A model generated the notes under the pieces. The model did not search any database. It worked only from the letters and a program-made list of their open reading frames with translations, and was not told where the DNA came from. From contig WJMJ01000018.1 of the NCBI GenBank assembly GCA_014728035.1, forward strand, positions 1 to 64,000: a stretch of 64,000 nucleotides of DNA, in the 5' to 3' direction. This DNA is from Promethearchaeota archaeon (lineage in GTDB: Archaea > Asgardarchaeota > Thorarchaeia > Thorarchaeales > Thorarchaeaceae). Positions 1 through 64,000 of this stretch are shown piece by piece. Each line of letters opens with the position of its first letter. Position 1 is the stretch's first letter. Made by a program: the position numbers and the translations under genes.

Positions 1-2
1 CC

Positions 3-896
3 ATGATCTACACCCCGAAAGCTGCTCCCATGCAGAAATCATTTTATGATGTTGATTTAGAAGAAAAAACTGTAGATGATTTAGAAGAGCTATCAATAGG
101 TAAAAGGACTCTTCAATTTGTTCATGCTCAATTTTTACACTGGCCAGAAACTATGATGACATATCTTGTCGAGGATGAAATAGTTTTCTCCTGTGACGCT
201 TTTGGTTCATTTGGAGCTCTCAATGGAAAACACTTTGATGATGAAATCAACATGGAAATGATTGAAAAAGAGAGCCGAAGATATCTTTCTGCAATCATAA
301 CATCATACCTCAGATTTGTCCAGAGAGCAATTGCCAAAGTCAAAGATTTGGGAATCGGAATCAAAATGATCGCTCCTAGCCACGGGCCCATCTATCGCAA
401 AGATCCAATGTGGGTTGTTAACCATTATGACCAATGGAGTAGAGATGAATTAGATAAGCACGTAGCAATAGTATATGGGTCAATGTATGGATTTAACCAG
501 CGAACTGCATTACTTCTCAAAAAGGAATTGTTAGAACTAGATGTTGAGGTTCGTATCCATAATGTATCATACACTGAGATGAGCAAAGTTCTAGTCGATT
601 CCGTTCGTGCAGGAGTGCTTGTAATAGGAACTCCAACTTATGATGCGCATCCATTTCCAAAGATCTGGGGTTATGTTAATGAGGTCTGTGGGAAACGATT
701 CCCCAAAAGACCAATCTTTCTCTTTGGTAATATGGGATGGGGTGGTGGTGGAGTAAGAAAGCTCAAAGCCCAACTAGAAGATAGCAGATATCAAGTTATG
801 GAACCAATTGTTAAAGTAAAAGCAAGACCAACTGAAGAAAACAAGGCAGAAATCAAAAAGTTGGCAAAAACCATAGCTGAGCAACTACCTAAATGA
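3..896 (+). CDS. fprA: Flavodiiron protein (FprA/A-type flavoprotein), 5'-truncated at window edge
   Basis: Metallo-beta-lactamase-like motifs LHWPETM, FSCDAFGSF and IAPSHG, followed by a flavodoxin domain (YGSMYG, GTPTY, GWGGGG). Confidence 0.9.
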   Translation: MIYTPKAAPMQKSFYDVDLEEKTVDDLEELSIGKRTLQFVHAQFLHWPETMMTYLVEDEIVFSCDAFGSFGALNGKHFDDEINMEMIEKESRRYLSAIITSYLRFVQRAIAKVKDLGIGIKMIAPSHGPIYRKDPMWVVNHYDQWSRDELDKHVAIVYGSMYGFNQRTALLLKKELLELDVEVRIHNVSYTEMSKVLVDSVRAGVLVIGTPTYDAHPFPKIWGYVNEVCGKRFPKRPIFLFGNMGWGGGGVRKLKAQLEDSRYQVMEPIVKVKARPTEENKAEIKKLAKTIAEQLPK

Positions 897-912
897 AAAT
901 CTTTCCGCATGG

Positions 913-937
913 AAGGGATACTATCCAAGTATTCCTT
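913..937. terminator. Hairpin between convergent genes
   Basis: AAGGGATACT...AGTATTCCTT 10-bp stem with one G-U pair, between the fprA stop and the stop of ORF 938-1549. Confidence 0.45.
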
Positions 938-1549
938 TCATCTCGAACCTCTTGCTATTTTTTCCACCAGAACCTCCATCTTCTCCGATAGCAAATCATC
1001 AATGATCTCATAGATTCCATTGAAATCGAAGATCGAGGCTAATAATCTTGCGAATGAAAGATTGTACAGAATTGAAACGGTCGGGTCATTCAGCTGATAT
1101 AGCTGGGAGAGGTTTTCTTTTGCCGTCTTCCTTGGCATTGCAGTTTCTATTACAGTGGTAGCTTTAGATACAGCTTCAGACATATATGACTCGAATTCAT
1201 GTTGTTGCATTCGGCTTCGGATAGGTGCAATGAGAAAGTTAATTGCAAGAGGAACATCTAAATTATCATCCAAATCTGATGTAATACGTTGAAATTCTTC
1301 CCACTCCGATTCTATGTCTAGAGGCAATGTCTTATCAAGTTCAACAAGATATTCATAATGTTGCTCATTTTTGATTAAATCCAAATTTGCTGAAAATGTA
1401 TCAACTAGCGCTTCAGCAACTCTACGTATGTGAGGGATTTTGATTTTGATTCGCTTGTCCCTACTATAGAGAATATCCTCACTATCTGAACAAAACTGCT
1501 GATAAACTAGGTATCTAATCATACCTAGAAGAGAATCGTCCATATCCAT
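938..1549 (-). CDS. Hypothetical alpha-helical protein
   Basis: 203-aa ORF with ATG start, fills the gap between genes; no motif recognised. Confidence 0.7.
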   Translation of the reverse strand: MDMDDSLLGMIRYLVYQQFCSDSEDILYSRDKRIKIKIPHIRRVAEALVDTFSANLDLIKNEQHYEYLVELDKTLPLDIESEWEEFQRITSDLDDNLDVPLAINFLIAPIRSRMQQHEFESYMSEAVSKATTVIETAMPRKTAKENLSQLYQLNDPTVSILYNLSFARLLASIFDFNGIYEIIDDLLSEKMEVLVEKIARGSR

Positions 1550-1697
1550 ACCCGCTCTAATAATTATTATGACCTATGAGTATTTAATATCTTTTGTTAG
1601 TGTATTCAGATGTTTAGTTAAACAAATATCGTTACAAACACAGCCTTAATAGTACTAATGAGTCTGCATACCCAGTTGTTACTACCTTGTAGAAACA

Positions 1698-2297
1698 ATG
1701 GAGGAAAATAATTTGGATTTGAAAGGAACAGAAACTGAAAAGAACCTCCTCATATCATTTGCAGGTGAATCACAAGCAAGAAACAGATACACCTACTACG
1801 CTAAAGAAGCAAAGAAAGAAGGTTACGTGCAAATTCAGCAAGTCTTTCTTGAAACTGCTGATCAAGAAAAGGAACACGCAAAGAGATTCTTCAAATTTCT
1901 AAAGAAGGGTGGAGCTACTCCAATGTTGGAAGTCGGTTATGAATTTCCATCCGGACCTTTAGGTACAACTGAAGAGAACCTTAGAGCAGCTGCAGCAGGC
2001 GAGAAACATGAGCATTCCAAGATGTATCCTGGTTTTGCTGAAATTGCAGAGAAGGAAGGATTCTCTGAAATTGCACATACTTGGAGGATGATTGCAAAAG
2101 CGGAACAATGGCATGAAGAGAGATACTTAAAGCTTGCAGAGAATATCGCAAACGGTACTGTATTCAAGCGTAATGAAAAAATCAAGTGGGAATGTCAGAA
2201 TTGTGGATACATCCATGAAGGAACTCATCCACCTGATAAATGCCCTGCATGTGATCATGCAAAAGCCTACTTCAAAATTCATTTTGGCAATTTCTAA
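1698..2297 (+). CDS. rbr: Rubrerythrin
   Basis: FAGESQARNRY, EKEHA and EQWHE di-iron motifs; C-terminal rubredoxin-like CQNCG...CPAC. Confidence 0.95.
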   Translation: MEENNLDLKGTETEKNLLISFAGESQARNRYTYYAKEAKKEGYVQIQQVFLETADQEKEHAKRFFKFLKKGGATPMLEVGYEFPSGPLGTTEENLRAAAAGEKHEHSKMYPGFAEIAEKEGFSEIAHTWRMIAKAEQWHEERYLKLAENIANGTVFKRNEKIKWECQNCGYIHEGTHPPDKCPACDHAKAYFKIHFGNF

Positions 2298-2305
2298 ATC
2301 TTTAC

Positions 2306-2342
2306 ACCTTGGCTTAACAAGTCAAGGTTCTTTCTTTATTTT
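2306..2342 (+). terminator. Hairpin plus U-rich tract after rbr
   Basis: ACCTTGGCTT-AAC-AAGTCAAGGT stem followed by TCTTTCTTTATTTT. Confidence 0.55.
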
Positions 2343-2499
2343 CACAGACATTTATTCTGCGTCCAATATCCAAGAAAATTGGATTGCGAAAATTTTCAGT
2401 TGAATAATTAAAATAACAAGTATATTGCATCGGGCTCGTATTATAATTAGTAAGAAAATCACTTTTATTGTGGTTTAAAGTCAGAAAGTATATGATAGT

Positions 2500-3612
2500 T
2501 TGGGAGGTCTGAGGAAACCAGTAGATGTAATTCAGGAAGTTATAGATCGATGGGACTATCGGCAGAAATATCCATGGACTATCGGAAAAAGCAGAGAAGT
2601 CGAAAACGACTCAAAAACAATATTAGAATACGTTGTTAAAGAACTGGAAATTGGGAAAGAAGAATTTAGAAAGAAAAAGTACAAAGATGCTTATCTAAGA
2701 CTTGAGAAAATACATCAACATCTCACGGAAAACAGCAGAGTTTTGAAAACACACCTAGGAAGAAAAAGATTCGACGAATTAGAAAATAGCGTTAGAAGAG
2801 AGTTCTTTATTGCAAAAGCTGAAAGCATTTGTATAGATTTAGAAGATGTAATTGAAACGATTAAGCATTTTACGACCAATCCAAATCTGGAAACATCACC
2901 ATTGGAGCTGAAGAAAAAAGGAGAGAAACTAGCTGAAGATTTCGATGATCTTTGTAAAGAGCCTACTGTCAGATCATATCAGATTAGATGTCAACATCTA
3001 ACAGACCAATTCATTTCTGCAATCTCTGAAATTCCTGATGATGAATTCAAGAGTGGGAGTATTTCAGAAACACTCAAGGATGCATTTGGACAACTCTCAA
3101 AGAAATTAAGACCAAAAAGCAGCGTAGAGATTTCTCTTGGTAAACTACTCAAGGACTTGGAAATTACCTTACAACAATCATATTCAGAAGAACTGACAAT
3201 CAAAGAACGAATATACAAACTTCAGAAGACAATACTACACTTGGAAGAGATATATGAAGATATTGAACAAGAAGAAAAACTAGCTGAAAAGACTCGGTCT
3301 AAAATTGCAGAAGGAAAAGAACGAGTCGAAGAGCTTAGAAATATAGATAAGATAACCACTTTGCCAGATGAAATAGAGTATATTCGCAATCGAGACCAAG
3401 CTTTAAGGGAAGGAGATGCATTTCTTTGGAAAATAAAATCGGACCTTAAAGAGATAGAGAATTATCAGAAAGATAGTGATAGATACTGGGAACTTTACGA
3501 AGAAATTCAGAATAATATCCTAAAACTGAGAGCTTTGGTAGAACACTTTGATATATCATATATTTCGGTAGAACTGGAGAAGCTAGAAGAAGTCTACGAG
3601 AAACTTGGTTGA
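2500..3612 (+). CDS. Hypothetical coiled-coil/helical protein
   Basis: 370-aa E/K/L-rich ORF, TTG start. Confidence 0.7.
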   Translation: MGGLRKPVDVIQEVIDRWDYRQKYPWTIGKSREVENDSKTILEYVVKELEIGKEEFRKKKYKDAYLRLEKIHQHLTENSRVLKTHLGRKRFDELENSVRREFFIAKAESICIDLEDVIETIKHFTTNPNLETSPLELKKKGEKLAEDFDDLCKEPTVRSYQIRCQHLTDQFISAISEIPDDEFKSGSISETLKDAFGQLSKKLRPKSSVEISLGKLLKDLEITLQQSYSEELTIKERIYKLQKTILHLEEIYEDIEQEEKLAEKTRSKIAEGKERVEELRNIDKITTLPDEIEYIRNRDQALREGDAFLWKIKSDLKEIENYQKDSDRYWELYEEIQNNILKLRALVEHFDISYISVELEKLEEVYEKLG

Positions 3613-3624
3613 AAATATGAATAA

Positions 3625-3717
3625 GAGTGGCGCAGTCAGCGGTGTTGTGGGAGGGGGGATTGTTGAGACATTTTCGGGGATTGACAAAACAAGTGTTGCT
3701 GACTTATTTCGCCACTC
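3625..3717. other. Long intergenic stem-loop, possible structured RNA
   Basis: GAGTGGCG/CGCCACTC and AGTCAGC/GCTGACT arms; GC-richer than the flanks. Confidence 0.45.
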
Positions 3718-3790
3718 GCTAAGATGTTCCCGTATTGGCACAATATATCACTGAGTGTTATTCACACCTTATACAGGTCTGACCCTATGT

Positions 3791-4381
3791 CTAGAATGAA
3801 CCATCATATCTTTCAAAGAATGATTTGGTTAGAAATGCCCGATATGCAAATCCACCCCATCCGGACTGTTTCATCAGCTCATTGACCTCTTCTAGCAATT
3901 GTTTTCGGGTCATGGTCGTAACTTCAGCAATCTCATAGGTATCGATTGGGTTTAGCTCACCAGCAACATAGTCTGCAAGAAAAACAAGAGAGCGCCATGG
4001 TATTAACCCAGAGGAGCATCTGACGTTAAGACTTAGGTCAAGCACGAACTCTTTCAACTTCACTTCAGTACCAGTTTCTTCATACATTTCACGTAATGCT
4101 GCTTCTTCTATACTCTCCCCAGGATAGGCACCACCAGAGGGAGCCCTATAGATCCCAGTGCCTGCATAATCATGCTTCTGTATAACAATGAATTCAGAAC
4201 CCTTTCTAATGAAACAGGTTATATCATGATTCCTCCCTTTTGCTGCACTTCTTTGTACTAATTCACATTCAAAATCAAGAAAGTCAGCGGCAAAGCTAAG
4301 TCTATCTGGTTTACCATATTTCTCAATCATTTGCAAATAATCACGAGGATCCAGACCAGTCAGCATAGTTCGGTCAAACAT
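3791..4381 (-). CDS. NUDIX hydrolase
   Basis: Nudix box GGAYPGESIEEAALREMYEETG. Start moved to ATG 4381 (or 4366) because the longer ORF overlaps the macrodomain gene. Confidence 0.88.
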   Translation of the reverse strand: MFDRTMLTGLDPRDYLQMIEKYGKPDRLSFAADFLDFECELVQRSAAKGRNHDITCFIRKGSEFIVIQKHDYAGTGIYRAPSGGAYPGESIEEAALREMYEETGTEVKLKEFVLDLSLNVRCSSGLIPWRSLVFLADYVAGELNPIDTYEIAEVTTMTRKQLLEEVNELMKQSGWGGFAYRAFLTKSFFERYDGSF

Positions 4382-4465
4382 GTAGCGGATAATAAAGCAA
4401 AAAGAATTGTGGCACGACAATTTTTTACGCACTCGCGTACTAATAGGATATAGAGAGGAATAAGC

Positions 4466-4996
4466 TTGGGAATAAAGAAGACAATAGGAGAAATATTGGT
4501 AGAAGTACATAAGGGAGATATCACTTCCTTTGAAGTCAGTGCTATTGTAAACGCAGCGAATTCTGCCTTGTGGATGGGTTCGGGGGTTGCAGGTGCAATT
4601 AAGAGCAAAGGCGGTACAGAAATTGAGGCGGAAGCTATGGCTAAAGGACCTATTCTTCCTGGTCAAGCTGTTATTACTACAGCGGGGAAACTTCCAGCAA
4701 AGTACGTGATTCATTGTGCAGGGATGGCGCCTGGTGAGCCTGCTAAAGCAGATTATGTCAGATCATCAGTAACTCATGCTCTCCAGTTAGCTTCAGATAA
4801 GAACCTTGATACAATCTCATTTCCAGCAATTGGAGCTGGAGTTGGAGGTCTTACCCACAAAGAGTCGGCAATGGCAATTCTTGAAGCAGTATCAGAATAT
4901 GCTAATGGGTCTGGTTCTGTTAAGAAAATCCTGCTAATTGGTTACGAAGATAAAAGCGTAGATGTTTTCAAAAAAACCTTGAGAAGATTTGGGTGA
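4466..4996 (+). CDS. Macrodomain protein (ADP-ribose binding / O-acetyl-ADP-ribose deacetylase, YmdB-like)
   Basis: GDIT, AIVNAAN, GSGVAGAI, YVIH and FPAIGAGVGG motifs. Confidence 0.92.
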   Translation: MGIKKTIGEILVEVHKGDITSFEVSAIVNAANSALWMGSGVAGAIKSKGGTEIEAEAMAKGPILPGQAVITTAGKLPAKYVIHCAGMAPGEPAKADYVRSSVTHALQLASDKNLDTISFPAIGAGVGGLTHKESAMAILEAVSEYANGSGSVKKILLIGYEDKSVDVFKKTLRRFG

Positions 4997-5474
4997 AGAG
5001 ATGAAAGAGTGGGATATTGCTGATATCAGTATTCGGTTGCAACTTGGACCAATAGATGATTCAGCTATGGACCTAGTTGTCAAGACTAGAAATATTTCAT
5101 TAGGATTAGCACCACCTGGTACTCCTTTAGCAGCTGGTTCTATATCAATGAAAGAAGAAACCTCAGCTAAGGATTGCATATATTGGCCTGCAATTGCATT
5201 GAGTGATACTGATAGAAGAAATAGAATCTTCAAAGCAGCAGAAAAAGCTCTGGAGAGAGCTATTAATACTAAAGCAAATGATATTGGTTTTTTTACTATG
5301 GGACTTGAAGTTGCAAGGATACCATCTTGGGAAATAGCAGAAGAAATTGTGAAAGCTGTAGTAGCACATGGCAAGAATCATTCATCGCTACTGAAAATCA
5401 ATCTGATAGCAAGTACACCCACCCAAGTGAGTTCTTTTGAATTTGCGTTGAACAATTGGCAAATACTACCATAA
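4989..5474 (+). CDS. Degenerate macrodomain-like protein
   Basis: Overlaps the upstream gene by 8 nt. C-terminal half resembles the macro fold (ALERA...IGFFTMG...AEEIVKAV) but lacks the NAAN/GGG motifs. Confidence 0.55.
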   Translation: MGEEMKEWDIADISIRLQLGPIDDSAMDLVVKTRNISLGLAPPGTPLAAGSISMKEETSAKDCIYWPAIALSDTDRRNRIFKAAEKALERAINTKANDIGFFTMGLEVARIPSWEIAEEIVKAVVAHGKNHSSLLKINLIASTPTQVSSFEFALNNWQILP

Positions 5475-5480
5475 AGTAGA

Positions 5481-5500
5481 AGGTTAGCCGAAGCTAACCT
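5481..5500. terminator. Perfect hairpin between convergent genes
   Basis: AGGTTAGC-CGAA-GCTAACCT (UUCG loop on the minus strand). Confidence 0.6.
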
Positions 5501-5506
5501 AGGATA

Positions 5507-6868
5507 TTATATTTTCAATCTTCGACGTGCTGCAAGAGCTGAAGTAACCATAGGATCCCAAGTATCACAGATAGCTGGAGCATAGCAGTTTTCAAAATCA
5601 AATAAATCAGCTGCATCAATATTGTGCTGTATACCCAATGTGACGACGTTAATCCTCATAGCAGCATCTTCGAGTGACACCATCTGGCCTCCTACAAGTT
5701 TTCCTGTTTCTTTATGATAATATGTCTTCACTTTGATTTCCTTCCCGCCTTTGTAATAGGGAGGTTTGGTGAGACCTTTAATAGAGCCAACAGCTAAAGG
5801 TACTTCATATTTGTCAGCCATGTCTTTGGTGAGACCAGTACTAGCAATCTCCATACCGAATAGCTTTGTTACTTTGGCCCCGACAATCCCAGGAAATGTT
5901 TCATCACCACCTGCTGCATTGATACCAGCAACACGAGCCTGTCTAACAGCAATGGTACCCAATCCTCCTGTTAAGCGATTCTTAGTGATGAATTCTGCAC
6001 CTTCTGCACAGTCTCCGCAAGCATAGACATTGGCTATATTTGTTAGCATTTTCTCATCTGTTACTATACCACGTGAGGGCCCGATTTTACAACCGATAGA
6101 TTCTGCAAGTTCAGTTATCGGTCGAACACCTGTAGCAACTATGACTATATCAGCAGGAATTTCTGATTCTTCTCCAGATTCACGATTCTTTATGATGACA
6201 CCTTTTGGTTCATCGCTTCCAGTGATTTCTTGAGCTGCTGTATTTAGAACTAGGTTTACACCGTGCTCTTGACAGTGATCCTCAACTATTTTTGCCATAT
6301 CTGAATCGAGCATTGCTAACAAGATATGAGGGAGGAATTCAACAATGGTGACATCTGCACCACATTCGTGAAACGCTTCAGCTGTTTCCACACCAACGAG
6401 TCCTCCACCGATAACCACTACGTTCTTAGCTTTATCAACTTCTTTGGCAAGAGCTTTTGCATCATTTAAAGTCCGAAGACCATATACTCGTTTCTTATCA
6501 AGACCTTTGATTGGTGGATCAGCGTTCTCAGCACCTGTAGCAAAGATTAGAGCATCGTACTCCAATTCACCTGATTCGTCCGGACCTTCATATTTCAGAA
6601 TCATAGAATCATGATTTATTTCTGTTACAGTTGTCTGAAGTTTTGCATCGATTTTCATCATTGACCAATTATCTTCATCTGTAAGAATTAAATCCTCAAA
6701 ATCTTCGACTTTCCCTGAGATGGTATATGGGAGTCCGCATCTGGAGTATTGCGAGTAAGGCTCGATATTGAAGATGGTTATCTCAGCTTTTCTGTTGAAT
6801 TTTCGGGCTTGCATTGCCGCTGTAGCACCAGCAGCTCCACACCCTATTACGGCAATTCGATCAGCCAT
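5507..6868 (-). CDS. FAD-dependent NADH oxidase / CoA-disulfide reductase family
   Basis: GCGAAG FAD motif, single-Cys YSRCGLPY, GGGLVGVE NAD motif, YACGD, C-terminal YAP. Likely start MADRI at 6868 (alternative 6880). Confidence 0.9.
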   Translation of the reverse strand: MADRIAVIGCGAAGATAAMQARKFNRKAEITIFNIEPYSQYSRCGLPYTISGKVEDFEDLILTDEDNWSMMKIDAKLQTTVTEINHDSMILKYEGPDESGELEYDALIFATGAENADPPIKGLDKKRVYGLRTLNDAKALAKEVDKAKNVVVIGGGLVGVETAEAFHECGADVTIVEFLPHILLAMLDSDMAKIVEDHCQEHGVNLVLNTAAQEITGSDEPKGVIIKNRESGEESEIPADIVIVATGVRPITELAESIGCKIGPSRGIVTDEKMLTNIANVYACGDCAEGAEFITKNRLTGGLGTIAVRQARVAGINAAGGDETFPGIVGAKVTKLFGMEIASTGLTKDMADKYEVPLAVGSIKGLTKPPYYKGGKEIKVKTYYHKETGKLVGGQMVSLEDAAMRINVVTLGIQHNIDAADLFDFENCYAPAICDTWDPMVTSALAARRRLKI

Positions 6869-7355
6869 TAGTAGCACCATTAGATATCTAATAATAATCC
6901 AATTCCTCCCATAGCTCAACTTCAATGTTTGGGAGTAGGATACACTTCCTTAGAAAATGCTAATTAATAAATCAAACTTTGAATATTGACAGGATTTGAG
7001 TATTAGACAATTCACGATATCCTGACTCCAATCAGATATCCTGTGTTTGTAAAGACGATTTCCTAAATTAAGAAAACGAAAATTATCAGAAAGTAAAAAG
7101 GTCTGATACCACCAAAATGAATAGAATTATGATAAATGTAAAAGCTAGCCCCAAGATGAAAGAAGCTTCATGTAACCACAACAACAGTCTAATGTGTATT
7201 ATTTGAATCGGTTGGTGCTGGAGAGCTCGTTTTCTAAATTTAATAACTCAATCTTGTTTCAGAGAAAAAAGAAGTATCAAAGAAATACGGTAAAAGTAAA
7301 ACGAATTTTTAATAAGTAAAGAAAATGTAATACTATCCGATTTGCTTCAGGAGAA

Positions 7356-7592
7356 ATGATTATGCAATTCGGTGAAATTCTGGAAGGTTTGGAATTAGTT
7401 TTCCTAATCATAATTGCAGGAATTGCCTTAGTAATAGCGATTTGTGTAATAGGTTGTGATTATGCTACAACACCCAGCGGAAAAAAAGACAAACCTGAAG
7501 GAGAAAAAGAAGTAGAAACAACTCCCAAGGATTATGCAATTATCTGCGTGATTCTAATTTTTATAATGGTTGCAATAAACGTTATTTTCTAA
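7356..7592 (+). CDS. Small membrane protein (2 TM)
   Basis: AGGAG RBS before ATG; two hydrophobic segments around a charged loop. Confidence 0.55.
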   Translation: MIMQFGEILEGLELVFLIIIAGIALVIAICVIGCDYATTPSGKKDKPEGEKEVETTPKDYAIICVILIFIMVAINVIF

Positions 7593-7714
7593 AAATGCAA
7601 TATAATAGGAAGACACACAAATTATCATGAGAAGATGAGTACTAGAATAGTAGGTGAAATGGAAAAATCATAAAAGCAGTAAATTTCCGCAAAGGATAGC
7701 CAGCCCCCTGTTGG

Positions 7715-10700
7715 TTGAGTAGTCAGTGGAATGAATTCTGCATGCCAATAAATCAAATAGAAAGAAAATCAATCAGCACACCAAAAAGACTCGGAAATCA
7801 TAACCTATTAAGGTTGATTTTTTTGGTTCTTTATTTACTAATTCTGGTACCTTCTACTGGAACAATTACACCTTCTCCAAATCAAAAGGATTTGTTCATT
7901 CAAGAAACAGTGACACCTGCTAGCGAGAACCTCGTGCATCTTACCTTACCTGGGTCATATTATTGTAAAGCTGGAAGAATCGATAATAGTAGTGGTATTG
8001 CTTACCTCAACCCTGAAACTGACTTGATTACATTTGTCAATCCGAATTTAGATACAACCAGAAGCTTAGATGTACCAATCGGAGAAGTAGATCCTGATAC
8101 ACTTGTACCAATTGACTTTGATTTAGATAACAATACAGAGTTTCTGTATTGTAGTTATACTGATACTTATGAATGGTACATAATCTTAGCAGATTTCGAT
8201 ACCAATACTAGCCAAGTCTATCCGAGAGGTGTGGGTTACAAAGATGTGAGTATTGAGGGTATTGGATATTATACAGATGATGAAATTCCGGACATAGTTA
8301 CGATAAGTGATGATACTTCCGGGATGAGAAGATCTCTATCAGTGTTCGACCTACAACATAATACATCACTCTGGGAAATTTCAGTAGGTCAATTGATGAT
8401 ATTTGAAAGAATCACTACAGGTAGGTTTGTTGATGAAAAAACAGATGCCGTTGCAGCCATGATTCGTGGCCCTTCATTTGATGAATATAATTTGAGTGTT
8501 GTTGCAAGCAACGGAACTATTGTATCTTCAATAAAGGTCAACTTCTTAGATGCAATTCAGACATTCAGATATGGTGTAGGATTTGATGAAATTATAACCT
8601 ATGACTATTTCCAGAATCTGACAGTGTATTCAGCTTCTGACTTGTCTATCATTTATAGTGTAATTCAAAATAATACTGATAACTCATATTCGCAAATTAG
8701 AACGGGATTCTTCAACAGCGATGAACAGGAAGATATAGTTATTCTAAGTGGTGGAGAATATGTGGCAATGTTTGTTGATGGAAATGACGGGATAGAGTTT
8801 CAACGTACAGAGCAGATAATGGGAAATGATGCCTTTCCAAACCGACCTAATTCAGCTGTTGGAAACCTAGATGCTGACAATCTTACCGATTTAGCTGCGT
8901 ATCATCTCTCAGGACATCCAGCAATGATACGTGGAGTTGATGGTGAAGCAGCATATATAGAAGAGAATGCTGACACTCCTAGTTTGAATCTAGTACATGA
9001 TATCAACGATGATGGCCGAGATGATATAATCAGCCAACATCAACAGGATGTGTATCTTATACTTAGTGACACCCAATCACCTATTCTATCTCAACTTGAG
9101 ATTAGTCCAACACATCCCACCATTCTTGATCCCTACATATCAATGAAAATAGAAGTAGACGAAACTACATCTATTGAAACATCAGAACTCCACCTATCCG
9201 AACCAGATGAAATACTGATAGAAAATTCAGTTTACCAAATGGCGAAATCTCTAACAGGAGAATACTACTCGTTTCTCCTTGATTTGGAAGCCGCAGAATA
9301 TGGATATTGGATCTTGTTTAGAGATGCATATCTAAATGAAGCAGAAGTTGGATCTTCAATAGTACCTGAAACTTTCCAAGTATCAGGGCATACATTGTGG
9401 AAATATCTACATCCAGATTTACCAACATATGGGTGGCAATCAAACATTCTTGAGGTTGGGAATTCGTCCTCAGGAAATCCTGTTATTTACTCATTGGAAA
9501 AAGAGTCAACTAATCTAATATTGAGAGTATTCGACCATGAAGGGAATCTACTTGATTCAATTCCCATTGGTATATTGAATATGAACTATTACATGATTAC
9601 CACAGGTAACTTTGATGGTGATTCTATAATCGACCCAGTTGTGATTATTTCAGAGAATTCAGGTACCACCTGTCATATCTATCATGGGAGCAATATGACT
9701 GAATATCAAAGTATACCGTTTGGATTTAATGCAAATGAGATTTGGTATTATTCTATCGATGATTATCTGGGAGGGCCTCTGAATCAAATTCATATAGCCA
9801 GCGACAAAATTCAGAAGCTCACTTCAATTCGTCCAGATGGAACCATAGATACAACTGATATGCATAATGTCTTTGATTATTCCGTAGATGGATTAGCAAC
9901 TGCAAAGTCTAGTAATCCAAGTTATTCCGACATATGTGTTGTACGTAATAGAACTGATTACTACTTCTATTATGGTAACACTCACGTACAGTTCAATCAA
10001 TATAATCTGTCAATTAATGCAGACCAGATTGATTTTGAGAGAGGAGATACATTCAAAATAGATAAAAAACCCTATAGTAAATTTATTACTTCTTATACTA
10101 CTTGGGAAGGAGGCATTCCTACCATTAGGCTATTCACATTCGAAGCATATGAAGGAGAGGAGACTGAATTCACTATTTCGGGAGAATCCTTCGAACTTAT
10201 GGAATTGTACGATGTTAATGAAGACGGAAATGATGATGTGTTCATTTTATGCTCTTCAGGTAATGCGTATCTGATCGATATGGTTTCTGAACAAATTATT
10301 TGGAATACTACAATCAGTGATTCAACTCCGATGTGTAGTGAAACTCTGGACTTTGATGGAGATGGTATTGTCGATTTTGCAGTTGCTACGCAGCAAGATG
10401 AACAGATTAGTATTATAGATTCCAATTCTGGAGAAACTATTAGATTTTTCAGGATGGGAGAAATTTGGGATATGAAGACAGTTGGTCAGGTAGATAGAGG
10501 TCTCGGTGACGATATTGTAGCATTCCCTGTTAGAGATGATGCAGACAACACACAGATGTACACCATAAGAGATATCGATTGGTTTTACAGAATGAATGCT
10601 TCAGTCAGTATTCCAGCAAATTTCACTCTACAAAACAATCCATTCTCGGTAAATGTGTCTGTTAGGAATATCTGGAACGAATCAATAGAAGATGCTACTG

Positions 10701-13207
10701 TTCTGATGACAGTCAGCTTCATTGATGAAGAAATACCAGGAGAAGACATATTTGGTTTTATCTATGAGGAGTCTTCTGAAACATTTAGCGGGATAACTAC
10801 TTCGAACTGGCCTATGGGCCTAGTCAATCTAACACTTACAGTTGAACATCCCTCATATCATAAATCAACAATAGAATATCCTAATGCAGTAGCTGTTAAG
10901 AGTGATCTTGTGGTTTCAGTCTTTGCTCAAGAGGTTATTACCCAAGGAGATTCTCAACACATCAATGTATCAGTGTTTGATAGTAGAGGTGTACGAATTA
11001 GTTCTACAGATGTGACAGTTTCAATAAATGGAACTGAATATCTTGCCAATTTTACTGGACAACACTATACTGTTTTCAATTCCTTTGTCACTCATCCAGT
11101 TGGAAGATATCTAATCAATGCAACAGCAGTTCATCCATATGCTAATAACATACATCACGGGTTAGCTGATTTCGTAGTGAAAGCAGAAGCTGAAAGTCTA
11201 AACTGCACATCGAATTTTATGGAAACGATAGAACAGGATGAACCGTTCCAAGCATACATTAACATTACTGATGAATTCGAACAGAAGATAGTCGGTGCGA
11301 TGGTATCAATTAGTAATGGACAGAACGAGTATCCTTTGGTTGAAATTGAAGCAGGATGTTACTATCTAGATAGTGTTGCAGATATTCCGAGTGGTATCCA
11401 CACATTTACAATTATTGTAAATCATGAATACATACTGAACACCGAAGCGGATATTCTTACGTTTAACGTTGTTGGAGATCTTCATCCAATCATAAGCTAC
11501 AAATCAGTTATAGAAGGAGGAGATGAATTCAATGTAACGATTTTCGTACAGGATTCTTACAGCCCATTTTCATTTGGAGCTAGTACATATGTGAACATAA
11601 ATGGTGTAAATTATAGTGCATCAAAAATTGGCCCCACAAATTATCTTGCCACAGTAATCGCTGATTATAGAATTGGCTCACACAATTTCACTGTGTATAT
11701 TGATACACTCTATAGTCATCCTTGGAGTGAAATATTCACTATAGAAGTCCGTTCTATCGCAAACATGACTATCACTTCTTCTAACGGATGGGTATTTGAT
11801 CAGGGAACAACCACAATCCTATCTTTGACTATCACTGATTGGTCAGACTCTGTTGTATCAGATGCACAAGCGAATTTCTTCGTTAGAGATACAGTTGTGT
11901 CACTACTCCCAGATTCCCACAACGGATACATTGGAAGTATTTCGACAGCAGGGTGGTCTCCTGGTGAATACAACTACACAATATTTGTATCACACCCATT
12001 ATTGGTTAACGTGTCTGCTCTTTCAGGAGTCATAACCATTTATGGCCATCTCGAGTTAGACATCCAGCTAAATCCAACAATTCCTGAACAGGAATCGACA
12101 ACGGAAATCTTGATCTCTATCCACGATGTTTATGGAAATCCCATTTCTGGCCTCTCGGTCGAAGTAGATTTTGCTGGCGAGAAAAAAATTGCAGAAGCTC
12201 TTGATAGCCCTGGCATGTATAAGGCAGATATCACGGTTTCAAAATCATGGGCAGCTGGTGCTACAGAACTGAGAATCAACGTTACTGGATATCTATGTCA
12301 TGCAGAATCCCTTATCATGGAATCTTATGTTGCACCATTGATACCGCAGATGGGCATGGATGTTTCAACGTTCTCACTTAGTGCTGGAATAGTATTGTTA
12401 CTTAGCTTGTTTGGTATGTTTCTCTACTTCAGAATATCGTCTTCAATGAGTACCCTTGGAAAGTCTGAGGAAAGGATTAGTAATTCCATTGGTACAATGG
12501 ATATGCTATACGGATCAATTGTTGTGTTAGCTGCAATCGTATTTGGTAGCTCATACTATGCCTATCTGAACGGAGAATTTCATTTAGCATTGGGATTAAC
12601 AGTATTATTGCTCGGGGTTTCAATCCTACTTTATGGACTCTGGCTCTATAGAGATGCAAATGCGTCGATCATGTTGACTGGAAAGTTCAGTGCTAAGCGG
12701 GGTTTACTTGGTCTCTGGCATCTCTTCTTTGTCCCAGTTGTTGTTATGTTAATCATGCTTTATGGTACTAATATTGACTGGTTCAGAATTTATGTATTAG
12801 AACAGGTGATTCAGGTTGGCGATATTGTCATTCCAACAATAATGACCACCATCATTGGTGCATATGTTTCATCAATCGTCATTGTCGTTGTAAACCTTTA
12901 CAAAGAGATTCGCAGTGGAGTCAAAAAACTTGAAAGAATGGAAGAAGCAGGAACACCTAAAGAGATTATTCAAGAGGAAAGAGAACAGATGGTGACCAAG
13001 TTTGCATCATCTATCAGAATAAAATTCCTCATGTTCTTAGTTGTAATCGGAGCTACGACTGCAACATCTCTGGAGTTTCTCTTTGACTATTCTCTTGGTA
13101 TTCTGGTATTGCTTCCCGTGTTTTTCTTGGTGATAATACCATTCATCTCATCAAGAATACTGAGATTCTTTGGTCACTTTGCTAACCGGTCTAAAACAGG
13201 TAAATAA
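7715..13207 (+). CDS. Large cell-surface protein: FG-GAP/VCBS-like beta-propellers, tandem Ig-like domains and a C-terminal multi-pass membrane domain
   Basis: N-terminal signal-like segment; DxDxDG-type motifs (DINDDGRDD, NFDGDSIID, DVNEDGNDD, DFDGDGIVD); ~95-aa beta-rich repeats; many NxS/T sequons; about 7 hydrophobic helices at the C-terminus. Confidence 0.8.
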   Translation: MSSQWNEFCMPINQIERKSISTPKRLGNHNLLRLIFLVLYLLILVPSTGTITPSPNQKDLFIQETVTPASENLVHLTLPGSYYCKAGRIDNSSGIAYLNPETDLITFVNPNLDTTRSLDVPIGEVDPDTLVPIDFDLDNNTEFLYCSYTDTYEWYIILADFDTNTSQVYPRGVGYKDVSIEGIGYYTDDEIPDIVTISDDTSGMRRSLSVFDLQHNTSLWEISVGQLMIFERITTGRFVDEKTDAVAAMIRGPSFDEYNLSVVASNGTIVSSIKVNFLDAIQTFRYGVGFDEIITYDYFQNLTVYSASDLSIIYSVIQNNTDNSYSQIRTGFFNSDEQEDIVILSGGEYVAMFVDGNDGIEFQRTEQIMGNDAFPNRPNSAVGNLDADNLTDLAAYHLSGHPAMIRGVDGEAAYIEENADTPSLNLVHDINDDGRDDIISQHQQDVYLILSDTQSPILSQLEISPTHPTILDPYISMKIEVDETTSIETSELHLSEPDEILIENSVYQMAKSLTGEYYSFLLDLEAAEYGYWILFRDAYLNEAEVGSSIVPETFQVSGHTLWKYLHPDLPTYGWQSNILEVGNSSSGNPVIYSLEKESTNLILRVFDHEGNLLDSIPIGILNMNYYMITTGNFDGDSIIDPVVIISENSGTTCHIYHGSNMTEYQSIPFGFNANEIWYYSIDDYLGGPLNQIHIASDKIQKLTSIRPDGTIDTTDMHNVFDYSVDGLATAKSSNPSYSDICVVRNRTDYYFYYGNTHVQFNQYNLSINADQIDFERGDTFKIDKKPYSKFITSYTTWEGGIPTIRLFTFEAYEGEETEFTISGESFELMELYDVNEDGNDDVFILCSSGNAYLIDMVSEQIIWNTTISDSTPMCSETLDFDGDGIVDFAVATQQDEQISIIDSNSGETIRFFRMGEIWDMKTVGQVDRGLGDDIVAFPVRDDADNTQMYTIRDIDWFYRMNASVSIPANFTLQNNPFSVNVSVRNIWNESIEDATVLMTVSFIDEEIPGEDIFGFIYEESSETFSGITTSNWPMGLVNLTLTVEHPSYHKSTIEYPNAVAVKSDLVVSVFAQEVITQGDSQHINVSVFDSRGVRISSTDVTVSINGTEYLANFTGQHYTVFNSFVTHPVGRYLINATAVHPYANNIHHGLADFVVKAEAESLNCTSNFMETIEQDEPFQAYINITDEFEQKIVGAMVSISNGQNEYPLVEIEAGCYYLDSVADIPSGIHTFTIIVNHEYILNTEADILTFNVVGDLHPIISYKSVIEGGDEFNVTIFVQDSYSPFSFGASTYVNINGVNYSASKIGPTNYLATVIADYRIGSHNFTVYIDTLYSHPWSEIFTIEVRSIANMTITSSNGWVFDQGTTTILSLTITDWSDSVVSDAQANFFVRDTVVSLLPDSHNGYIGSISTAGWSPGEYNYTIFVSHPLLVNVSALSGVITIYGHLELDIQLNPTIPEQESTTEILISIHDVYGNPISGLSVEVDFAGEKKIAEALDSPGMYKADITVSKSWAAGATELRINVTGYLCHAESLIMESYVAPLIPQMGMDVSTFSLSAGIVLLLSLFGMFLYFRISSSMSTLGKSEERISNSIGTMDMLYGSIVVLAAIVFGSSYYAYLNGEFHLALGLTVLLLGVSILLYGLWLYRDANASIMLTGKFSAKRGLLGLWHLFFVPVVVMLIMLYGTNIDWFRIYVLEQVIQVGDIVIPTIMTTIIGAYVSSIVIVVVNLYKEIRSGVKKLERMEEAGTPKEIIQEEREQMVTKFASSIRIKFLMFLVVIGATTATSLEFLFDYSLGILVLLPVFFLVIIPFISSRILRFFGHFANRSKTGK

Positions 13208-13216
13208 GAAATAAAG

Positions 13217-13239
13217 ACATGGGAGATATCCTCCCATGT
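13217..13239. terminator. Perfect hairpin between convergent genes
   Basis: ACATGGGAG-ATATC-CTCCCATGT. Confidence 0.6.
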
Positions 13240-13245
13240 TTGACT

Positions 13246-14715
13246 TTATTCTTCTTCAGGAATATCTTCATCTTCAACAGAGATATCTTCTAGATTCATT
13301 TCATCATTATCGGAGGAAGAAGTATCAGTTGATGTTTCATCTATAGAGTCAGAGATAGATGCTTCATCAGAAACCCCCATTTCAACTCTGAACTTCTCTA
13401 CCTGGGTCTTTCTAGCAATATATAGAGCTACAATTACAGCAAGAGAGAATGCTGCTCCTACAATAGTCAAAGTGGTTTGGAACTCGCTAGCAGCACCACC
13501 TAACAATTGTTGCCAAGTTAGAACTAAGAAAGCTAGTCCAGCGATATTCATGACAAAGCTTCTGAATGGAGTAGAGATTTTCACAATTTCAGTCATTTCA
13601 GTGTCAACCATTGCAGCTGCGATAACCCCTGCGTTGTAATCGTTCGTCTTAATTTTCTTAGCGAGTGAACGCACATTGATTGATTTCTTCTTACCAATGA
13701 CCTTGATAGCTTTCTCTACTTTACTACTCAAATATACCGCGTATGCATCACGAGCTTCACTTTCTCCAATACCACACTTCTTACAGATATTTTCTTTCTT
13801 ATCCCATTTCTTAAAATCTACGGGACAATTATCTTTGGGCCAAGCTTCAGGAGCTGTTTCCTTCAGTCTCTCTTTTACTATATATGCACTGACAGTACTA
13901 TCATCAGGTGTATAGGAATCTGGTTCATCTTTCTTTTTCTTCCGTTTCGACATGGAAACAAGACCTGAGAACACTGACATAAGGACAGGTAAAGCACCAA
14001 GAACTGCTAAGTTTGGCAAAGATCTAATCTCGCTAGCTTTCTTCTGGATGCCTCGTACTTTATGGGCGGTTTGAATTGCGTCCAACAATGCTTGAATAGA
14101 TCCCACAGATCCAGCAATAGCACCTACTGTTCCTGCTGTAGCTACAATTCCAGTTACCGATGTGACAACATCAATCAGTGATGCGGGTACTAGTATGTAA
14201 AAGTGAGCTCCTAGATAGTAAGGAGTTGGATCTCCAACTTCGAAATATGTGAAATTCAAACTTGCTTCGTAAATCCCAGTGGCGATATCAACAACGCCTC
14301 CAAGAGAAAGAAGTTGTTCCATGGGAATTGATGCTTCAACAACGGGAATTGTGTTATTATAGGGTAACTCAACCCAAGTAGAATTGGTAATTGGGTTTCG
14401 AATCTCGATGGGAATAATTGGGAACCCATTGTAATAAAACCACAATGTTCCACTTGTATTAAGATTCACAGTATTGGTCACGTTCATTTGTAACAAGAGG
14501 TCTAAATCACCCTCCAAATTAGCTACAATTGGACTCGATTCAGTTGCTTGTTTTATTGGTCTGTTGTTAATTTCTAAATAAATATGTAAACGCGAATCTT
14601 CAACCCAATCAGAACCAAACGATTGAGATTGTGCAGGAACACTCATCCCTACAAATATCATGACTACAAAAAGTCCATACATTAGACACAATTGGCGAGA
14701 TCGACTTAGGCGCAT
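13246..14715 (-). CDS. Membrane protein with extracellular beta domain, Cys cluster and acidic tail
   Basis: Signal peptide (MRLSRSRQ...VPAQS), TM segments, CPVD-x-CKKC. Start moved to ATG 14715. Confidence 0.7.
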   Translation of the reverse strand: MRLSRSRQLCLMYGLFVVMIFVGMSVPAQSQSFGSDWVEDSRLHIYLEINNRPIKQATESSPIVANLEGDLDLLLQMNVTNTVNLNTSGTLWFYYNGFPIIPIEIRNPITNSTWVELPYNNTIPVVEASIPMEQLLSLGGVVDIATGIYEASLNFTYFEVGDPTPYYLGAHFYILVPASLIDVVTSVTGIVATAGTVGAIAGSVGSIQALLDAIQTAHKVRGIQKKASEIRSLPNLAVLGALPVLMSVFSGLVSMSKRKKKKDEPDSYTPDDSTVSAYIVKERLKETAPEAWPKDNCPVDFKKWDKKENICKKCGIGESEARDAYAVYLSSKVEKAIKVIGKKKSINVRSLAKKIKTNDYNAGVIAAAMVDTEMTEIVKISTPFRSFVMNIAGLAFLVLTWQQLLGGAASEFQTTLTIVGAAFSLAVIVALYIARKTQVEKFRVEMGVSDEASISDSIDETSTDTSSSDNDEMNLEDISVEDEDIPEEE

Positions 14716-14827
14716 TTCTATCCTCTCTGTGACTTCCTCAGATAGAGTAGAAAAGACACGCGTAACCATAAGAGGCTTTTGCTAAACTAGTATTTCTAAA
14801 AATCGACAGGTCGAGTATAGAATCTCT

Positions 14828-15220
14828 CTAAGAATTATGAAGAGCACGAACCATGGAGGCTAACCTTCCAGCAACAACCTTGAAACCTTCGGCTTTTTTC
14901 ATAATGCCATTTACGCCTGCATTAATCGCACGAGAGGTTAGTTCCGGATCAACATATGCCGATAGAATATGAATGTTAGAAAGTCCTATTGTGGTTAATT
15001 CCTCTGTGCATTCAATTCCATCCATTTCCGGCATCTTCAAATCCATAAGCGTGATGTCAGGGGGCTGTCCATTATCCATCATGGATTTTACTAGTTCAAT
15101 GGCCTCTTTACCACTCATTGCAGGAATGATTTCAAAATTATCCATCAATCTTCGTAAATATTGGCGTAATAAGTCTGCAATAGCAGGTTCGTCATCTACA
15201 ACTAATATTCGTGTTCGCAT
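14828..15220 (-). CDS. Stand-alone response regulator receiver (CheY-like)
   Basis: ILVVDDE, LMDLKMPEMDG phospho-Asp motif, ILSA, conserved Lys. Confidence 0.92.
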   Translation of the reverse strand: MRTRILVVDDEPAIADLLRQYLRRLMDNFEIIPAMSGKEAIELVKSMMDNGQPPDITLMDLKMPEMDGIECTEELTTIGLSNIHILSAYVDPELTSRAINAGVNGIMKKAEGFKVVAGRLASMVRALHNS

Positions 15221-15353
15221 AGCACAACACCAATAATTTGGTCCAAGTAGTAGGTATGCAAACTACCTTAAGAATGTATTAGGATGAAGGTATCAAAATT
15301 GCTACTATAGCTGATATCACTTTGTCATTTCTTGGTAATGAGTTCTCATGATT

Positions 15354-16172
15354 TCATTCCTTCTTTGCCATTATTGAAAATGTGAGAGGTAGTTCTATTG
15401 TAGGATGATTATATCTATAATAACCATCTTCTGTCTTTTTCAAGAATGGATAGTTTTTGAAGGGCGCTTTCGGAAATTCATGTATGTATTGAATTTCCAA
15501 ACCCACTCCAATCAATGCATTAATAACATCGCTCATAGTATGAGCCCATTCATGACCTTCCTTTTGCTCACACTTTTTATCACTCTCTGCGTATGAACCC
15601 TCAGTGGTATAGCTTAGTGGAGTCGGGTCATGAAAGTAACTATGTGAAATCTTGGGAGTTTCCTCTCCCTCCCAATTGAATATCCACATGAAACGATGAA
15701 ATTCGACAATGTAGAATAAACCACCATCTTTTAGATAGTGATGGATTATCTCAGCCCAGCGATTAAGATCTTTCAACCAACAAAGTACACCATATGAAGT
15801 AAAAATGATATCAAATTGTTCGTCAAGGACATCTGGTAAATTGTATATATTTGATTTGATGAATCTTGCAGCTAACTTGGATTGTTCTGCAAGAATTCTT
15901 GCAAACTCAATAGCTTTTCCAGAAATATCAACACCAGTTACTTGTGCACCCTTACGTGCCCAAGAGAGAGTATCCAGACCAAAATGACACTGAAGATGAA
16001 GCAAAGAGCTTCCATCAACATAAGGACCCAACTCTTCGATTTCGAATGAATTTAGGACACATTCCCCTTCAAGAAATTCTTTGGTCTTATATGAAGGAGA
16101 TTCGTAATGCAACTCTGCAAAATCATCCCACATTGCTTCATTGTCCGCATAACACTTGTCAACTTCTTTCAT
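15354..16172 (-). CDS. Class I SAM-dependent methyltransferase
   Basis: LLHLQCHFGLD, VTGVDIS and FDIIFTSYGVL motifs. Confidence 0.88.
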   Translation of the reverse strand: MKEVDKCYADNEAMWDDFAELHYESPSYKTKEFLEGECVLNSFEIEELGPYVDGSSLLHLQCHFGLDTLSWARKGAQVTGVDISGKAIEFARILAEQSKLAARFIKSNIYNLPDVLDEQFDIIFTSYGVLCWLKDLNRWAEIIHHYLKDGGLFYIVEFHRFMWIFNWEGEETPKISHSYFHDPTPLSYTTEGSYAESDKKCEQKEGHEWAHTMSDVINALIGVGLEIQYIHEFPKAPFKNYPFLKKTEDGYYRYNHPTIELPLTFSIMAKKE

Positions 16173-16267
16173 ATCTATCCCACCTAACTGGCATCTATTA
16201 TGAAGATTCCAAAAGAATATACTCTTTTAACTTCGTCTAACTTAGCAATGCTATGAGTTGATTATTC

Positions 16268-16305
16268 AAAAAAAGAAAAAATGAGATTGCAATAAAAGCA
16301 ATCTC
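16268..16305 (-). terminator. Hairpin plus U-tract ending the hydrogenase operon
   Basis: GAGATTGC/GCAATCTC 8-bp stem, followed on the minus strand by a long T-rich run. Confidence 0.6.
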
Positions 16306-16312
16306 TAGCAGG

Positions 16313-17590
16313 TTACTTAACTTCTGTAACGTGACATGAACAACTGATACAAGGATCATAAGCACGTATCAATCTGTTAAGCATCAACTCAAGCTCTGGT
16401 TTTGGTAGGTCAGCAATTGAAGGATACAAAGCTCGAACATCTTCTTCCATGTTCAGATAGTTCATTGTTGTAGGTGCAATGATATCAGCTTTCTTCAAAA
16501 GACCATCATCACCGAACTCGTAAGAGTGTACTAATGAGCCACGTGGTGCCTCGGTGATATGAGTGCCGAAGCCAGCCTTTGGCACAGTTTCAAACTCATG
16601 CCATTCTAAATCGCTCTTCAATAGTGCATCAATGGTGTCTATTGCCATATCAAAAACCTGAGCGGTCTCGATAAGCTGTGCAGCATTGTTGTGGAACGTA
16701 TTGAAGCTTGGTAGTTTTATTCCAAGCTGATTAAGAGCTTTCTTGGCAAACGGTGATAGCTGATCTGAATTGTTGTTCAATCGTGGAAGAGCTCCGACAA
16801 AGAAACCATGACCATCGTGAGTACCAGACTTTGCAAAACTGTAAGCAGGTTGTGCTTCAACGATAATGTCCTTGTATTTCTCAACAGGTAATCGATGTCC
16901 CTCAGATGTAACAAGGTCTCCTTCTACTAGAGCATATTCATCATCATGTTTGATTGAAACATAAGTGGTTTCTCGTTCGAATTCTGGCTCTTCAAGAGTA
17001 GCCCACACATCCAGACACTTCTGAAGGTCAGGACGAGCTGCATTGATGCGTTCCTTGAGTTCGTCAAGAGCTTGATGAGTTGGGTAACTGGTAAATCCAC
17101 CAACAGCAGTTGCTACTTGATGAACTTCACGACCACCTGTTAGAATTTGCAGATCATTACCGAGTTTCTTCAACTTCAATGCAATCTTAACAACATCTGG
17201 AAAGTCAGCAGCAGCTGATATGACACTTTCATGACCAACATAGTCAGGTAGTGCTAAATAGAGAGCATGGAGAATGTGAGATTCGATATACTCACCCCAG
17301 ATGAGGAGTCTTCGTAGATCAGTAACTTGCTTATCTACTTCAATACCCATTGCTTTTTCGACTGCTTTAGTTGATACAACTCGATGTGATGCGCTACAAA
17401 TAGCACAGATACGACAGGCCATTTCTGGAACCTCGGTGTATTCACGGCCTCGTAGGAATGCCTCGAACAGTCGAGCACCCTCATCAACAGCCATCTTTAC
17501 ATCGACGAGTTGTTTATCTTTGGTCTTCACGTAGAGAGACCCATGTCCTTCTACTCTTGCAATGTGCTTAATATCAATACTTTCAGTCAT
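16313..17590 (-). CDS. hydA: Group 3b [NiFe] hydrogenase (sulfhydrogenase) large subunit alpha
   Basis: RVEGHG, L1 RICAICSASH, EAPRG, L2 DPCISCSCH with a short C-terminal extension. Confidence 0.93.
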   Translation of the reverse strand: MTESIDIKHIARVEGHGSLYVKTKDKQLVDVKMAVDEGARLFEAFLRGREYTEVPEMACRICAICSASHRVVSTKAVEKAMGIEVDKQVTDLRRLLIWGEYIESHILHALYLALPDYVGHESVISAAADFPDVVKIALKLKKLGNDLQILTGGREVHQVATAVGGFTSYPTHQALDELKERINAARPDLQKCLDVWATLEEPEFERETTYVSIKHDDEYALVEGDLVTSEGHRLPVEKYKDIIVEAQPAYSFAKSGTHDGHGFFVGALPRLNNNSDQLSPFAKKALNQLGIKLPSFNTFHNNAAQLIETAQVFDMAIDTIDALLKSDLEWHEFETVPKAGFGTHITEAPRGSLVHSYEFGDDGLLKKADIIAPTTMNYLNMEEDVRALYPSIADLPKPELELMLNRLIRAYDPCISCSCHVTEVK

Positions 17591-18363
17591 TAGAATTCCA
17601 ACTCCTTGAACTCCTCCATATCAGCCACTGATGGGCAGTACTTGAGGAATCTTCGTTTGACATCTTCAGAGGTTGCTCCAATCTTCTTGAGAATCTCAAC
17701 CTCGGCAGCCCAGTTTGCTTCTGGGGCGGGACCTCGACATCCTTCACATGGAGCTCCATAAGTAGGACAGAGTGCATCGCATCCTGCCTGAACTACTGGT
17801 CCCATGCAGAATTTGCCTTCTTTCAGAAGACATACATTTTCTTTGGCTTTGCATTCACCACAGACGCTGTACTGTGGAATATATGGTGTTTTACCAATCA
17901 ATAGAGCTTTTACTGCTTCAACGAACTCAGCCTTATCCATTGGGCAACCGGGTAAAGCGTAATCCACCTTCACATAGTGTGAAACTGGTTTGATATCAAT
18001 TGCATCAATACGCTCGTAGTCATCACCATAGACTTCTTTCTTCCACTCATCTGTATCAGCAAAGTTGCGTAAAGCAGGTAGTCCACCATGTGTTGCACAG
18101 GCACCAATAGCGACAAGAACACCAGATTTCTCTCGAATATTCTTTATGCGTTCGATATCTGTGGATTTGGCAATAGAACCTTCAACAAAAGCTACGTCCC
18201 AAGGACCGTCATCATTTTCAGCCTTAGCCATAACCCATGTCTTGATGTCAACCAATCCAATGATATCGAGTAAGTGGTCTTCAAGGTTCAATATATTGAG
18301 CTGACAACCAGCGCAACCCGTGAATCCGAATATTCCCACTGTGGGTTTCCCATTATTCCCCAT
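17590..18363 (-). CDS. hydD: Group 3b hydrogenase small subunit delta
   Basis: GCAGCQ, IGACATHGG, PGCP and distal Cys clusters. Confidence 0.92.
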   Translation of the reverse strand: MGNNGKPTVGIFGFTGCAGCQLNILNLEDHLLDIIGLVDIKTWVMAKAENDDGPWDVAFVEGSIAKSTDIERIKNIREKSGVLVAIGACATHGGLPALRNFADTDEWKKEVYGDDYERIDAIDIKPVSHYVKVDYALPGCPMDKAEFVEAVKALLIGKTPYIPQYSVCGECKAKENVCLLKEGKFCMGPVVQAGCDALCPTYGAPCEGCRGPAPEANWAAEVEILKKIGATSEDVKRRFLKYCPSVADMEEFKELEF

Positions 18364-19211
18364 TAGATAGCCTCCTGCATTTGTTCTACTTGAAACAGTG
18401 TGAAGACAGGACCATCAATACATGTGAGCTTGTGACCAATTTGGCAATGAGCACACTTCCCAACACCACACTTCATCTTTCGTTCCAGAGAGAGAAGTAT
18501 CTGATCTTTTCCTACTCCAATGTCTAATAGCTCTTTTACAACGTACTTGTAGACAACAGGAGGACCACAGACAACAGCACTGAGATTATTGCTTTCGAAT
18601 TTCTTCTTTTGGAAAAGAGTTGTAACAACACCCTCGTTGCCATCCCAATCGTCATCTCCTTTGTCTACTGTCACATGAAAGTCGATATCATCTAATGCTT
18701 CCCATGCAGCCAATTCGTCTTTGAAGAGTAACAGGTCTGGAGAACGAGTCCCATAGAATATTGTGACTTCTCCAAAATCATCACGATTGTCTATTACATA
18801 GTTGATTAGTGAACGGAGTGGTACTAGACCAATCCCACCAGCTACAAAGAGAATATCGCGTCCCTTGAGGGACTTGACTGGAAATCCGTTTCCATAGGGG
18901 CCTCGAATTCCAACAATATCACCAACCTTAAGCTCGTGAATCTTATTTGTCACATCTCCAGTTTTTCTGATGCCTAACTCAAGATATCCTCGCTTAGTGG
19001 GACTAGAACTGATTGAGAATGGAGCCTCACCAATTCCAAACATGCTCAATTGTACAAATTGACCTGGCTTGTATGTAAAGAGATCCTTCATTCTTCCTTC
19101 AACAAATTCGAAGGTGAATAGAGTTTCCCACTCGGTCATCTTTCGTTTTTTAATCAATTTAGCAAGGTCTGGAACGTACACATTTTCTTTCTTAATTTGT
19201 AGTTGAACCAT
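18363..19211 (-). CDS. hydG: Group 3b hydrogenase FAD/NAD(P)-binding subunit gamma
   Basis: PGQF, RGPYGNGF, AGGIGLVPLRS, CGP and MKCGVGKCAHC [2Fe-2S] motif. Confidence 0.92.
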   Translation of the reverse strand: MVQLQIKKENVYVPDLAKLIKKRKMTEWETLFTFEFVEGRMKDLFTYKPGQFVQLSMFGIGEAPFSISSSPTKRGYLELGIRKTGDVTNKIHELKVGDIVGIRGPYGNGFPVKSLKGRDILFVAGGIGLVPLRSLINYVIDNRDDFGEVTIFYGTRSPDLLLFKDELAAWEALDDIDFHVTVDKGDDDWDGNEGVVTTLFQKKKFESNNLSAVVCGPPVVYKYVVKELLDIGVGKDQILLSLERKMKCGVGKCAHCQIGHKLTCIDGPVFTLFQVEQMQEAI

Positions 19212-19213
19212 CT

Positions 19214-20290
19214 CTATTTACCTCCTTGAGCAGTTGGAGCTACCTCCCAAATTCCTGAGAGTTCCTTCAATACATCTTTGATACTGATATCACTTGGACA
19301 GGCAGCTGTGCATCTTCCACAACCAGTGCATCCAAGAATACCTTGATCATGAGCGAAACCTCTCATCTTGTGATAGAAGCGATACTTGAATCGTGCTGCA
19401 GGGGTTTCACGGAAATTATGACCTCCAGCAACGAGAGCGAATTCTTGGAACAGACATGCGTCCCATTTTCTTGTTCTATCTGCAGAAGTCAAGGATAAGT
19501 CCAAGTCATCGACAACATCGTAACAGTAGCAAGTTGGACAAACCATAGCGCAAGCTCCACAATTCACACAATCCTTTGCCATCTTATCCCAGAACTCGTG
19601 ATTGAAGGATAGGTCAAGATATTCGTTAATACCTTCAACGTCTACTTCATGGGGCAAAGACTCGTTTTTATGTTTCAGTGCGGCTTTGAAAGCAGCAAAA
19701 TCTTCTGGACCTGCTTCTTTGAATATTGAGCGTGCCATGTGAATAAGGTGCTCTCCTTTTGCAGTACCGACCTGTACATAGTATCTATCATCTGAGATTG
19801 GTGTGAGGAATAGGTCATAACCCTCAACAACATGATGAGTATTCATTGATCTGCAGAAACCATATTCGCAGGGGTCTAGACAATTAATTCCAACAATAGT
19901 GGTCTTATCACGACGAGCAAAGTAGTATTTATCGGTATATTCTCCTCCAAATACTCTGTCCAGATGTAAGATTCCATTCAAGTCACAGGAGTGCACGCCC
20001 ATCAATAAGCGAGGGCGCATCGCCTGAAGCTCATCAAGGGTATCTTCGACTTTCTTTTCTTCTAGATCGAAACTCATCATGACCTCATTCTGCGGTTGGA
20101 AATATTTACGAGGTGATAGAATCGTACTATCGTAATCCATGACAAGCTTGTCTGGGTCGTCAATCTTCCCAAATACGTGCTTGCTCCTTTTCTTTACTGG
20201 GCCGAAAACATCATACTCATTTGCCGCAGCTTCAACGAGTTTTTTGATGTCGGTCCGCTTCATTATGTAGGGTGGACTCATGATTATCAT
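19214..20290 (-). CDS. hydB: Group 3b hydrogenase Fe-S subunit beta (AsrA-like)
   Basis: CVNCGACAMVCPTCYC and CTGCGRCTAACP. Confidence 0.92.
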   Translation of the reverse strand: MIIMSPPYIMKRTDIKKLVEAAANEYDVFGPVKKRSKHVFGKIDDPDKLVMDYDSTILSPRKYFQPQNEVMMSFDLEEKKVEDTLDELQAMRPRLLMGVHSCDLNGILHLDRVFGGEYTDKYYFARRDKTTIVGINCLDPCEYGFCRSMNTHHVVEGYDLFLTPISDDRYYVQVGTAKGEHLIHMARSIFKEAGPEDFAAFKAALKHKNESLPHEVDVEGINEYLDLSFNHEFWDKMAKDCVNCGACAMVCPTCYCYDVVDDLDLSLTSADRTRKWDACLFQEFALVAGGHNFRETPAARFKYRFYHKMRGFAHDQGILGCTGCGRCTAACPSDISIKDVLKELSGIWEVAPTAQGGK

Positions 20291-20513
20291 CGGTCCTTTT
20301 CTAATCTAAGGTATGTGTCGAGCATTGAATCAACACCAATAAGGTTTGAGGAATGGTATCGAGATATGGAATAGAGAATAATATCTGAAAAAGAAAACAA
20401 AGTGATAATTTATGTTCCAAAATGATAATTTTTAATGATTTCATGAATTACCGCAAGAAACTTTGCATAATTGGTGCTTAAAGGGGATTGTATGCAAGAT
20501 ACTACTGAGAAAA

Positions 20514-21005
20514 ATGTCTGATGTCACTACCAAAACACTTCCGAACAAAGAGCAGTTTACATTCATTAGAAAACTTAGAAGAGAATCAAAAGGAGTAAGA
20601 GTTAGATTCAAAGTCTTAGAACTATCAACACCAAGAGAGGTATTCTCCCGCAAATCTAATCGTATCTATCAGATAGCAAATGCAGTTCTAGCTGACGAGA
20701 CTGCAAAAATCACACTACAACTCTGGAATGATGATATTGATAAAATTAAGCCAGGTAGAACATATGTTTTGGAAAATGGATATGTTTCAGTTTATAATGA
20801 ATGTATGTTCCTTAATAGAGGATATGGTGGAGATATCACTCCAAGCACAGAAACTATTGAGACCCCATCAGAATTGAAAGACATGAGCTTACCATTTGTC
20901 GGAATAAAGGTTTCAAGAAGGGCTGCAGAATCATCTACACCAAAAACCTTTCGAGGAGATTCTGGACGCACCTCAAAGGGTTATTGTTCGTTCAAAGAGT
21001 TTTGA
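20514..21005 (+). CDS. Single OB-fold ssDNA-binding protein (archaeal SSB/RPA-like)
   Basis: LADETAKITLQLWND...IKPG...LENGYV OB-fold pattern with a flexible C-terminal tail; start moved to ATG 20514. Confidence 0.78.
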   Translation: MSDVTTKTLPNKEQFTFIRKLRRESKGVRVRFKVLELSTPREVFSRKSNRIYQIANAVLADETAKITLQLWNDDIDKIKPGRTYVLENGYVSVYNECMFLNRGYGGDITPSTETIETPSELKDMSLPFVGIKVSRRAAESSTPKTFRGDSGRTSKGYCSFKEF

Positions 21006-21006
21006 A

Positions 21007-24000
21007 TTAAGCTATCAGACTTATCACAATCGATCCTCCAAATATAACAATAGAGGCTACAAGGGCTAGTAAGACAACTAATCGAAGATATACTAACCGA
21101 GGATTCTCTTTTTCTCGTTCTCTAACAAAGAATGCAAAGAATAGCAAAGAAACAGCTAATGCCAATAGTAGACTCTGAATAAAGATTCCGAAGACAAAAG
21201 TGTACGCAAAACCGGTTAATCCAAAGAAAAAGAGAGAAAGAAACACAAACTTAGAATCTTTACCTATTACAGGGATGAGAACGACTGATGTGGCAATAAG
21301 CGAGAGATATCCTGCAGATACTGTTGAAAAAGCCGCAAATAGAGAAGCAATGTACACTGCAACTCCAAGACTGATAGCTTGTACAATCCATAGAGGGTTA
21401 CTAATTCTTCTAGGAAGATAATCAAGATAGGTAGAGATTGTATACAGACAACAAATAGCTAGCAAAGAAATTGACACTGCAAATACTTGAAGATCAATGG
21501 TTATTGCGCCAACCATTAATCGGTCTAGAAGAACGGTTCCCAAAGCAGCGGGAATTGGTGTCCAGAAGATTGATCGCCAGACAGTGCTCTTTTCAGCCTC
21601 TACAATAGCTATCAAACCAGCCATTGAGAAAGCCAATACACCCAATGCTCCGGCAAGGACAATATCACCTTGTTCAGTTAACCAGGATGCTCCGGTTATC
21701 CCAAGACCAAGTGACATGAGGAATAAACTTACGGATCCAAAAGTTGTCTTGACTTGCCGTCGAATTATCGCTATGACCAGCAACATCATTCCAAGAATAG
21801 TCATTGGCAAAGTTATGCTTGGTACAAGATACAATGCACCAGTTGGAGGCATTTGGATAAGGTCACTGAAAAATGGAAAACTCAGAATAGCTATTGTTGT
21901 TGTAAACACTGAAGAAGATAGACTCCACATGATATATCCAAAGCGATCGAAGAGATAACGTAGTGTTCCTGTGAAGTCTCGAAGAAGCTGTCCCATAATT
22001 GCTCCAAGATTCTTTACTATGTTGATGAATCGTTGAATCTGATTCGGAATAAGAGGTGACATCACAATCAGTCCTGCAAGAATCCCAGCTACAATTGAGT
22101 ACACACCATTTATTGTTGTAAAGAGATATGAACCACTTGTCACAAAGGGAATAAGACTGAAACTGACCAACCAATGTGCGCCCCGTTTCATCGAGTCTAA
22201 TTGATTCATTGAAAATATTGGGATACTAACTAGACTAGTCGCCAGAATCACTCCAGAAATGACATATGATAGAAACATACCATCTGTAAGATTCTCAGGT
22301 AGAAGTATGTATAATATGCCTTGATAGATTCCAAACGTGAAGCAAACACCACTAGGAACTCTCAGACGAATACCATTTTCACTTGACATCAATTTGTTTG
22401 CCAAGAGATAGAGAAGCCCAGTAATCAGAAATGAAGTGGATACAATTCCTACAATGGAACGTATCTCGAGACCTAAAACCAAACCAATTGGAATGGTACC
22501 ATAAGTGCTCAGAGCTACCGAAATTCCAACCAACGGTGATGTAAGACTTACCAAAAGAAGTGAATTACTTCGTAAAATATTGATTGAAAAATTCATGAAC
22601 CTAATTGTTGGGTCAATCAGAGTTGGAATTGAAAGAATATACCAAAATGCAAAAGTCCAGATGAAATAACTGATAGGGTCAAATTGAAAACCAGCAAATA
22701 GGAATATACCTGCCAATGATGAGGATAGACCAAGATTGAGAACTGATGGCATCCATGATGGTTGTACTGGGAGAAGCAGATAGTACAGACCAGTTCCGAT
22801 ACAGAGAACTGCAATACTACCAAACAATCCGGAGGTGGGATTCCACTGCAGAATCGAACTTCCAAAATATGCCAATAAAGAGGAACCAGCAAGCCCTGGT
22901 AAAATCATGAAATGAGATGCAGTACTCTTGGTATGAATTCTCAGCTTCTCTTCGTATTTCATGAATACTGGGGCTGAAAGAAGTGACATCATGACAAGAA
23001 TTACACCAGTTGTTAATGTGATATTGGTAGGTTCAACAAATAAGAGATAATTCCAATTTGTAAGATATGCAGACACAAGGATTGCAACTATCACTGCCTG
23101 GATCTCCCATATGTGACTGAAATATCTCCAATTGAGTACCTTAAGTGGCAAAGCAGAAATTGAAAGAAGAGAAATTCCAGCAGCTCCAGCAATTACGCCA
23201 TGTAATGGAAATGTCGTAATAGTTAACGTAATCCAAATTGATTCCAACCACACAATCGAAGAGATAACTAGACTCTGAACAGGCACACCAGTCTTCAGGT
23301 CTTTTCCATATGGTCTTACTTGAGTAAATAGAAATGTTGTAAGCCAAGTAGTAAGAAATATTGCGGGTGAGGAGGATGTTTCTGTCAGTATCCATAGAGA
23401 TGATACTAGAGAAGCAATAACACCTCCAAGTAATCCCCACGAAATTGAATGATAGTTATCCACAAGAGATGTATCAAATAAGACGAGTAGAATTGGAATA
23501 GCACTAACATATAGAGCAAGTCCAAATGGAAGACTCGATATATTCAGTAAGAATGTAAATATCGATAACGATGATGAGACTGTAATAGCATAGATTACTG
23601 CTACTAATAGTAACTCGTCCATTCTTTGCCAAGCTGAAACCCCTGAAATAAAGAGAAAAACGAGGACTGCCACCTGAATCGATAGTATGATGTTAATTGG
23701 ATATAGAAATAGAAGTGTTCCAATAGATAAGAGTGAAGATCTAATCCCTATGAAAGCTAAAGCGAGTTTAGATACATCAACATTTATTGAAGGAGTTACT
23801 CGAATTAATTCAGAGCTTATTATAGCGGCAAATATCACCGCAATGAGTCCATAAGCTTGTAGAACGTACCAAATTCCAATGCCAACTGTTGAGCTGAAAA
23901 CCCACCAAGTGTAGCTGGATCGTAATCTTTCTGGTATCGAAAGAATGAATGTTTCTAGACTGAAAAATCCTATTAATAATAGAATCGGGTCTAGTCCCAA

Positions 24001-27000
24001 AGGTATGAGATTCCAGAAAACAACTCCAAGAGTAAGACTAACAACTGAAGTGAAACCAACAGCCATACGTTGTTCTGCTGGAACAAAAATTGCACCCAGA
24101 AGTATGGTCTCGATAGCCAACAACAATACCTTCGATACAAAATCGATAGGAATAATGTATATTCCAAGCAGAGATACAGTAACTAACGTAGCAATGAATC
24201 CAGGCACAAACGTTTCTGTTAAATGAATCTCACTGGTACCAATAAACGAAAACAGGGAAAAGAAAGACACCCATGCAAGTATTTCAAAAATTGGGTCGGA
24301 TACATTTAGAACTGATACCAAATTGAAACTAATAGAAGCAGCAAATATGAAGTAGACAGCACTTAGGAGTGAAGAATAATCTGTTTTTCTAATATGTAAA
24401 ATTGGCAGCCAGATAAACGTGAAAATGGATAGATACAATGAACTGATTAGTATAATGTTCAATCCCATTTCAAACAGAGCTAGATAAGTAATGGATGCGA
24501 GATAGGCAGTTAATGAAAATGAAACCAGACCTAAAACTGGAACTGCATGAAGATCCATGAATCGATATACCTTCTTTAGCCCATTCAGGATAGTTGATCC
24601 TGCAGTAATAAGACCCTGCAAATAGATTTGATATGTATAAGGAATAGGAGCTAAGACTAGGACACATAGTGTGCTCAAGATATTGAATGTGAAGAGATAA
24701 GTGAGTAGTGTAGCAGAGATTACAGTTAGTGAGAAATACATTCCGCTAAGTATCTTTCTTGATATTCCAAAGAAATGATAACCACTGGTGAGAATTCCCA
24801 AAACTGAAAGGGACACAAGAACTGAATAGTTCAGTCCAAGAGTAGGAAGGAAAAAGAAGAATAATTCATTGCATACTAAAGCAAGAAGCAATGTGAATCC
24901 AGTTCCTGGAAGTGTATTCTCAACTCTGTCAGAAAATCTTCCACGACCTAATATCAGGAGGGAGATTGAACCAAGTACTGCAACTATTAGACGAGTTATC
25001 GGATTTGGAGGAATGAAAGAATTATAGATCAATCCACCCAAAGAAATTGAGAGCCCAACAATTGACACCTTAGTAAGTATAAGAGAAGATCTATCGATTT
25101 TCAATAACATTCCAAGATATAACACGAAAAAGCAGCAACTCAATAGTAACGCTGTAGAAACCAAGGATAAACCAAAATAGGGAACAACAACCCCATAACC
25201 AAATGACAAACAGAGCAAAGCTGAAAATACTGCCCAAGAAACAAATATGAATTTCAATAGAACCTGAGCTGCAACGACCGCAGCATCATAAGCAGCTCGA
25301 CCAGCTTTTGTAACTCCATTCTTAACATTTGTAGCAACTAGTTTCAGTCCATTTGAGATTACTAGACCAATTCGGATAGCTCCAAATTTTATTTTACCAC
25401 CGACATATCGGGCTCCAGAAGAAACCCACATTCCAAAGTTTGTAAGTTTCTCATGGACTACACGACCAATCCGTGAATATATTGGGTGCCCAACAGGTAC
25501 GGGTAGAATGAAAGCTGCAATCAGGATAAGAATTGGGCTGTAAGCTGGTAAGTAGGTAATTTGAATATTCCATGCAAACCAGATACCAGCAATCATTCCA
25601 GGAAGGTATGGAATTGCGGTTCGCTTTAGGGTAACTCCATTTTTTTGAATTGAACTTGATAATAACATCCAAAGCAATGCAATTGGTAGTGCTTCTCCAA
25701 GCGACATAACTTGGATACCAATCAGATACCAAAGAGTTAGCGATGAAACACTTGCAAGAAATGCAATCACACCAAGATTAAGAAGCTTGGATTGGTTTCT
25801 TAGACGCGAAATTGCAGATACACCAAGTGTTCCAATTCCTGAGAATATCCCGCCAGAAACAGAAAGCAACCCAAGAATAGAGTAATCATAAGCTGCAAGT
25901 AATGGATAGATAAGATAAACCACAATCGCAGTGAATAAAATGTTAAAGATCATCCCTGAAATCAAAATGTGACTTTTTACCCACAACTTCAGTCTCTTGA
26001 AGGCATGAGTAAACCCATCCCATATTCTTCGGAAGATGCGACGAACTCTTTTGAAGAGACCTGTAACTCCTGCGATGAATGATATTGATGAAATCAGAAG
26101 AGAGATAGATAATGGGAAGAGATAGAACTGTGTCCATAGATAGAGAGATGCTGATGTTATACTAACTACTGCAGTACCTAGAATACGAACAACAATGCCT
26201 TCTCTACTTCTTCGGAGAAAACCTCCCAGTCTCAAATATACTGGAACGGGCATTAGAATCAATAGAGAGAGTAGAATACCCAAGGGCATAAAGAGTGCAA
26301 AGAATTCAGAAACTAGTCCCCAACTTGTTGCTGAAGTGAGGGTAAGAAATACCATAGGAATTCCAATAGCAACTAATACCAATCCAAAGGCTGCAATACT
26401 TTGAGATAAATTCAGATCTATGACCCATTCAGCATTCTCCATTTTGACATGAAGAGGGTCTAGTTCAACATCGGAATCAGCGTTTAGTGGTTCATGGTTT
26501 CCTTCATCAATCACAGTCTTATTGATACTGATTGAAGGTGTAATTGTAATTCTAGAGATAATTCGTAGCTGAATTCGACGAAGTGCTCTACTAGCAAATA
26601 ACAGACCAAGACCAGTTACTACAGAGAAAAGAGAAACATGGAACGAAATATCACTGGAGATAGAGCTAGCTAAAATAGAAGATAAAAGGCCTATATCTGC
26701 AGAAAAGGTGAATGTCACTACTGATCCGATTCTTTTATCGCGTAGTATAATCTGTGTAAGAATAAGATAACCACAGAGAGAAAGGATACTCCAAAACAGA
26801 CTCTCTAATAGTGGAATCCTAGAAACCATAATGATGTATACAAATACTGGTCCACTGAAGACTATCAATGAACCAAACAATTTCTGTAGATTTCCCCAAA
26901 CCTCCTCAGAGATAACAGCATTTCTCCGTAGGTCTATTGAAACTGCTAACGTGATAATTAGGAAGATATGGATGCCCAACAAGACGGAAGCAGTTGACAA

Positions 27001-27285
27001 AAAGCTAAGAAAGAACGTATAACACAAGATGCTAGTGCTTGTAAGAATTGCAGTTGCTCCAAGATACCTATAATCTATCCGGTTGAGTAACAATCCCGCT
27101 AACATAACTCCAACTGCAAATGAAATCAATGTACGGTGATACATATCAGAAATAACAGGTCCTGTAATGTAATATGTTGCAAGCAAAACTGCACTAGGTA
27201 CGATGATTATTAGTACTATGAACCTCAATACCGCTAGTAGGAGATCAGCCAACCTAGCGGCGCGCTCTGTCCGGTGGTCTTCCAT
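21007..27285 (-). CDS. Giant polytopic membrane protein (~2090 aa) of unknown function
   Basis: Uninterrupted ORF that is hydrophobic along almost its whole length; likely start ATG 27285. Confidence 0.8.
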   Translation of the reverse strand: MEDHRTERAARLADLLLAVLRFIVLIIIVPSAVLLATYYITGPVISDMYHRTLISFAVGVMLAGLLLNRIDYRYLGATAILTSTSILCYTFFLSFLSTASVLLGIHIFLIITLAVSIDLRRNAVISEEVWGNLQKLFGSLIVFSGPVFVYIIMVSRIPLLESLFWSILSLCGYLILTQIILRDKRIGSVVTFTFSADIGLLSSILASSISSDISFHVSLFSVVTGLGLLFASRALRRIQLRIISRITITPSISINKTVIDEGNHEPLNADSDVELDPLHVKMENAEWVIDLNLSQSIAAFGLVLVAIGIPMVFLTLTSATSWGLVSEFFALFMPLGILLSLLILMPVPVYLRLGGFLRRSREGIVVRILGTAVVSITSASLYLWTQFYLFPLSISLLISSISFIAGVTGLFKRVRRIFRRIWDGFTHAFKRLKLWVKSHILISGMIFNILFTAIVVYLIYPLLAAYDYSILGLLSVSGGIFSGIGTLGVSAISRLRNQSKLLNLGVIAFLASVSSLTLWYLIGIQVMSLGEALPIALLWMLLSSSIQKNGVTLKRTAIPYLPGMIAGIWFAWNIQITYLPAYSPILILIAAFILPVPVGHPIYSRIGRVVHEKLTNFGMWVSSGARYVGGKIKFGAIRIGLVISNGLKLVATNVKNGVTKAGRAAYDAAVVAAQVLLKFIFVSWAVFSALLCLSFGYGVVVPYFGLSLVSTALLLSCCFFVLYLGMLLKIDRSSLILTKVSIVGLSISLGGLIYNSFIPPNPITRLIVAVLGSISLLILGRGRFSDRVENTLPGTGFTLLLALVCNELFFFFLPTLGLNYSVLVSLSVLGILTSGYHFFGISRKILSGMYFSLTVISATLLTYLFTFNILSTLCVLVLAPIPYTYQIYLQGLITAGSTILNGLKKVYRFMDLHAVPVLGLVSFSLTAYLASITYLALFEMGLNIILISSLYLSIFTFIWLPILHIRKTDYSSLLSAVYFIFAASISFNLVSVLNVSDPIFEILAWVSFFSLFSFIGTSEIHLTETFVPGFIATLVTVSLLGIYIIPIDFVSKVLLLAIETILLGAIFVPAEQRMAVGFTSVVSLTLGVVFWNLIPLGLDPILLLIGFFSLETFILSIPERLRSSYTWWVFSSTVGIGIWYVLQAYGLIAVIFAAIISSELIRVTPSINVDVSKLALAFIGIRSSLLSIGTLLFLYPINIILSIQVAVLVFLFISGVSAWQRMDELLLVAVIYAITVSSSLSIFTFLLNISSLPFGLALYVSAIPILLVLFDTSLVDNYHSISWGLLGGVIASLVSSLWILTETSSSPAIFLTTWLTTFLFTQVRPYGKDLKTGVPVQSLVISSIVWLESIWITLTITTFPLHGVIAGAAGISLLSISALPLKVLNWRYFSHIWEIQAVIVAILVSAYLTNWNYLLFVEPTNITLTTGVILVMMSLLSAPVFMKYEEKLRIHTKSTASHFMILPGLAGSSLLAYFGSSILQWNPTSGLFGSIAVLCIGTGLYYLLLPVQPSWMPSVLNLGLSSSLAGIFLFAGFQFDPISYFIWTFAFWYILSIPTLIDPTIRFMNFSINILRSNSLLLVSLTSPLVGISVALSTYGTIPIGLVLGLEIRSIVGIVSTSFLITGLLYLLANKLMSSENGIRLRVPSGVCFTFGIYQGILYILLPENLTDGMFLSYVISGVILATSLVSIPIFSMNQLDSMKRGAHWLVSFSLIPFVTSGSYLFTTINGVYSIVAGILAGLIVMSPLIPNQIQRFINIVKNLGAIMGQLLRDFTGTLRYLFDRFGYIMWSLSSSVFTTTIAILSFPFFSDLIQMPPTGALYLVPSITLPMTILGMMLLVIAIIRRQVKTTFGSVSLFLMSLGLGITGASWLTEQGDIVLAGALGVLAFSMAGLIAIVEAEKSTVWRSIFWTPIPAALGTVLLDRLMVGAITIDLQVFAVSISLLAICCLYTISTYLDYLPRRISNPLWIVQAISLGVAVYIASLFAAFSTVSAGYLSLIATSVVLIPVIGKDSKFVFLSLFFFGLTGFAYTFVFGIFIQSLLLALAVSLLFFAFFVREREKENPRLVYLRLVVLLALVASIVIFGGSIVISLIA

Positions 27286-27541
27286 CCTATATCCTCGCCT
27301 CTCCCATTGATCCGATGCGAAATCAATACATGCGTGCTCCTCAAGCCTCAAATCAATGAGCAAGCTAAATTTTTGCGCAGATGCTTATAATGTATTATTG
27401 ATTGCTTGGTAAGTTTTACTAGATGAAATGCGCAATTGGTAATTCCGCAAACGATTAATTGGGAATTTCATATAAATATCAACAGGACAGATTTATTTCT
27501 TTTGAAACATAAAGTGAAGTGTACGCTTAGAGGGAAAAACC

Positions 27542-28042
27542 GTGCCTGAGAAAGTACAATGCCGCTACTGTGGCAAGGAAAACACTGCCGACGAAACAAC
27601 CTGTATTCACTGTGGAGCAGGTCTCTCGGATGCATTCAAGAAAGTGTTTTGTGACCGCTGTGGAGTACCATTACCCGAGGATTTGAGTCCTTTTGGGAAA
27701 TGTGTTGAGTGCCAGAAACCTGTCTATCTGTGTGATAAACACAAGAGAAAGGTGGTTGGTGAAGAGGTGTACTGTAAAGAGCATGAATCAGAGTGTTTCA
27801 TTGCGACAGCTGTGATTGGGACTCCATTAGATCCTAGAATAGATCTCTTACGCTCTTTTCGGGACGAATGGCTCCAAAGTAATTCGCTTGGTCGTGCAGC
27901 TATCTTCACCTATTACGAGCTATCGCCTCCTATTGCTCACGCTATTCGATACAATTCAACTCTACGCAGAGTATTTCGCAAAGTCATTGTAGAACCAGCA
28001 CTATCATTTGCAAAATTGATTTTGAATAGAGAACAGGCTTAA
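27542..28042 (+). CDS. Zinc-ribbon protein with C-terminal CFI-box-CTERM-like domain
   Basis: Several CxxC and CxxH motifs, then CFIATAVIG...LRSFRD...GRAAIFTYYELSPPIA. Confidence 0.8.
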   Translation: MPEKVQCRYCGKENTADETTCIHCGAGLSDAFKKVFCDRCGVPLPEDLSPFGKCVECQKPVYLCDKHKRKVVGEEVYCKEHESECFIATAVIGTPLDPRIDLLRSFRDEWLQSNSLGRAAIFTYYELSPPIAHAIRYNSTLRRVFRKVIVEPALSFAKLILNREQA

Positions 28043-28077
28043 AGCGAAGGATAGCAAAATGCAATTGAGAGAATAAT

Positions 28078-28941
28078 ATGAGAGAGAGAAAGGAATCGAT
28101 ACCCTTCCCTTTGGTTGTTCTTACAGGGAGAATGCGTTTGAGCGGACTATCTTGGGTATTAGCTGAAAATATTACTCAACAAATCAGGCAACAAAGACCT
28201 AGTAACCTCATTCAAGCTTGTACTGAACACATCTCTTCTTTCTCTTCTGAAGCAGCAGAAAAATTCGTAGTGCTAACTCAATTCAGTAAGAGTAGCGAGA
28301 AACAAACTCCATCAATTATTTTGGCTATTGAAGGAAGCTCAGCAACAGGGAAATCGATTTTAGCTATGGGGCTGCTAAGAGCTCTTTCAGCGTCAAGAAT
28401 TGTTAGTACTGATACAATTAGGCAGGTATTGCGAGTAAAAGGATCAAGTGAAAAACATCCAGAACTCTATTGTCATACATATCAAGCACACAAACACAAA
28501 CAAACAGGAAGTAAAGATTTAGATCCCATAGTCCGAGGTTTCTTAGCTCAATGCGAACTCATCACACCTACGATTTCCAGACTTGTTGAGAGATTAGTGA
28601 ATGAGGGTACTACAGGACTTATAGAAGGGGTTCATATTGTTCCAGGAAATCTACAAAAACTAGGAGAGGGGATTATTGAAGTTCTTATCCATCCATCGCA
28701 AAAAATCCACGAAGGAATGTTCATCTCAAAAGGAAAGGATACGAAGCTAAAGACAGTTTCTAAGGAAGAGTCTATCAGAGTTGCAGAATATGAAGCAACT
28801 AGAAAGATTCAGGATTTCATGTTTCAGAGAGCTGAAATGAATAATTGCCACATAGTGGAGATGAAAGATTTTGATAAGGCAGAATCGATGATATGTGATA
28901 TTGTCTACTCAAAAGTTAAAGAAATTATGAAGAAAAAATAG
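28078..28941 (+). CDS. 2-phosphoglycerate kinase-like P-loop kinase
   Basis: GSSATGKS Walker A, STDTIRQVLR and IEGVHIVP. Confidence 0.75.
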   Translation: MRERKESIPFPLVVLTGRMRLSGLSWVLAENITQQIRQQRPSNLIQACTEHISSFSSEAAEKFVVLTQFSKSSEKQTPSIILAIEGSSATGKSILAMGLLRALSASRIVSTDTIRQVLRVKGSSEKHPELYCHTYQAHKHKQTGSKDLDPIVRGFLAQCELITPTISRLVERLVNEGTTGLIEGVHIVPGNLQKLGEGIIEVLIHPSQKIHEGMFISKGKDTKLKTVSKEESIRVAEYEATRKIQDFMFQRAEMNNCHIVEMKDFDKAESMICDIVYSKVKEIMKKK

Positions 28942-28984
28942 TACGATTGGGCAATCTTATCAAGGATTTCTCATCCACAGAGAG

Positions 28985-30394
28985 ATGAGGCCCAGTATCT
29001 TGAGTTGGAAAAACGAGTCGCTAGATAAACTGTTCAATGCTGAATCAATTGCAGTGATAGGAGCTTCAGATAAATCTGAGAAACTAGGGGCGCTAACGCT
29101 GAAATGCCTTGAAGAATTCAAGGGGAGAGTATTTCCTGTCAATCCAAGACTAGACAAAATTGGAGAATTGAAATGTTATCCTAGCATTACCGAGGTTAAT
29201 GATCAAGTGGACATGGCGATTATCTGTTTGGGTGCTCACCACATTATCAGAACCCTTGAGCAGTGTATTGATGCAGGTGTTCGAAGTGCAATCATCTTTT
29301 CAGCTGGATTCAAAGAACTTGGACCGGAAGGAGAAAAATTACAGGAGAAGGTTAAAGAAACAGCAGATAGAGGAAAGATTGCTGTCATTGGACCCAATTG
29401 TCTTGGAGCTGGAAATGTCCGAGCTGATTTAAACGCTACATTCTTTCCCCATCCAGTTCCCCCTCGAAAAGGAAAGGTTTCATTTGTAAGCCAGAGTGGT
29501 GGTGTAGTAAGTCTTCTACTATACCGTTCTGCAGACTCAAATCTTGGATTATCGAAATTTGCAAGTGTTGGAAATCGAGTCAATATAGATTTTCATGATC
29601 TTATTAGATATTATCGGGATGACCCTGAAACTGATGTGATTGGTCTATTCATTGAAGGAACTGGTCACGCACGAGAGATGGCGGAGGAGATTGCCAAAAC
29701 GACACCGGACAAGCCAGTTGTTGTGTTCAAAGTTGGAAAGACACCAACCTCCAAACAAGCTGCTCTAAGTCACACTGGAAGTCTTGCTGGTAATGCTGAT
29801 TTGTATTCTGCTGCAATCAAACAAGCAGGTGGCCTCGAGGTTGAGAGTATTCAGGAGATGATTGATGCTGCTAGTGTTTTGTCAATATGTAAAGCGAGAC
29901 CTAAAGGAAAACGAGTTGCGGTCATCACACACAGTCTAGGAATAGCTCTCATAGCAGCTCAAACACTAGAATTGCATGGTGCTGAACTACCAATGCCCGA
30001 TAATGAAACTGTTGAGGTTGTTCAAGGTTTGTTAGATATGCCGGTGGAAATTCCAGTTAAGAATCCAATCGACCTTCTCGCAAAAGGCTGGGCTGAACCA
30101 CGTGTGTTTGCTGAAGCATTCAAACATGTAGTGCAATCGGATACGTATGATGCAGTTCTAACGGTATTCTCACCTAATTATCAGGAAGGAATTGGAGGAG
30201 GAATGCCTGTGGATGAAGTTGTATCAGCTGCAAAGAAAGCAGACAAGCCTGTGGTTAGTGTTCTAAACTCTCCAGCGGATAGAAAACCTCCAGGCAGAGA
30301 AGAATTGGAGGATGGGGGTATACCATTCTTCGCTAGTCCACAGAGAGCTGGGCGTGCATTAGCGACGGTACTCAGACTAGCCAGTAAGAAATAG
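28985..30394 (+). CDS. acdA: ADP-forming acyl-CoA synthetase alpha subunit
   Basis: IAVIGAS, PVNP, GPNCLG, SQSGG, phospho-His SHTGSLAG and NPIDL. Confidence 0.9.
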   Translation: MRPSILSWKNESLDKLFNAESIAVIGASDKSEKLGALTLKCLEEFKGRVFPVNPRLDKIGELKCYPSITEVNDQVDMAIICLGAHHIIRTLEQCIDAGVRSAIIFSAGFKELGPEGEKLQEKVKETADRGKIAVIGPNCLGAGNVRADLNATFFPHPVPPRKGKVSFVSQSGGVVSLLLYRSADSNLGLSKFASVGNRVNIDFHDLIRYYRDDPETDVIGLFIEGTGHAREMAEEIAKTTPDKPVVVFKVGKTPTSKQAALSHTGSLAGNADLYSAAIKQAGGLEVESIQEMIDAASVLSICKARPKGKRVAVITHSLGIALIAAQTLELHGAELPMPDNETVEVVQGLLDMPVEIPVKNPIDLLAKGWAEPRVFAEAFKHVVQSDTYDAVLTVFSPNYQEGIGGGMPVDEVVSAAKKADKPVVSVLNSPADRKPPGREELEDGGIPFFASPQRAGRALATVLRLASKK

Positions 30395-30438
30395 AATTGC
30401 TTAGTGAAATCCATATAACAAAGTGTCCATATGATGGA

Positions 30439-31107
30439 ATGTTCAAGATGTTTGATTCAGAAGAATGTGAACTTGGATGCGATGACCAACCAAACACCAG
30501 TATCATCGATAGAATTGAGAATGAATTGGAACTAACACATAGATTTGAGATTGTGCGTAGACATTTGGCCATGGATGTATTTGACGGAGTTCTCCCAATT
30601 TTGGGGATTATAATGGCGGGAATAATTGCAGCACATTCTCAAGAAAGTTTTCTAGTTTTTGAAACTACAATTCTTGCCTCAGTTGGTGCTAGTATAGCTC
30701 ATTTTTTCTCAGGTTTTAGTTCATCTTATCTAACTGAAACTGCAGAAGGTAAAGTTCTCATTGAAGAATTGGAAAAGGAACAAAAAACACTGTCGCATGA
30801 TAAAATTGTTGCAATTGAACATGAAACAACACTACTGATATCATTGATGAATGGATTAATACCTTCTCTTAGTGTGTTATTGACAATAATACCAATGATA
30901 TTGACGGTTATTGGAATATTTCCTCACCTTTACTTGGAATCAATGTATGCATCAGTAATCGTAGGATTTGTTCTTCTATTATTAGTTGGAATATATCTTG
31001 GAATGGTTGCACATGATAACATAGTTAAGTATGCAGTAAAGACATTAGGAGCTGGCGGAATTACTATATTTTTATTGATGATAGTTTCAATTATAACAGG
31101 CGCATAG
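30439..31107 (+). CDS. VIT1/CCC1-like membrane protein
   Basis: FDGVL..LG and SSYLTETAE motifs with about 5 TM helices; start uncertain (30397-30448). Confidence 0.65.
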   Translation: MFKMFDSEECELGCDDQPNTSIIDRIENELELTHRFEIVRRHLAMDVFDGVLPILGIIMAGIIAAHSQESFLVFETTILASVGASIAHFFSGFSSSYLTETAEGKVLIEELEKEQKTLSHDKIVAIEHETTLLISLMNGLIPSLSVLLTIIPMILTVIGIFPHLYLESMYASVIVGFVLLLLVGIYLGMVAHDNIVKYAVKTLGAGGITIFLLMIVSIITGA

Positions 31108-31200
31108 AATTTCTAGCAACACCTAATTTGAGAATAGAGTATAAATCGATCTTGCTAATTAAGGTATTACAGTGTTATCATAATCTATTCGAGGATATAG

Positions 31201-31229
31201 AAAAAAAGCCTGGAATGCAACCCAGGCTT
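31201..31229 (-). terminator. Hairpin plus U-tract
   Basis: AAGCCTGG/CCAGGCTT stem running into a T run on the minus strand, downstream of ORF 31243-31611. Confidence 0.55.
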
Positions 31230-31242
31230 GAATCTTGAATAA

Positions 31243-31611
31243 CTAATTGACGAATTTGGATTTGACATCTTCTGTATTTAGATAGATAACAATAATCAGG
31301 CTGATTATGACGCCACCCCAATTTTGGCCTACAATGCCAAAAAGGATACTTAGAATATTTATGATGAACGACCACATCCACGCCCATTCTTCAAGTCCCC
31401 AGAGCCCTTTGCCAACATAAAAGGAAAGAAAGCCAAGAATAAGCAGAACGGGACCGACAATCCAACCAAATATTGGGATTATCAAAATTAAAAGACCCAC
31501 AGCAATCATGAATAGTCCTGCCAGAATTTGTAGGAATCCCAAAATTGTGATACCAAAAGGACGCTCATCGGTCTCATCATAACTATCAGAAGGCATAGGA
31601 ATTTCAGACAT
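31243..31611 (-). CDS. Small membrane protein (RPxGxT...WAW type)
   Basis: RPFGITIL, GLWGLEEWAW and IVIYL...VK pattern; about 4 TM helices. Confidence 0.7.
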   Translation of the reverse strand: MSEIPMPSDSYDETDERPFGITILGFLQILAGLFMIAVGLLILIIPIFGWIVGPVLLILGFLSFYVGKGLWGLEEWAWMWSFIINILSILFGIVGQNWGGVIISLIIVIYLNTEDVKSKFVN

Positions 31612-31724
31612 TATTACCAGTTGAAAGATAGTAAATTATCTTATTTAAACCAATGCGATGTAACAGTGATGATTAAGATGATTTCTTAGCACTGCAAAGA
31701 CATAATTGTACAAATCATCAAGTC

Positions 31725-33311
31725 ATGAAGAGGTTATTTTCAATGGGAGACTTTACAGAATTAATGGGTGCTGCTAGCGCAGGACATCTCGGTAATGTTG
31801 AAAGGTTGCTGAAAATGGGTCAAGATCCTAATGCCAGAAGATTGTCGGGAAGAACTGCCTTGATGTATGCAGCATTCAGTGGGTCGGTTCCTGTCGTTAA
31901 GAAACTAGTGGAAGTCGGCGCAGAGATTGATGCTCGTGATAATAAAGGTTGGACCGCATTAATGGTCGCCATTGACCAAGGATACTTTGAAGTTGCGAAA
32001 GCTCTGGTAGAATTAGGAGCTGATACAAACGTTTCAACTGATAGAAATCAGACTCCTCTTATGTTAGCTGCAGGACTAGGTAAGATGGATATAGCAGTTT
32101 ATCTCCTAGAAAACGGAGCTGATCCCGCCATTGCTCGAGTTGATGGTTTTTCGGTGCTAATGGCAGCATGCCAAGGAAATCAGCTGAAACTAGCCAAAAT
32201 CTTGGTTGAGCAATATAATTGTGATGTTAATACAATAGCTGATGATGGGTGGAGTGCTCTTTCCTATGCGATACAATATGCAGATGATAAATGTGTGCTG
32301 TACCTGCTTGAGAACGGTGCAGAACCAAGATGGGAAAATGAATCGCAAAACGAATTGATCGAAAAAATTATTGAAAACGGAAATATTGAGATTATTGGAA
32401 AAATCCTAGACACAGGAGCTAATATTGAAACAAGACTTCGTCGAGGATGGACCCCATTTATGGTAGCTGTTGAAAAAAGCTCCATTGAAACTGTTGAATA
32501 TCTAATATCGAAAGGTGCAAATATAGACGCAACAACAAAAGAGGGATTCACTCCTATAATAATCGCCGCTGAGATGGGTCGAAAAGAAGTTGTTGATATC
32601 TTGCTAGATAATGAAGCGAACTTCATGGCTAGCAGCACTGGCGGCTACACCAGTCTAATGGCAGCATCAGCTGGTGGATTGGTAGACTTTGTCAAGTTCT
32701 TAATTGACAATAATGAAGAACCTACTTACTCGACAAGAAGCGGATGGACTCCTATTGCATTTGCGACGCAAAATGGACAAGTGGATGTCATCGAGATTCT
32801 TATAGAAAAAGGAGCTGAAATCGACCCTCAAGATGACAAAGGATACACACCATTGTTGATAGCAATTCTTAAGGATGATGTCAAATGCGCTCGTAAACTA
32901 ATTGAACTCGGTGCAAATTTGGAGATACCTGACAAAGAAGGATGGACACCTTTGATTAGTGCTGCATCAAGGGGATTAAAGGAAATCACAGATGTTCTTG
33001 TAGAAAAAGGAGCTGATACGAAATACCGAAGGCCAAATGGTTATGGCTTGTTAATGGCAGCGTCTGTGGGAGGTCTCACGGACCTTGTAAAACTTGCACT
33101 TGAAGAGGGCAGTGATATCAATGAGATTGATGGTGATAGTGTGACTGCGCTTATCTATGCAGCTGAAAACGGTAACCTCGACACTGTGAAATTTCTTATT
33201 GAACATGGTGCAGATCCGAAAATCACTGATAATCAAGGAAATAATGCCTTGGAATGTGCTCGGGCTGTAGGACAACCTGAAGTTATTGAGTTTCTTGAAG
33301 ATTATTATTGA
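31725..33311 (+). CDS. Ankyrin repeat protein (~15-16 repeats)
   Basis: Repeated G-x-T-[AP]-L-x-x-A...G...LL..GA units at ~33-aa period. Confidence 0.95.
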   Translation: MKRLFSMGDFTELMGAASAGHLGNVERLLKMGQDPNARRLSGRTALMYAAFSGSVPVVKKLVEVGAEIDARDNKGWTALMVAIDQGYFEVAKALVELGADTNVSTDRNQTPLMLAAGLGKMDIAVYLLENGADPAIARVDGFSVLMAACQGNQLKLAKILVEQYNCDVNTIADDGWSALSYAIQYADDKCVLYLLENGAEPRWENESQNELIEKIIENGNIEIIGKILDTGANIETRLRRGWTPFMVAVEKSSIETVEYLISKGANIDATTKEGFTPIIIAAEMGRKEVVDILLDNEANFMASSTGGYTSLMAASAGGLVDFVKFLIDNNEEPTYSTRSGWTPIAFATQNGQVDVIEILIEKGAEIDPQDDKGYTPLLIAILKDDVKCARKLIELGANLEIPDKEGWTPLISAASRGLKEITDVLVEKGADTKYRRPNGYGLLMAASVGGLTDLVKLALEEGSDINEIDGDSVTALIYAAENGNLDTVKFLIEHGADPKITDNQGNNALECARAVGQPEVIEFLEDYY

Positions 33312-33352
33312 AATGTGCAGGGAGGAGTATAAAGAAACTCATCTCATGTTGA

Positions 33353-34876
33353 CTAATTCATCAATATTTGTGACGCCTCAAAAGCATAGTCTAATAGAAC
33401 TCCAGGAAAGATGAATAGAATAATTATAGCCAAAGTAGAGATTATCACAGCAAACAGTGGTATCCGTGGTAATTGCATCCTCTCCACAGGTTCATCTAAT
33501 TCTTCACTGAATATCCCTTCATCCATATAGGTAACTTTCAGGATTCGTAGGTAATAACCTAATGAGAATACTGAGTTAAGCAATCCAATAAGGGCAAGCC
33601 ACCAGAAACCAACTTCAACTGCACTCTGGAATAAAATCAATTTAGACCAGAATCCTGCAGTCAATGGCATACCCGCCAAGGATAATACTAAGATTGCAAG
33701 AGATGCTGCGGCAATAGGAGATTTTCTACTTAGCCCCTTCAAATCATCATATGTGACTTGTTTTCCAAGTCTGATAGTTATGGACCAGATTAAAATGAAT
33801 ATTCCAGTCTTCATAATCGCATGGATAAATGCATGAAAGAGCGCGGCTGAAGCACCAAATTCGGTTCCTGCAGCAATACCTATGAAAAGATAACCCATCA
33901 TAGCAATACTCGAATATGCAAGCATCTTCATGATATTTTGTTCGGAGAGAGCTAGTAAGTTTCCAATAATCATAGTCAGTATCGATACGATTACTAAAAG
34001 TGGCATCCATTCTAATCTAGCTGTGAACATACCTACCATAAGTATCTGAATCAGCGCTGCTATTCCAGCTTTCTTTGTTGCACCAGCAAGATATGCGGTA
34101 ATACTTCCATCTGCAGTGCTGTACGTATCTGGCACCCACATCCACCCAGGAAATACTCCAATTTTGAAGCCAAAAGCTATGATGAAGGTAATCAAGGCCA
34201 AAATGATTGCATATGCTGCTGCGGGTGATACTGAAGATTCAGCCCATATAATAGTAATAGTGGTACCAATTGCTGATAGAGAGGTGACTCCAGTAACACC
34301 AATGATGATAGCGATTCCAAATATTAGAAAAGTAGTCGACAACAATCCCATTACAAAATACTTTGTAGCACCATCAACAGCACCACGATGGGGACCTAAA
34401 GCTACAAGTATGTATGTTGGTGTTGACATTAGTTCCCATGCAATGAAAAGAGCAACAATATCGGTTGCCATAACAACCCATATAGCTCCAGCAAATGACA
34501 TCAGCAAGAGGAAATTATAGGGACCTTTGTCCCCTCCAAATAATGTTGAAGACATCAAGACAAAAACAGCCACGACAAGAATCATGACTATGAAGAAATC
34601 AGAAAATGTGTTTCTTACAAATAGACCTCCAAAAGAAAAGCCATACGTTGCAGAATCGAAAATAAGGACCCAAATTCCAGATGTAATAACTCCAATAAAG
34701 CTGAGAGGTAAAGGATTCTTCTTCATTCCTACTAACAGAACTAGTAAAGAGAAACTCACTAGAGTCAGAGCTGGCAGAGACCCAACCCAATCAACTGGTA
34801 CTATTTGAAGAATGATATCACGCACTGGTGCTAAGACCAGTCTAACAGAATCCAAGATTGATGTGAATTGTAACAT
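33353..34876 (-). CDS. nuoN: Complex I-like antiporter subunit N
   Basis: WELMS, ATKYF, FKIGVFP..WVPDTY, ATKKAG and GFWSK. Confidence 0.88.
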   Translation of the reverse strand: MLQFTSILDSVRLVLAPVRDIILQIVPVDWVGSLPALTLVSFSLLVLLVGMKKNPLPLSFIGVITSGIWVLIFDSATYGFSFGGLFVRNTFSDFFIVMILVVAVFVLMSSTLFGGDKGPYNFLLLMSFAGAIWVVMATDIVALFIAWELMSTPTYILVALGPHRGAVDGATKYFVMGLLSTTFLIFGIAIIIGVTGVTSLSAIGTTITIIWAESSVSPAAAYAIILALITFIIAFGFKIGVFPGWMWVPDTYSTADGSITAYLAGATKKAGIAALIQILMVGMFTARLEWMPLLVIVSILTMIIGNLLALSEQNIMKMLAYSSIAMMGYLFIGIAAGTEFGASAALFHAFIHAIMKTGIFILIWSITIRLGKQVTYDDLKGLSRKSPIAAASLAILVLSLAGMPLTAGFWSKLILFQSAVEVGFWWLALIGLLNSVFSLGYYLRILKVTYMDEGIFSEELDEPVERMQLPRIPLFAVIISTLAIIILFIFPGVLLDYAFEASQILMN

Positions 34877-36393
34877 TATGGAACACCTCCAACTATGAAG
34901 TCTGCTGATGCACGTATCAAATCCAGAATAAGATCAGGCCAGACTCCAAGGAGAATAACAGGAATTAACATGATTATAGGAGCAATTAGATCAGACCATG
35001 GAGCATCTTCAACGTCTTTTTCAGGGTCAGGTTCACTGAAGACTATTCGATTCAGTGTCCATAGTAAATAACCTACAGTGAGAAATATTCCGAATGCAAT
35101 CACTGGCGCCCAGATATATACTACTACTGATCCAAATATGATCAAGGCCTCTGCAACAAACCCACTAAGTCCAGGCAAACCAAATGCTGCAAATGATGCG
35201 AGTATTAGAACTGCGGACATCTTCGGTGCCTTTGTCATAAGACCTTGAATATCAGGAATCTCCCGTGTTCCAGCTGCATATTTCAATTGTCCCGCCATAA
35301 TGAACATGACTGAGATAATGACTCCATGAGACACCATCATGAAGACAGCTCCTTGGATTGCTAGACTTGTTCCTACCGCAACTCCAAGTAGTACCCAAGA
35401 CATATGATTGATGGAAGTATAAGCTACCATGGATTTCATATCGGTCTGAGCTAGTGCAGTGAATGCAGCATAGATGCAAGTGAAAATAGCAAGAATTGCA
35501 AATGGAATGCTTAGCTGTACAAATGCATCTGGTATAAGCCAGAGACCCAATCGAATGAAGCCATACCCACCCATTTTCAACAATATTCCCGCAAGGATAA
35601 CAGAGCCAGGTGTGGGTGCTTTCACATGAGCCCAAGGAAGCCAATTGTGTAATGGGAAGATAGGTAGTTTCACTCCTGCACCCATAAAGACGGCTAATGC
35701 GAATCCAATCTGGATATCGATGGGGAGACCCATTTCTCTTAGTAATAGCATATTGAACGTGTGAGGAGTTGAAACAAAGAACAGGACAAAGAATCCAACC
35801 AACATCACTGCAGAGCCAAGATGTGTGTAGATGAAGAACTTGATAGCTGCATGTTGACTACCTTCTTCACCCCATCTACCAATGATAAAGAACATGGGAA
35901 TCAGAACGAGTTCCCAGAAGATGAAGAACCCAATCAAGTCCAAGGACATAAAGACTCCAAGTAGACCTGACTGTAGAAGAAGTATAAGAGCATAGTAGAG
36001 GCCTTTTGATTTGTTAATGTGATTAGAACTGATTGTTGCTATGAGAACTACAAGATTTGCTAAGATGACCATAGCAACTGAGATTCCATCAACTCCCAAA
36101 TACAACTGAAAGGAGATATCAGAAGAGCCTGTGGTAAGAGTTGCAAACGTGTACTCCCATAAGAATTGCATTCCAGCAAAGGGGTCTCCTTCTGCGTAAG
36201 TTGTGGTAATGGAGAATGCTAGGACAAAAGCTAGCACCAGTTCAATTGATGTAATCAGAAGTGCTATGCCACGAGACCCCCTCGAACCTGCAAAGTATGC
36301 TATGATTGATCCCAGGATTGGTAAGACAACCATCAGTGGAAGGATGTCGTAAGGCAATAAACCCAGAATTGTTTGTACAATATCACTCTGCAT
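34876..36393 (-). CDS. nuoM: Complex I-like antiporter subunit M
   Basis: GVDGIS, FWELVLIPM, VKLPIFPLHNWLP, LAGILLKMGGYG and GFVAE. Confidence 0.9.
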   Translation of the reverse strand: MQSDIVQTILGLLPYDILPLMVVLPILGSIIAYFAGSRGSRGIALLITSIELVLAFVLAFSITTTYAEGDPFAGMQFLWEYTFATLTTGSSDISFQLYLGVDGISVAMVILANLVVLIATISSNHINKSKGLYYALILLLQSGLLGVFMSLDLIGFFIFWELVLIPMFFIIGRWGEEGSQHAAIKFFIYTHLGSAVMLVGFFVLFFVSTPHTFNMLLLREMGLPIDIQIGFALAVFMGAGVKLPIFPLHNWLPWAHVKAPTPGSVILAGILLKMGGYGFIRLGLWLIPDAFVQLSIPFAILAIFTCIYAAFTALAQTDMKSMVAYTSINHMSWVLLGVAVGTSLAIQGAVFMMVSHGVIISVMFIMAGQLKYAAGTREIPDIQGLMTKAPKMSAVLILASFAAFGLPGLSGFVAEALIIFGSVVVYIWAPVIAFGIFLTVGYLLWTLNRIVFSEPDPEKDVEDAPWSDLIAPIIMLIPVILLGVWPDLILDLIRASADFIVGGVP

Positions 36394-38586
36394 TTAGATT
36401 ACCCCCAGCCAAATCAATGCGATAATCGCCATGAGTCCAACACCAAAGATAATGACACTAACATAGTCATTCACTCGACCTGTTTGTGCATGTTGACTGA
36501 ACTCAGATGCTTCCACGCTACGGCTCGATACGCCCTCGGCAAACCCATCAACCACATTATCATCAAACCACCGTATCCTTCTAGACAGTCCAATAGCTAG
36601 ATCCGCTGAACGGAAATCAATTCCATCGATAATTCGATTGTCAATTCTTTCTCTCCACCAATTAGCAAAGGAAAGGATTTTTTTCAATATCCAATAGTAT
36701 GCTTCGTTGATATACCAACGATGACGTAGAAAGTTGTAAACTCTTCTTCTAAAGCCATTTTCAGGAATGACTGCATTTGGTGTGTCAGCACCCTTGATGT
36801 AAATAAGATACCCAGGAATACCACCCAGAGCTAATGCACCAAGCGTGATAGTAAACGGTACAAGGCCCGGCATGGTCAATTTAACCAATATCATCTCAAG
36901 CATCGTTTCAGACCATAGAGATGCTGTTAGTACCCCTTCCTCCAATACAATACCTTGAACAAACGGATAGACTGTAAATGCAACGACAGTAAATGCTGCA
37001 AGAATATACAGTGGAACCATCATTGCTGGTCCTGGGTCATGTGGCGTTTGATGGTGGCTTTCTTCTTGTTCATCATCTGCTGAATCTTCCTGTTCAAAGT
37101 TGGAAGAGCCATAGAATGTCATACCCATGAGTCGGAAACTATAGAATATCGTACATGCAGCAGCAACGACTGCAAATGCAAAGAGAACCCATCCTAGTGT
37201 GTTATGTAGTGCAAGCTCGTAAGTGTATTCAATAATAGAATCTTTTGACCAGAATCCTGAGAATGGGGGTAAACCAGAAAGAGCAAGGACCCCTATCCAC
37301 ATCACAATGAAGGTTTTCCGCATATGCTTTTTGAGACCTCCCATCTTGGTCATATATTTCGTATGAACCCCATGAATCACACCACCTGCTGCTAGAAACA
37401 GTAGAGCTTTGAATACCCCATGGCTGATAACATGAAGAATGCTTGAGAGATATGCATGTTCATAATGAGTCAATAGGCCACCTACACCAATAGCCAGCAT
37501 CATATATCCTAACTGACTCAAAGTCGAAAACGCAAGGACTTGTTTTAGCTCATTTGAAACCATACCCATAGTAGCAGTCATGAGTGCAGTAATAGCACCG
37601 ATAATAGCAACTACTGTAAAGAAGGGCAAGGCTGCTTCAAATCCAATAATCTGTAACGGGGCAAAAATCGATTCAGCATGACTTCCTCCTGCAGCTTCTA
37701 CCATGGTCACAAGAAACCTAGCGCTTATGTAGATACCAGCTTTTACCATTGTGGCTGCGTGAATCAATGCAGATACAGCAGTTGGTCCTGCCATAGCTTC
37801 GGGTAACCAGACCTGCAGAGGTGCTTGACCAGATTTTCCAATTGCGCCCATGAACAATAGTAAGAATGTAGGGACTAACATACCAGTAGATGCCATCACA
37901 CTCCACCAATGTTGGGCATCATGAGACATCTCGGTAAATGAAAAGGTTCCAGTAAAGACGAAGAGAAGAAGAATGCCTCCTAGCATGAATGCATCTCCAA
38001 TTCGAGTAACGATGAATGCTTTTGTTCCGCAATGTGTGTTGTATTCACCTTCGGTCTCAAAGTTCAGTAGTGGGTTATCAGAATCGATGTCTGAAGGGTC
38101 GGTTTCAGGAGGATTTCGTTTGTCATTCCAGAAACCAATGAGGCCGTAAGAACAGAAGCCCATTATCTCCCACCCAATAAAAGCGATAAGTAGGCTATCG
38201 CTGAGAACTAATGTAAGCATTCCACCACCAAAAGCAAGCATAAGAAAGAAGAATCTATCACGGTCCTCTTCATGCGCCATGTATTCAGTACTATATACAT
38301 AAATCAGAAAACATAATGTGCTTGCCAATATAGCCATGATGACTGATAGTGGATCTAGAAGAACTGAAAATTCTAAGTTCATAGATTCAATCCAAAGCCA
38401 AGATGTTGTGGTTGCAGGATTATTAATCTCAAATAGTAAGGACCAGCAAAAAGCCATAGCTATACCCATAATGATAGCGGGGGTCCAGTCACGTATTTTT
38501 TCACTGAATTTTCCAACAAGTGGAACTAGTAAAGATCCTGCTAAGGGTAATACAAGAATCAAGTAGTAGGGTAGTCCAAACAACAT
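36394..38586 (-). CDS. nuoL: Complex I-like antiporter subunit L
   Basis: GWEIMG, GKSGQAPL..WLPEAMAGPTAVSALIHAATMV, GFWSKD and a C-terminal lateral helix ending QTGRV. Confidence 0.9.
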   Translation of the reverse strand: MLFGLPYYLILVLPLAGSLLVPLVGKFSEKIRDWTPAIIMGIAMAFCWSLLFEINNPATTTSWLWIESMNLEFSVLLDPLSVIMAILASTLCFLIYVYSTEYMAHEEDRDRFFFLMLAFGGGMLTLVLSDSLLIAFIGWEIMGFCSYGLIGFWNDKRNPPETDPSDIDSDNPLLNFETEGEYNTHCGTKAFIVTRIGDAFMLGGILLLFVFTGTFSFTEMSHDAQHWWSVMASTGMLVPTFLLLFMGAIGKSGQAPLQVWLPEAMAGPTAVSALIHAATMVKAGIYISARFLVTMVEAAGGSHAESIFAPLQIIGFEAALPFFTVVAIIGAITALMTATMGMVSNELKQVLAFSTLSQLGYMMLAIGVGGLLTHYEHAYLSSILHVISHGVFKALLFLAAGGVIHGVHTKYMTKMGGLKKHMRKTFIVMWIGVLALSGLPPFSGFWSKDSIIEYTYELALHNTLGWVLFAFAVVAAACTIFYSFRLMGMTFYGSSNFEQEDSADDEQEESHHQTPHDPGPAMMVPLYILAAFTVVAFTVYPFVQGIVLEEGVLTASLWSETMLEMILVKLTMPGLVPFTITLGALALGGIPGYLIYIKGADTPNAVIPENGFRRRVYNFLRHRWYINEAYYWILKKILSFANWWRERIDNRIIDGIDFRSADLAIGLSRRIRWFDDNVVDGFAEGVSSRSVEASEFSQHAQTGRVNDYVSVIIFGVGLMAIIALIWLGVI

Positions 38587-38597
38587 ATCATATCACC

Positions 38598-40109
38598 TCA
38601 TGGGAGAAGTCCACTTACTCCTTCTAAACCGCTGAGTATAATATCCAAGGCTACACCTGGGAAGATTCCAAAGAACACAATTAACACTCCTAGGATAATC
38701 ATTGGAATGACCATGGAACGGGGTGCTTCAGATACATCTTCAAGTTCATCTGGGTGAGTTCCTAGAAATACCCTCCAGAGAAACCGCAACATGTATCCAG
38801 CACTAACAATCGAACTTGAAACAGCTAAAACGCTAAGAATGAGAAACTCAGGCCGAAGAATTCCAGAAGATGAGACCAGAGCTGCATCAAAACCACCTAG
38901 AAACATCATCCATTCACTTGCGAACCCGGATAATGGAGGACTACCAGCAATACTCATAGCTCCAATAGCTGCTGTAAAAGCAGTGAGGGGCATCTTATTT
39001 GATAGCCCACCCATCTTTGTAATATCACGAAGTCCAGTCTGGTGAATGACAGCTCCAGCAGCCATAAACAATAGTCCTTTGGAGAAAGCATGATTGATTA
39101 GATGGAATAATCCGCCACTAACACCCATAGTTGTATAGACTCCTAGTGAAAACAAAATGTATCCCATCTGTGAAACAGAAGAATAGGCTAGAAGACGCTT
39201 GATATCAATCTGAGCCAAAGCCATGAAACCACCATAGAACATGGTCAGCACTCCGATAACTGCAATCCAAAATGAAAGTGCTGCTGCTGCAGGACCAAGT
39301 AAAATCGACCCGAAACGAACAAGTGCATATGCACCAGTTTCAATCATAGCTCCTGAAAGAAGAACAGAAATTGGAGTTGGAGCTTCAGCATGTACAGGTG
39401 GTAACCACCAATGAATGGGAAAGACTGCCATTTTGACTAAGAATCCAGCAGCCATAAGTATGAAGATAATCTTGAGCAGGTCAGTAACTGCAGAACCAGC
39501 CAATGCAGTCTGAATAACTTGTAATTCAAAAGAGCCTGTGAGCATATAGAGGAAGCCAAAACCTACCAAAATGCACAGAGCGCCCGATTGAGTATATAAC
39601 CAGAACTTCATTGCGGTGCGCTTGCGAGTTTCAGGAAGTCCCCAGAAAAGTATCAGAAAGTAACTTGGAACAAGCATTATTTCCCAAGCGATAAAGAATT
39701 CGATGAGATTTGTTGCTAGAACCACCCACTGCATGCCCATTAGAAAGAAGAGTTGATTTGCAAAGAAAGTGGGTTTATTCTTCGTGTGATCAGTATATCC
39801 GACTGCATAAACCACTGATAGAAAACCAAGAACAACTATGGCAAATACAATAGGAAATGAAACTCCATCTAAGAATAGAGCAAATTCACCAAATACCGCA
39901 GACCACGTTGCAGCTTCTTTTGCAACCCCGCCCTCAATCATGACTCGATAAAATGGTAGAATCATCAATACCATCGAAGCAAATGAAAACCCAACTGCCA
40001 CTTTTCCAGCTGAAGTCTCTAATCGAGATTTGAGGAGATAGATTAACAGAGCTCCTACAAAGAGAACAGCAAGTGAGCTACCCATAAATGGAAAGTTCAC
40101 GAATTGCAC
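38598..40109 (-). CDS. Additional (fourth) NuoM/MrpD-like antiporter subunit
   Basis: WEIMLVP, VKMAVFPIHWWLP..HAEAPTP, KRLLAYSS and GFASE. Probable GTG start overlapping the nuoI stop (ORF track start 40133). Confidence 0.85.
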   Translation of the reverse strand: MQFVNFPFMGSSLAVLFVGALLIYLLKSRLETSAGKVAVGFSFASMVLMILPFYRVMIEGGVAKEAATWSAVFGEFALFLDGVSFPIVFAIVVLGFLSVVYAVGYTDHTKNKPTFFANQLFFLMGMQWVVLATNLIEFFIAWEIMLVPSYFLILFWGLPETRKRTAMKFWLYTQSGALCILVGFGFLYMLTGSFELQVIQTALAGSAVTDLLKIIFILMAAGFLVKMAVFPIHWWLPPVHAEAPTPISVLLSGAMIETGAYALVRFGSILLGPAAAALSFWIAVIGVLTMFYGGFMALAQIDIKRLLAYSSVSQMGYILFSLGVYTTMGVSGGLFHLINHAFSKGLLFMAAGAVIHQTGLRDITKMGGLSNKMPLTAFTAAIGAMSIAGSPPLSGFASEWMMFLGGFDAALVSSSGILRPEFLILSVLAVSSSIVSAGYMLRFLWRVFLGTHPDELEDVSEAPRSMVIPMIILGVLIVFFGIFPGVALDIILSGLEGVSGLLP

Positions 40110-40540
40110 TAGCGAAACCTCCGTCCTCGCCATTCTAAAGGTTCACGGTCAAGGGTGGTAATCTTATCTGGTCCATAGAGTAAATCTTCACGTTCTCCTT
40201 CGCTGATATCAACAACTTTCGTGTGATAGAGTGCTTCAAATCTACAAGCTTGAACACAGAGCCCACAGAATATACACCGGGTATAATCAAAGTACAATGC
40301 AGCATCTTTCTCATACTTTTGATCAGCTGTGTCAATTGATATAGCTACAACCGGACATGCACGAACACACTGTTTGCATGCTGTACAATTCTCTCTGACA
40401 TGAATGTGTCTACCACGAGTCCGTTCAGGATAGTCTCTATCTTCGAAGGGATAGAAGTAGGTGAAGGGTCTCTTGAAGATCTGTCTGAATACATTTTTAA
40501 GTATTTGAAATATATCACCTAGCGTTGAGAAGAATCCCAT
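40109..40540 (-). CDS. nuoI: Complex I-like 2[4Fe-4S] subunit I
   Basis: T..YP.E...RTRG, CTACKQCVRACP and CIFCGLCVQAC; ATG 40540 with GGAGG RBS. Confidence 0.9.
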   Translation of the reverse strand: MGFFSTLGDIFQILKNVFRQIFKRPFTYFYPFEDRDYPERTRGRHIHVRENCTACKQCVRACPVVAISIDTADQKYEKDAALYFDYTRCIFCGLCVQACRFEALYHTKVVDISEGEREDLLYGPDKITTLDREPLEWRGRRFR

Positions 40541-40545
40541 TATTT

Positions 40546-41676
40546 TCAACCTCCGAGAAGCAGCAATCCGGCTAATCCCGGAATATACACAATAGCAAGC
40601 ATTGCTAGCACGACATTGAGTATCGAAAGTGGTAGCAGATATTTCCAACAGTACTCTACAATCTGGTCAGGTCTCAATCGATAGAAAGATGAAGTGACAA
40701 CTATGTAGAGAAAGAAAACGATTAAAAATTTGATAATGAAGTTCATAGCTGGAGGAAGGAAAGGTAATCCAAATGACCCTCCAAAGAACAATGCAACCAT
40801 CATAGCACTGTATAGCATCTGTTCTGCAAATTCAGCAAAATAAGTCATAGTGAAATAAATTCCTGTAAACTCAGTTCTCCATCCAAAAATAATCTCTGAG
40901 TCAGCTACCGGTGAATCGAAGGGGAATGTTCCAACAGATGCGATAGAACTAACCATGAAAGTCACTAGGTTGATGGGGAGTAAAAGAACAAACCAGATAC
41001 TGTTCTGAGCTTGTGCTATACCCATTAAGCTTAGAGACCCAGCCAACATTGCAGGACCTACTGACGAGATTATCATGGGAATCTCCGCAGCAAATTGATT
41101 GTTTGCTGCTCTAAAACCCCCAATGAGAGAATATTTCGATCCGGATACCCAACCTGCTAAGAGTGCAATTACTGGTACTGCAGTTAGAAAGGCAAAGATT
41201 AGAACAAGACTAACACTGAGGTCGGCAATAAACCAAGTTGGAGACCAAGGTATGAATGCAAATGGTAGTAGAACTATCACTAATAGCAAACACGGAAGAA
41301 ATCTGAACATCCAGCGTTTTGCCTTGTCAGGGATAATGGTCTCTTTTGAAACCAGCTTGATTGCATCTGCGAACAACTGGAATCCTCCAAATTTACCAAT
41401 ATGAAATGGTCCTCGTCTGTCTTGTATCCGCCCCCACATTTTCCGGGTGAACCAGACAGAAAAAATAATTCCCAGTACAATAAATACGAGACCAGGAAAG
41501 AGTATGGCCCTGAAAAGAAACCAAAAGTTATCAATGACTGCTGCCCAAGCAAATACAAAGATTCCCCAGATGCCATTGAAGACCCAGACAATGATTCCGT
41601 GTAACCACATAATGACATCATATAGCCAAGTTGGAATGCCTGCAAGCCATTGAAAGAAATCTATCTGTAACATCAT
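40546..41676 (-). CDS. nuoH: Complex I-like subunit H
   Basis: RIQDRRGP, QLFADAIKLVSKE, SKYSLIGGFR, PFD and RLRPDQ. Confidence 0.9.
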   Translation of the reverse strand: MMLQIDFFQWLAGIPTWLYDVIMWLHGIIVWVFNGIWGIFVFAWAAVIDNFWFLFRAILFPGLVFIVLGIIFSVWFTRKMWGRIQDRRGPFHIGKFGGFQLFADAIKLVSKETIIPDKAKRWMFRFLPCLLLVIVLLPFAFIPWSPTWFIADLSVSLVLIFAFLTAVPVIALLAGWVSGSKYSLIGGFRAANNQFAAEIPMIISSVGPAMLAGSLSLMGIAQAQNSIWFVLLLPINLVTFMVSSIASVGTFPFDSPVADSEIIFGWRTEFTGIYFTMTYFAEFAEQMLYSAMMVALFFGGSFGLPFLPPAMNFIIKFLIVFFLYIVVTSSFYRLRPDQIVEYCWKYLLPLSILNVVLAMLAIVYIPGLAGLLLLGG

Positions 41677-41684
41677 AATCACTC

Positions 41685-42818
41685 CTATCTGTCCCACCAA
41701 CCTGGGTATGGATCTAAACTTCCGAATATCACAATGAAATCAGCAAACTTGTTTCCAGGAACAAGATGCTTCAACGAATAATATGAGTTGAAACAAGGGC
41801 CTCGTATTTTTGCTCGATAGGGTGTTTGTGATTTATTCATTGTGCGAAGATACAGAGAAGTAATACCACGAGTACCTTCCACACGTCCATACGCTTCTCC
41901 TTCTGGAAGACGATTTGCTTTTCCACGTGCTTTGGGGTTGTATATCTCACCCTCTGGAAGGAGTGGAAGTAGTTGACGAATAATCTCTACCGAGGTTTCG
42001 ATTTCCTTGAATCTCTGGACCATCCGATCATAAGAATCACTTTCTCCAGGATGCTCCTTGTTAACATATGTTGGAACCTCCCAGTCCACCATGTCATAGG
42101 CTAAGTTCTCGTCAGGTGAATCTTTTCGAAGATCCATTGGAACACCACATGCACGGATATTTGGACCGCTTAATCCCCATCGCAGTGCTTGATTTGTGGT
42201 GAATTGTCCAATACCTCGAGTTCTTACTTTGAAGGTTGGACTTCGTAATAACATATCCCGAAATTTTGGCATCCGATCTTCTAACCGTTTCACTGCTCTA
42301 TTCAGTTTCTTTAGAAATTTATCAGTGAAATCATACTTGACTCCGCCAGGTGTATTGTAAGATACCGCATGTCGTGAGCCAGTTAATTCTTCAAAAGCAT
42401 CAAGGAAAAATTCTCGATCCACCCAGGGCCATAGAAGCATAGTGAATAAACCAAGTTCTGCTGCAAATTGCCCCCACCAAAATTGTAGACTATGAATTCG
42501 ACTAGCCTCCATCATGATAGTACGCATTACTTTTGCTCGTTCAGGAATGTCTATACCGGCTATTCGCTCTACAGCTGAAACATATGGATATTCTGCTAGA
42601 AACGCCTCTAGCATGCAAAGGCGTTCCATAATGAGCGCACCTTGTCTGAAATTCCGAAACTCAAGACACTTCTCTGCAGAACGATGGAAGTATCCAGCAT
42701 TGGGATCACATTCAACAATATAGTCCCCAACTAGTGTGAGTTTGGCTGCCCAACCATGAGCTGAAACGTGTTGAGGACCGAACCAGATCTCAGTAGCTTC
42801 TTCAAGTACGTCCTTCAC
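41685..42818 (-). CDS. nuoD: Complex I-like subunit D (no NiFe site)
   Basis: FGPQHVSAHG, GYFHR, SGPNIRACG, EGTRG and terminal SLD...DR; no CxxC pairs. Confidence 0.9.
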   Translation of the reverse strand: MKDVLEEATEIWFGPQHVSAHGWAAKLTLVGDYIVECDPNAGYFHRSAEKCLEFRNFRQGALIMERLCMLEAFLAEYPYVSAVERIAGIDIPERAKVMRTIMMEASRIHSLQFWWGQFAAELGLFTMLLWPWVDREFFLDAFEELTGSRHAVSYNTPGGVKYDFTDKFLKKLNRAVKRLEDRMPKFRDMLLRSPTFKVRTRGIGQFTTNQALRWGLSGPNIRACGVPMDLRKDSPDENLAYDMVDWEVPTYVNKEHPGESDSYDRMVQRFKEIETSVEIIRQLLPLLPEGEIYNPKARGKANRLPEGEAYGRVEGTRGITSLYLRTMNKSQTPYRAKIRGPCFNSYYSLKHLVPGNKFADFIVIFGSLDPYPGWWDR

Positions 42819-43336
42819 CTGTTAGCACCTCCATCTGATGTAGTTGATTTGACCTCAGTCTCTTCTAACCTACTTCTATCAGTCTTGAAACTCTTTCTTA
42901 AGGGGTACTTTCCCTCTAGTTCTTCTGGAAGTAACAATAATCGTAAATCAGGATGTCCTTCGAAATATACTCCAAACATCTCATGTGTTTCTCGCTCATG
43001 CCATTCCATTCCAGGAAAAATATCAGAAATACTTGGAATAGTTGGTGTATCTACTGGAAGAGGGACACGTATCTGGCATAGAACCTGATTTGAATGTGAC
43101 CAGAAATAATAGATAACTTCGAATCCTGAATCCTCCAGATCCACTCCAAGTATTGTTTCAGGAAAGAGGTCAGAGTACGCAGCATCTAACATCTTCACTA
43201 TATCAACGATGTATTCTGGTGAGGTATCAATTTGAACTGTCTGGAAGCCTGCGGTGCGAGCCTCAATCCCCTTGAATTTTTGTTTCAGCTCATGCACCAA
43301 TTGAGCTCCAGAAATTCCACCCTCAGGGTTAGACAC
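42815..43336 (-). CDS. nuoC: Complex I-like subunit C
   Basis: WHERETHEMFGVYFEGHPDLR and YPLRK; GTG 43336 preceded by AGGAGG. Confidence 0.9.
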   Translation of the reverse strand: MSNPEGGISGAQLVHELKQKFKGIEARTAGFQTVQIDTSPEYIVDIVKMLDAAYSDLFPETILGVDLEDSGFEVIYYFWSHSNQVLCQIRVPLPVDTPTIPSISDIFPGMEWHERETHEMFGVYFEGHPDLRLLLLPEELEGKYPLRKSFKTDRSRLEETEVKSTTSDGGANR

Positions 43337-43649
43337 TTCGAGTTTCCTCCTGATGAATTGTTTGTCCAAGATCCACTGTTCCATACCGTCGATGATACAT
43401 AAGCATCAGAACCATTGCTAAAGCGGTATGAGCTGCTGCGATAGTGATGATGAGAATAGTTAGGCCTTGCCCAGTAAACGTGAATGGTGTATTATACAAT
43501 GCAAAGGCAATGAGAGCGATTGTTACACCATTGCCAATAATTTCAGCACCGATGAGTACACGAATGAGGTTTCGTTTAACCATCATTCCATACACACCTA
43601 ATCCTATCAGCATAAATGACAAGATCAGATACCATGACATTGGAATCAC
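43329..43649 (-). CDS. nuoK: Complex I-like subunit K
   Basis: GLGVYG..KRNLIRVLIGAEI; 3 TM helices. Confidence 0.88.
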   Translation of the reverse strand: MIPMSWYLILSFMLIGLGVYGMMVKRNLIRVLIGAEIIGNGVTIALIAFALYNTPFTFTGQGLTILIITIAAAHTALAMVLMLMYHRRYGTVDLGQTIHQEETRSV

Positions 43650-44260
43650 TCTTCATCATCTCCTTTAATCTCAGAGTACCCTGGATGAGTTACAGCTTCG
43701 ATTCCAAACTCTCCTTTGATAGGTTCTAGACGTTCAGCCTTTTCCATCTTCATAATTACCACAGCACCAACAAGAGCAGTCAGAATAATTAGCGCACTCA
43801 TCTGAATATAGATACCATGACCACCCCATAACCATTGAGCTAGACCCTCAAGACTCTGAGAGAGGTCTATATTCTCTATTGCAAAGCTTTCAGGCCATGG
43901 AAAGAGAAGAGCAAGAGTACCGGATAAGATCATCACAATAGTTGCAGTAAGAATGCCCAGTTGTTTTGCACGAGATGTTGGAAACACCTCCAATGTACTA
44001 TCTTGAGCTCGTGGCAATAGTAGAACAGCAAAAATAATCAATGCACTGATGCCGCCAGTATAGACTGCGATCTGCATCCCTGCAATGAATGGTGCTTCTA
44101 GGAGCAAATAGAAACCTGCAACAACTGACGCCATAATTCCGAAAAAGAATGCTGCATAAACAATATCTTCATGTTCCAATGCAAGATATGCAAGGATTAG
44201 CACTAAACCTGCAAGTAGCAAAAACTCAACTTGTTCAAAGAGGGTCTCAATTCCTTGCAT
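43646..44260 (-). CDS. nuoJ: Complex I-like subunit J
   Basis: LEAPFIAGMQIAVYTGGI; 5 TM helices. Confidence 0.88.
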   Translation of the reverse strand: MQGIETLFEQVEFLLLAGLVLILAYLALEHEDIVYAAFFFGIMASVVAGFYLLLEAPFIAGMQIAVYTGGISALIIFAVLLLPRAQDSTLEVFPTSRAKQLGILTATIVMILSGTLALLFPWPESFAIENIDLSQSLEGLAQWLWGGHGIYIQMSALIILTALVGAVVIMKMEKAERLEPIKGEFGIEAVTHPGYSEIKGDDEE

Positions 44261-44710
44261 TTAGTCTACCTCCCTCTGCATAGATGCTTCACTTTCAGCT
44301 TTTGCTTTCCGATACAATTCAACCGTTTCTTTCCCTGAAAGAAATGTTTCTGGAAGCCTTCGTATTGCATACCAGATTCCGAACATGAAAATTGCAATAA
44401 AGATAATCGATTGCCAAACCGCAAATTCAGTAAGACGTAATGAGGAACTTGAAAGCAACCAGAGGAATGCTCCCAATACATCAACCACTAAGAACAGAAT
44501 TGTATAGGTAAGATAGTTATATGGAAAAGATATTCTAGCTGGACCAATGGGTTCCTCTCCACACTCATAGGTGGAAGTCTTTTCAGAATTCTGAAGTACA
44601 TGTGGCCGTAATACCCATGAAGCGAATAACATCACGATAACAAGAACCGCTGCTAGTAATCCCCAGACTAATACCGGAATGAAGTCTATGAAGAGCCTCA
44701 CTATTTCCAC
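44261..44710 (-). CDS. nuoA: Complex I-like subunit A
   Basis: K..TYECGEEP loop; 3 TM helices. Confidence 0.9.
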   Translation of the reverse strand: MEIVRLFIDFIPVLVWGLLAAVLVIVMLFASWVLRPHVLQNSEKTSTYECGEEPIGPARISFPYNYLTYTILFLVVDVLGAFLWLLSSSSLRLTEFAVWQSIIFIAIFMFGIWYAIRRLPETFLSGKETVELYRKAKAESEASMQREVD

Positions 44711-44845
44711 CTTGTTTTTGTATACGAGGGTATCTACATGGCTTCAGATTAACACTGTGTTTGCTCGCACAATGATTGAAATCTTTCAACCACTAGAGGA
44801 GCAAGTATCGAGGTCTATCATAAAAACTTACTGACTTTTCCATCT

Positions 44846-44861
44846 CGAAAGTCTTATAGAG
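44846..44861 (+). promoter_or_regulatory. Candidate archaeal BRE/TATA
   Basis: CGAAAG followed by TCTTATAG about 30 nt upstream of the GTG at 44891. Confidence 0.35.
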
Positions 44862-44890
44862 TGAGGTGTTAGAAAGAGTCAGTGATATAG

Positions 44891-45250
44891 GTGGCTTTGA
44901 TGGAAAAGGAAAATCACGTCGGAGTGTTTCATTACATTGCTCTGGCTCTTGGAATTGTTTCACTTACCACTTATGCATGGTGGGTATTCTTTGCTGGCAC
45001 TTGGCTGTTTGACTTGATGGATATCCTGTTTATTGCATCAGGAGTTGCTATGATACCAATCACACTCATAATAGGCAAAGCGGACTCTCGTTCTGGTAGA
45101 GTAGTCTTCACCATCATCTCAGGAGCCCTTGGAGGTGTGCATGGCTATTTAGATCTAGCATTCTTCCCAACCACCGGCGCAATGATGTTTCTACTATTTG
45201 GAATTGGACTTCTTATGACTGCATCTGCACTTATATGGATGGAGAAGTAA
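44891..45250 (+). CDS. Small 4-TM membrane protein
   Basis: Hydrophobic 119-aa ORF divergent from nuoA. Confidence 0.65.
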   Translation: MALMEKENHVGVFHYIALALGIVSLTTYAWWVFFAGTWLFDLMDILFIASGVAMIPITLIIGKADSRSGRVVFTIISGALGGVHGYLDLAFFPTTGAMMFLLFGIGLLMTASALIWMEK

Positions 45251-45272
45251 TTGCAAAGGAGCATGTTAGACT

Positions 45273-46280
45273 CTATCTATCATTGTTCATTGGTGAGAAT
45301 TGTACAATTGCCCAAGTAACATGGGTAGGAATTGCAGGAAGCGCATCAATCTTAATCTCGAAGATTTCGCTAGATGCGGTTGGTTCAATAAACGAATCCT
45401 CCTCGAACAAAATAGAAGTCTCAAAAAATGATGCAGACATATCTTCAAGTCTATTTTTGAATCCAAATTCCAGCTCGTATTCCTCAAGGATTTCTGCGTT
45501 CTCATCTTCATTATCTGGAAAGAAATAGGTTAGAAAGTAAGCTACTCCATTAAGACACCTTTTCAGTTCCTTGAGAAATTCTTCACTTTGTGTGATGTTA
45601 GTTAGACCGAGATTAGTTGTGAAAACCCCAATTGATCTATCTTTGAAAGGCATTTTTTTAGCATCAAATGCAATCAGACTTACTTTGTCATAAAGTCCAA
45701 AATGTTCTAATCGTTCCTTATTTCTCTGAAGAATACTTGGACTGATATCACTCAGAATAACAGGATTATCCAGCTGTGAAAACATTTCTGCAAATCCACC
45801 CATCCCAGAAGCAATATCGATGATTACATCACTTTTGTCAGAGAGCAATTTTTTCAATTGTGCTTTTTTCTTCTGATACGCCAGATTATAAGAGTCAGTA
45901 TAAATCTCCACTTCAGACCGTATTTCCTCCGCTCGATCATAATCTCCTCTTTCATCAAGAATCATTGAACGTAGGAATTTATCTGCAGGATTCAAAGTTG
46001 ATAAATCACTCTGCATGAGTTTTTCTTCATACTCAGAATTGGTATCCAATGCCTTTGCGAGGTTACTTTGTACAACTCTCCAGAAATCAGCATCGTTTGA
46101 AACATCTAGAAGAAAGACAGCAATTCCATCTTTTACAAAATAATGAGTATCACATTCACTACAAGAAACCTCAGCCTCGATAATTCTGTTTTCTGTTTCG
46201 GTTTGGATACTCCATTCTAAATCATTATGGCACTGAGGGCAATAGAATAGTGTCTGAATGGATTTTAGCATGATTCTCAA
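45273..46280 (-). CDS. Trm112-like Zn domain fused to class I SAM methyltransferase
   Basis: CPQCHNDL...CSEC..YFVKDGI N-terminus; IIDIASGMGG, LSDIS and FDAKKMPF. Confidence 0.8.
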   Translation of the reverse strand: MRIMLKSIQTLFYCPQCHNDLEWSIQTETENRIIEAEVSCSECDTHYFVKDGIAVFLLDVSNDADFWRVVQSNLAKALDTNSEYEEKLMQSDLSTLNPADKFLRSMILDERGDYDRAEEIRSEVEIYTDSYNLAYQKKKAQLKKLLSDKSDVIIDIASGMGGFAEMFSQLDNPVILSDISPSILQRNKERLEHFGLYDKVSLIAFDAKKMPFKDRSIGVFTTNLGLTNITQSEEFLKELKRCLNGVAYFLTYFFPDNEDENAEILEEYELEFGFKNRLEDMSASFFETSILFEEDSFIEPTASSEIFEIKIDALPAIPTHVTWAIVQFSPMNNDR

Positions 46281-46418
46281 ATTTTGAAAGAAATAGTAAT
46301 TAAAAAGAAATCACTTCTACGCAAATTTCGAATTAATAAACAAGTACGTAATGTAATTCAAAATTTCAGTCCCAGACTTTAAGAGATATCATTTCATAAT
46401 ATAACCTGAGATGAGAGA

Positions 46419-46655
46419 ATGAATACTTCAAAGGTAATCGGTATTCTTACAGGGTTAATTGGATGCATAATTTTAGCCATTAGTGGTTGGTTCATTGTAT
46501 TTGGAATCCAGTGGGTAGTCTGGAATGCACCATTATCTATGAATCCTCCTAGCGATATCGCATGGTTGGTTGTTTCTGCTACGCCTCTTGGATTTTTTTT
46601 ACTTGGATTAGGATTCATGATGATACTATGGAGCAAAACTCTATTCTTTGAATGA
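46419..46655 (+). CDS. Small 2-TM protein
   Basis: ATG start and two hydrophobic helices. Confidence 0.5.
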   Translation: MNTSKVIGILTGLIGCIILAISGWFIVFGIQWVVWNAPLSMNPPSDIAWLVVSATPLGFFLLGLGFMMILWSKTLFFE

Positions 46656-46734
46656 TTCTCACTTCTTATGAGTAGAGCTGGTTGGCAATATTAGCAAGGA
46701 GTAGGATGAAATAAGACAAGAAATCAAATGAAAT

Positions 46735-47235
46735 TCAACCCGGTAGCGATTTCTCATCATTTTCTTTAAGTATTTCTTGCGCGAGTTCACCATAGATATC
46801 TTCACGAGTTGATAGCCAAGTTAGAAATCTTTCAAATTCACCTTCAGGTGCACTCCATTTTGGATCGTTCAGATATTCCTGAAGATACTCAAGTCCCTCT
46901 CTGGGACTCATATTTTCAATCGCTTCCATAAATCCATCAAATGAACTGACATCTCTATGAACCATCACACCTATCATCTGAATATGTATGAAAAAAAAGC
47001 CCATCAAAATCAACAATAACAAATTAATGCTTCCGAACACTTCAATCCAAAATGGACTACCAGACATAAGAACAGCAGCTCTTGTAGATACTATAAGAAT
47101 AGTTACTGACAACATCCAGAAGATGAAGAACAACAGTCGGACACTAATTTGAGTATCATAATACTTTACAATTGATAGATATGCTAAGAAGGCTAGAGAA
47201 AAAAATGAAACAATAATGCCAATAACCTCTAACAA
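46735..47235 (-). CDS. Hypothetical membrane protein (3 TM plus acidic domain)
   Basis: Hydrophobic N-half; TTG start after GAGGT. Confidence 0.6.
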   Translation of the reverse strand: MLEVIGIIVSFFSLAFLAYLSIVKYYDTQISVRLLFFIFWMLSVTILIVSTRAAVLMSGSPFWIEVFGSINLLLLILMGFFFIHIQMIGVMVHRDVSSFDGFMEAIENMSPREGLEYLQEYLNDPKWSAPEGEFERFLTWLSTREDIYGELAQEILKENDEKSLPG

Positions 47236-47399
47236 TCATACATACCTCATCTGCAATTCTAAGGATAATGAAATAAATTATCAATTATTTCAAAATTCCG
47301 ATTTTGCTTAATTTGGTTTCAAATAAAGGACCAAAATATCCTAGATAGATAAAAAAGCAGAAATGAAACAATTAGAATGTTATACTCAATCATGGAATA

Positions 47400-49259
47400 T
47401 TGCCGAGTGAATTGTCTATGAGTATGAGAGATAAATTTCAGAAAGTCAGAAGTAAGAAATTATTCAATGAGATTAAAGAACATATGATTATGGGCCAATT
47501 CAAAGATGCACTTGAGAAAATCAATTCACTTGACGTGCAATATCTTCCTGATTCTGAGCAAGTTGAACTAAGAATTGAAGCTTGGAAGATAATGTGCATC
47601 ACACGTCAGGGCAAGTACCAAGAAGGATTGAAACTTGCTGATGCGTTTATTCAATCTTGTGTAGAAGAAGAATTATGCAGGGAACCTATTCTTGACACAA
47701 TAATTGCAAAATCCTATTCATATAGTGCACTAGGAAAGATAGATGATGGTTTGGATATGTGTAAAAAGGCTGAACAAATCCTCAAGAATCTCGACCTGAC
47801 AACAAGAGAAAATCGAGCACGTTTGGCGAGCGTTTTGACAATCCAAGGATTAAATGCATTACATCAAGGAGACCTTGAATTAGCAATTGAGATATATTCA
47901 CAGAGTTATCCAATTCTAGATGAACTTGGAAACAAGAAAAGTGCTTCCGCAGCACTACACAATATAGGCAGTACATACCGAGTAATGGGAGATCTTGATA
48001 GAGCTCTAGAATACGTTGAAATGTCGAAAGCAATTTCAGAAGAAATCGAGTACATTCCGAACCTAGCTGGTGCATACACCACAACTGGAATTATCTTCTA
48101 TCAAAAAGGGCAACTCGAAAAAGCATCGGATAATCTCGATAAAAGTCTAGAGATGTTCAGGGATATCGGGCATAGAGTGTATCTGGCCAGAGGTCTATAT
48201 TATGCAGTGGTGATTGCTGTTGCTCAAGAAGACTTGAAGAGAGCAGATGAATATCTGAATCAGATGAGCGCAATTAACAATGAATTGGATAGCCTTCTCA
48301 TAAGTCAGCATTACCGTGTAGCAAAAGCATTATGGCACAAATCTAAGGGAGAACCAACGGATTTGCAAATAGCCCACGATCTTTTCGAACAAGTTGTGAA
48401 TGAGAAGATTACTTTCTTTGAGGTTACATTTCAATCACTGCTCAGTCTAAGCGACCTTCTCTTAGAACAAATGAAATCTTCAGATAGCGAAGAACACATG
48501 GGAAGTATCAAAGAGTATGCTGAGATGGCTCTTGAGATTGCAGTTAGTCAAGGTTCTCATTGGCTTGAAGCTGAAACTTACTGTTTACAAGCACAAATAG
48601 CTTTGATTGAGATAGACTATGAGAAAGCTAAACAGTTACTAACCAAAGCCCAACTAATTGCAGATGATAAGGGATTACATCAGTTAGCTAGAAGAATTTC
48701 CAAGGAATTTGACGAATTGCTTAGGAAAGAAGAGAGATGGACAGAGATTAGCAAAAGTGGAGCATCAGTTTCAGAAAGACTAGAAATCGCTCAGATAAAT
48801 GAACGAGTAGAAAGGATGGCGAAAATCCAAGAGGCTGTTACACCAGATGAAGAAAAAGATCAACCAATTCAGTTCATGCTTCTTTCAGCTCATGAAGGAT
48901 ACTGCATTGTTTCTAAAGAATTCGAGACATCCTTTAAGGTAGACGAGTCCCTTGTGAGTGGATTTCTAAGTGCAATTACAAGTTTCAGTGATGAAGTTTT
49001 TTCATTACCACTTGATAGAATTAAAGTAGGCGAATTTATCTTACTCTTTAGAGCCATTATGCCCTTTCTGTTCTGCTATGTATTCAAAGGAGAGTCTTAC
49101 TCAGCATTGAAGAAAGTAGAACAAATAATCGAATATCTAAAAGAGGATGAAGTATTATGGATGTCTTTACGTGAAACAATAGAATCTGGAAAACTTAATA
49201 ATCAGGTCAATCAGGAAGTGCAAAGAATTGTTACCGATGTATTCCAGATAGTTGCATAA
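47400..49259 (+). CDS. TPR-repeat protein with C-terminal longin-like domain
   Basis: TPR units (ALHNIG..Y..GDLDRALEY). C-terminal LVSGFLSAITSFSDEVF...LDRIKVGEF resembles Asgard longin-like domains. Confidence 0.75.
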   Translation: MPSELSMSMRDKFQKVRSKKLFNEIKEHMIMGQFKDALEKINSLDVQYLPDSEQVELRIEAWKIMCITRQGKYQEGLKLADAFIQSCVEEELCREPILDTIIAKSYSYSALGKIDDGLDMCKKAEQILKNLDLTTRENRARLASVLTIQGLNALHQGDLELAIEIYSQSYPILDELGNKKSASAALHNIGSTYRVMGDLDRALEYVEMSKAISEEIEYIPNLAGAYTTTGIIFYQKGQLEKASDNLDKSLEMFRDIGHRVYLARGLYYAVVIAVAQEDLKRADEYLNQMSAINNELDSLLISQHYRVAKALWHKSKGEPTDLQIAHDLFEQVVNEKITFFEVTFQSLLSLSDLLLEQMKSSDSEEHMGSIKEYAEMALEIAVSQGSHWLEAETYCLQAQIALIEIDYEKAKQLLTKAQLIADDKGLHQLARRISKEFDELLRKEERWTEISKSGASVSERLEIAQINERVERMAKIQEAVTPDEEKDQPIQFMLLSAHEGYCIVSKEFETSFKVDESLVSGFLSAITSFSDEVFSLPLDRIKVGEFILLFRAIMPFLFCYVFKGESYSALKKVEQIIEYLKEDEVLWMSLRETIESGKLNNQVNQEVQRIVTDVFQIVA

Positions 49260-49373
49260 TAGAAGGCATTGTAGGATAAACTTGAGAAATTAGTAATTTC
49301 TCATAACAAGGCTTATCCTTTTCTTCCCAATAGATATTCTGAATCTTTGTACATGCCTTGTGGTGGTATTGTA

Positions 49374-51365
49374 ATGTTTCATATTTCAAAAAAAATAATT
49401 CTTTATTCTATTCTAACATTAATGATATGTCAGCCCATTATTCCTATTGATAAAACAGGAACCTACTCATCTGTATCTACCGATACTCCACCTTCTAGCA
49501 TCTTTGTAGAGAACATTCTAGAAGATCCATCTCTAGATTCTGAACCCGAAGTTGTAATAGAAGGCGATTCTGGAGAATTTTCATATGTCTACCATAAGGC
49601 AGATGATGAGAACGATTTCAATCATATGAACCTTACATGGGAGCACAGCTCAGGTAATGAGTTAGATTTTAGAACGGGAGGAAATGAAGCGATGCCAGAC
49701 TATTGGGATTTCATCTACTTTTATCAAGAATTTGAGTGGCAAGATAACGAACTTCCATTAGATGCAACTCTTCATCTAAATTATAATATCAATTCAACTG
49801 GTTCATTTGTTTTAGAAAATGGTGGACAAAACACTTTTCGGTGTTATGTGTGGTTAATTGATTCTTCAGAAAATTGGATAATGCTTTACGAATCGTTTCC
49901 ACCCTATATTGAAGAGTATCAACAAAAAGAATATTATCTGAATTACTTCCAAATTAGGGATGCCTGGGGAGGGACCATTGAAGATAGTAGTGGGGAACAA
50001 GAAGATCCTTCAGACACAGTTAGATTTGCAGTTGGTTTAGCACCAGAATATTATGAAACATATCCATTTGACGATTTCAATGGGTCTGTGACCTTGAGTA
50101 TTAGAGAAATGAAGTTGTTCACTTATATGAAAACAGAACCTACAGAATCAGATATTCTTGACCCCATATATAACACAACTTGGCATTATCCTCCTGAGAA
50201 TGTATTCCCAGATATCTCGAACGAATATAATGAATCCTTGATGGATTTTAGGGATCTAACAATTGCGGATGATGGATTTGTATATGTCTTATGTCAAGCA
50301 CGCAATACCTTCGATCTATATTCCACTGGAAGGTCTTATTCCTACCAGATCCTGATGAAATACTCTCCAGAACTTGAACTTGTATGGACATCACGGAATG
50401 CAAATCTAACCTACGGATTTGACATAATTACCTATGATGGATTTATTTACACAACAGGGAATAAATGGAATCCATCTCATAGTTCAAAAGACCTATTATT
50501 TACAAAATGGTCCTTAGAAGGAGAGAAGGTTTGGGAAACCCAATGGGGTACATTCCATGATGAACTGGGAATGAGTATAGGAGTATCAGAGGACGGAGGA
50601 TTCTATGTGTTAGGAGGGCAATACAATCATACACTGGAACCAATGTTGGATAGATCAGTATTCCTAAAATTTGATTCTTCAGGTTCAGTAGAATGGAATA
50701 ATACTAACGAATTTCCTGCACGCGGTGGAAATTACGAAATTTTTATGGTGTCTGATGGTATATTTTGGGGGCCCAGTTATATCATGAAACTAGACTTCAA
50801 CTGTGAACAAGTATGGAATATTTCTACATTCCACTATAAGTATTGGGTGGATAATGCAGGCGACTTGTATACAATTAGGACTAGTACCGCACCTGATACC
50901 AATATAGAGGAACTCAATGTTACCAAATGGGAATCAAATGATGAAATTGAATGGAGTTCAAATTATTCATTAATTTACAAAGATGGCAGAAGTGATAATA
51001 TCGAGGGTCTGGATATAACTGTTAACTCAGCTGGTGATGTCTATGTTTTGGTTTTGGGTCGTAGTCTTAGCTGGGATAATCATCTCTTGAAGTACAATCA
51101 AGATGGAACCCTTATGTCCGACAAATTAGTCTGTCCGGAGGTTGATGAAGCAATGCTGTGGCAGACAACGAAGATGATGTTAAAAGAGAATGGAGTGCTA
51201 TATATTGGATACACTGAACTATGCTCTAAGGGGATAAAGTTAGAGGCGTATGTGGCTGATCAAGAATTATTCGACCAAGGATGGATAATTCTAGTAATTA
51301 TTGCAATCATCGGAATAGTGTCTGTTGCTTTGCTCCTAATTATTTACCAGACTAAAATACGATAA
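49374..51365 (+). CDS. Secreted, membrane-anchored beta-propeller protein
   Basis: Signal peptide; repeats of D/G-x-x-Y-V...L-x-K-Y/W...G...W; C-terminal TM plus basic tail. Confidence 0.75.
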   Translation: MFHISKKIILYSILTLMICQPIIPIDKTGTYSSVSTDTPPSSIFVENILEDPSLDSEPEVVIEGDSGEFSYVYHKADDENDFNHMNLTWEHSSGNELDFRTGGNEAMPDYWDFIYFYQEFEWQDNELPLDATLHLNYNINSTGSFVLENGGQNTFRCYVWLIDSSENWIMLYESFPPYIEEYQQKEYYLNYFQIRDAWGGTIEDSSGEQEDPSDTVRFAVGLAPEYYETYPFDDFNGSVTLSIREMKLFTYMKTEPTESDILDPIYNTTWHYPPENVFPDISNEYNESLMDFRDLTIADDGFVYVLCQARNTFDLYSTGRSYSYQILMKYSPELELVWTSRNANLTYGFDIITYDGFIYTTGNKWNPSHSSKDLLFTKWSLEGEKVWETQWGTFHDELGMSIGVSEDGGFYVLGGQYNHTLEPMLDRSVFLKFDSSGSVEWNNTNEFPARGGNYEIFMVSDGIFWGPSYIMKLDFNCEQVWNISTFHYKYWVDNAGDLYTIRTSTAPDTNIEELNVTKWESNDEIEWSSNYSLIYKDGRSDNIEGLDITVNSAGDVYVLVLGRSLSWDNHLLKYNQDGTLMSDKLVCPEVDEAMLWQTTKMMLKENGVLYIGYTELCSKGIKLEAYVADQELFDQGWIILVIIAIIGIVSVALLLIIYQTKIR

Positions 51366-51506
51366 AATAGTATTAAAAACAGTAGAATAATGAATGAAAT
51401 GATGATTTGCAATTTAGTTCAAAGAATCATTCTTCCTAACAATGATGAGAATTCATGTCTATTGCTAAGTTAATATATGAAAGCGTCCTTCAACAATGTG
51501 ATTAAA

Positions 51507-51794
51507 ATGCCAAAAGTTTGTTCAGAATGTGGAGATGCGATTCCTTCGGCAACAGCAAAACATCTTCAAAAACAGAGGTCTGACGACCGACTGGTCTGTC
51601 CTAAGTGTGTAAGCAAGCTTATCAAATCAAAAGAGTTGCATCACCCGATGTGTGAAAAATGTCGTGAACCAATAGATCCAGCTCTGCTACAAGCATATGC
51701 GGTATCAGGTCATAATGAGAACATGCCCTCATTCTGTGAGAAGTGTGGCAAGAAGGGCTCACCAAAACTTCCACCAAAACGTTTGTATGATTGA
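51507..51794 (+). CDS. Small zinc-finger protein (4 CxxC)
   Basis: CSEC, CPKC, CEKC and CEKC. Confidence 0.7.
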   Translation: MPKVCSECGDAIPSATAKHLQKQRSDDRLVCPKCVSKLIKSKELHHPMCEKCREPIDPALLQAYAVSGHNENMPSFCEKCGKKGSPKLPPKRLYD

Positions 51795-52109
51795 ATAGCT
51801 CTCTTTGTTGGAATTTTTATCTTTGTGAGAATCTCAACAGCTGTATTTTGAATAACTCTATAATTAGATTAAAAATCGGATTTTCGCAATGTTAGAATCT
51901 TTAAATGAAACGCATGAGTAGAATACTCAGTGGCAAGATAGAAAGTATAAGTTAAATTGTGAATGGCTTTTCTCGGATGATATCGACCACATTTGACCAT
52001 TTTACATGTCGAATGGAAGATTCAGATTGCAAATTGTATATTACAAATCACAATCTATCCCGATATCGCAGACATGGATTTTGTAGGAAGTAATCAGATA
52101 CCAAAAATT

Positions 52110-52565
52110 CTAGTTTTCTGGAGGATATCTAGATGCATCTTCTTGCAACATACCTGAGGTTGTAGATTCTTCAAGAGTAGGCATGATAGAAAATCCAGCT
52201 GCTATGAAAAGAGCACCACCAACCCCCCAGGAAACCAAGAATAGGGCATCAGAGAATGTTACTGTACCATCGAGAGGGGGCATAAGCAATACGACAATAA
52301 ACATCATTGTAGCTATGACACCGGAGATTGCTAACATTGTTGGTTTTATTTTGCTCCTTTCTGGTTTGAGATACCCACCCAGACTAAAAATGAGAATTAA
52401 TGGTGCAGAGAGCAACCATGCTAGAAATGGAAATCTTTCCAGAATGTAACCAGGATTTGTGACCTCCAGATAGAGAAAATTGAAAAAATACGTGCTGAGG
52501 AGTAGTACACCTAACCAAAGAATGCAATATGATTCGCTGTCTTCTCTTAGTTTCATGATACACAC
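52110..52565 (-). CDS. 4-TM membrane protein directly downstream of the FAD-oxidoreductase-NuoB gene
   Basis: Abuts the upstream stop codon; four hydrophobic segments. Confidence 0.65.
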   Translation of the reverse strand: MCIMKLREDSESYCILWLGVLLLSTYFFNFLYLEVTNPGYILERFPFLAWLLSAPLILIFSLGGYLKPERSKIKPTMLAISGVIATMMFIVVLLMPPLDGTVTFSDALFLVSWGVGGALFIAAGFSIMPTLEESTTSGMLQEDASRYPPEN

Positions 52566-54512
52566 CTATGACAAGATACCTAACGCATCCTGATTTTCAT
52601 TCTTCATTTGCCAGTGAGTTGTTCCTGCTCTGATCTTATTCTGAAGAATCAGATGTGCTCGTATGAAATCTGAAGGCTTTGGCGGACAACCAGGTAGGTA
52701 AACATCAACTGGCACTACTTTATCTGGGGGAGTCATAAGTGAATATCCATCCCAAAATAGACCACCACTTGCAGCACATTGTCCAAAAGATATGACGAAT
52801 TTAGGCTCGGGCATTTGTTCGTAAATTCTTCTTAGACGGGGTGCCATCTTCTTCGTTAAACTACCCGATATCCACAGTACATCAGTCTGGCGAGGTCCAA
52901 ACAATGGAAGCATACCAAATCGTTCTACATCCCATCTGGATGCAACTCCAGCAGCACCATCAACCATACAACATCCAAGACCATATTGCACAGGCCATGG
53001 ACTATGAGCTCTCCCCCAGCGAAGAAGCCACTTTATTGGAGGTACGTTCTGAAACCACTTTAACAGAATCGGTGCAATCCTTCCAAATCCATTTCTAAGA
53101 AAATCAAAAGCAATCCACATGAAGTACTTTCCAATTCGAAGAATGAATGGAAGCCAATAAGCGAATATCTTCCCTGGATTCGATATTTCCTTTGGGTCAA
53201 ATTTCAATTTTGCACTTCGAATTCTGGCTAGTCTTTTCTTACCAAAGTATTCAGGAGCATAATTGGCAAACCATATTCCTGTAGAGTGGGCATGACCACC
53301 ATGCCGCTGTGCAATCTTGAAAATGACAAAACTCTGAGCCCAAGAAAGCATATAGAATCGTCTTCGTTCATCTTCCAAAAAATAACCCATCATCGTGACA
53401 CCTGCTTTAGATGTCACGTAACCATCCACACCAGCTTTAGCAGAGGCTTGTTCAAATTGAAAATCATCCAAGATTGCGTGAAGATTCTCAAGTGGAGCAA
53501 AGGCCTGACCAACAACGAGAGTGGGACCCGCCTTTTTGATCTTCATTGGATAGAAACGATCTTCCCATTCATGCTCCGCAACATGACGATCATAGATAGT
53601 TCCATGATATTCTTCAGTGACCTCACAAACAATTCGTAAACCAGCTTTGCGTTCATCCTCATTTCCATCAAAAGCAAATACAACAACACAGTGATGAACA
53701 GGGTAGGGGAAGGGTTCCTCCTCTTCCCATATCTTCTTCTTGAGATCAACATACTTGCTCTCTTTGAATTTGATTGTGTGAGGAATGGGAGCTTCTTCTA
53801 TTACCTTTTCAATAGCCATATTCATCAAATAATTTTCAGGAAAACTCACTACAATAGGGTCTATTGGAGTTAGAGGTTTACACTTCAGTTTAACCTTGGT
53901 AATTATTCCCAGAATTCCTTCTGTATCGCAAAATAGATCACGTTCTTTTGTCCTAACAATTTTTCCAGTAGGAAGAACAACTTCAAACTCAAGAACGCTG
54001 TCGTTAACAATACCGTATTTTAGTGAGCCAATACCATCTCCACCTTGTGCCACCCAGCCACCAATCGTAGCTGAAAGACCTGATGAGGGGTAGCATCTAA
54101 GATCGAGGTTTTGACGGTTTAGTTCATGTTGTAGATTTGCCCAAGATATACCAGGTTCTGTCCAGACCCATTCTTCTTCTGTATTGATTTCGAGAACGGC
54201 ATCCATCTCACGCATATCTACAATTATTCCCCCTTTCCGGGGAATAGCGCCTCCGTAGCCTGAGGTTCCTGCTCCCCGAGGTACTAATGGAATTTTCTCA
54301 TCATTAGCAAATTTGTAAAGAGCCTGCACCTCTCGAGGAGTTCTAGGACGCACTAACGCATCAGGGGTATTATTCATCAACCAGCCTACTTGTTTCGGAA
54401 GAGATCCGACATCTTGAGAATGGATTATAAGCTCGTGCTTTGCTGTAACTACACGACCTTGGAAAATCTCCAGAAGATTTTCAATCTGTTTATCCTTTAA
54501 TCCCATTAGCAA
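52566..54512 (-). CDS. Fusion of GlcD/D-lactate dehydrogenase-type FAD-linked oxidoreductase (N-term) and NuoB (C-term)
   Basis: FAD domain: PRGAGTSGYGG, PSSGLSATIGGW, TEGILGIITK, FDP...NPGK. NuoB domain: SPWP..YGLGCC, PRQTDVL..SG, YEQMPEPK.VI..GQCAASGG, PVDVYLPGCPPKP. One continuous frame. Confidence 0.9.
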   Translation of the reverse strand: MLMGLKDKQIENLLEIFQGRVVTAKHELIIHSQDVGSLPKQVGWLMNNTPDALVRPRTPREVQALYKFANDEKIPLVPRGAGTSGYGGAIPRKGGIIVDMREMDAVLEINTEEEWVWTEPGISWANLQHELNRQNLDLRCYPSSGLSATIGGWVAQGGDGIGSLKYGIVNDSVLEFEVVLPTGKIVRTKERDLFCDTEGILGIITKVKLKCKPLTPIDPIVVSFPENYLMNMAIEKVIEEAPIPHTIKFKESKYVDLKKKIWEEEEPFPYPVHHCVVVFAFDGNEDERKAGLRIVCEVTEEYHGTIYDRHVAEHEWEDRFYPMKIKKAGPTLVVGQAFAPLENLHAILDDFQFEQASAKAGVDGYVTSKAGVTMMGYFLEDERRRFYMLSWAQSFVIFKIAQRHGGHAHSTGIWFANYAPEYFGKKRLARIRSAKLKFDPKEISNPGKIFAYWLPFILRIGKYFMWIAFDFLRNGFGRIAPILLKWFQNVPPIKWLLRWGRAHSPWPVQYGLGCCMVDGAAGVASRWDVERFGMLPLFGPRQTDVLWISGSLTKKMAPRLRRIYEQMPEPKFVISFGQCAASGGLFWDGYSLMTPPDKVVPVDVYLPGCPPKPSDFIRAHLILQNKIRAGTTHWQMKNENQDALGILS

Positions 54513-54690
54513 ACCTCTGAGGAGACTCTATTGCTTAGGAACAAACAGACCGATTTCATACATAAAAAGATAGCGAGTGATAAAAAAGGAACATGACAGA
54601 TAATTCCTCTTTCGGATACGTTAAAGATATTAGATGTGGTAAAGGAATGAAAAGATGTTCTGCTTTGTGTAAAAAGATGGAGCGATTTGA

Positions 54691-55914
54691 ATGGAATTTC
54701 CTTCACTAAAGAAACATGGATTAGATATCAACGCATTTACCTGTGCACAATGTAGTTTTTGCCAAGTGGGTCACGGAGCTTGTCCTACATACAAGGTAAA
54801 ACGTGTCGATAGCTACTCAGGGAAAGGTAAAATGCTAATCACTCGAGCATTAGCACAAAAGCGAATCAAAGAGAAGGAAGGTCTCCCGGGACTACGAGAT
54901 GCCATATTTGGATGCACCCTTTGCGGAGGATGCGAAGAAATTTGCCAAGTAGATATTCCGTTCGTAAAGATATACCAATTGATGCGGTCAGATTTCAAAG
55001 ATTTAGGAATGTGGCCTGAAGAATTGGAAGATGCTAAAGCAACTCTCACAAAGTCACGAAATATCCAAGGGCAACCACAAATGGACAGAATTGAAGGGTG
55101 GTCTTATTGGCATCCAGATGAAGATTATCTTCTGGATCGAGAAGGTGTGAAAAACAAAACTGCTTTCTTCTTGGGATGCGCTTCTTCATTCAAAGCAGTT
55201 CCAATTCAAGCCTCCATTGCCACAGCTATGATCATGGAGAAAATTGATGAGGAGTTCACCATGTTGGGGGAGGAGGAGTGGTGTTGCGGAGCCCCCCTAA
55301 TCATGACTGGGGATTTTGAAGGAGCAAAAGAATATGCAATGCATAACATCCAAAAATACCAAGAGCTAGGTGTTGAACGCATTTTCACGAATTGTCCGGG
55401 TTGTTACAAGATGTGGGCTCATGAGTACCATGAATTTCTGGGAATTGAGCATGAATTCGAAATAATCTACGGTGCAGACTTTTTCATGCGTTTACTTGAC
55501 TCTGGCAAATTCAATAATATCAGTAGCGATTACGAGGCAACAATTACATTCCACGACGGATGTGACGCGGGTAGAAATGCAGGTTTCTATGAGGAACCTC
55601 GAAAGGTACTGGAAAATTTACCGGGGATTACTTTGGAAGAATTACCTCATAATAAAGAAAATTGTTATTGTTGTGGTTCTGGTGGAGTTTTACGAGCTAT
55701 CGATAATGAATTTGCATTGAGTATAAACCACCTTAAGGTAGAAGATATCGAACAGACGAATACAGAGATAGTTGTATCTGCATGTCCTTCTTGTGTAGAC
55801 TTCATGCACAATCAACTCCCAAGTGCAGGCTCAGAAAAAGCTTCAATGGATCTTGCAGTAATAATAGCAAAATCGTTAGGTCTTGAGTGGGATGGATTAG
55901 ATGAAGTATACTAG
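54691..55914 (+). CDS. GlcF/HdrD-like Fe-S oxidoreductase (2[4Fe-4S] plus two CCG domains)
   Basis: CAQCSFC...CP and CTLCGGCEEIC; FLGC/WCCG/CPGC and HDGC/CCGSGG/CPSC. Confidence 0.88.
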   Translation: MEFPSLKKHGLDINAFTCAQCSFCQVGHGACPTYKVKRVDSYSGKGKMLITRALAQKRIKEKEGLPGLRDAIFGCTLCGGCEEICQVDIPFVKIYQLMRSDFKDLGMWPEELEDAKATLTKSRNIQGQPQMDRIEGWSYWHPDEDYLLDREGVKNKTAFFLGCASSFKAVPIQASIATAMIMEKIDEEFTMLGEEEWCCGAPLIMTGDFEGAKEYAMHNIQKYQELGVERIFTNCPGCYKMWAHEYHEFLGIEHEFEIIYGADFFMRLLDSGKFNNISSDYEATITFHDGCDAGRNAGFYEEPRKVLENLPGITLEELPHNKENCYCCGSGGVLRAIDNEFALSINHLKVEDIEQTNTEIVVSACPSCVDFMHNQLPSAGSEKASMDLAVIIAKSLGLEWDGLDEVY

Positions 55915-55915
55915 T

Positions 55916-57019
55916 CTAATCCATGAATGATCTAATGTTAGATAGAATAGCTAGAAAGAGAGTCACTAGTAGCACAATCTCCCATGGAATCATTAAGCCT
56001 ACCAATAGATAGGATAGACAAAGAAGAATTCCTGTCAGCATATGGTTCTGAATAGTTCCTGCATTTGCAGGTACGAGTTCTGGAATATCATTATGGCTGG
56101 ATAAACATATCATTGATGATTTGACAGCTAAAGGAACGGTTACTAGAATGAGAAGAGTATGAAGTTGGACAAGCCCAAAAATTACTCCAATAATTATTGG
56201 AAGGTACGTTGCCGCCATGATTACAACATATCCTTTCGCAGCTCTTTTTCTTCCTAATCTTACAACCAATGTTTTCTTTTCTGCATCACGGTCTGCATCA
56301 TGGTCAGGAAATTCATTAATATAAAGAACGGCCATAATTAGAAAAGCAACAGGTAATGAAGCAATAATTGGTTCTAGTAATTCATAAACCAGCAGAAGAG
56401 GTATCGACATTATCGGTTCTTGAAGAATATTCTGAATTTGAATAGGATATTGTACATAATAAGACCCAACCACCATCAATGTTCCGAAATTCAATGCGAT
56501 GAAGAATTCTCCAATACCTCTAGTTACCAACCGAAATGGTGGAGCAGTATAAAAGAAACCACTTCCAATACCAACAATACCTAGAATAAGAATGAATACA
56601 CCAAGTTGCAAAAACAGATAGATACCGATACTTGCTCCGATTGCGAAGAAAACTAGTGAGCCGGATAGAACCTCACGAGGAGATAAGAATCCTTTCTGAA
56701 TCATTCTACTACCTCCAGTATAAGGCCGAATGAATTCTTTGTTGATATCATCAGAACCAGTCATATCCGTAGTATGATCAAAATAATCGTTGGATACATT
56801 CGCACCTATATGTAGACAAATTGCAGCAATCAGAGTTAGAAGAAAATAATCAAGCCTGAAAACAGAATGGAGACCCCATGCAATAGCTGCTCCGAGAAAC
56901 ACAGGGATAGTTGAAGCAGTTAGAAATGGTGCTCGAAGTTCGATTAGCCATGCTTTAATCTTTCCAGGATGCACCTCATCTACATCTGGGATATATTCGT
57001 CTTCAGTCACAGGAATCAA
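55916..57019 (-). CDS. menA: 1,4-dihydroxy-2-naphthoate polyprenyltransferase (MenA/UBIAD1, UbiA family)
   Basis: LRAPFL, NDYFD, FYTAPP...GIGE and NEFPD..AD....KKTL.VRLG. Confidence 0.85.
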   Translation of the reverse strand: MIPVTEDEYIPDVDEVHPGKIKAWLIELRAPFLTASTIPVFLGAAIAWGLHSVFRLDYFLLTLIAAICLHIGANVSNDYFDHTTDMTGSDDINKEFIRPYTGGSRMIQKGFLSPREVLSGSLVFFAIGASIGIYLFLQLGVFILILGIVGIGSGFFYTAPPFRLVTRGIGEFFIALNFGTLMVVGSYYVQYPIQIQNILQEPIMSIPLLLVYELLEPIIASLPVAFLIMAVLYINEFPDHDADRDAEKKTLVVRLGRKRAAKGYVVIMAATYLPIIIGVIFGLVQLHTLLILVTVPLAVKSSMICLSSHNDIPELVPANAGTIQNHMLTGILLCLSYLLVGLMIPWEIVLLVTLFLAILSNIRSFMD

Positions 57020-57126
57020 CTATTGGTTTTTGATGCAGAAAGTTCCTTAATGACTGTATTGAAAAGTCCAAAATCACAATTGCTAATAGGATAATTGCGT
57101 AAGGAACGCATACCGGAGGAACTCTC

Positions 57127-58185
57127 TTGGAGGATAAAACTCAGAACCGGCCGCATCATGATGCATCAGATAGTGGTGGTCTGAGTAAGGAAGTACTACA
57201 CCATGATAAGGCGTTTCAAACATTATATAGACATTCTGGCCTTATTGAACGAGCAAGCAAGATTGAAAAGGCAATTCAAGATTTCATTCAAGAAAATATG
57301 GGGCAGCCTGAAATTCTCTATCAAGCAGCAAATCATCTTATTTTAGCAGGAGGAAAACGAACACGTTCACTTCTATCCTTGTTAGCTTGTGAAGCCGTAG
57401 ACGGAGATATTGAGAGAGCCCTTCCACTCACCATTGCAGCCGAGCTTTTACAAACAGCCTCACTGATTCATGATGACATTATTGATGCAGGAACAACTCG
57501 TAGAGGTGTTGAAGCTGTACATGAAAAATACGGAGATCACATCGCAATTCTAGCGGGAGACCTACTGATAGCAAAAGCGATAGAGATGATTGGTGAACAT
57601 GGAACAACTGAACTTCTACGTCATATTGGAAACGGTGGCGTTAGAATGTGTGAAGGAGAAGCCATCGACCTAGCATTAAGCACCGAAAAACCAAATGTGT
57701 ATTCTAAAGACCAATACTTTAAGATGATCGAGCTAAAGACAGTAGCATTTCTTAGCGAGTCAGCAAGATTAGGAGCTATGATGGGAGAAGGAAATGAAAA
57801 GCAAGTTGAAGCACTCTCAGAATTTGGTGAATATCTAGGATATGCATTTCAGATTCAAGATGATGTACTGGACTTGAGAGCTTCAATTGAAGAAATCGGG
57901 AAATCTCCATTTGCAGACCTAAAGACAAGGAGAAGCAATTTTCTTCTGGTTCATTCTCTAGAAACATCTGATAATTCTACAAGAAAATCAATCTGTGATG
58001 CTCTTGATAAAGGTCAATACGAACAGGCAGCGAATCTAGTTTTTGCTACAGGTGCCGAGGAAGAAGCAAAAAAGATTGCTAAAGAATACGTTGAGAAAGC
58101 CAAAAAAGTATTGAAAAAAGAAGAGTTGCAAAAAATCGAGTTACTCTTTGAGTTTGCAGATTCAGTTGTATCGCGTCAAAGATAA
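57127..58185 (+). CDS. trans-Polyprenyl diphosphate synthase, probably medium/long chain
   Basis: GGKR, ASLIHDDIID, RRG, KT and FQIQDDVLD. Confidence 0.9.
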   Translation: MEDKTQNRPHHDASDSGGLSKEVLHHDKAFQTLYRHSGLIERASKIEKAIQDFIQENMGQPEILYQAANHLILAGGKRTRSLLSLLACEAVDGDIERALPLTIAAELLQTASLIHDDIIDAGTTRRGVEAVHEKYGDHIAILAGDLLIAKAIEMIGEHGTTELLRHIGNGGVRMCEGEAIDLALSTEKPNVYSKDQYFKMIELKTVAFLSESARLGAMMGEGNEKQVEALSEFGEYLGYAFQIQDDVLDLRASIEEIGKSPFADLKTRRSNFLLVHSLETSDNSTRKSICDALDKGQYEQAANLVFATGAEEEAKKIAKEYVEKAKKVLKKEELQKIELLFEFADSVVSRQR

Positions 58186-58198
58186 TTGCTTTTCTTTT

Positions 58199-59395
58199 TT
58201 AATCTAGTATCTTCATTAAAGGGACAATAATTTTCGATCCTAGTAAAACTGGAAAAGGTAACCTACATCGGATTAGCGGCTCAAGTAGAAAGGGGCCTGC
58301 TATTCCCATACTCAAATGTGTAATCAAATCGTTCGAGAGTATCTTATCTGCAATCTCACGAACCTTAACCGCATCAAATAATGTCTGCCCCATTTCTCTT
58401 TTCCATCGAATCTCGTAGTTTGATAATGAAGAAGAAGTATCCATCGAATCGATTATTGATTCGGCCGCAATTTCACCTCCAATAATAGCAGTAGGAATAC
58501 CTCCACCATTTGAAGCCATAACATGACCTGCTGCATCACCAACTAAGAGGGTGTTTTTTGTTGCTGTTATAGAAGCTGGGCCACCAATAGGAATGAGAGC
58601 TGATACTGAATGTTTCAAGGATGCATGCCTCATACATGGTTCAATCAATGGATTTCGCTTCATGAGATTCTTTAAGAAAACACGTAGAGGAAGACTCCGT
58701 TCATTGTAGAACTGCCTTAAGCCTAAGCCTAAATTCACTGACCCACCTCCTTTGGGAATAATCCATGCATATCCTCCAGGTGCAACCTGTTGACCGAAGT
58801 ACATCTCAGTTACAGACTGGTCACAAGCTGTGTCATCTAGTACGAATTGAATCGATTGACTAAATTGTGAATTAGAATGGAAATTCCCAATTGATTGGGA
58901 AATGATTGATTTGGGCCCATCAGCACCAACTATATATTTTGCAGCGAGCTCTTTAGTTCCTCGATTAGTCTTTACTAACAACCGATTCGATTCACTCTTT
59001 TCTAACACCCGAAACTGCAAATGTAGCTCAGCTCCTTGTTCAACTGCTCTTTTGACCAAGTGTTTGTCAAATCGAGCCCTATCGATGATATTTGCATTGA
59101 ACCTGAAACGCGTAATATTACCTCGTGGTGAAATCAAATGAGTCCAGTAAGTTCGATTAGTAATCAATTTGTCTGGAATGGTGGCAATTCGCTTCGCTCT
59201 TGGTGAATTAGGGAAGATATCTGAACATTCTCCCGGAGTTGGAAAATATTCTCCGCATTGTATAGGCATCCCAATTTCTTTTCTACGATCTAATAGCCCC
59301 ACTCTAATGTCATTCTCTGAAAGTATTCGAGCAGTAGTACTTCCAGCAGGTCCAGCACCGACGACTATTACGTCGTAGTCAATCTTTGCCATCAA
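58199..59395 (-). CDS. Geranylgeranyl/prenyl reductase family flavoprotein
   Basis: GAGPAGS, CGE, DRARFD, GADG, PGGYAWIIP and VGDAAG...GGGI. Confidence 0.88.
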   Translation of the reverse strand: MMAKIDYDVIVVGAGPAGSTTARILSENDIRVGLLDRRKEIGMPIQCGEYFPTPGECSDIFPNSPRAKRIATIPDKLITNRTYWTHLISPRGNITRFRFNANIIDRARFDKHLVKRAVEQGAELHLQFRVLEKSESNRLLVKTNRGTKELAAKYIVGADGPKSIISQSIGNFHSNSQFSQSIQFVLDDTACDQSVTEMYFGQQVAPGGYAWIIPKGGGSVNLGLGLRQFYNERSLPLRVFLKNLMKRNPLIEPCMRHASLKHSVSALIPIGGPASITATKNTLLVGDAAGHVMASNGGGIPTAIIGGEIAAESIIDSMDTSSSLSNYEIRWKREMGQTLFDAVKVREIADKILSNDLITHLSMGIAGPFLLEPLIRCRLPFPVLLGSKIIVPLMKILD

Positions 59396-59413
59396 AAATC
59401 TCCAACATAGGAC

Positions 59414-59764
59414 TTACCATTGCTCCGAAAAGAATACCATCCAAGCAACGATCGCTTCTAGATTGCTTGAAACTGATTCATCCAATCTGAATAGTGTAGA
59501 ACCACTTGATGTGGCAACATAATCAGACCCAAGACGAAATCTTGTGGATCCTGAAGAACTCATAATAGAAGAACTGTTATATCTGCCAATGGTGCTACCA
59601 GAAAAATTAGTTACATAACCGTCACGCACTCGTCCAATCGTACTTCCAGAACTACTCATAACTGAACCAGATGAAAACCGACCGATTGTGCTTCCTGAAG
59701 AGTTTGTGATATAGTCACCTCGAATATATCCGATAGTCGAACCACTGCTGTTCATAATTCTCAT
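59414..59764 (-). CDS. Small protein of ~15-aa tandem SSGST repeats (beta-flower-like)
   Basis: Six repeats of x-x-[NS]-S-S-G-S-T-I-G-[RY]; start ATG 59764. Confidence 0.7.
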   Translation of the reverse strand: MRIMNSSGSTIGYIRGDYITNSSGSTIGRFSSGSVMSSSGSTIGRVRDGYVTNFSGSTIGRYNSSSIMSSSGSTRFRLGSDYVATSSGSTLFRLDESVSSNLEAIVAWMVFFSEQW

Positions 59765-59896
59765 AATAATCCTGTTCTCTATGGTTTTAACCGATAAATG
59801 TCTAACTATACACAATTTGCACTTGGAAATGTATTTGTAGCAGTTAGCATGAAACCAAAACACTACAAGGATTTGATTTCGTAGTGGAGAGATACT

Positions 59897-62497
59897 GTGA
59901 AAAAGCACACTCCTATGCAACGCCAATATCTAGAACTAAAAAGGCAGTATAAGGATTGCATTCTTCTTTTCAGACTAGGTGATTTCTATGAGATGTTCAA
60001 CGAGGATGCGAAGAAAGCTAGTCAAACCCTTGATATAGTTCTGACAGCAAGAGGGGAAGGAGTAGATAAATGGCCTATGTGTGGTGTTCCATATCATTCG
60101 GTTGAGGGGTATATAGCGAAGTTACTAGAGGCTGGTTATACAGTAGCAATCGCTGAACAGGTAGAGGATGCCTCTGAAGCGAAAGGTCTCGTAAAGAGGG
60201 ACGTTGTCAGAGTTATCACTCCCGGAACAATCCTTGAAAGCTCTATGTTAGAGGACAGCTCGAATAACTATCTCGCTGCTGTAGTCGAGCATGATAACGA
60301 AATTGGCATTGCCGCAGTCGATGTATCCACTGGAGAATTCGTAACAACACAGTTCAAGGGAAATCTACTTGGTGATCGTACTCTTAATGAGCTCGGTAGA
60401 TTGGGACCAGCAGAGGTGCTTCTTCCTGAGTCTACAATGGGGTCTCAGAGTGTCATCAGAACTTTCGAACCTCTGGACGCAAAAATTACGTTTAGAAGCG
60501 ATTTAGATTTTTCAGCTAGACAAGCAGAAGATCGATTAAAAGAACAGTTCAAAGTGACAACTTTGGATGGATTTGGTTTAAGTGACAAAAGAGTTGCAAT
60601 CGGTGCTGCTGGAGCAGTACTCGCATATCTTCATGATGTCCATAAAGCTAATGCTGTTACATTATCTGGGATTCGGACATATTCAATTGACAAACACATG
60701 ATTGTAGACCGAACAACTCAACGAAACTTGGAACTGCTCAAGAATGCAAGAGATGGATCTAAGAGAGGAACCTTACTCAGTGTACTGGATAAATCAAATA
60801 CACCGATGGGTAGAAGGATGCTCAGAAAATGGATTCTACAACCACTAATGGACATCGAACAAATAGACCAAAGACTTGACGCTATTGATGAGTTTGCCAG
60901 AAGCGCAATTGAACGGCAAGAAACTTCGAAAAGTCTCTCTAATCTTGGAGACCTCGAACGGATAACCAGCAGGGTAGTATTTGGAACTGGCGGAGCAAGA
61001 GACCTAGTTGCTTTGAGAAATGCTTTGGTGAGAATCCCAAAAATAAAGAAACGATTACAATCTTGTGAAGCAAAATTGGTTTGTAAATTAAATTCAGAAA
61101 TCAATCCGTTGAAAGAACTAAAAAAGACACTTGATACTGCACTTGTAGATGACCCACCAGTTAGTGTAAGAGAAGGGGGTATGATCAAAGATGGTTATAG
61201 TGATGAATTAGACCAGCTGAAACGAGGAATCTCGGACGATAAGAAATGGATTGCTTCCTTACAAGTTAGAGAACGTAGAAGAACAGGAATAAAATCTCTT
61301 AAAGTAGGCTTCAACAAAGTATTTGGCTATTATATCGAGGTGACCAAGGCAAATACTGACAAAATTCCAGATGATTATGAAAGAAAACAGACATTGACCA
61401 ATTCAGAGCGATACATCATCCCTGAACTAAAAGAAAAAGAAGCTAGCGTTCTGGCAGGTGAGGAAAAAATCAACCAGCTGGAATATAAACTATTTGAGGA
61501 GCTTAGGGACTTTGTAAAGAAACATGTTAGTGACCTAAGAAAGAATGCTGATGCTATCGCTACTATCGATGTGATTACATCTCTAGCAGAAGTTGCTGTT
61601 CTCAGAAAATACACTCGACCAAAACTAACTTCAGGAAAAAAAATCAAAATTGTTGATGGAAGACACCCCTCCATGGAAATGATACTTGGTCCAAATGAAT
61701 TTGTGCCAAATAGTATGGAAATTGGAGATGGCGGAGCTACTCTACTCATTGTCACAGGTCCAAATATGGCAGGCAAATCGACTTATATGCGTCAAGGAGC
61801 CATTATTACGCTCTTAGCTCAGATGGGAAGTTTCGTCCCTGCTAAATCCGCCGAGATTGGACTTGTTGATCGTATCTTCACAAGAGTAGGTGCTTTCGAT
61901 GATTTAACTGCGAGACAAAGCACTTTCATGGTTGAGATGGTCGAGACTGCTAATATCCTAAATAACGCCACTGACAAGAGTCTGGTAATCCTTGATGAAA
62001 TAGGTAGAGGAACTTCAACATTTGATGGAATGGCACTAGCATGGGCAGTAGCTGAGCAGATAGTTCAAATAAAATGTCGTACCCTATTTGCTACACACTT
62101 TCATCAGCTAACAGACATGGCATCTTCATATCATGGAGTTAAGAACGTTCATACCTTGGCTAGAGAAACTGGGGAGTCTATAGTATTTCTTCATAAGGTT
62201 GTTGAAGGAGGTACAGATAGAAGCTATGGTGTTCATGTTGCATCTTTAGCTGGAGTCCCACTTTCAGTAGTAAGACGAGCTCAACAATTACTAGTCAAGC
62301 TCGAAAAAGACAGCACAGTTGAATTGGGAGAGGGAATGCAAGATGCAGAAGAAGCCATTCAAACGAGTCTAGAAGCTTTAACAGTGGATGACCCTATTGT
62401 AGAACGTATCAAGCATATAGACCTCGATCGTATCACCCCAATCGATGCTTTGTTAAAACTGAAAGAGATGCAAGAAGAAGCGAAGGGACGAGGTTAG
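59897..62497 (+). CDS. mutS: DNA mismatch repair protein MutS (MutS1)
   Basis: TPMQRQY, FRLGDFYEMF, GPNMAGKSTY, STFMVEM, DEIGRGT and SYGVHVA. Confidence 0.97.
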   Translation: MKKHTPMQRQYLELKRQYKDCILLFRLGDFYEMFNEDAKKASQTLDIVLTARGEGVDKWPMCGVPYHSVEGYIAKLLEAGYTVAIAEQVEDASEAKGLVKRDVVRVITPGTILESSMLEDSSNNYLAAVVEHDNEIGIAAVDVSTGEFVTTQFKGNLLGDRTLNELGRLGPAEVLLPESTMGSQSVIRTFEPLDAKITFRSDLDFSARQAEDRLKEQFKVTTLDGFGLSDKRVAIGAAGAVLAYLHDVHKANAVTLSGIRTYSIDKHMIVDRTTQRNLELLKNARDGSKRGTLLSVLDKSNTPMGRRMLRKWILQPLMDIEQIDQRLDAIDEFARSAIERQETSKSLSNLGDLERITSRVVFGTGGARDLVALRNALVRIPKIKKRLQSCEAKLVCKLNSEINPLKELKKTLDTALVDDPPVSVREGGMIKDGYSDELDQLKRGISDDKKWIASLQVRERRRTGIKSLKVGFNKVFGYYIEVTKANTDKIPDDYERKQTLTNSERYIIPELKEKEASVLAGEEKINQLEYKLFEELRDFVKKHVSDLRKNADAIATIDVITSLAEVAVLRKYTRPKLTSGKKIKIVDGRHPSMEMILGPNEFVPNSMEIGDGGATLLIVTGPNMAGKSTYMRQGAIITLLAQMGSFVPAKSAEIGLVDRIFTRVGAFDDLTARQSTFMVEMVETANILNNATDKSLVILDEIGRGTSTFDGMALAWAVAEQIVQIKCRTLFATHFHQLTDMASSYHGVKNVHTLARETGESIVFLHKVVEGGTDRSYGVHVASLAGVPLSVVRRAQQLLVKLEKDSTVELGEGMQDAEEAIQTSLEALTVDDPIVERIKHIDLDRITPIDALLKLKEMQEEAKGRG

Positions 62498-62529
62498 AGA
62501 TATATACATTCCAGGAGTATTCTCCAGAA

Positions 62530-63321
62530 ATGATGATTCCGGAGGAAGAGAAGGAAAAGAGACTCAAAACCTATTCAGCTATATGTTGCATAGAGTTCAT
62601 TGTAATCTTACTAGTGGGATTTCTCATAGATTTTGATAATGACCTGCAATTCTATATATTCATGGCGATGATAGTAGGATTTTCTGTATTATGTATTAAC
62701 CATGGCTATAATTCTCTGATAAAACCTGAAATCGATTTAGATAAACTCAAGACAGCAGAGCCTTATCTACAGGGTGAAACTATCTGGTCTAACGAAGTGA
62801 TTCAAGCTCCTCTCAGTGATGATGCTGAATATTTGCTGAAATTATCAAAAGATGGAAACAAATATGGGATTCTAAAACGAGGGGATAGCATAGAAGTAAT
62901 TGACGAGATTCCACCAAGTACCATAGAGCTGTTTTCGAATCCGCGAAATCTAGATGCATTTCTCTATTACAAAATCGAAGAACATACAAGATTGCGGTCA
63001 CTTATCAAGTCATCAATAATCATTGGAGTAGTGTGGTTTGTTGTTGGTTACTGGGTATTATCCCCTCTATTTCAGATTCTCCCGCTCTCCTTCTTTAATT
63101 GGTTTGGAATATTGGAATCCATTACCATTTTTGGTACTTTATTTCTAGTAGTAAGTCTAAGATGGATACATCATTTGAAAACAATTGATACTGACATGTA
63201 TCTTCAGTATACAGAATTTGTTGAGGTATTGGAGATTCTAAGAGATAATGCTCCTACATCATATAAAAGAAGAGAATACCAAGAAAAATTAGACAGAATC
63301 AGAGAACAGGGCTATATCTAG
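62530..63321 (+). CDS. Hypothetical membrane protein (4 TM)
   Basis: AGGAG RBS; two pairs of hydrophobic helices. Confidence 0.65.
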   Translation: MMIPEEEKEKRLKTYSAICCIEFIVILLVGFLIDFDNDLQFYIFMAMIVGFSVLCINHGYNSLIKPEIDLDKLKTAEPYLQGETIWSNEVIQAPLSDDAEYLLKLSKDGNKYGILKRGDSIEVIDEIPPSTIELFSNPRNLDAFLYYKIEEHTRLRSLIKSSIIIGVVWFVVGYWVLSPLFQILPLSFFNWFGILESITIFGTLFLVVSLRWIHHLKTIDTDMYLQYTEFVEVLEILRDNAPTSYKRREYQEKLDRIREQGYI

Positions 63322-63486
63322 TTTTGTGAATTCTATCAAGATAAGAAATCAAATCAATAGCATCTCAGAAACTTAGTTGAAGTATAACCGATACAATTAG
63401 AAAGCAATATCTAAATTATAATTTAGAAAGAAGCAAGCATCAAAAGATTTGATTATTTCTTCAGAACTGAATTTGTGGTGAAATAA

Positions 63487-63789
63487 TTGGGAATTAAAAG
63501 ACATCTGAAAAAGATGAATGACCTACGTGAAAAACAGAAAGAATGCTTGGAGAAGCAAGAGAAAAGGTTCAAGAACTTGTTTGACGATTTATTCATGACC
63601 GATAACTACATTGCACTTGAGATCATGCAAGAACATCTGTACTTACATCCATTTAAAGAAAAAGCACTCGAGGAACTTCGTGTATTAGTGCGAGGTTACG
63701 GAAAAAACTATCATGTCATTCCAATTGTCAGTGAAGGAAAACTGTACGTGACTTTTGCTCGACCTCCATATCCCCCTCCAGAAAGATAA
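63487..63789 (+). CDS. Hypothetical protein
   Basis: 100-aa ORF, TTG start after GGTGA. Confidence 0.5.
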   Translation: MGIKRHLKKMNDLREKQKECLEKQEKRFKNLFDDLFMTDNYIALEIMQEHLYLHPFKEKALEELRVLVRGYGKNYHVIPIVSEGKLYVTFARPPYPPPER

Positions 63790-64000
63790 GGGATATTTCA
63801 GTAGAGAAAAGCTCCACTGGATATTAGTTATTGTAATCCTTTCATCCTTGACAAATAACCCATCGTAGGTGTAATAATGTCACTTCCCTAACTTGTGAAT
63901 GTTGGCTATTCATGCATTACTGCTAAATCAGATTGGTAGAGTGAAGCTTAAATATCGCGAAAGTAGTCCCGAGCTTGAAAGACAGAACGGTTTCAAATGA

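Follow-up and report, generated by a model that had tools for sequence, protein, structure and literature searches.

A 2092-residue Asgard archaeal protein with about 67 predicted membrane passes and a divergent zinc-ribbon/CFI-box neighbour

Described systems and the giant gene

Piezo proteins are mechanically gated homotrimeric propellers, comprising nine repeat units of four transmembrane (TM) helices, an extracellular cap and a C-terminal pore module. The antiporter-like subunits of complex I and of Mrp (NuoL/M/N; NuoJ/K, MrpF/G) are likewise polytopic, with internally duplicated TM modules and, in NuoL, a long lateral amphipathic helix; DUF2339 comprises bacterial many-TM proteins. Amphipathic helices with an 11-residue (3-11) repeat are known from alpha-synuclein, perilipins, apolipoproteins and LEA proteins, and 11-mer arrays of this kind bind curved or loosely packed membranes. 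With 114 passes per trimer and 38 per chain, Piezo is named in part of PMC9256749 as the membrane protein with the most TM passes known, and a portion of PMC11573180, which deals with proteins of more than 5000 residues, makes no mention of the family reported here.

In this work we focus on a giant gene from a Promethearchaeota archaeon, located in a window of 64,000 nucleotides, the whole stretch of DNA that was analysed (GCA_014728035.1 WJMJ01000018.1:1-64000). Its coding sequence lies at 21007..27285 on the minus strand, as do all parts of the protein described below, and encodes 2092 residues followed by a stop codon at 21007-21009. A TTG start would give an open reading frame of 2118 residues (21007..27363, minus strand), whereas the N-terminus obtained from the ATG at 27285 matches in the alignment the position where the homologues begin. 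The gene is present in a single copy in its own genome, and 14 genome-derived homologues with 24-55% identity are collinear with the giant protein from end to end. The 2092-residue open reading frame is a genuine single-copy gene. A chance hydrophobic frame, a misassembly or a multi-gene fusion has practically no probability left: 2092 codons stay open, full-length collinear homologues of 2033-2447 residues are found in many genomes and metagenomes, and the positive-inside charge pattern recurs in all 14 homologues examined. The homologues and the consistency of this pattern already refute an artefact, in favour of which no evidence was found.

The family is narrow. The survey of its taxonomic distribution placed it in one family of the Asgard class Thorarchaeia only, in 26 of the 87 genomes of the class and 26 of the 400 of the phylum. 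Moreover, two of the 16 loci carry an interrupted gene, split into 1256 and 839 residues in one genome (G008) and bearing a TAG stop in another (G074). The gene, which 61 of the 87 class genomes lack and which is interrupted at these two loci, is dispensable. We know of no cultured or tractable host.

Membrane topology and repeated cassettes

The initial annotation had described a nearly all-membrane protein of about 2090 residues with more than 50 TM-like segments counted by eye, and the present analysis agrees on both points. A crude Kyte-Doolittle scan (19-residue window, threshold 1.6) gave 51 hydrophobic segments, and a hydropathy filter applied to the AlphaFold2 helices retained 61 TM-like helices among 82 helical elements. 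The final list contains 67, after two long helices were split and short hydrophobic ones were added by hand; since this list comes from manual curation of the AlphaFold2 model and of hydropathy, and not from a dedicated topology predictor, the count may be off by a few. Lysine and arginine are distributed very unevenly on it, with 98 in the alternate loops designated inside versus 2 in those designated outside, and mapping through the alignment gave 86-112 inside versus 2-7 outside in 14 of 14 full-length homologues examined. According to the model, the giant protein appears to span the membrane about 67 times, starting from an N-terminus on the inside. The outside loops would measure only 2-18 residues, and all long loops and all basic amphipathic helices are predicted to be cytoplasmic. 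Two AlphaFold2 models, both all-helical, have mean pLDDT values of 75.5 and 84.1, and their pTM values of 0.45 and 0.50 leave the inter-domain geometry uncertain. We are highly confident of the overall anatomy, that is, about 67 passes from an inside N-terminus, arranged as an N-terminal domain, three cassettes, an 11-mer linker, a central region and a C-terminal module.

The N-terminal domain (residues 1-408, 26062..27285) contains 12 TM helices. It begins with a conserved cytoplasmic helix, in which D14 is found in 24 of 24 aligned rows, and includes a 57-residue cytoplasmic loop (residues 234-290) modelled with low confidence. Three tandem cassettes of about 190-235 residues each then span residues 415-1124: R1 (residues 415-603, 25477..26043) with six TM helices, R2 (residues 656-888, 24622..25320) with eight, and R3 (residues 890-1124, 23914..24618), where an amphipathic helix (residues 885-913) precedes another eight.

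Self-BLAST of the giant protein returned no internal repeat, and the best internal-repeat probability obtained with a 4-sequence profile was 25.9%; the cassettes were detected only with a 14-sequence profile. In the profile-profile comparison 11 of the 171 chunk pairs exceeded the best of 171 reversed-column controls (maximum of 61 versus 33.1), ten of them within residues 339-1041, and R2 and R3 matched each other with 94.8% probability across 223 columns. Furthermore, HMMs built from R2 only or from R3 only recognised the additional cassette in four orthologues (L017, L020, L021 and L023) with 61-88 bits, the reversed-sequence control being at 6.3 bits or less. The extra cassette or cassettes of the longer orthologues sit immediately before R3; among 24 full-length proteins, ten of which were not in the HMM building set, 16 contain three cassettes, seven contain four and one contains about five. 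The internal repeats suspected in the initial annotation are indeed present, the cassettes scoring 61 where reversed profiles reach 33 at most. Outside residues 415-1124 a combined cassette HMM found nothing, its scores there being no better than those of reversed sequences. A fourth cassette at residues 1743-1960 is weakly suggested by the profile comparison (42% probability versus R3, 16% versus R2 and 12% versus R1). No shorter relative of residues 405-1125 emerged at E<=0.001 from a word-indexed search.

The basic amphipathic helices that had been proposed to punctuate the TM blocks are also found. The six top 18-residue windows by hydrophobic moment (410-427, 1766-1783, 894-911, 1744-1761, 650-667 and 605-622) all fall within the four segments originally named, each of them cytoplasmic in the predicted topology, and three of these four helices open or link R1-R3. 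The helix at residues 409-439 (25969..26061), which opens R1, has the highest moment of the protein (0.88) and is basic in 14 of 14 homologues, with 7-11 Lys/Arg and 0-2 Asp/Glu. Between R1 and R2, the cytoplasmic linker of residues 604-671 (25273..25476) consists of basic, amphipathic 11-residue repeats in an array. The self-similarity of this array reaches +0.87 in BLOSUM62 units, with 26% identity, at a lag of 11 and +0.72 at a lag of 22, all other lags being at -0.34 or lower, and the moments at 605-622 and 650-667 are 0.54-0.55 versus a protein mean of 0.19. Period and amphipathicity place the linker among the 11-mer repeats, as a structural class and not by homology. Among the orthologues the linker's length ranges from 9 to 68 residues and its repeat copies from none to about six. 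Model confidence is low here (pLDDT 35-49), and Tandem Repeats Finder detected nothing in the DNA of the array. Like the 3-11 repeat proteins, the linker combines a period of 11 with a basic amphipathic character and a variable copy number; unlike them, it is tethered at both ends between TM cassettes, and it bears no sequence relation to them.

The central region (residues 1125-1742, 22060..23913), with about 22 TM helices, contains no repeat detectable in sequence. Next come two cytoplasmic amphipathic helices (residues 1743-1782, 21940..22059) at the head of the C-terminal module with its 11 TM helices (residues 1783-2092, 21010..21939). This module is the best conserved part of the giant protein, and one genome (G077) carries it as a free-standing gene of 308 residues.

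Piezo1/2 and the giant protein are both very large and almost all-membrane, and in both the TM units recur, accompanied each time by a cytoplasmic amphipathic helix. A Piezo-like mechanosensitive device, in which modular TM blades together with amphipathic helices in the inner leaflet would curve the membrane and control a pore, draws on the very high TM count, on modular cassettes that each follow an amphipathic helix on the cytoplasmic side, and on the 11-mer array. However, the cassettes hold 6, 8 and 8 TM helices instead of 4, each chain has about 67 passes versus 38, outside loops of 2-18 residues leave no space for a cap-sized domain, no pore module is recognisable in the sequence, and the protein is archaeal and restricted to one lineage. 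The Piezo domains of Pfam have no match in the giant protein (E<=10) or in 17 homologues, and no Piezo chain occurs among the 50 matches listed by either of the two Foldseek or two VIA-align (wide) searches, for which whole models of more than 1000 residues served as queries. The likeness to Piezo repeat units mentioned in the initial annotation thus stands as an architectural analogy and is not supported as family membership, and we judge a Piezo-like device very improbable.

Family searches, conserved residues and possible functions

The giant protein matches no known family and has no convincing fold match. Pfam gave no family at E<=10, NCBIfam none at E<=1, and a sequence profile search of the PDB none at E<=1. 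Neither library has a true match in any of the 17 homologues scanned, the Pfam search at E<=0.1 producing just two chance rows to other families. An assignment to DUF2339, the family named in the initial annotation, finds no support, since the giant protein, which shares a long run of TM helices with these proteins, has no Pfam match (E<=10) and no DUF2339 row appeared for the 17 homologues (E<=0.1). In the structural searches, Foldseek against the PDB gave no match at E<=0.001 for either half of the protein, the top matches being soluble alpha-solenoids with TM-scores of 0.14 or less, and the best score of the C-terminal 353 residues in the ESM Atlas (0.80) was within the range of shuffled proteins. 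A defence-system reading was rejected, as PADLOC matched neither the giant gene nor the partner and OB-fold genes described below.

The absence of a catalytic or nucleotide-binding motif, noted from the first inspection, is in line with these scans (none in Pfam, NCBIfam or PADLOC). It is improbable that the protein is a membrane-embedded enzyme, such as a glycosyl or lipid transferase or a polymerase, that has diverged beyond recognition: no loop contains a conserved cluster of acidic or histidine residues, loops as short as those outside leave no room for an external active site, no family was matched in the giant protein or its 17 homologues, and the prenyl synthase matches obtained are at noise level, prenyl synthases being soluble helical bundles.

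Positions conserved at 90% or more number 108, and 70 of them are G, P, W, F or L. The only conserved charged or histidine residues well inside TM helices are H106, E1111, R1182 and E1348, of which R1182 and E1348 lie buried in the central region. These four residues are what a giant transporter or channel, built by fusion of even-TM cassettes and conducting ions, lipids or another hydrophobic substrate, would place along its path, and many duplicated transporters have even-numbered TM cassettes of this type. Complex-I-like antiporter genes also lie nearby, 6-13 kb from the giant gene in the window and one or two genes from the giant/partner pair at two other loci (L014 and L023). Against a transporter, G, P, W and F dominate the conserved positions, and neither the giant protein nor its 17 homologues match any such Pfam or NCBIfam family, whereas the same Pfam library recognised the four antiporter-like neighbours, which match PF00361 (Proton_antipo_M) at E values from 1e-57 to 4e-72. 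PF00361 has no match in the giant protein, which, unlike the antiporter-like subunits, has no chain of conserved Lys/Glu/His residues; its matches to antiporter and complex I subunits are bundles of 3-5 helices that do not rise to the noise level of helical models. Only four of the 16 loci have a complex I neighbourhood, and only five a hydrogenase one. Transport is the main rival reading, one that we hold to be unlikely yet give a real chance.

We instead favour, with a probability of roughly one in three, a non-enzymatic scaffold in the plane of the membrane that works with the zinc-ribbon/CFI-box protein encoded next to it. Scaffolding is among the roles suggested in the initial annotation, next to membrane shaping and mechanosensing. 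In such a scaffold, the extensive array of helices would provide a rigid hydrophobic platform, which would be coupled to lipid packing or curvature by basic amphipathic helices and an 11-mer array positioned in the inner leaflet. The cytoplasmic zinc-ribbon and CFI-box protein, inherited together with the giant protein, would serve as its adaptor or regulator. A scaffold is preferred over an enzyme or a transporter because G, P, W, F and L account for most of the conserved positions, few polar residues are buried and no family is matched. The burial of H106, E1111, R1182 and E1348 counts against it, as it would fit a transport path too; the dispensability of the gene and the occurrence of the partner on its own in one genome count against a scaffold that works with a partner.

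The divergent partner and its neighbourhood

The partner gene (27542..28042, plus strand) encodes 166 residues and lies divergently at the 5' end of the giant gene; the 256-bp intergenic region (27286..27541) presumably holds the promoters of both. The protein has N-terminal zinc ribbons with invariant Cys/His residues and a CFI-box-CTERM tail. The latter belongs to NF041770, with 81.1 bits (cut-off 40) and an E value of 3.6e-23 over residues 85-150, and a scan of the whole genome with this model (83.1 bits at the same place) indicated that it is the only CFI-box gene of the genome. A full-text literature search for 'CFI-box' returned nothing.

The two genes are divergently adjacent in 16 of 16 loci that carry the long gene, a count that overstates independent support, as related genomes share gene order. 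Across the 87 genomes of the class, both genes are present in 20, the giant gene alone in six and the partner alone in three. Of the six genomes with the giant gene alone, four are fragmented assemblies in which contig ends cut the gene, and two contain no more than the short C-terminal form or a broken piece of this form. In one genome without the giant gene (G073) the partner is reduced to N-terminally truncated copies, one with a stop. In another, which is closed (G010), an intact partner adjoins an OB-fold gene, with neither a giant gene nor a remnant of it, which indicates that the partner can persist alone. A complex prediction for residues 1-780 of the giant protein with the partner scored 0.00 (mark 0.32), a result that weighs neither way on binding.

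On the other side, the giant gene converges with a gene (20463..21005, plus strand) whose Ssb-like product has a single OB fold and, at its C-terminus, a conserved basic tail; this gene is present in eight of the 16 loci. In five of the 16, the locus directly adjoins a cluster of four hydrogenase genes, and complex-I or antiporter-like genes are near in four. This proximity would agree with a role in the nearby complex-I-like/Mrp module or in the soluble [NiFe]-hydrogenase, either as an accessory subunit or as a platform for assembly. However, only close relatives share this linkage, which does not extend across the family, the hydrogenase subunits found have soluble-type domains, and 61 of the 87 class genomes lack the giant gene, a count that concerns this gene alone. 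We regard such a role as having very little likelihood.

If the topology holds, the number of passes per chain is far above that of Piezo, called the record holder in the part of PMC9256749 considered here, and an extrapolation to orthologues that carry one or two additional 8-TM cassettes gives about 75-83. The protein would then also offer a test case for the insertion and folding of very large helical membrane proteins in an archaeon. Growth of a membrane protein by cassette duplication is still ongoing in this family, with three, four or about five cassettes and none to about six 11-mers, and the fixed pairing gives the widespread CFI-box domain a concrete candidate membrane partner. It is a rather doubtful proposal, taken as a whole, that this is both the most polytopic single polypeptide yet described and an Asgard-specific in-plane scaffold or curvature/tension device, with TM cassettes in variable copy number, a tunable 11-mer array and a dedicated zinc-ribbon/CFI-box adaptor. 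As its host is an Asgard archaeon, the membrane biology concerned is relevant to ideas on the origin of the eukaryotic cell.

Membrane topology of the giant protein

The minus strand of the window holds a single open frame at 21007-27363 (2118 aa counted from TTG). The ATG at 27285 gives a protein of 2092 aa whose N-terminus aligns with the first residues of its homologues, and the giant gene is taken as 21007-27285, as in the initial annotation. Leu (16.8%), Ile (11.6%), Ser (10.9%), Val (8.6%) and Phe (6.8%) are abundant, and charged residues make up only 9.3% of the protein. An artefact reading of the gene is excluded.

The giant protein is a modular, cytoplasm-facing integral protein of about 67 passes. 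It was folded with family alignments as two overlapping halves, residues 1-1160 (27 rows; mean pLDDT 75.5, pTM 0.45) and 1041-2092 (36 rows; mean pLDDT 84.1, pTM 0.50), the low pTM values being insufficient to state domain packing. Both models are practically all helix, with long low-confidence stretches limited to the first 20 residues, a loop at about 248-276, and 614-683. Among the 82 helical elements, 61 have at least 15 residues with a hydrophobic core; splitting two helices of 53-54 residues and adding short hydrophobic ones gave 67 membrane helices, a hand-curated number that could err by a few. Along this list, Lys and Arg total 98 in even-numbered loops versus 2 in odd-numbered loops. 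When the loops are transferred along the alignment, the counts become 86-112 versus 2-7 in all 14 full-length homologues (a single loop with an extra cassette was excluded in the four long ones), and the bias holds even at about 25-30% identity. This textbook positive-inside pattern, kept up across 2,000 residues, assigns to the cytoplasm the N-terminus, every long loop and each of the four amphipathic segments; the outside loops have 2-18 residues.

The initial annotation had described a nearly all-membrane protein with dozens of transmembrane (TM)-like segments and without a recognisable catalytic or nucleotide-binding motif. The first point agrees with the 67-helix list and with a crude hydropathy scan, which returned 51 segments of 19 residues scoring at least 1.6. 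As to the second, the protein matched no family in Pfam at E≤0.01 or even E≤10, none in NCBIfam at E≤1, and nothing in PADLOC. Pfam gave no match in 17 homologues either, a family profile found no sequence match in the PDB, and no known fold was recognised with the models, each searched at more than 1000 residues.

At 108 positions conservation reaches at least 90% (Gly 20, Pro 14, Trp 13, Phe 12, Leu 11), and the only conserved charged or His residues well within membrane helices are H106, E1111, R1182 and E1348. This pattern suggests helix packing over catalysis, and a diverged enzyme is very improbable. The pattern does leave room for a narrow transport path; a transporter or channel is the main rival to the structural role proposed below, and we consider it unlikely.

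Repeat cassettes and an array of 11-mers

Self-BLAST detected no internal repeat in the giant protein, and a 4-sequence profile no convincing one. With a 14-sequence profile, 171 non-overlapping pairs of 200-residue chunks were compared alongside 171 controls with reversed target columns. Eleven pairs exceeded the top control score of 33.1, ten of them inside residues 339-1041, and the best pair (504-621 versus 795-899) scored 61.3 with 95.9% probability. The tandem cassettes are R1 (residues 415-603, 6 TM), R2 (656-888, 8 TM) and R3 (890-1124, 8 TM), each with both ends on the cytoplasmic face, a condition that tandem duplication imposes.

The clearest evidence for the cassettes is their variation in copy number. 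An insertion of ~236 columns in orthologues of 2250-2295 aa is an extra cassette, scoring 61-80 bits with R2-only and 72-88 bits with R3-only HMMs, which reach at most 6.3 on reversed sequences. Across 24 full-length proteins, 10 of them absent from model building, a combined HMM found three cassettes in 16 and four in seven; in a 2447-aa protein it gave six matches, two of them half-length, hence about five cassettes. Elsewhere in the giant protein this HMM detected no cassette beyond R1-R3; the segment from 1743 onward, headed by the fourth amphipathic helix, shows a weak likeness to R3 (42% probability). The repeated modules suggested earlier are thus borne out by profile and copy number alike.

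The recurring amphipathic helices of the initial annotation were also recovered, the six top hydrophobic-moment windows (18 residues) all lying inside its four quoted segments. The strongest is 410-427 at 0.88, followed at 0.54-0.61 by 1766-1783, 894-911, 1744-1761, 650-667 and 605-622; the protein mean is 0.19. Moreover, the cytoplasmic linker 604-671 between R1 and R2 is made up of arrayed basic amphipathic 11-mers, with a self-similarity of +0.87 BLOSUM62 at lag 11 (26% identity), +0.72 at lag 22, and -0.34 or lower at every other lag. Its length across orthologues is 68, 57, 35, 24, 17, 10 or 9 residues, the longer values being separated by multiples of 11. Both cassettes and 11-mers therefore vary in copy number within the family. 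Amphipathic helices of period 11 are the means by which alpha-synuclein, perilipins and apolipoproteins lie on membrane surfaces.

In design, the nearest analogue is Piezo, which likewise combines repeated TM units with amphipathic helices on the inner face, and which a review (PMC9256749) calls the protein with most TM passes, 114 per trimer. Yet every feature of Piezo membership testable here is lacking in the giant protein, and a Piezo-like sensor is highly unlikely.

Distribution and gene neighbourhood

A search by word index through 5.8 billion proteins returned, besides the giant protein itself, three relatives, of 55% identity (2095 aa, NCBI name 'membrane protein of unknown function [Candidatus Thorarchaeota archaeon]'), 31% (2295 aa) and 30% (2046 aa). 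Exhaustive HMMER with residues 893-2092 against 1.84 billion cluster representatives gave 32 proteins at E≤0.001, query included, all collinear with this region; they comprise full-length forms of 2033-2447 aa and shorter entries covering parts, mostly the C-terminus. Its own assembly holds one copy of the giant gene, which occurs in 26 of 87 class genomes (9 of 17 genera) and 26 of 400 sampled phylum genomes, all of one family, absence from incomplete genomes not proving loss. It is interrupted in 2 of 16 loci, being split into 1256 and 839 aa in genome G008 and carrying a TAG stop in G074. A free-standing homologue of the C-terminal 11-TM module only (308 aa; locus L028, 8046-8972, plus strand, contig G077:C116) lies among unrelated housekeeping genes without the partner, and genome G078 holds a broken fragment of this module with two TGA and one TAG.

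The partner, a co-inherited cytoplasmic zinc-ribbon/CFI-box neighbour of 166 aa (27542-28042, plus strand), is divergent at the giant gene's 5' end in all 16 loci with the long gene. Its N-terminus has zinc ribbons with invariant Cys/His, and it carries a CFI-box-CTERM domain (NF041770, 81.1 bits versus a cut-off of 40). It is the only CFI-box gene of the host genome, and 23 of the 25 class genomes with any CFI-box match hold an orthologue. The partner family is as narrow as the giant family: at E≤1e-5 it has 37 proteins, each sharing 52% identity or more across the aligned portion, and those with names are Thorarchaeota. Both genes are present in 20 of 87 class genomes. Six have the giant gene without the partner, namely four fragmented assemblies with the gene cut at contig ends and two in which only the short C-terminal form or a fragment of a pseudogene is present. 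In three, the partner occurs without the giant gene; it is intact in G010, a fragment at a contig end in G063, and present in G073 as copies truncated at the N-terminus, one of which carries a stop. Because kin share gene order, the adjacency and co-occurrence counts overstate independence; even so, no feature of the gene context other than this pairing is constant across loci.

In the closed genome G010 (L029 9192-10315, G010:C1), the OB gene, an Ssb-like single-OB-fold neighbour, and the partner lie 80 bp apart on one strand, with no remnant of the giant gene between them. Two other genomes of that genus possess the giant gene, and the locus is a clean presence/absence polymorphism. From its distribution, this closed-genome absence and the interrupted copies, the giant gene is therefore real and conserved at full length, but lineage-restricted and dispensable.

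The OB gene (20463-21005, plus strand) adjoins the giant gene's 3' end in seven loci and is two genes off in an eighth; it has a conserved basic C-terminal tail that closes with a Gly-Tyr-Cys...Lys-x-Phe motif. Two respiratory modules lie nearby, both on the minus strand. A soluble-type [NiFe]-hydrogenase cluster of four genes (16313-20290; large subunit, Oxidored_q6 small subunit, FAD/NAD-binding subunit and 4Fe-4S dicluster subunit), whose layout resembles that of a group-3 'sulfhydrogenase', keeps its synteny with the giant gene in 5 of 16 loci. At 33353-41700, a complex-I-like module includes a tandem of four antiporter-like genes (PF00361; 507, 505, 730 and 511 aa) and, after them, a NuoH-like gene (PF00146); such antiporter genes are near the giant gene in 4 of 16 loci. 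A role of the giant protein as an accessory subunit of the respiratory modules has little likelihood. Clusters paralogous to the antiporter module lie 1-2 genes from the pair in loci L014 and L023.

On the plus strand, the window further holds a 2-phosphoglycerate-kinase-like P-loop protein (28078-28941; NCBIfam PRK04220, 120 bits, under the cut-off of 343), beside it an ADP-forming acyl-CoA synthetase-type protein (28985-30394; Succ_CoA_lig and CoA_binding domains) and, further on, a 528-aa protein of ankyrin repeats nearly throughout (31725-33311; Pfam Ank, 10 stretches, E 1.9e-92), with an orthologue at the equal relative position in locus L013. In one sub-lineage, a helicase of 911-926 aa (ResIII/DEAD, Helicase_C), absent from the window, lies immediately past the partner gene (L018 13012-15789, plus; L019 2416-5196, minus) or on the opposite, giant-gene flank (L025 2650-5385, minus).

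A proposed role

As to what the giant protein does, we hypothesize, at a probability of roughly one in three, that it serves as a structural in-plane platform, whose amphipathic elements would be lodged in the inner leaflet, where they would couple the array of helices to lipid packing or curvature, and for which the partner may be an adaptor or regulator. The family itself is real and unusual, with no known relatives and uncommonly many TM helices, and merits structural follow-up.

Follow-up and report, generated by a model that had tools for sequence, protein, structure and literature searches.

We analyzed a 64,000-nucleotide stretch of a Thorarchaeaceae genome (Promethearchaeota archaeon, GCA_014728035.1; contig WJMJ01000018.1, positions 1 to 64,000), referred to here as the window. 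All the genes that a first-pass annotation of this DNA had named are present where it had placed them. The minus strand carries an 11-gene nuo operon (33353-44710) with the Pfam-based order nuoA-J-K-C-D-H-I-M'-L-M-N. In this genome the operon opens with nuoA (44261-44710; PF00507), which is followed by nuoJ (43646-44260; PF00499), nuoK (43329-43649; PF00420), nuoC (42815-43384; PF00329), nuoD (41685-42818; PF00346), and nuoH (40546-41700; PF00146, 288 bits). The next gene, nuoI (40109-40648), matches Fer4 families, and its translation contains two [4Fe-4S] cysteine motifs; since orthologs align from residue 37, its start is likely Met37, near 40540. Every remaining gene matches PF00361: M' (38598-40133; 243 bits), a second nuoM-like subunit whose closest relatives are NuoM paralogs and which makes the complex a "2M" type; a lengthened nuoL (36394-38586; 730 aa, also matching PF00662), in which the lateral-helix motif D..[IV][IV]DG is duplicated (residues 649 and 675, a spacing of 26 residues); a nuoM-like antiporter subunit (34876-36393; 505 aa, 225 bits); and a nuoN-like antiporter subunit (33353-34876; 507 aa, 196 bits) with orthologs at the same place in other genera. 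As the first-pass annotation had stated, the operon has neither nuoB nor nuoEFG: there was no PF01058 match within it, and NuoE and NuoF families had zero matches in the whole genome, which is an estimated 97.9% complete. An FrhB/FpoF-like gene is present elsewhere in the genome, but its distribution does not follow that of the nuo operon.

Upstream of the operon, on the same strand, lies a gene encoding a fusion protein (52566-54512; 646 or 648 aa, with the ATG at 54506 as the likely true start) that has FAD_binding_4, FAD-oxidase_C, and Oxidored_q6 domains. Its C-terminal NuoB domain (residues ~493 to 648; 52566-53036) scored 171 bits against TIGR01957 (nuoB_fam; cut-off, 142.7 bits) and 178 bits against NF005012. 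The cysteine motifs GCC, GQCA, and GCPP (residues 513, 577, and 608) include the tandem-cysteine motif, and all four cysteines of cluster N2 are present. Among PDB proteins, the domain is closest to PSST/Nqo6/NdhK of complex I (150 bits), followed by the corresponding subunits of MBS (109 bits) and MBH (99 bits). The N-terminal FAD flavoprotein domain (residues 1 to 450; 53163-54512; PF01565, 133 bits, and PF02913) is predicted by AF2, with a pLDDT of >90, to adopt the D-lactate dehydrogenase/VAO fold, and Foldseek matched it to mouse LDHD (TM-score of 0.85, normalized by target length) and LctD. Characterized proteins with this fold are dehydrogenases. In place of the canonical "EHGIG" motif, however, the domain has "AHSTGIW," such that Ala occupies the metal-site position at which D-2-hydroxyacid dehydrogenases have Glu. 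The altered motif runs through the entire subfamily, CCG-fused enzymes included, and therefore favors a different chemistry over decay. About 45 residues link the two domains (residues ~451 to 492; 53037-53162), with AF2 helices at residues 453 to 474, 476 to 489, and 491 to 501. The linker helices are conserved and amphipathic, with a Kyte-Doolittle maximum of 1.25 and a high hydrophobic moment; judged from these properties and the model, they probably rest on the membrane surface. The NuoB domain is the best-conserved section of the protein, with 84 to 93% identity among orthologs, compared to 69 to 88% for the linker and 69 to 74% for the flavoprotein domain.

The genome encodes six PF01058 proteins. 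Five of these carry the hydrogenase CxxC motif, and only the fusion protein has the tandem-CC motif of complex I. The first-pass annotation had called the fused domain the only NuoB in the window. It is the only one of the complex I type, but the window encodes a second PF01058 protein (17590-18363), a group 3b-like hydrogenase small subunit that we rejected as the NuoB of the operon. The genome-wide search also returned a stand-alone NuoB-like gene, on contig C103. This candidate was likewise rejected, as a CxxC-type small subunit of a group 4 [NiFe]-hydrogenase that does not belong to the operon; the large subunit in its cluster carries both CxxC nickel-iron motifs. Across 400 Asgard genomes, the full-length fusion was restricted to genera g1 to g12 of this genome's family, and orthologous NuoD was found in exactly the same genera and was absent from g13 to g16. 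These 12 genera are precisely the ones with this nuo operon. In most genera the fusion gene lies directly upstream of nuoA (order fusion, orf151, nuoA onward), and in most genomes ~3 kb separates it from nuoD, which lies downstream of it on the same strand. Here, 7.9 kb with unrelated genes separates it from nuoA; by comparison of gene orders, this gap is an insertion specific to this genus. Among 1.84 billion representative proteins, both domains were spanned by just one 50%-identity cluster. On the basis of sequence comparisons, we conclude that the fusion protein is very probably the NuoB subunit of the nuo complex. The gene that begins right after its stop codon, orf151 (52110-52565, minus strand), is located between the fusion gene and nuoA in other genera. 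Its product has approximately four hydrophobic segments by hydropathy; it had no Pfam or NCBIfam match, and a protein-atlas search was uninformative. We consider orf151 a candidate for an extra membrane subunit or assembly factor.

Divergent from the fusion gene, and 178 bp from it, is a gene for an HdrD/GlcF-like Fe-S protein (54691-55914, plus strand; PF02754 and PF13183), which has a ferredoxin-like domain with two [4Fe-4S] cluster sites and two CCG domains. The first-pass annotation had proposed that this CCG protein is the partner of the flavoprotein, and several observations bear this out. Orthologs of the CCG protein occur in Thorarchaeota only, and only alongside the flavoprotein (g1 to g12 and g14), mostly head-to-head; its cluster cysteines are invariant across 54 sequences. 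A 38%-identical relative of the flavoprotein ends in a CCG module, and this module aligns with the CCG protein of the window (E = 3e-46). The predicted complex of flavoprotein and CCG protein scored 0.88 (0.87 to 0.90 between runs); of 80 solved complexes, 58 attained that mark, as did 2 of 110 mismatched pairs. The best of three controls scored 0.01. The runs shared at least 95% of contacts, with a partner pLDDT of at least 89, and placed the first ferredoxin-like cluster motif of the CCG protein against the FAD-binding loops, although the prediction could partly echo the likeness of these proteins to solved FAD/FeS/CCG proteins. We conclude that the flavoprotein and the CCG protein probably form one module. 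Genus g14 lacks the nuo genes and has an unfused flavoprotein, the CCG protein, and menA. The unfused flavoprotein has the same amphipathic tail at its C terminus, the equivalent of the linker. The persistence of the module in a genus devoid of nuo genes means that it is self-sufficient at the membrane. Separately, several paralogous GlcD/CCG pairs adjoin the island in genomes G320, G317, and G328.

Three genes beyond the CCG gene concern a lipid carrier: a MenA-like UbiA-family aromatic prenyltransferase (55916-57019, minus strand; PF01040), a polyprenyl diphosphate synthase (57127-58185, plus strand; PF00348, 205 bits), and a geranylgeranyl-reductase family flavoprotein, i.e., a prenyl chain reductase (58199-59395, minus strand; TIGR02032, 228 bits; cut-off, 158.8 bits). 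The MenA-like protein scored 104.4 bits against TIGR00751 (cut-off, 102.15 bits) and fell below the cut-offs of other MenA models. The MenA-like gene is syntenic in other genera, and synteny of all three with the module extends to many genera. Some genera that lack the pump or the module also have MenA-like genes; hence, the synteny is suggestive but not exclusive. The first-pass annotation had named menaquinone as the carrier, which is uncertain. Searches for MqnA/D, MenD, and MenB gave no hit above cut-off in this genome, which is an estimated 97.9% complete. In NuoD, HMMER alignments to Thermus thermophilus Nqo4 and Pyrococcus furiosus MbsL indicate that the equivalent of His38 is retained, that Met replaces the quinone-binding Tyr87, that Cys replaces Asp86, and that the NiFe CxxC pairs are absent; the C terminus is complex I-like, without Cys. 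These substitutions may prevent binding of an ordinary quinone at this site. Together, the missing head-group genes and the substituted Tyr make menaquinone doubtful. The pocket motif is kept in Thorarchaeota orthologs and is common to relatives with unfused NuoB; hence, it is not an adaptation to the fusion.

On this assignment, the fusion protein is the N2-carrying subunit of a pump that lacks NuoEFG and has two NuoM subunits. The linker ties the flavoprotein, with its HdrD-like partner, to the N terminus of NuoB, so that a complete redox module would be permanently anchored at the base of the peripheral arm, close to the membrane. Reduced ferredoxin would enter via NuoI and pass electrons to N2, as in other headless complexes. 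In the NuoB/D/H cavity, N2 would then reduce a prenylated lipid carrier, made by the neighboring MenA-like, prenyl synthase, and prenyl reductase enzymes, and this step would drive ion translocation. The tethered module would not feed N2 directly. Instead, it would connect a soluble organic substrate to the same carrier by electron transfer through FAD, the [4Fe-4S] clusters, and the CCG clusters, beside the mouth of the cavity; it would most likely act as a dehydrogenase supplying the carrier pool. The two-NuoM pump could also run in reverse on the ion gradient, yielding reduced ferredoxin. Quinol-to-ferredoxin reverse electron transport has been proposed for two-NuoM complexes (PMC6606698). 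The shared-carrier route is the most likely reading, although we hold it at slightly less than an even chance. The same J-K-C-D-H-I-M'-L-M-N operon, without NuoEFG and with two NuoM subunits, occurs in other Asgard families together with an unfused NuoB, which indicates that the pump core works without the flavoprotein. This, the retention of NuoI with both cluster motifs, the module without a pump in g14, and the paralogous GlcD/CCG pairs favor the shared carrier. Against it stand the NuoD pocket, the missing MqnA/D, MenD, and MenB, the metal-site substitution in the flavoprotein, and the covalent link to the N2 subunit specifically, which is what would be expected of a direct wire.

A direct wire from the module to N2 is the arrangement that the first-pass annotation had favored, with the flavoprotein as the electron input of an organic-substrate:menaquinone pump. 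Electrons would pass from an organic substrate through FAD and the clusters of the CCG protein to N2 and on to a carrier, in a pumping organic-substrate:carrier oxidoreductase. The fusion partner is indeed the N2 subunit itself, the four cluster sites of the CCG protein, which is predicted to sit on the FAD domain, could bridge the gap, NuoEFG is absent, and the FrhB/FpoF-like gene is not distributed with the operon. However, the 2-hydroxyacid/2-oxoacid couple lies at about -190 mV and menaquinone at about -74 mV. With a span of only roughly 0.1 V from these textbook potentials, a hydroxyacid donor could hardly drive five pump modules, which would require severalfold more. NuoI, which conducts electrons from an upper donor to N2, has been kept, yet it would have no role in such a scheme; relatives operate the same core with unfused NuoB; g14 has the module without the pump; and the tether is an amphipathic, membrane-surface linker at the N terminus of NuoB rather than a rigid dock. 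We therefore regard the direct wire as doubtful and rather improbable. Less improbable, but still unlikely, is a quinone-independent output, in which ferredoxin would reduce N2 via NuoI, and N2 would pass electrons through the HdrD-like protein and FAD to a soluble acceptor (a disulfide or a 2-oxoacid). Pumping would be powered by the span from ferredoxin to the acceptor. The scheme follows the one proposed for the Methanomassiliicoccales Fpo-like complex plus HdrD. Such an output would suit a NuoD that lacks Tyr87 and has an MBS-like Cys...Glu pattern, a genome in which the menaquinone head-group pathway was not found, and an HdrD-like partner with all its CCG cysteines. There is a precedent in the proposal for Methanomassiliicoccales (PMC7374477), itself a hypothesis, and a preprint reports Asgard MBH-like complexes that bear a peripheral Hdr domain (bioRxiv 10.1101/2024.07.04.601786). 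It is at odds with the carrier genes syntenic with the module in many genera, the complex I-like, Cys-free C terminus of NuoD, a pocket that unfused relatives share, and the dehydrogenase activity of characterized relatives of the flavoprotein fold.

Two further explanations concern the fusion itself. Some accessory subunits of mitochondrial complex I derive from recruited enzymes, and the flavoprotein domain could similarly be a noncatalytic supernumerary domain that serves structure, assembly, or regulation. The loss of the metal-site Glu and the lower conservation of this domain relative to the NuoB domain are consistent with such a role. However, the FAD-binding domain scores strongly and is modeled with high confidence, the CCG partner retains every cluster cysteine, the unfused ortholog and its partner persist in the pumpless g14, and the subfamily-wide motif, found also in CCG-fused enzymes, points to different chemistry; hence, we consider a noncatalytic domain very unlikely. 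It is more unlikely still, and in our view highly so, that the fusion protein lies outside the nuo complex. In that case, its NuoB domain would only add a [4Fe-4S] domain to a flavoenzyme that is soluble or at the membrane surface, and the operon would use another small subunit or be inactive. The 7.9 kb of unrelated genes before nuoA would fit such an arrangement. In contrast, the gap is genus specific and the fusion gene directly precedes nuoA in most genera, co-occurrence with the operon is perfect at the genus level, the genome has no second CC-type NuoB, and the NuoB domain is the most conserved section of the protein.

The complex shares features with several known systems. Cyanobacterial NDH-1 and the Fpo-like complexes of Methanothrix and Methanomassiliicoccales are headless 11-subunit complexes with the same membrane and Q-module subunits (A to D and H to N), a complex I-type NuoB with the tandem-cysteine N2 motif, NuoI as the likely entry point for ferredoxin, and no NADH module. 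In contrast, the Thorarchaeota NuoB carries an N-terminal 450-residue flavoenzyme, the gene order is A-J-K-C-D-H-I-M'-L-M-N, NuoD lacks the quinone-binding Tyr, and the operon adds a second NuoM and a lengthened NuoL. The Methanomassiliicoccales Fpo-like complex has been proposed to form, with soluble HdrD, a ferredoxin:heterodisulfide oxidoreductase (PMC7374477), i.e., a headless pump thought to work with an HdrD-type CCG protein. There, association is only assumed, with no flavoprotein and no fusion, whereas the Thorarchaeota HdrD-like protein is tied to the pump genetically and, via its predicted flavoprotein partner, physically, the attachment being covalent through NuoB; moreover, the Thorarchaeota organism is not a methanogen, and lipid-carrier genes adjoin. 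The module itself resembles GlcDEF glycolate oxidase, D-lactate dehydrogenases, and YdiJ-like D-2-hydroxyglutarate dehydrogenase in combining a VAO-fold FAD domain with two [4Fe-4S] sites and two CCG domains, and in having relatives fused to a CCG module. It differs in lacking the canonical metal-site Glu, in its altered subfamily motif, and in a C terminus that continues into an amphipathic tail and NuoB rather than a CCG module. The second NuoM, the lengthened NuoL (with its 26-residue repeat of the lateral-helix motif), and the proposed link to ferredoxin and reverse electron transport are shared with "2M" variants of complex I (Chadwick et al. 2018, as cited in PMC6606698), but the 2M clades described have free NuoB. 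The PDB entry that NuoD matches best (203 bits) is MBS of P. furiosus, a sulfur-reducing complex (PDB 6U8Y), which has the same Cys...Glu pattern at the site of the first NiFe/quinone motif. Unlike MBS, NuoD lacks the C-terminal Cys of MbsL, NuoB is nearer to complex I than to MbsJ, and the membrane arm is Nuo-type, with the NuoL lateral helix, rather than Mrp-type.

The first-pass annotation knew of no described complex with this architecture, and we found none in the searchable literature, nor any paper there describing a NuoB-flavoenzyme fusion. In this conserved architecture, which appears not to have been described before, a respiratory pump has a second redox enzyme attached to it.

The nuo operon is located on contig C130 of a metagenome-assembled genome of 4.33 Mb (estimated to be 97.9% complete and 8.5% contaminated), and the closest relatives of the window's proteins are, without exception, labeled Thorarchaeota. 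Homologs of NuoA, B, C, D, H, I, J, K, L, M, and N are all encoded (Pfam matches above cut-off). The operon runs on the reverse strand from 44710 down to 33353 and comprises eleven genes, assigned by Pfam as nuoA, J, K, C, D, H, I, a NuoM-like gene (M'), NuoL (730 aa), NuoM, and NuoN. No NuoB-family match was found by Pfam within the operon; the only NuoB homolog of the complex I set forms the C-terminal domain of a fusion protein (52566-54512, reverse strand), in which a single open frame encodes FAD_binding_4, FAD-oxidase_C, and Oxidored_q6 domains. The Pfam and NCBIfam matches at 33353-59395 thus agree with the gene inventory and layout reported in the first-pass annotation, which were accurate. 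An ATG two codons into the frame is probably the true start of the fusion, judging from the resulting length of 646 residues, which is that of all orthologs. The database label of the protein is "NADH-quinone oxidoreductase subunit NuoB."

The final 155 residues of the fusion exceed the cut-offs of NuoB families (TIGR01957, 171 bits; NF005012, 178 bits) and contain all four Cys ligands of cluster N2, including the tandem CC (GCC at residue 513, GQCA at 577, and GCPP at 608). Compared with PDB chains, this domain scored higher against PSST/Nqo6/NdhK of complex I (150 bits) than against MBS (109 bits) or MBH (99 bits). Six Oxidored_q6 proteins are encoded in the genome; the cluster motif starts with CxxC, the hydrogenase form, in five of the six, and the tandem CC of complex I occurs only in the fusion. 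A genome-wide check for another nuoB, as proposed in the first-pass annotation, did recover a stand-alone NuoB-like gene (171 aa, contig C103), but this gene is hydrogenase-type and does not group with the nuo operon; we ruled it out as the missing subunit on the basis of its CxxC motif and the NiFe large subunit in its cluster. That cluster (nuoA-B-C-D-H-I-like; about 77300-81460, or L007 6960-11462) adjoins 2-hydroxyglutaryl-CoA dehydratase genes, and its large subunit carries both nickel-iron motifs, ERICGICSATH and DPCFSCTDR. These motifs assign the cluster to the group 4 [NiFe]-hydrogenases, and it encodes a small subunit of its own. Together with a separate nuoJ/K-L-M-N-like membrane-arm cluster on contig C108 (about 10450-16470, or L039 6457-12470), it may form a second energy-converting complex. 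The remaining four PF01058 genes were likewise ruled out as the NuoB of the operon, being hydrogenase-type. One PF01058 protein of the CxxC type (17590-18363 in the window) is the small subunit of a group 3b-like cytosolic [NiFe]-hydrogenase, whose four genes (16313-20290, reverse strand) encode Fer4_22, FAD/NAD-binding, small, and large subunits. We concluded that there is strong support for the fusion being the NuoB of the pump.

The absence of nuoEFG and fpoF from the operon, as described in the first-pass annotation, was upheld for NuoE and NuoF, with no PF01512 or PF01257 match anywhere in the genome (estimated completeness, 97.9%). It does not extend to FpoF-like genes in the genome as a whole: contig C69 encodes an FrhB/FpoF-like protein of 350 aa that has a ferredoxin domain for two clusters at its N terminus (G000:C69:42226-43275; L038 6224-7276, reverse strand), adjoined by a gene for GTP cyclohydrolase II. 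Orthologs of this protein (41 to 51% identity) occur in all 16 genera of the family, four of which lack the operon, and in none of the 16 is the gene linked to the nuo operon. On this distribution, input via this gene, in the manner of the FpoF/FqoF subunit of F420H2 dehydrogenases (Fpo/Fqo), seems unlikely.

The N-terminal domain of the fusion matched PF01565 (133 bits) and PF02913 (44 bits), and AlphaFold2 modeled residues 1 to 450 with a pLDDT above 90. Foldseek matches included mouse D-lactate dehydrogenase LDHD (TM-score normalized by target length, 0.85), LctD of the Acetobacterium lactate dehydrogenase/Etf complex, and alkyl-DHAP synthase. By domains and fold, the flavoprotein fits the FAD-linked D-2-hydroxyacid dehydrogenases (GlcD/D-LDH/D2HGDH; VAO-PCMH fold). 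When aligned by HMMER to two relatives of solved structure, the domain has Ala (AHSTGIW) in place of the metal-site Glu (His/His/Glu triad; canonical motif, "EHGIG"), and the motif at this site is GGxPYxTGxW throughout the subfamily. The substrate cannot be read from homology. Residues 451 to 492 form a linker of conserved amphipathic helices, too weakly hydrophobic to span the membrane, with 69 to 88% identity among orthologs versus 69 to 74% for the enzyme domain. The NuoB part of the monomer model is of low confidence, the alignment being shallow there, and the model gives no placement of NuoB relative to the FAD domain. Tethering of the flavoprotein at the N terminus of NuoB through a membrane-surface linker is strongly supported.

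Divergently oriented and 178 bp from the fusion gene is the gene for the CCG protein (54691-55914, forward strand; 407 aa), which matched PF13183 and, in two stretches, PF02754, giving two ferredoxin-type motifs and two CCG domains. Cysteines invariant in 54 sequences (C18/21/24/31, C75/78/81/85, C163/198/199/235/238, and C291/327/328/365/368) suffice for two [4Fe-4S] clusters and two CCG sites, as in proteins of the HdrD/GlcF/GlpC type. Orthologs (62 to 90% identity) were found only in Thorarchaeota, the next relatives being 36% identical. They are present in genera g1 to g12 and g14 and missing in g13, g15, and g16, which is exactly the range of the flavoprotein, and they are mostly encoded head-to-head with it. 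Moreover, a flavoprotein relative of 38% identity is fused to a CCG module that aligns across the entire CCG protein of the window (E = 3e-46). The second half of P0095, a relative, was considered as a CCG module and rejected. Structure prediction for fusion residues 1 to 500 with the CCG protein scored 0.88 (three runs, 0.87 to 0.90), versus 0.01 for the best of three controls; of 80 solved complexes, 58 attained that mark, as did 2 of 110 mismatched pairs, counts that are only rough because our own alignments were used. At least 95% of contacts agreed between runs, with a partner pLDDT of at least 89. In the modeled interface, the first cluster motif of the CCG protein (residues 13 to 27 and 84 to 88) would lie against the N-terminal helices and FAD-binding loops of the flavoprotein (residues 81 to 83 and 144 to 147). 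The model supports binding of the two proteins without showing it, and likeness to solved FAD/Fe-S/CCG enzymes could contribute to the score. Together, the shared genera, the head-to-head arrangement, the fused relative, and the predicted complex bear out the earlier proposal that the CCG protein acts with the fused flavoprotein, and strongly support the view that the two constitute one module. Arrays of two to four paralogous GlcD-like/CCG pairs adjoin the fusion/nuo island in other genomes (L022 of G320, 6893-19872; L033 of G317, 804-11751; L037 of G328, 11191-15956); in the window's genome, such pairs are scattered on contigs C37, C45, C71, C94, C38, and C151.

When the linker and NuoB part served as the query under a length restriction, about 47 clusters (90% identity) were recovered, made up of 646-aa proteins that contain all three domains; nearly all carry the label Thorarchaeota, and identity over the query is 82 to 98%. 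In an exhaustive HMMER scan of 1.84 billion representatives, one cluster covers both domains and one consists of an unfused 498-aa ortholog; the rest are GlcD-like proteins only, at most 41% identical, many of them joined to Fe-S/CCG modules. Among 400 Asgard genomes, the full-length fusion is restricted to g1 to g12 of the window's family. Orthologous NuoD (73 to 91% identity) has exactly this range, being found in none of g13 to g16. The fusion is thus kept across twelve genera, and its absence from relatives, which the first-pass annotation had named as a result that would count against its proposal, was not borne out. In most genomes with both genes on one contig, the fusion lies approximately 3 kb upstream of nuoD on the same strand. 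The gene order in the four genera examined in detail is the fusion, a small hydrophobic ORF like orf151 of the window (52110-52565, reverse strand), a gap of approximately 0.8 kb, and nuoA-J-K-C-D-H-I-M'-L-M-N. In a fifth genus (G320), the fusion is about 1.2 kb upstream of nuoA, with no orf151 homolog detected in the gap. We found no family for orf151 by Pfam, NCBIfam, or protein-atlas search.

In the window, the fusion and nuoA are 7.9 kb apart due to an insertion that is common to the one other genome of the genus and includes, among other genes, those for a methyltransferase and a TPR protein. The methyltransferase, just upstream of nuoA (45273-46280, reverse strand), is UbiE/MenG-like but below family cut-offs and has an N-terminal Trm112-like zinc ribbon. 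A promoter motif common to the upstream regions of nuoA and the fusion was unsupported in this window, where the best local alignment (score, 20) was within the range for shuffled sequences (mean, 16.8; maximum, 26). In one genome (G334:C5:93250-95186), the fusion is broken into two overlapping frames at about residue 431 to 437. The break falls inside the flavoprotein part and seems to reflect a frameshift or an error of assembly more than a genuine separation of domains. Directly beyond the 3' end of the nuo operon is a gene for a 528-aa ankyrin-repeat protein, almost wholly repeats (31725-33311, forward strand), whose ortholog in the sister genome has the same position. The island is flanked, here and in other genera, by a gene for a full-length MutS of the bacterial type, comprising domains I to V (59897-62497, forward strand). 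The window also has two very long open frames (21007-27363, reverse strand, 2118 aa; 7715-13207, forward strand, 1830 aa).

The flavoprotein ortholog in g14 is unfused (496 aa; G386:C3:116447-117931 [L023 18448-19935] and G385:C64:10878-12362), with 57% identity and the same amphipathic tail. Its gene adjoins those for its CCG partner, a MenA-like protein, a prenyl synthase, and a reductase, and no nuo operon was found in g14. We concluded that the module works at the membrane without the pump. At its end, the g14 tail (PPLKWLRN) is similar to the sequence that opens the first NuoB helix of the fusion (PPIKWLLRWGR), a match only a few residues long, and the g14 protein may be a truncated former fusion.

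The pump core shares 11 subunits and the N2 cysteines with complex I, NDH-1, and Fpo, but not the quinone-binding Tyr87 of NuoD (Thermus thermophilus numbering). NuoD of the window retains the equivalent of His38 (GPQHVSAHG) and has Met at Tyr87 and Cys at Asp86 (ERLCMLE). This pattern, including Cys at Asp86, holds for all Thor orthologs and for G397, a genome of another Asgard family with an unfused NuoB. The J-K-C-D-H-I-M'-L-M-N order in G397 is identical, with nuoA divergent; its NuoD is 50% identical to that of the window, and its stand-alone NuoB is 63 to 66% identical to the fused domain. In G003, from a third family, nuoA and nuoB form a divergent pair. Across the three families, NuoD has the GPQH..HG His, Met at Tyr87, and Cys or Ser at Asp86, lacks both NiFe CxxC pairs, and has a complex I-like C terminus. 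The core differs from the canonical 14-subunit NADH:quinone oxidoreductase, which has a NuoE/F/G NADH module, in that the window's genome has no NuoE or NuoF match. It also differs from group 4 [NiFe]-hydrogenases (Ech/Mbh), which have CxxC pairs in the large subunit and CxxC in the small subunit, whereas here NuoD has neither pair and NuoB has CC. Among solved structures, the window's NuoD is best matched by MbsL from the sulfur-reducing MBS, with which it shares a Cys...Glu pattern. However, MbsL keeps one N-terminal and one C-terminal NiFe-site Cys, whereas NuoD keeps only the N-terminal one (C terminus, SLDPYPGWWDR), and the membrane arm is Mrp-type in MBS but Nuo-type, with NuoL, here. 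The operon has four PF00361 genes, and the lateral-helix motif of NuoL, D..[IV][IV]DG, occurs twice, at residues 649 and 675, 26 residues apart. Such a duplication fits "2M" complexes, which have an extra antiporter-like subunit (PMC6606698); both 2M features, a second NuoM and a lengthened NuoL lateral helix, are present. Because the core is the same in Asgard families with unfused NuoB, it is older than the fusion. On these sequence comparisons, a pump that lacks NuoEFG, has two NuoM subunits, and carries an unusual NuoD pocket is an Asgard-wide type, and the fusion is an innovation of the Thorarchaeota family.

Following the CCG gene are genes for a MenA-like prenyltransferase, a polyprenyl synthase, and a geranylgeranyl-reductase family protein (Pfam/NCBIfam). 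The MenA-like gene scored 104.4 with TIGR00751 (cut-off, 102.15) and below cut-off with the remaining MenA models; such genes are more widespread in the family than the pump. The electron acceptor had been named as menaquinone. In the window's genome, neither MqnA/D of the futalosine pathway nor MenD of the classical pathway was found, and all MenB matches were below cut-off. Together with the missing NuoD Tyr, the failure to find a known head-group pathway argues against that name.

For the electron route, we tentatively favor, at a little short of even confidence, a model in which core and module share a carrier. Electrons would pass in the core from ferredoxin through NuoI and N2 to the carrier, as in other headless complexes, and the tethered module, next to the cavity mouth, would shuttle electrons between this same prenylated carrier and a substrate in solution. 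We favor this model because NuoI is retained, because unfused relatives possess an identical core, because g14 runs the module alone, and because paralogous flavoprotein/CCG arrays lie beside the island in several genomes. Energetics point the same way. By textbook potentials, the span available from a hydroxyacid donor is far below the need of five pump modules, while a 2M pump suits ferredoxin-to-carrier transfer or the reverse. A demand of the Wood-Ljungdahl pathway for reduced ferredoxin was dropped as a rationale, since CdhC was not found in the window's genome.

It is possible, although doubtful, that the module is instead wired directly to N2, giving a complex I-type pump that takes electrons from, or delivers them to, a soluble substrate (organic or disulfide), with no NADH involved. 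If so, docking of HdrD-type modules on headless complex I cores, which has long been assumed, would have its first hard evidence in the covalent fusion. The two directions differ in probability. Entry of module electrons straight into N2, the direction for which the small hydroxyacid span is the objection, is quite improbable. Quinone-independent output through the HdrD-like protein is unlikely, if less so; it has a precedent in the proposal for Methanomassiliicoccales (PMC7374477), and a quinone would also be unneeded. Whichever direction is considered, we give the shared carrier precedence.

The claim that this architecture was undescribed has held up: we found no published description of a NuoB-flavoprotein fusion in the full-text literature on Thorarchaeota/Asgard NuoB, NuoB-GlcD fusions, or Thorarchaeota complex I/quinone. 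The broadest survey of Asgard complex I-like enzymes describes MBH-like complexes with an Hdr domain and headless Heimdall complexes and does not report the fusion (bioRxiv 10.1101/2024.07.04.601786). We conclude that the pump belongs to a known family and that what is new is the covalently attached module. Relatives of complex I are built from modules, with one pump core joined to NADH, F420H2, ferredoxin, hydrogen, or sulfur modules. The module described here is of a different kind, a VAO-fold flavoenzyme with an HdrD-like partner, gene-fused to the N2 subunit. Because the module is joined to NuoB by gene fusion, physical association need not be guessed from gene neighborhood, and whether HdrD/GlcF-type modules act on complex I cores, as proposed for Methanomassiliicoccales, becomes directly testable. 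The finding also bears on energy conservation in Asgard archaea, which are usually modeled as fermenters: these genomes combine a five-module pump, a putative prenylated carrier, and arrays of flavoprotein/CCG dehydrogenases.

Follow-up and report, generated by a model that had tools for sequence, protein, structure and literature searches.

A flavoenzyme–NuoB gene fusion near a headless complex I-like operon in Thor-type Asgard archaea

The window, i.e., the whole stretch of 64,000 nucleotides analyzed here (contig WJMJ01000018.1, Thorarchaeaceae), carries on its minus strand a gene in which a flavoenzyme is joined to a complex I-type NuoB. The gene and its parts are as follows:

52566..54506, minus strand: fusion gene (product P0001) comprising flavoenzyme, amphipathic tail and NuoB; 646 aa from ATG 54506, with the reading frame open to TTG 54512
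53949..54365, minus strand: FAD_binding_4 domain, aa 50–188 of P0001 (Pfam and D-LDH/AGPS fold)
53166..53816, minus strand: FAD-oxidase_C (cap/substrate) domain, aa 233–449
53022..53165, minus strand: aromatic amphipathic segment, aa 450–497; ancestral C-terminal tail of the flavoenzyme, now a linker
52569..53021, minus strand: complete complex I-type NuoB domain, aa 498–648, with the N2 ligands C514, C515, C579, and C609

The frame is free of stop codons from 54512 to 52566 and would encode 648 aa if counted from the TTG; since all orthologues have 646 aa, the ATG at 54506 is the likely start. Pfam matched FAD_binding_4 at aa 50–188 (132.8 bits), FAD-oxidase_C at aa 233–449 (44.3 bits), and Oxidored_q6 (PF01058) at aa 525–619 (83.1 bits against a gathering score of 27). 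The original prediction of an in-frame fusion of an FAD-linked oxidase with NuoB, for which these three families had been named as the check, was thus borne out by one uninterrupted frame with three domains and the same layout in the orthologues.

The sequence search matched the NuoB chains of solved complex I structures to aa 493–630, in agreement with the NuoB start at about 53033 that had been predicted. The domain scored 140–146 bits against solved PSST/Nqo6/NdhK chains, whereas the values for hydrogenase-type and MBS chains were 105 (MbsJ), 95 (MbhJ), and 86 bits (HycG). The NCBIfam cut-offs of NF005012 (178.4 vs. 116) and TIGR01957 (171.1 vs. 142.7) were also passed. All four N2 ligands are present, namely the tandem C514-C515 in GLGCCM, C579 in GQC, and C609 in PGCPP, and they are conserved in the fused sequences inspected. 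In the position where small subunits of group-4 [NiFe] hydrogenases have CxxC, the fused domain has CC. Motifs and scores thus agreed with the proposal of a complete NuoB of the tandem-cysteine, complex I type rather than of the hydrogenase type. The last 150 residues can be aligned over their whole length with NuoB/Nqo6/PSST (NDUFS7)/NdhK and share their ligands; the fusion differs in its additional 497-residue N-terminal part of flavoenzyme plus tail. Conservation within the protein is highest in the NuoB domain, where the major-residue frequency reaches 0.925 and 87% of the codons that changed among the orthologues compared were synonymous. Its nearest standalone relative, 60% identical, is located after nuoA on a metagenome contig. 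Translation of a separate NuoB from an internal start was rejected, as no conserved Met was found between aa 465 and 516.

Full-length fused orthologues with 73–90% identity were found in more than 50 species genomes belonging to 12 genera (g1–g12), including a closed chromosome of 3.16 Mb. The orthologues compared from 11 other genomes all had exactly 646 codons, the same frame and domain order, and no indels, and synonymous changes were evenly spread across the junction. The same fused gene was present in independent assemblies from NCBI, JGI, ENA, and Logan, with contigs of 0.5–3.2 Mb among them. One relative (G024) carries the gene in two overlapping frames, the break lying inside the FAD domain at about aa 431–437 and not at the junction. 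Consistent splitting of the homologues into two genes, which would have spoken against the prediction, was therefore not observed. The explanation of the fusion by a chimeric assembly, a frameshift, or an overlooked stop codon is refuted by this conservation, by the recurrence in independent assemblies, and by the even distribution of synonymous changes over the junction, and its probability is negligible. The comparison of orthologues thus indicates that the two genes fused naturally and that the fusion became fixed within a single clade of Thor-type Asgard archaea. In genera g13–g16, the fusion is absent, as is the operon-type NuoD described below (15 of 15 genomes).

The segment between the two enzymes (aa 450–497) contains 27% F/W/Y, compared with 11% in the whole protein, and the helical hydrophobic moment peaks there at 0.61 (protein mean 0.22, SD 0.12). 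A transmembrane linker was rejected since the hydropathy is too low (maximum Kyte–Doolittle 19-mer value of 1.25). AlphaFold2 predicted helices at aa 453–474, 476–488, and 491–502. The aromatic, amphipathic, and helical linker of the original prediction was therefore recovered by composition, moment, hydropathy, and structure prediction alike. Among 46 fused sequences, 19 of the 48 linker positions were invariant, a level of conservation higher than that of the FAD domain, and 66% of the changed linker codons in 11 orthologues were synonymous; the linker is thus under purifying selection. Unfused orthologues of the flavoenzyme end exactly at the junction, which identifies the linker as that enzyme's ancestral C-terminal tail, apparently a membrane-binding one. 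In solved complex I, the N-terminal helix of NuoB lies at the membrane interface, beside NuoH and NuoA. This position, together with the amphipathicity, suggests that the linker helices may lie on the membrane surface and hold the flavin near the quinone chamber.

The flavoenzyme part has the D-LDH/AGPS fold, with Foldseek TM-scores of 0.82–0.85 normalized to mouse LDHD, and both the fold and the FAD_binding_4 and FAD-oxidase_C domains place it with GlcD/D-LDH proteins. The label “FAD-linked oxidase” of the original prediction therefore held for domains and fold; however, the name needs care, since the metal site of GlcD/D-LDH is missing. The motifs GHxGDGNxH and EHGxG of the GlcD/D-LDH enzymes are replaced by GYVTSKAG (aa 364–371; GYVTSKAGVTM) and GGHAHSTG (aa 405–412), respectively, and the His/His/Glu metal-site motifs have left no trace in the fusion or any of its close relatives. 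Therefore, the substrate is not assignable from the GlcD/D-LDH family. The equivalog level of GlcD was not reached either (TIGR00387, 140.3 bits vs. a cut-off of 567.9; PRK11230, 83 vs. 897), and a plain D-lactate or glycolate dehydrogenase label was rejected on account of the absent metal site. The GlcD/GlcF glycolate oxidase, Dld-II, and the LdhAB-type D-lactate dehydrogenases share with the present system the fold and the two-component architecture of a flavoprotein and a Fer4/CCG protein, but the fusion flavoenzyme lacks the His/His/Glu site and EHGxG and is tied to NuoB. The context of archaeal Dld and LldEFG is given in PMC3949148. Relatives of the flavoenzyme have either transmembrane tails or fused CCG domains, the single FAD+CCG polypeptides being 870–1050 aa long. 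An unfused orthologue with 57% identity ends in PPLKW exactly at the position of the fusion junction. It is encoded in a cluster with a geranylgeranyl reductase, a prenyl synthase, a MenA-like gene, and a CCG gene, the same set as beside the fusion. In genus g14, the unfused orthologue occurs without the pump of the fusion clade.

The genes flanking the fusion are the following:

52110..52565, minus strand: P0002, conserved membrane protein with about 4 TM helices, likely start ATG 52556, directly downstream of the fusion
54691..55914, plus strand: GlcF/HdrD-like Fe-S protein, divergent from the fusion (Pfam Fer4_8 and two CCG)
55916–57019, minus strand: MenA-like prenyltransferase (family searches)
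57127–58185, plus strand: polyprenyl synthase (family searches)
58199–59395, minus strand: geranylgeranyl-reductase family protein (family searches)

The divergent Fe-S protein (hereafter the CCG protein) contains two CxxCxxCxxxC motifs of the ferredoxin type along with two complete CCG domains of five Cys each, and these cysteines were invariant in 101 sequences. It scored below all equivalog cut-offs, the best being TfrB (150 vs. 385). In the relatives, its orthologue is adjacent to the fusion or 2.7–4.4 kb away on the same contig. Many of these orthologues are named HdrD by JGI. A complex of the FAD part with the CCG protein was predicted with an ipSAE of 0.89, the best of 3 controls reaching 0.00; of 80 solved complexes, 58 reach the mark used for this score, as do 2 of 110 mismatched pairs, counts which are rough, as our own alignments were used. 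The model runs agreed in at least 95% of contacts, with a partner pLDDT of at least 89. The predicted interface brings the ferredoxin-like N-domain of the CCG protein (aa 13–88) against the FAD-binding domain, and the linker makes no contact with the CCG protein. The modeling thus predicts that the FAD part binds the CCG protein. On the other side of the fusion, P0002 was found downstream in all 11 related loci, mostly with a 4-nt overlap and with 30–70% identity; it belongs to no known family and had no Pfam or NCBIfam match.

The second part of the system, along with one further gene, lies at lower coordinates:

33353..44710, minus strand: complex I-like operon nuoA-J-K-C-D-H-I-M'-L-M-N, without nuoB and nuoEFG (Pfam for A to M')
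45273..46280, minus strand: UbiE/MenG-like methyltransferase, between the nuo operon and the fusion, below family cut-offs

The genes L, M, and N were assigned from the list of open reading frames and by their homology to genes of the related operon on the closed chromosome; a fourth antiporter-like gene, M', lies between nuoI and nuoL. Unlike in the usual A-B-C-D order, the NuoB of the fusion is encoded outside the operon. The relatives checked have the fusion, a small TM gene, and nuoA in this order, nuoA following within 0.5–0.9 kb; in the source genome and a congener, 8–10 kb of other genes intervene between the fusion and nuoA, the distance in the window being about 8 kb. The NuoD of the operon is present in g1–g12, i.e., it co-occurs with the fusion by genus. 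The other NuoB-like protein of the genome has the hydrogenase-type motif GSCNGCD (CxxC), and because its gene adjoins a NuoD with both NiFe motifs (RxCGxC and DPCxxC; cluster C103), it is the small subunit of a true group-4 [NiFe] hydrogenase. Judged by its gene content, the genome therefore offers the B-less nuo operon no NuoB other than the fused one, which is encoded near the core genes, co-occurs with them, and would be needed by them. No shared promoter motif of nuoA and the fusion was detected in the window, the best ungapped 21-mer (14 of 21 positions) being no better than in shuffled sequence; the two upstream regions have in common only the TATA-like core TTTTTATG, at about -56 and -116.

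The NuoD of the operon lacks the NiFe motifs (RLCMLE and DPYPGWWDR) and also the quinone-binding Tyr, with RLCMLE in the place of RWDYAA of NdhH; among solved structures, the closest match to this NuoD is MbsL from the sulfane-sulfur reductase MBS. The acceptor of the pump may therefore be other than a quinone. In the relatives, the MenA-like gene is usually located on the same contig as the fusion. For the head group of menaquinone, neither the futalosine nor the classical pathway was recovered in the genome (MqnA/D, MenD, and a true MenB were not found). In addition, the 98%-complete genome had no quinol-handling subunits of the cytochrome bd, NrfD, or NarI/HdrE types, and thus the pump and the CCG-type enzymes are the only carrier-linked enzymes recognized in it. 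Two molybdopterin enzymes were also present, with no membrane partner recognized.

On balance, we slightly favor the interpretation that a quinone-linked flavoenzyme/Fe-S module is moored at the foot of a complex I-like pump. The fused C-terminal domain would supply the headless pump nuoA-J-K-C-D-H-I-M'-L-M-N with its only NuoB (N2 cluster) subunit. The N-terminal part would be a membrane-peripheral flavoenzyme of the D-lactate dehydrogenase fold, without the metal triad of the 2-hydroxyacid dehydrogenases, which pairs with the GlcF/HdrD-like protein (two [4Fe-4S] motifs, two CCG domains) and whose own amphipathic C-terminal tail was turned into the linker. Since the NuoB N-terminal helix lies at the membrane interface by NuoH and NuoA, the fusion would anchor the module of flavoenzyme and CCG protein to the membrane surface, at the base of the peripheral arm and next to the quinone entry. 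Electrons would be exchanged between the two enzymes via a locally made prenylated carrier and not via the Fe-S chain of NuoI. We infer the membrane position of the linker, the carrier-mediated coupling, and the direction in which electrons flow. Our weakly held preference for the direction is from the substrate through FAD and the CCG protein to the carrier, whose electrons the pump would then lift to ferredoxin at the expense of the proton gradient (reverse electron transport), the group-4 hydrogenase or CO2 reduction serving to re-oxidize the ferredoxin. A flow the other way, from ferredoxin to the carrier with pumping and from the carrier to the flavoenzyme module acting as a reductase, would be almost as likely; the thermodynamic argument for a direction is speculative.

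Two other interpretations also assign the fusion a role in electron transfer. The flavoenzyme and the CCG protein could form a directly wired input head in place of NuoEFG/FpoF, passing electrons from the substrate through FAD and the CCG Fe-S clusters to NuoI/N2 and the membrane acceptor, which would make the complex a proton-pumping dehydrogenase of organic substrates. The operon lacks NuoEFG, an Fe-S subunit of the chain carries the flavoenzyme in covalent linkage, an Fe-S protein is the predicted binding partner of the FAD part, and several further flavoenzyme/CCG pairs adjoin the operon in the closed genome. However, the NuoB N-terminus is on the membrane side of the arm, far from the entry cluster of NuoI, and the linker, an apparent old membrane-binding tail, stays clear of the CCG protein in the predicted complex. 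In addition, couples of the 2-hydroxyacid type would presumably be too weak to drive four or five proton channels, and the unfused orthologue of genus g14 works without this pump. We therefore consider direct input rather unlikely. The other interpretation is an output module, in which ferredoxin feeds NuoI with pumping, and N2 delivers electrons via the CCG protein and flavoenzyme to a soluble disulfide or oxo-acid with no free quinone pool. Such a flow would follow the Fpo-like/HdrD model proposed in the literature for Methanomassiliicoccales (PMC7374477). The CCG protein is HdrD-like by its two complete CCG motifs, in line with the JGI names, and the MbsL-like NuoD without the quinone Tyr and the missing head-group pathway point the same way. 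Against this, the MenA-like prenyltransferase, prenyl synthase, and reductase are conserved in the same island and favor a lipid-soluble carrier, and flavoenzymes of the D-LDH fold are normally dehydrogenases; such an output function is unlikely.

The remaining explanations uncouple the two halves. The fusion could only ensure 1:1 synthesis or membrane targeting, or post-translational cleavage could release the flavoenzyme and NuoB as free proteins, with no electron exchange between them, and the halves are indeed separate in g14 and on the metagenome contig with the standalone NuoB. However, the invariant linker positions and the lack of length variation in the 11 orthologues would be unexpected for a disposable or cleaved spacer, and the conserved internal Met needed to start a separate NuoB is missing, which leaves this explanation quite improbable. 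Still less credible, and in our view very improbable, is the co-option of the NuoB-like domain as a private Fe-S domain of the flavoenzyme outside the pump. Nothing specific favors it except that domain co-option occurs in the superfamily; an intact and conserved pump operon would then have no NuoB, and the most conserved part of the fusion retains complex I features over its whole length. Compared with these alternatives, the moored, quinone-linked module remains our preferred interpretation.

The known gene fusions of NuoB are NuoA-B, NuoB-C, and NuoB-C-D, in which the partners are neighboring core subunits. Here, NuoB is likewise joined to a polypeptide of the same machine, but the partner is an enzyme domain. 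The 150 nearest representatives, together with all word-sharing proteins of 356–1134 aa, yielded no other enzyme domain fused to NuoB. The N-modules NuoEFG and FpoF/FqoF are likewise flavoprotein modules added to the conserved 11-subunit core, but they dock distally at NuoI/NuoG and work with NADH or F420H2 through FMN or FAD, whereas the attachment here is at the membrane-proximal N-terminus of NuoB and involves an FAD domain of the VAO/PCMH type. The fourth antiporter-like gene of the operon recalls the “2M” complex I with a second NuoM (Nitrospira and others); papers on Nitrospirota tie such enzymes to an altered pumping stoichiometry, and none of these systems is reported to have a flavoenzyme–NuoB fusion.

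What feeds or drains the headless 11-subunit relatives of complex I in anaerobes and archaea is a long-standing question, and the partnerships proposed so far have been inferred. Thor-type archaea are not known to be methanogens. In Methanomassiliicoccales, a headless Fpo-like complex together with HdrD was proposed to act as a ferredoxin:heterodisulfide oxidoreductase (PMC7374477). Both systems have a pump without an NADH or F420 head and an HdrD-type CCG protein; however, the association in the Fpo-like system is inferred and not genetically fixed, no flavoenzyme takes part, and the acceptor is the methanogenic heterodisulfide. The fusion provides genetic evidence for attachment in a non-methanogen, and the Fpo-like system is a functional analogue only. 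As a clade-wide trait, the fusion is hard genetic evidence that a flavoenzyme/CCG module is physically attached to the N2 subunit of a headless pump, in a lineage that informs reasoning on how the archaeal ancestor of eukaryotes gained its energy. The fusion also names a concrete purification target, a junction peptide, and a two-protein module for substrate screening. Tentatively, the fusion and its HdrD/GlcF-like partner might even represent a previously unknown redox head through which the proton gradient is coupled directly to the oxidation or reduction of some organic substrate; in one form, a pump with five proton channels would lift substrate electrons to ferredoxin as a dedicated reverse-electron-transport machine for syntrophy.

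No paper describing the fusion was found in our literature search, which covered subscription journals thinly, and a preprint on Asgard complex I and hydrogenases does not mention it; this conserved arrangement, in which a second redox enzyme is moored to a respiratory pump, is thus apparently undescribed. In public annotation, the fusion is masked under the names “NuoB,” “subunit K,” or “hypothetical protein.”

The minus-strand reading frame of the fusion gene runs without a stop from 54512 to 52566. The probable start is the ATG at 54506, since orthologues of the protein measure 646 aa and a codon-by-codon alignment with 11 of them begins at this position. A Pfam search placed the three domains sought within this single ORF:

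aa 50-188 of the fusion, minus strand: FAD_binding_4, 132.8 bits
aa 233-449 of the fusion, minus strand: FAD-oxidase_C, 44.3 bits
aa 525-619 of the fusion, minus strand: Oxidored_q6, 83.1 bits

The C-terminal part (aa 493-630) matched the NuoB chains of solved complex I (PSST, Nqo6, and NdhK) with 140-146 bits, compared with 105 bits for the MBS small subunit, 95 for that of MBH, and 86 for that of formate hydrogenlyase, all from solved structures. It also scored above the NCBIfam NF005012 and TIGR01957 cut-offs, and the ligands of cluster N2 were identified as C514-C515 (GLGCCM), C579, and C609. The original prediction of an in-frame FAD oxidase-NuoB fusion was thus borne out by one stop-free ORF with three domains conserved in relatives, and that of a complete complex I-type NuoB by the matches to solved chains and the tandem cysteines. 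In the AlphaFold2 model of the fusion (mean pLDDT 85.7, pTM 0.72), the FAD part was predicted to adopt the fold of D-lactate dehydrogenase, AGPS, and D2HGDH (TM-score 0.82-0.85, normalised to mouse LDHD). Public records name the protein NuoB, subunit K, or hypothetical.

Homologues were not consistently split into two genes: among the 87 species genomes of the class, more than 50, from genera g1-g12, carry a stop-free full-length fusion. Some 45 clusters with 73-90% identity were retrieved in a protein search; almost every one is of 646 aa, and most have all three Pfam domains. Their source assemblies, from NCBI, JGI, ENA, and Logan, bear the label Thorarchaeota, and the contigs reach 3.16 Mb. 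The fusion is not an artefact. In the related genome G024 (C5:93250-95186), the gene lies in two overlapping frames; the break, at about aa 431-437, falls within the FAD-oxidase_C domain, away from the junction, and either results from a frameshift error or marks a pseudogene. A set of 1.84 billion proteins was searched; in its 150 nearest representatives and in word-sharing proteins of 356-1134 aa, other NuoB fusions were only to NuoA, NuoC, NuoC-D, or NuoD, plus an MbhJ with an intein. On a short metagenome contig, the standalone NuoB closest to the fused domain (60% identity, with the tandem Cys) comes after a nuoA of 46% identity. A metagenomic protein of 533 aa, P0123, has two Oxidored_q6 stretches with 54% identity to the fused domain and may be a tandem or duplicated NuoB. 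No description of the fusion was found in the literature searched, which excludes most subscription-journal papers and gives absence of evidence only. We class the system as a relative of complex I to which a new accessory redox module is attached covalently.

The window and the rest of the genome, which is 98% complete at 4.33 Mb and has 8.5% contamination, were compared to establish which complex the fused NuoB belongs to. The relevant window features are as follows:

33353-44710, minus strand: complex I-like operon nuoA-J-K-C-D-H-I-M'-L-M-N, with no nuoB and no nuoEFG
17590-18363, minus strand: Oxidored_q6 small subunit, adjoining a 425-aa ORF at 16313-17590

The genome has six Oxidored_q6 matches, the fusion being one. 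The second lies in a NuoA-B-C-D-H cluster on contig C103 (C103:76959-84879, L007), where NuoB carries the hydrogenase CxxC motif GSCNGCD and NuoD carries RICGIC and DPCFSC; these motifs identify the cluster as an energy-converting group-4 [NiFe] hydrogenase. Immediately upstream of the cluster are two 2-hydroxyglutaryl-CoA dehydratase D-component genes and the gene of their BcrAD/BadFG-type activator. The remaining four matches are longer (274-317 aa) and include the small subunit at 17590-18363, which is accompanied by two further co-oriented ORFs. In a related genome, the counterpart of the ORF at 16313-17590 is a NiFeSe-type hydrogenase large subunit, and the equivalents of the neighbours encode Fer4, NAD_binding_1/DHODB, and NiFeSe large-subunit proteins; 16313-20290 (minus strand) is likely a group-3-type hydrogenase cluster. 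Since the operon lacks nuoB and the other NuoB is of the hydrogenase type, the fused domain is the only tandem-Cys NuoB found, the comparison covering three of the six matches. This gene inventory indicates that the fusion supplies the pump's only NuoB.

On the closed Thor chromosome CP070761.1, the order is the divergent gene of a CCG-motif Fe-S protein, the fusion, a small TM protein, a 116-aa opposite-strand gene, and NuoA-J-K-C-D-H-I-M'-L-M. Each of 11 further loci has the small TM gene after the fusion, with nuoA 0.5-0.9 kb further on in all six loci long enough to show it. The operon's NuoD occurs in g1-g12 (73-91% identity) but in none of the 15 genomes of g13-g16, which likewise have no fusion and contain only the hydrogenase-type cluster. 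The fusion unit is immediately upstream of nuoA in most other genera; in our genome and its congener G026, gaps of similar size (8-10 kb) separate the two. In our genome, the inserted genes lie at 46735-51794:

minus strand: 166-aa ORF, no Pfam match
plus strand: 619-aa TPR protein
plus strand: 672-aa ORF, no Pfam match
plus strand: 105-aa double zinc-ribbon protein

The segment between the two enzymes had been described as an aromatic amphipathic linker, and its properties agree with this. It is 27% aromatic at aa 450-497 (11% for the entire protein), contains the protein's top helical hydrophobic moment (0.61; mean 0.22, SD 0.12), and has hydropathy under the transmembrane level; AlphaFold2 predicted three helices (453-474, 476-488, and 491-502) with moderate confidence (pLDDT 63-66). 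In the comparison with 11 orthologues, changes affect 62% of the linker codons; the synonymous share of changes is 66% there, 64% in the FAD domain, and 87% in the NuoB domain. In 46 fused sequences, 19 of 48 linker positions are invariant, and the major-residue frequency (0.87) exceeds that of the FAD domain (0.83). No conserved Met able to start a separate NuoB was present in the fused sequences compared. An unfused flavoenzyme orthologue (498-499 aa, 57% identity) occurs in genus g14, downstream of a CCG gene of 65-66% identity and adjoining the same MenA-like, prenyl synthase, and geranylgeranyl-reductase genes as the fusion; the g14 genomes examined have no complex I-type operon. Its C-terminus, ..FPPLKW(I/L), aligns to NVPPIKW of the fusion, just ahead of the NuoB start WGRxxSPWP. 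Because this orthologue ends at the junction, the alignment identifies the linker as the former C-terminal tail of the flavoenzyme, conserved and amphipathic. Remoter paralogues of 573 aa have truly hydrophobic tails, and others are joined to Fer4/CCG domains (870-1050 aa).

In D-lactate, glycolate, and D-2-hydroxyglutarate dehydrogenases, the metal site is formed by GHxGDGNxH and EHGxG. Neither motif occurs in the FAD part or in any of its close relatives; the FAD part has GYVTSKAG and GGHAHSTG in their place, and its GlcD equivalog scores are far under the cut-off. The divergent neighbour is a GlcF/HdrD-like protein:

54691-55914, plus strand: CCG protein with two ferredoxin-type and two complete CCG motifs

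Every motif cysteine is invariant in 101 sequences, and the orthologue in relatives adjoins the fusion or lies 2.7-4.4 kb away on the same contig. A complex prediction for fusion aa 1-500 and the CCG protein supported their binding, with an ipSAE of 0.89 (best of three controls, 0.00). Of 80 solved complexes, 58 attained this mark, as did 2 of 110 mismatched pairs, counts that are a rough guide only, as our own alignments were used. Contact agreement between runs was at least 95%, and partner pLDDT at least 89. In the model, the partner's ferredoxin-like N-domain (aa 13-88) sits on the FAD-binding domain, and the linker is not involved. Such a pass may reflect likeness should a similar complex already be solved; we know of none. 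Single-chain FAD+CCG relatives independently support the predicted pairing of the flavoenzyme with the CCG protein.

Three genes accompany those of the fusion and its partner: they encode a MenA-like prenyltransferase, which only just exceeds the TIGR00751 cut-off, a prenyl synthase, and a reductase. In the 98%-complete MAG, the menaquinone head-group enzymes MqnA/D, MenD, and true MenB were not detected; the genome has the prenyltransferase, yet no gene was found to account for the presumed carrier's aromatic head group. The operon's NuoD (41685-42818, minus strand) has RLCMLE at the site of the RxDY Tyr of quinone-reducing enzymes and ends in DPYPGWWDR, without CxxC. Its best solved match was MbsL of the P. 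furiosus sulfane-sulfur reductase (203 bits), with RICVPE at the same site. Judged by these residues, the pump's acceptor site is non-canonical. Given a NuoD without the quinone Tyr and no head-group pathway found, the carrier may or may not be a quinone.

Solved structures of complex I place NuoB's N-terminal helix at the boundary with the membrane arm. The fusion should therefore keep the flavoenzyme/CCG module at the membrane surface, where the peripheral arm has its base. CCG proteins, among them GlcF, GlpC, and SdhE, pass electrons to quinones, which favours electron exchange between module and pump through the putative prenylated carrier; we favour an arrangement that would in effect be a hard-wired two-enzyme supercomplex. 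As no cytochrome bd, NrfD-type, or NarI/HdrE-type quinol-handling subunit was found in the genome, the pump and the CCG-type enzymes look like the sole users of the carrier, and one would have to reduce it and the other oxidise it. Our slight preference is for a route in which electrons would pass from substrate through FAD and the CCG protein and so reach the carrier, while the pump would work backwards and generate reduced ferredoxin. Part of the cost of the lift, about 0.37 V by our estimate from standard potentials, would be met by the extra antiporter-like subunit. The opposite electron direction is nearly as likely. Rivals to carrier-mediated exchange are a direct-wired input head and an Fpo-like/HdrD-type output module (PMC7374477); alternatively, the fusion may serve stoichiometry only or be cleaved afterwards.

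Further flavoenzymes were observed nearby. Upstream of the fusion on CP070761.1 (L011:1-9808), an island encodes three FAD_binding_4 and three Fer4/CCG proteins, an amine-oxidase-like flavoprotein, and two PNPOx-like proteins. Many relatives carry paralogous flavoenzyme/CCG pairs 10-30 kb from the fusion.
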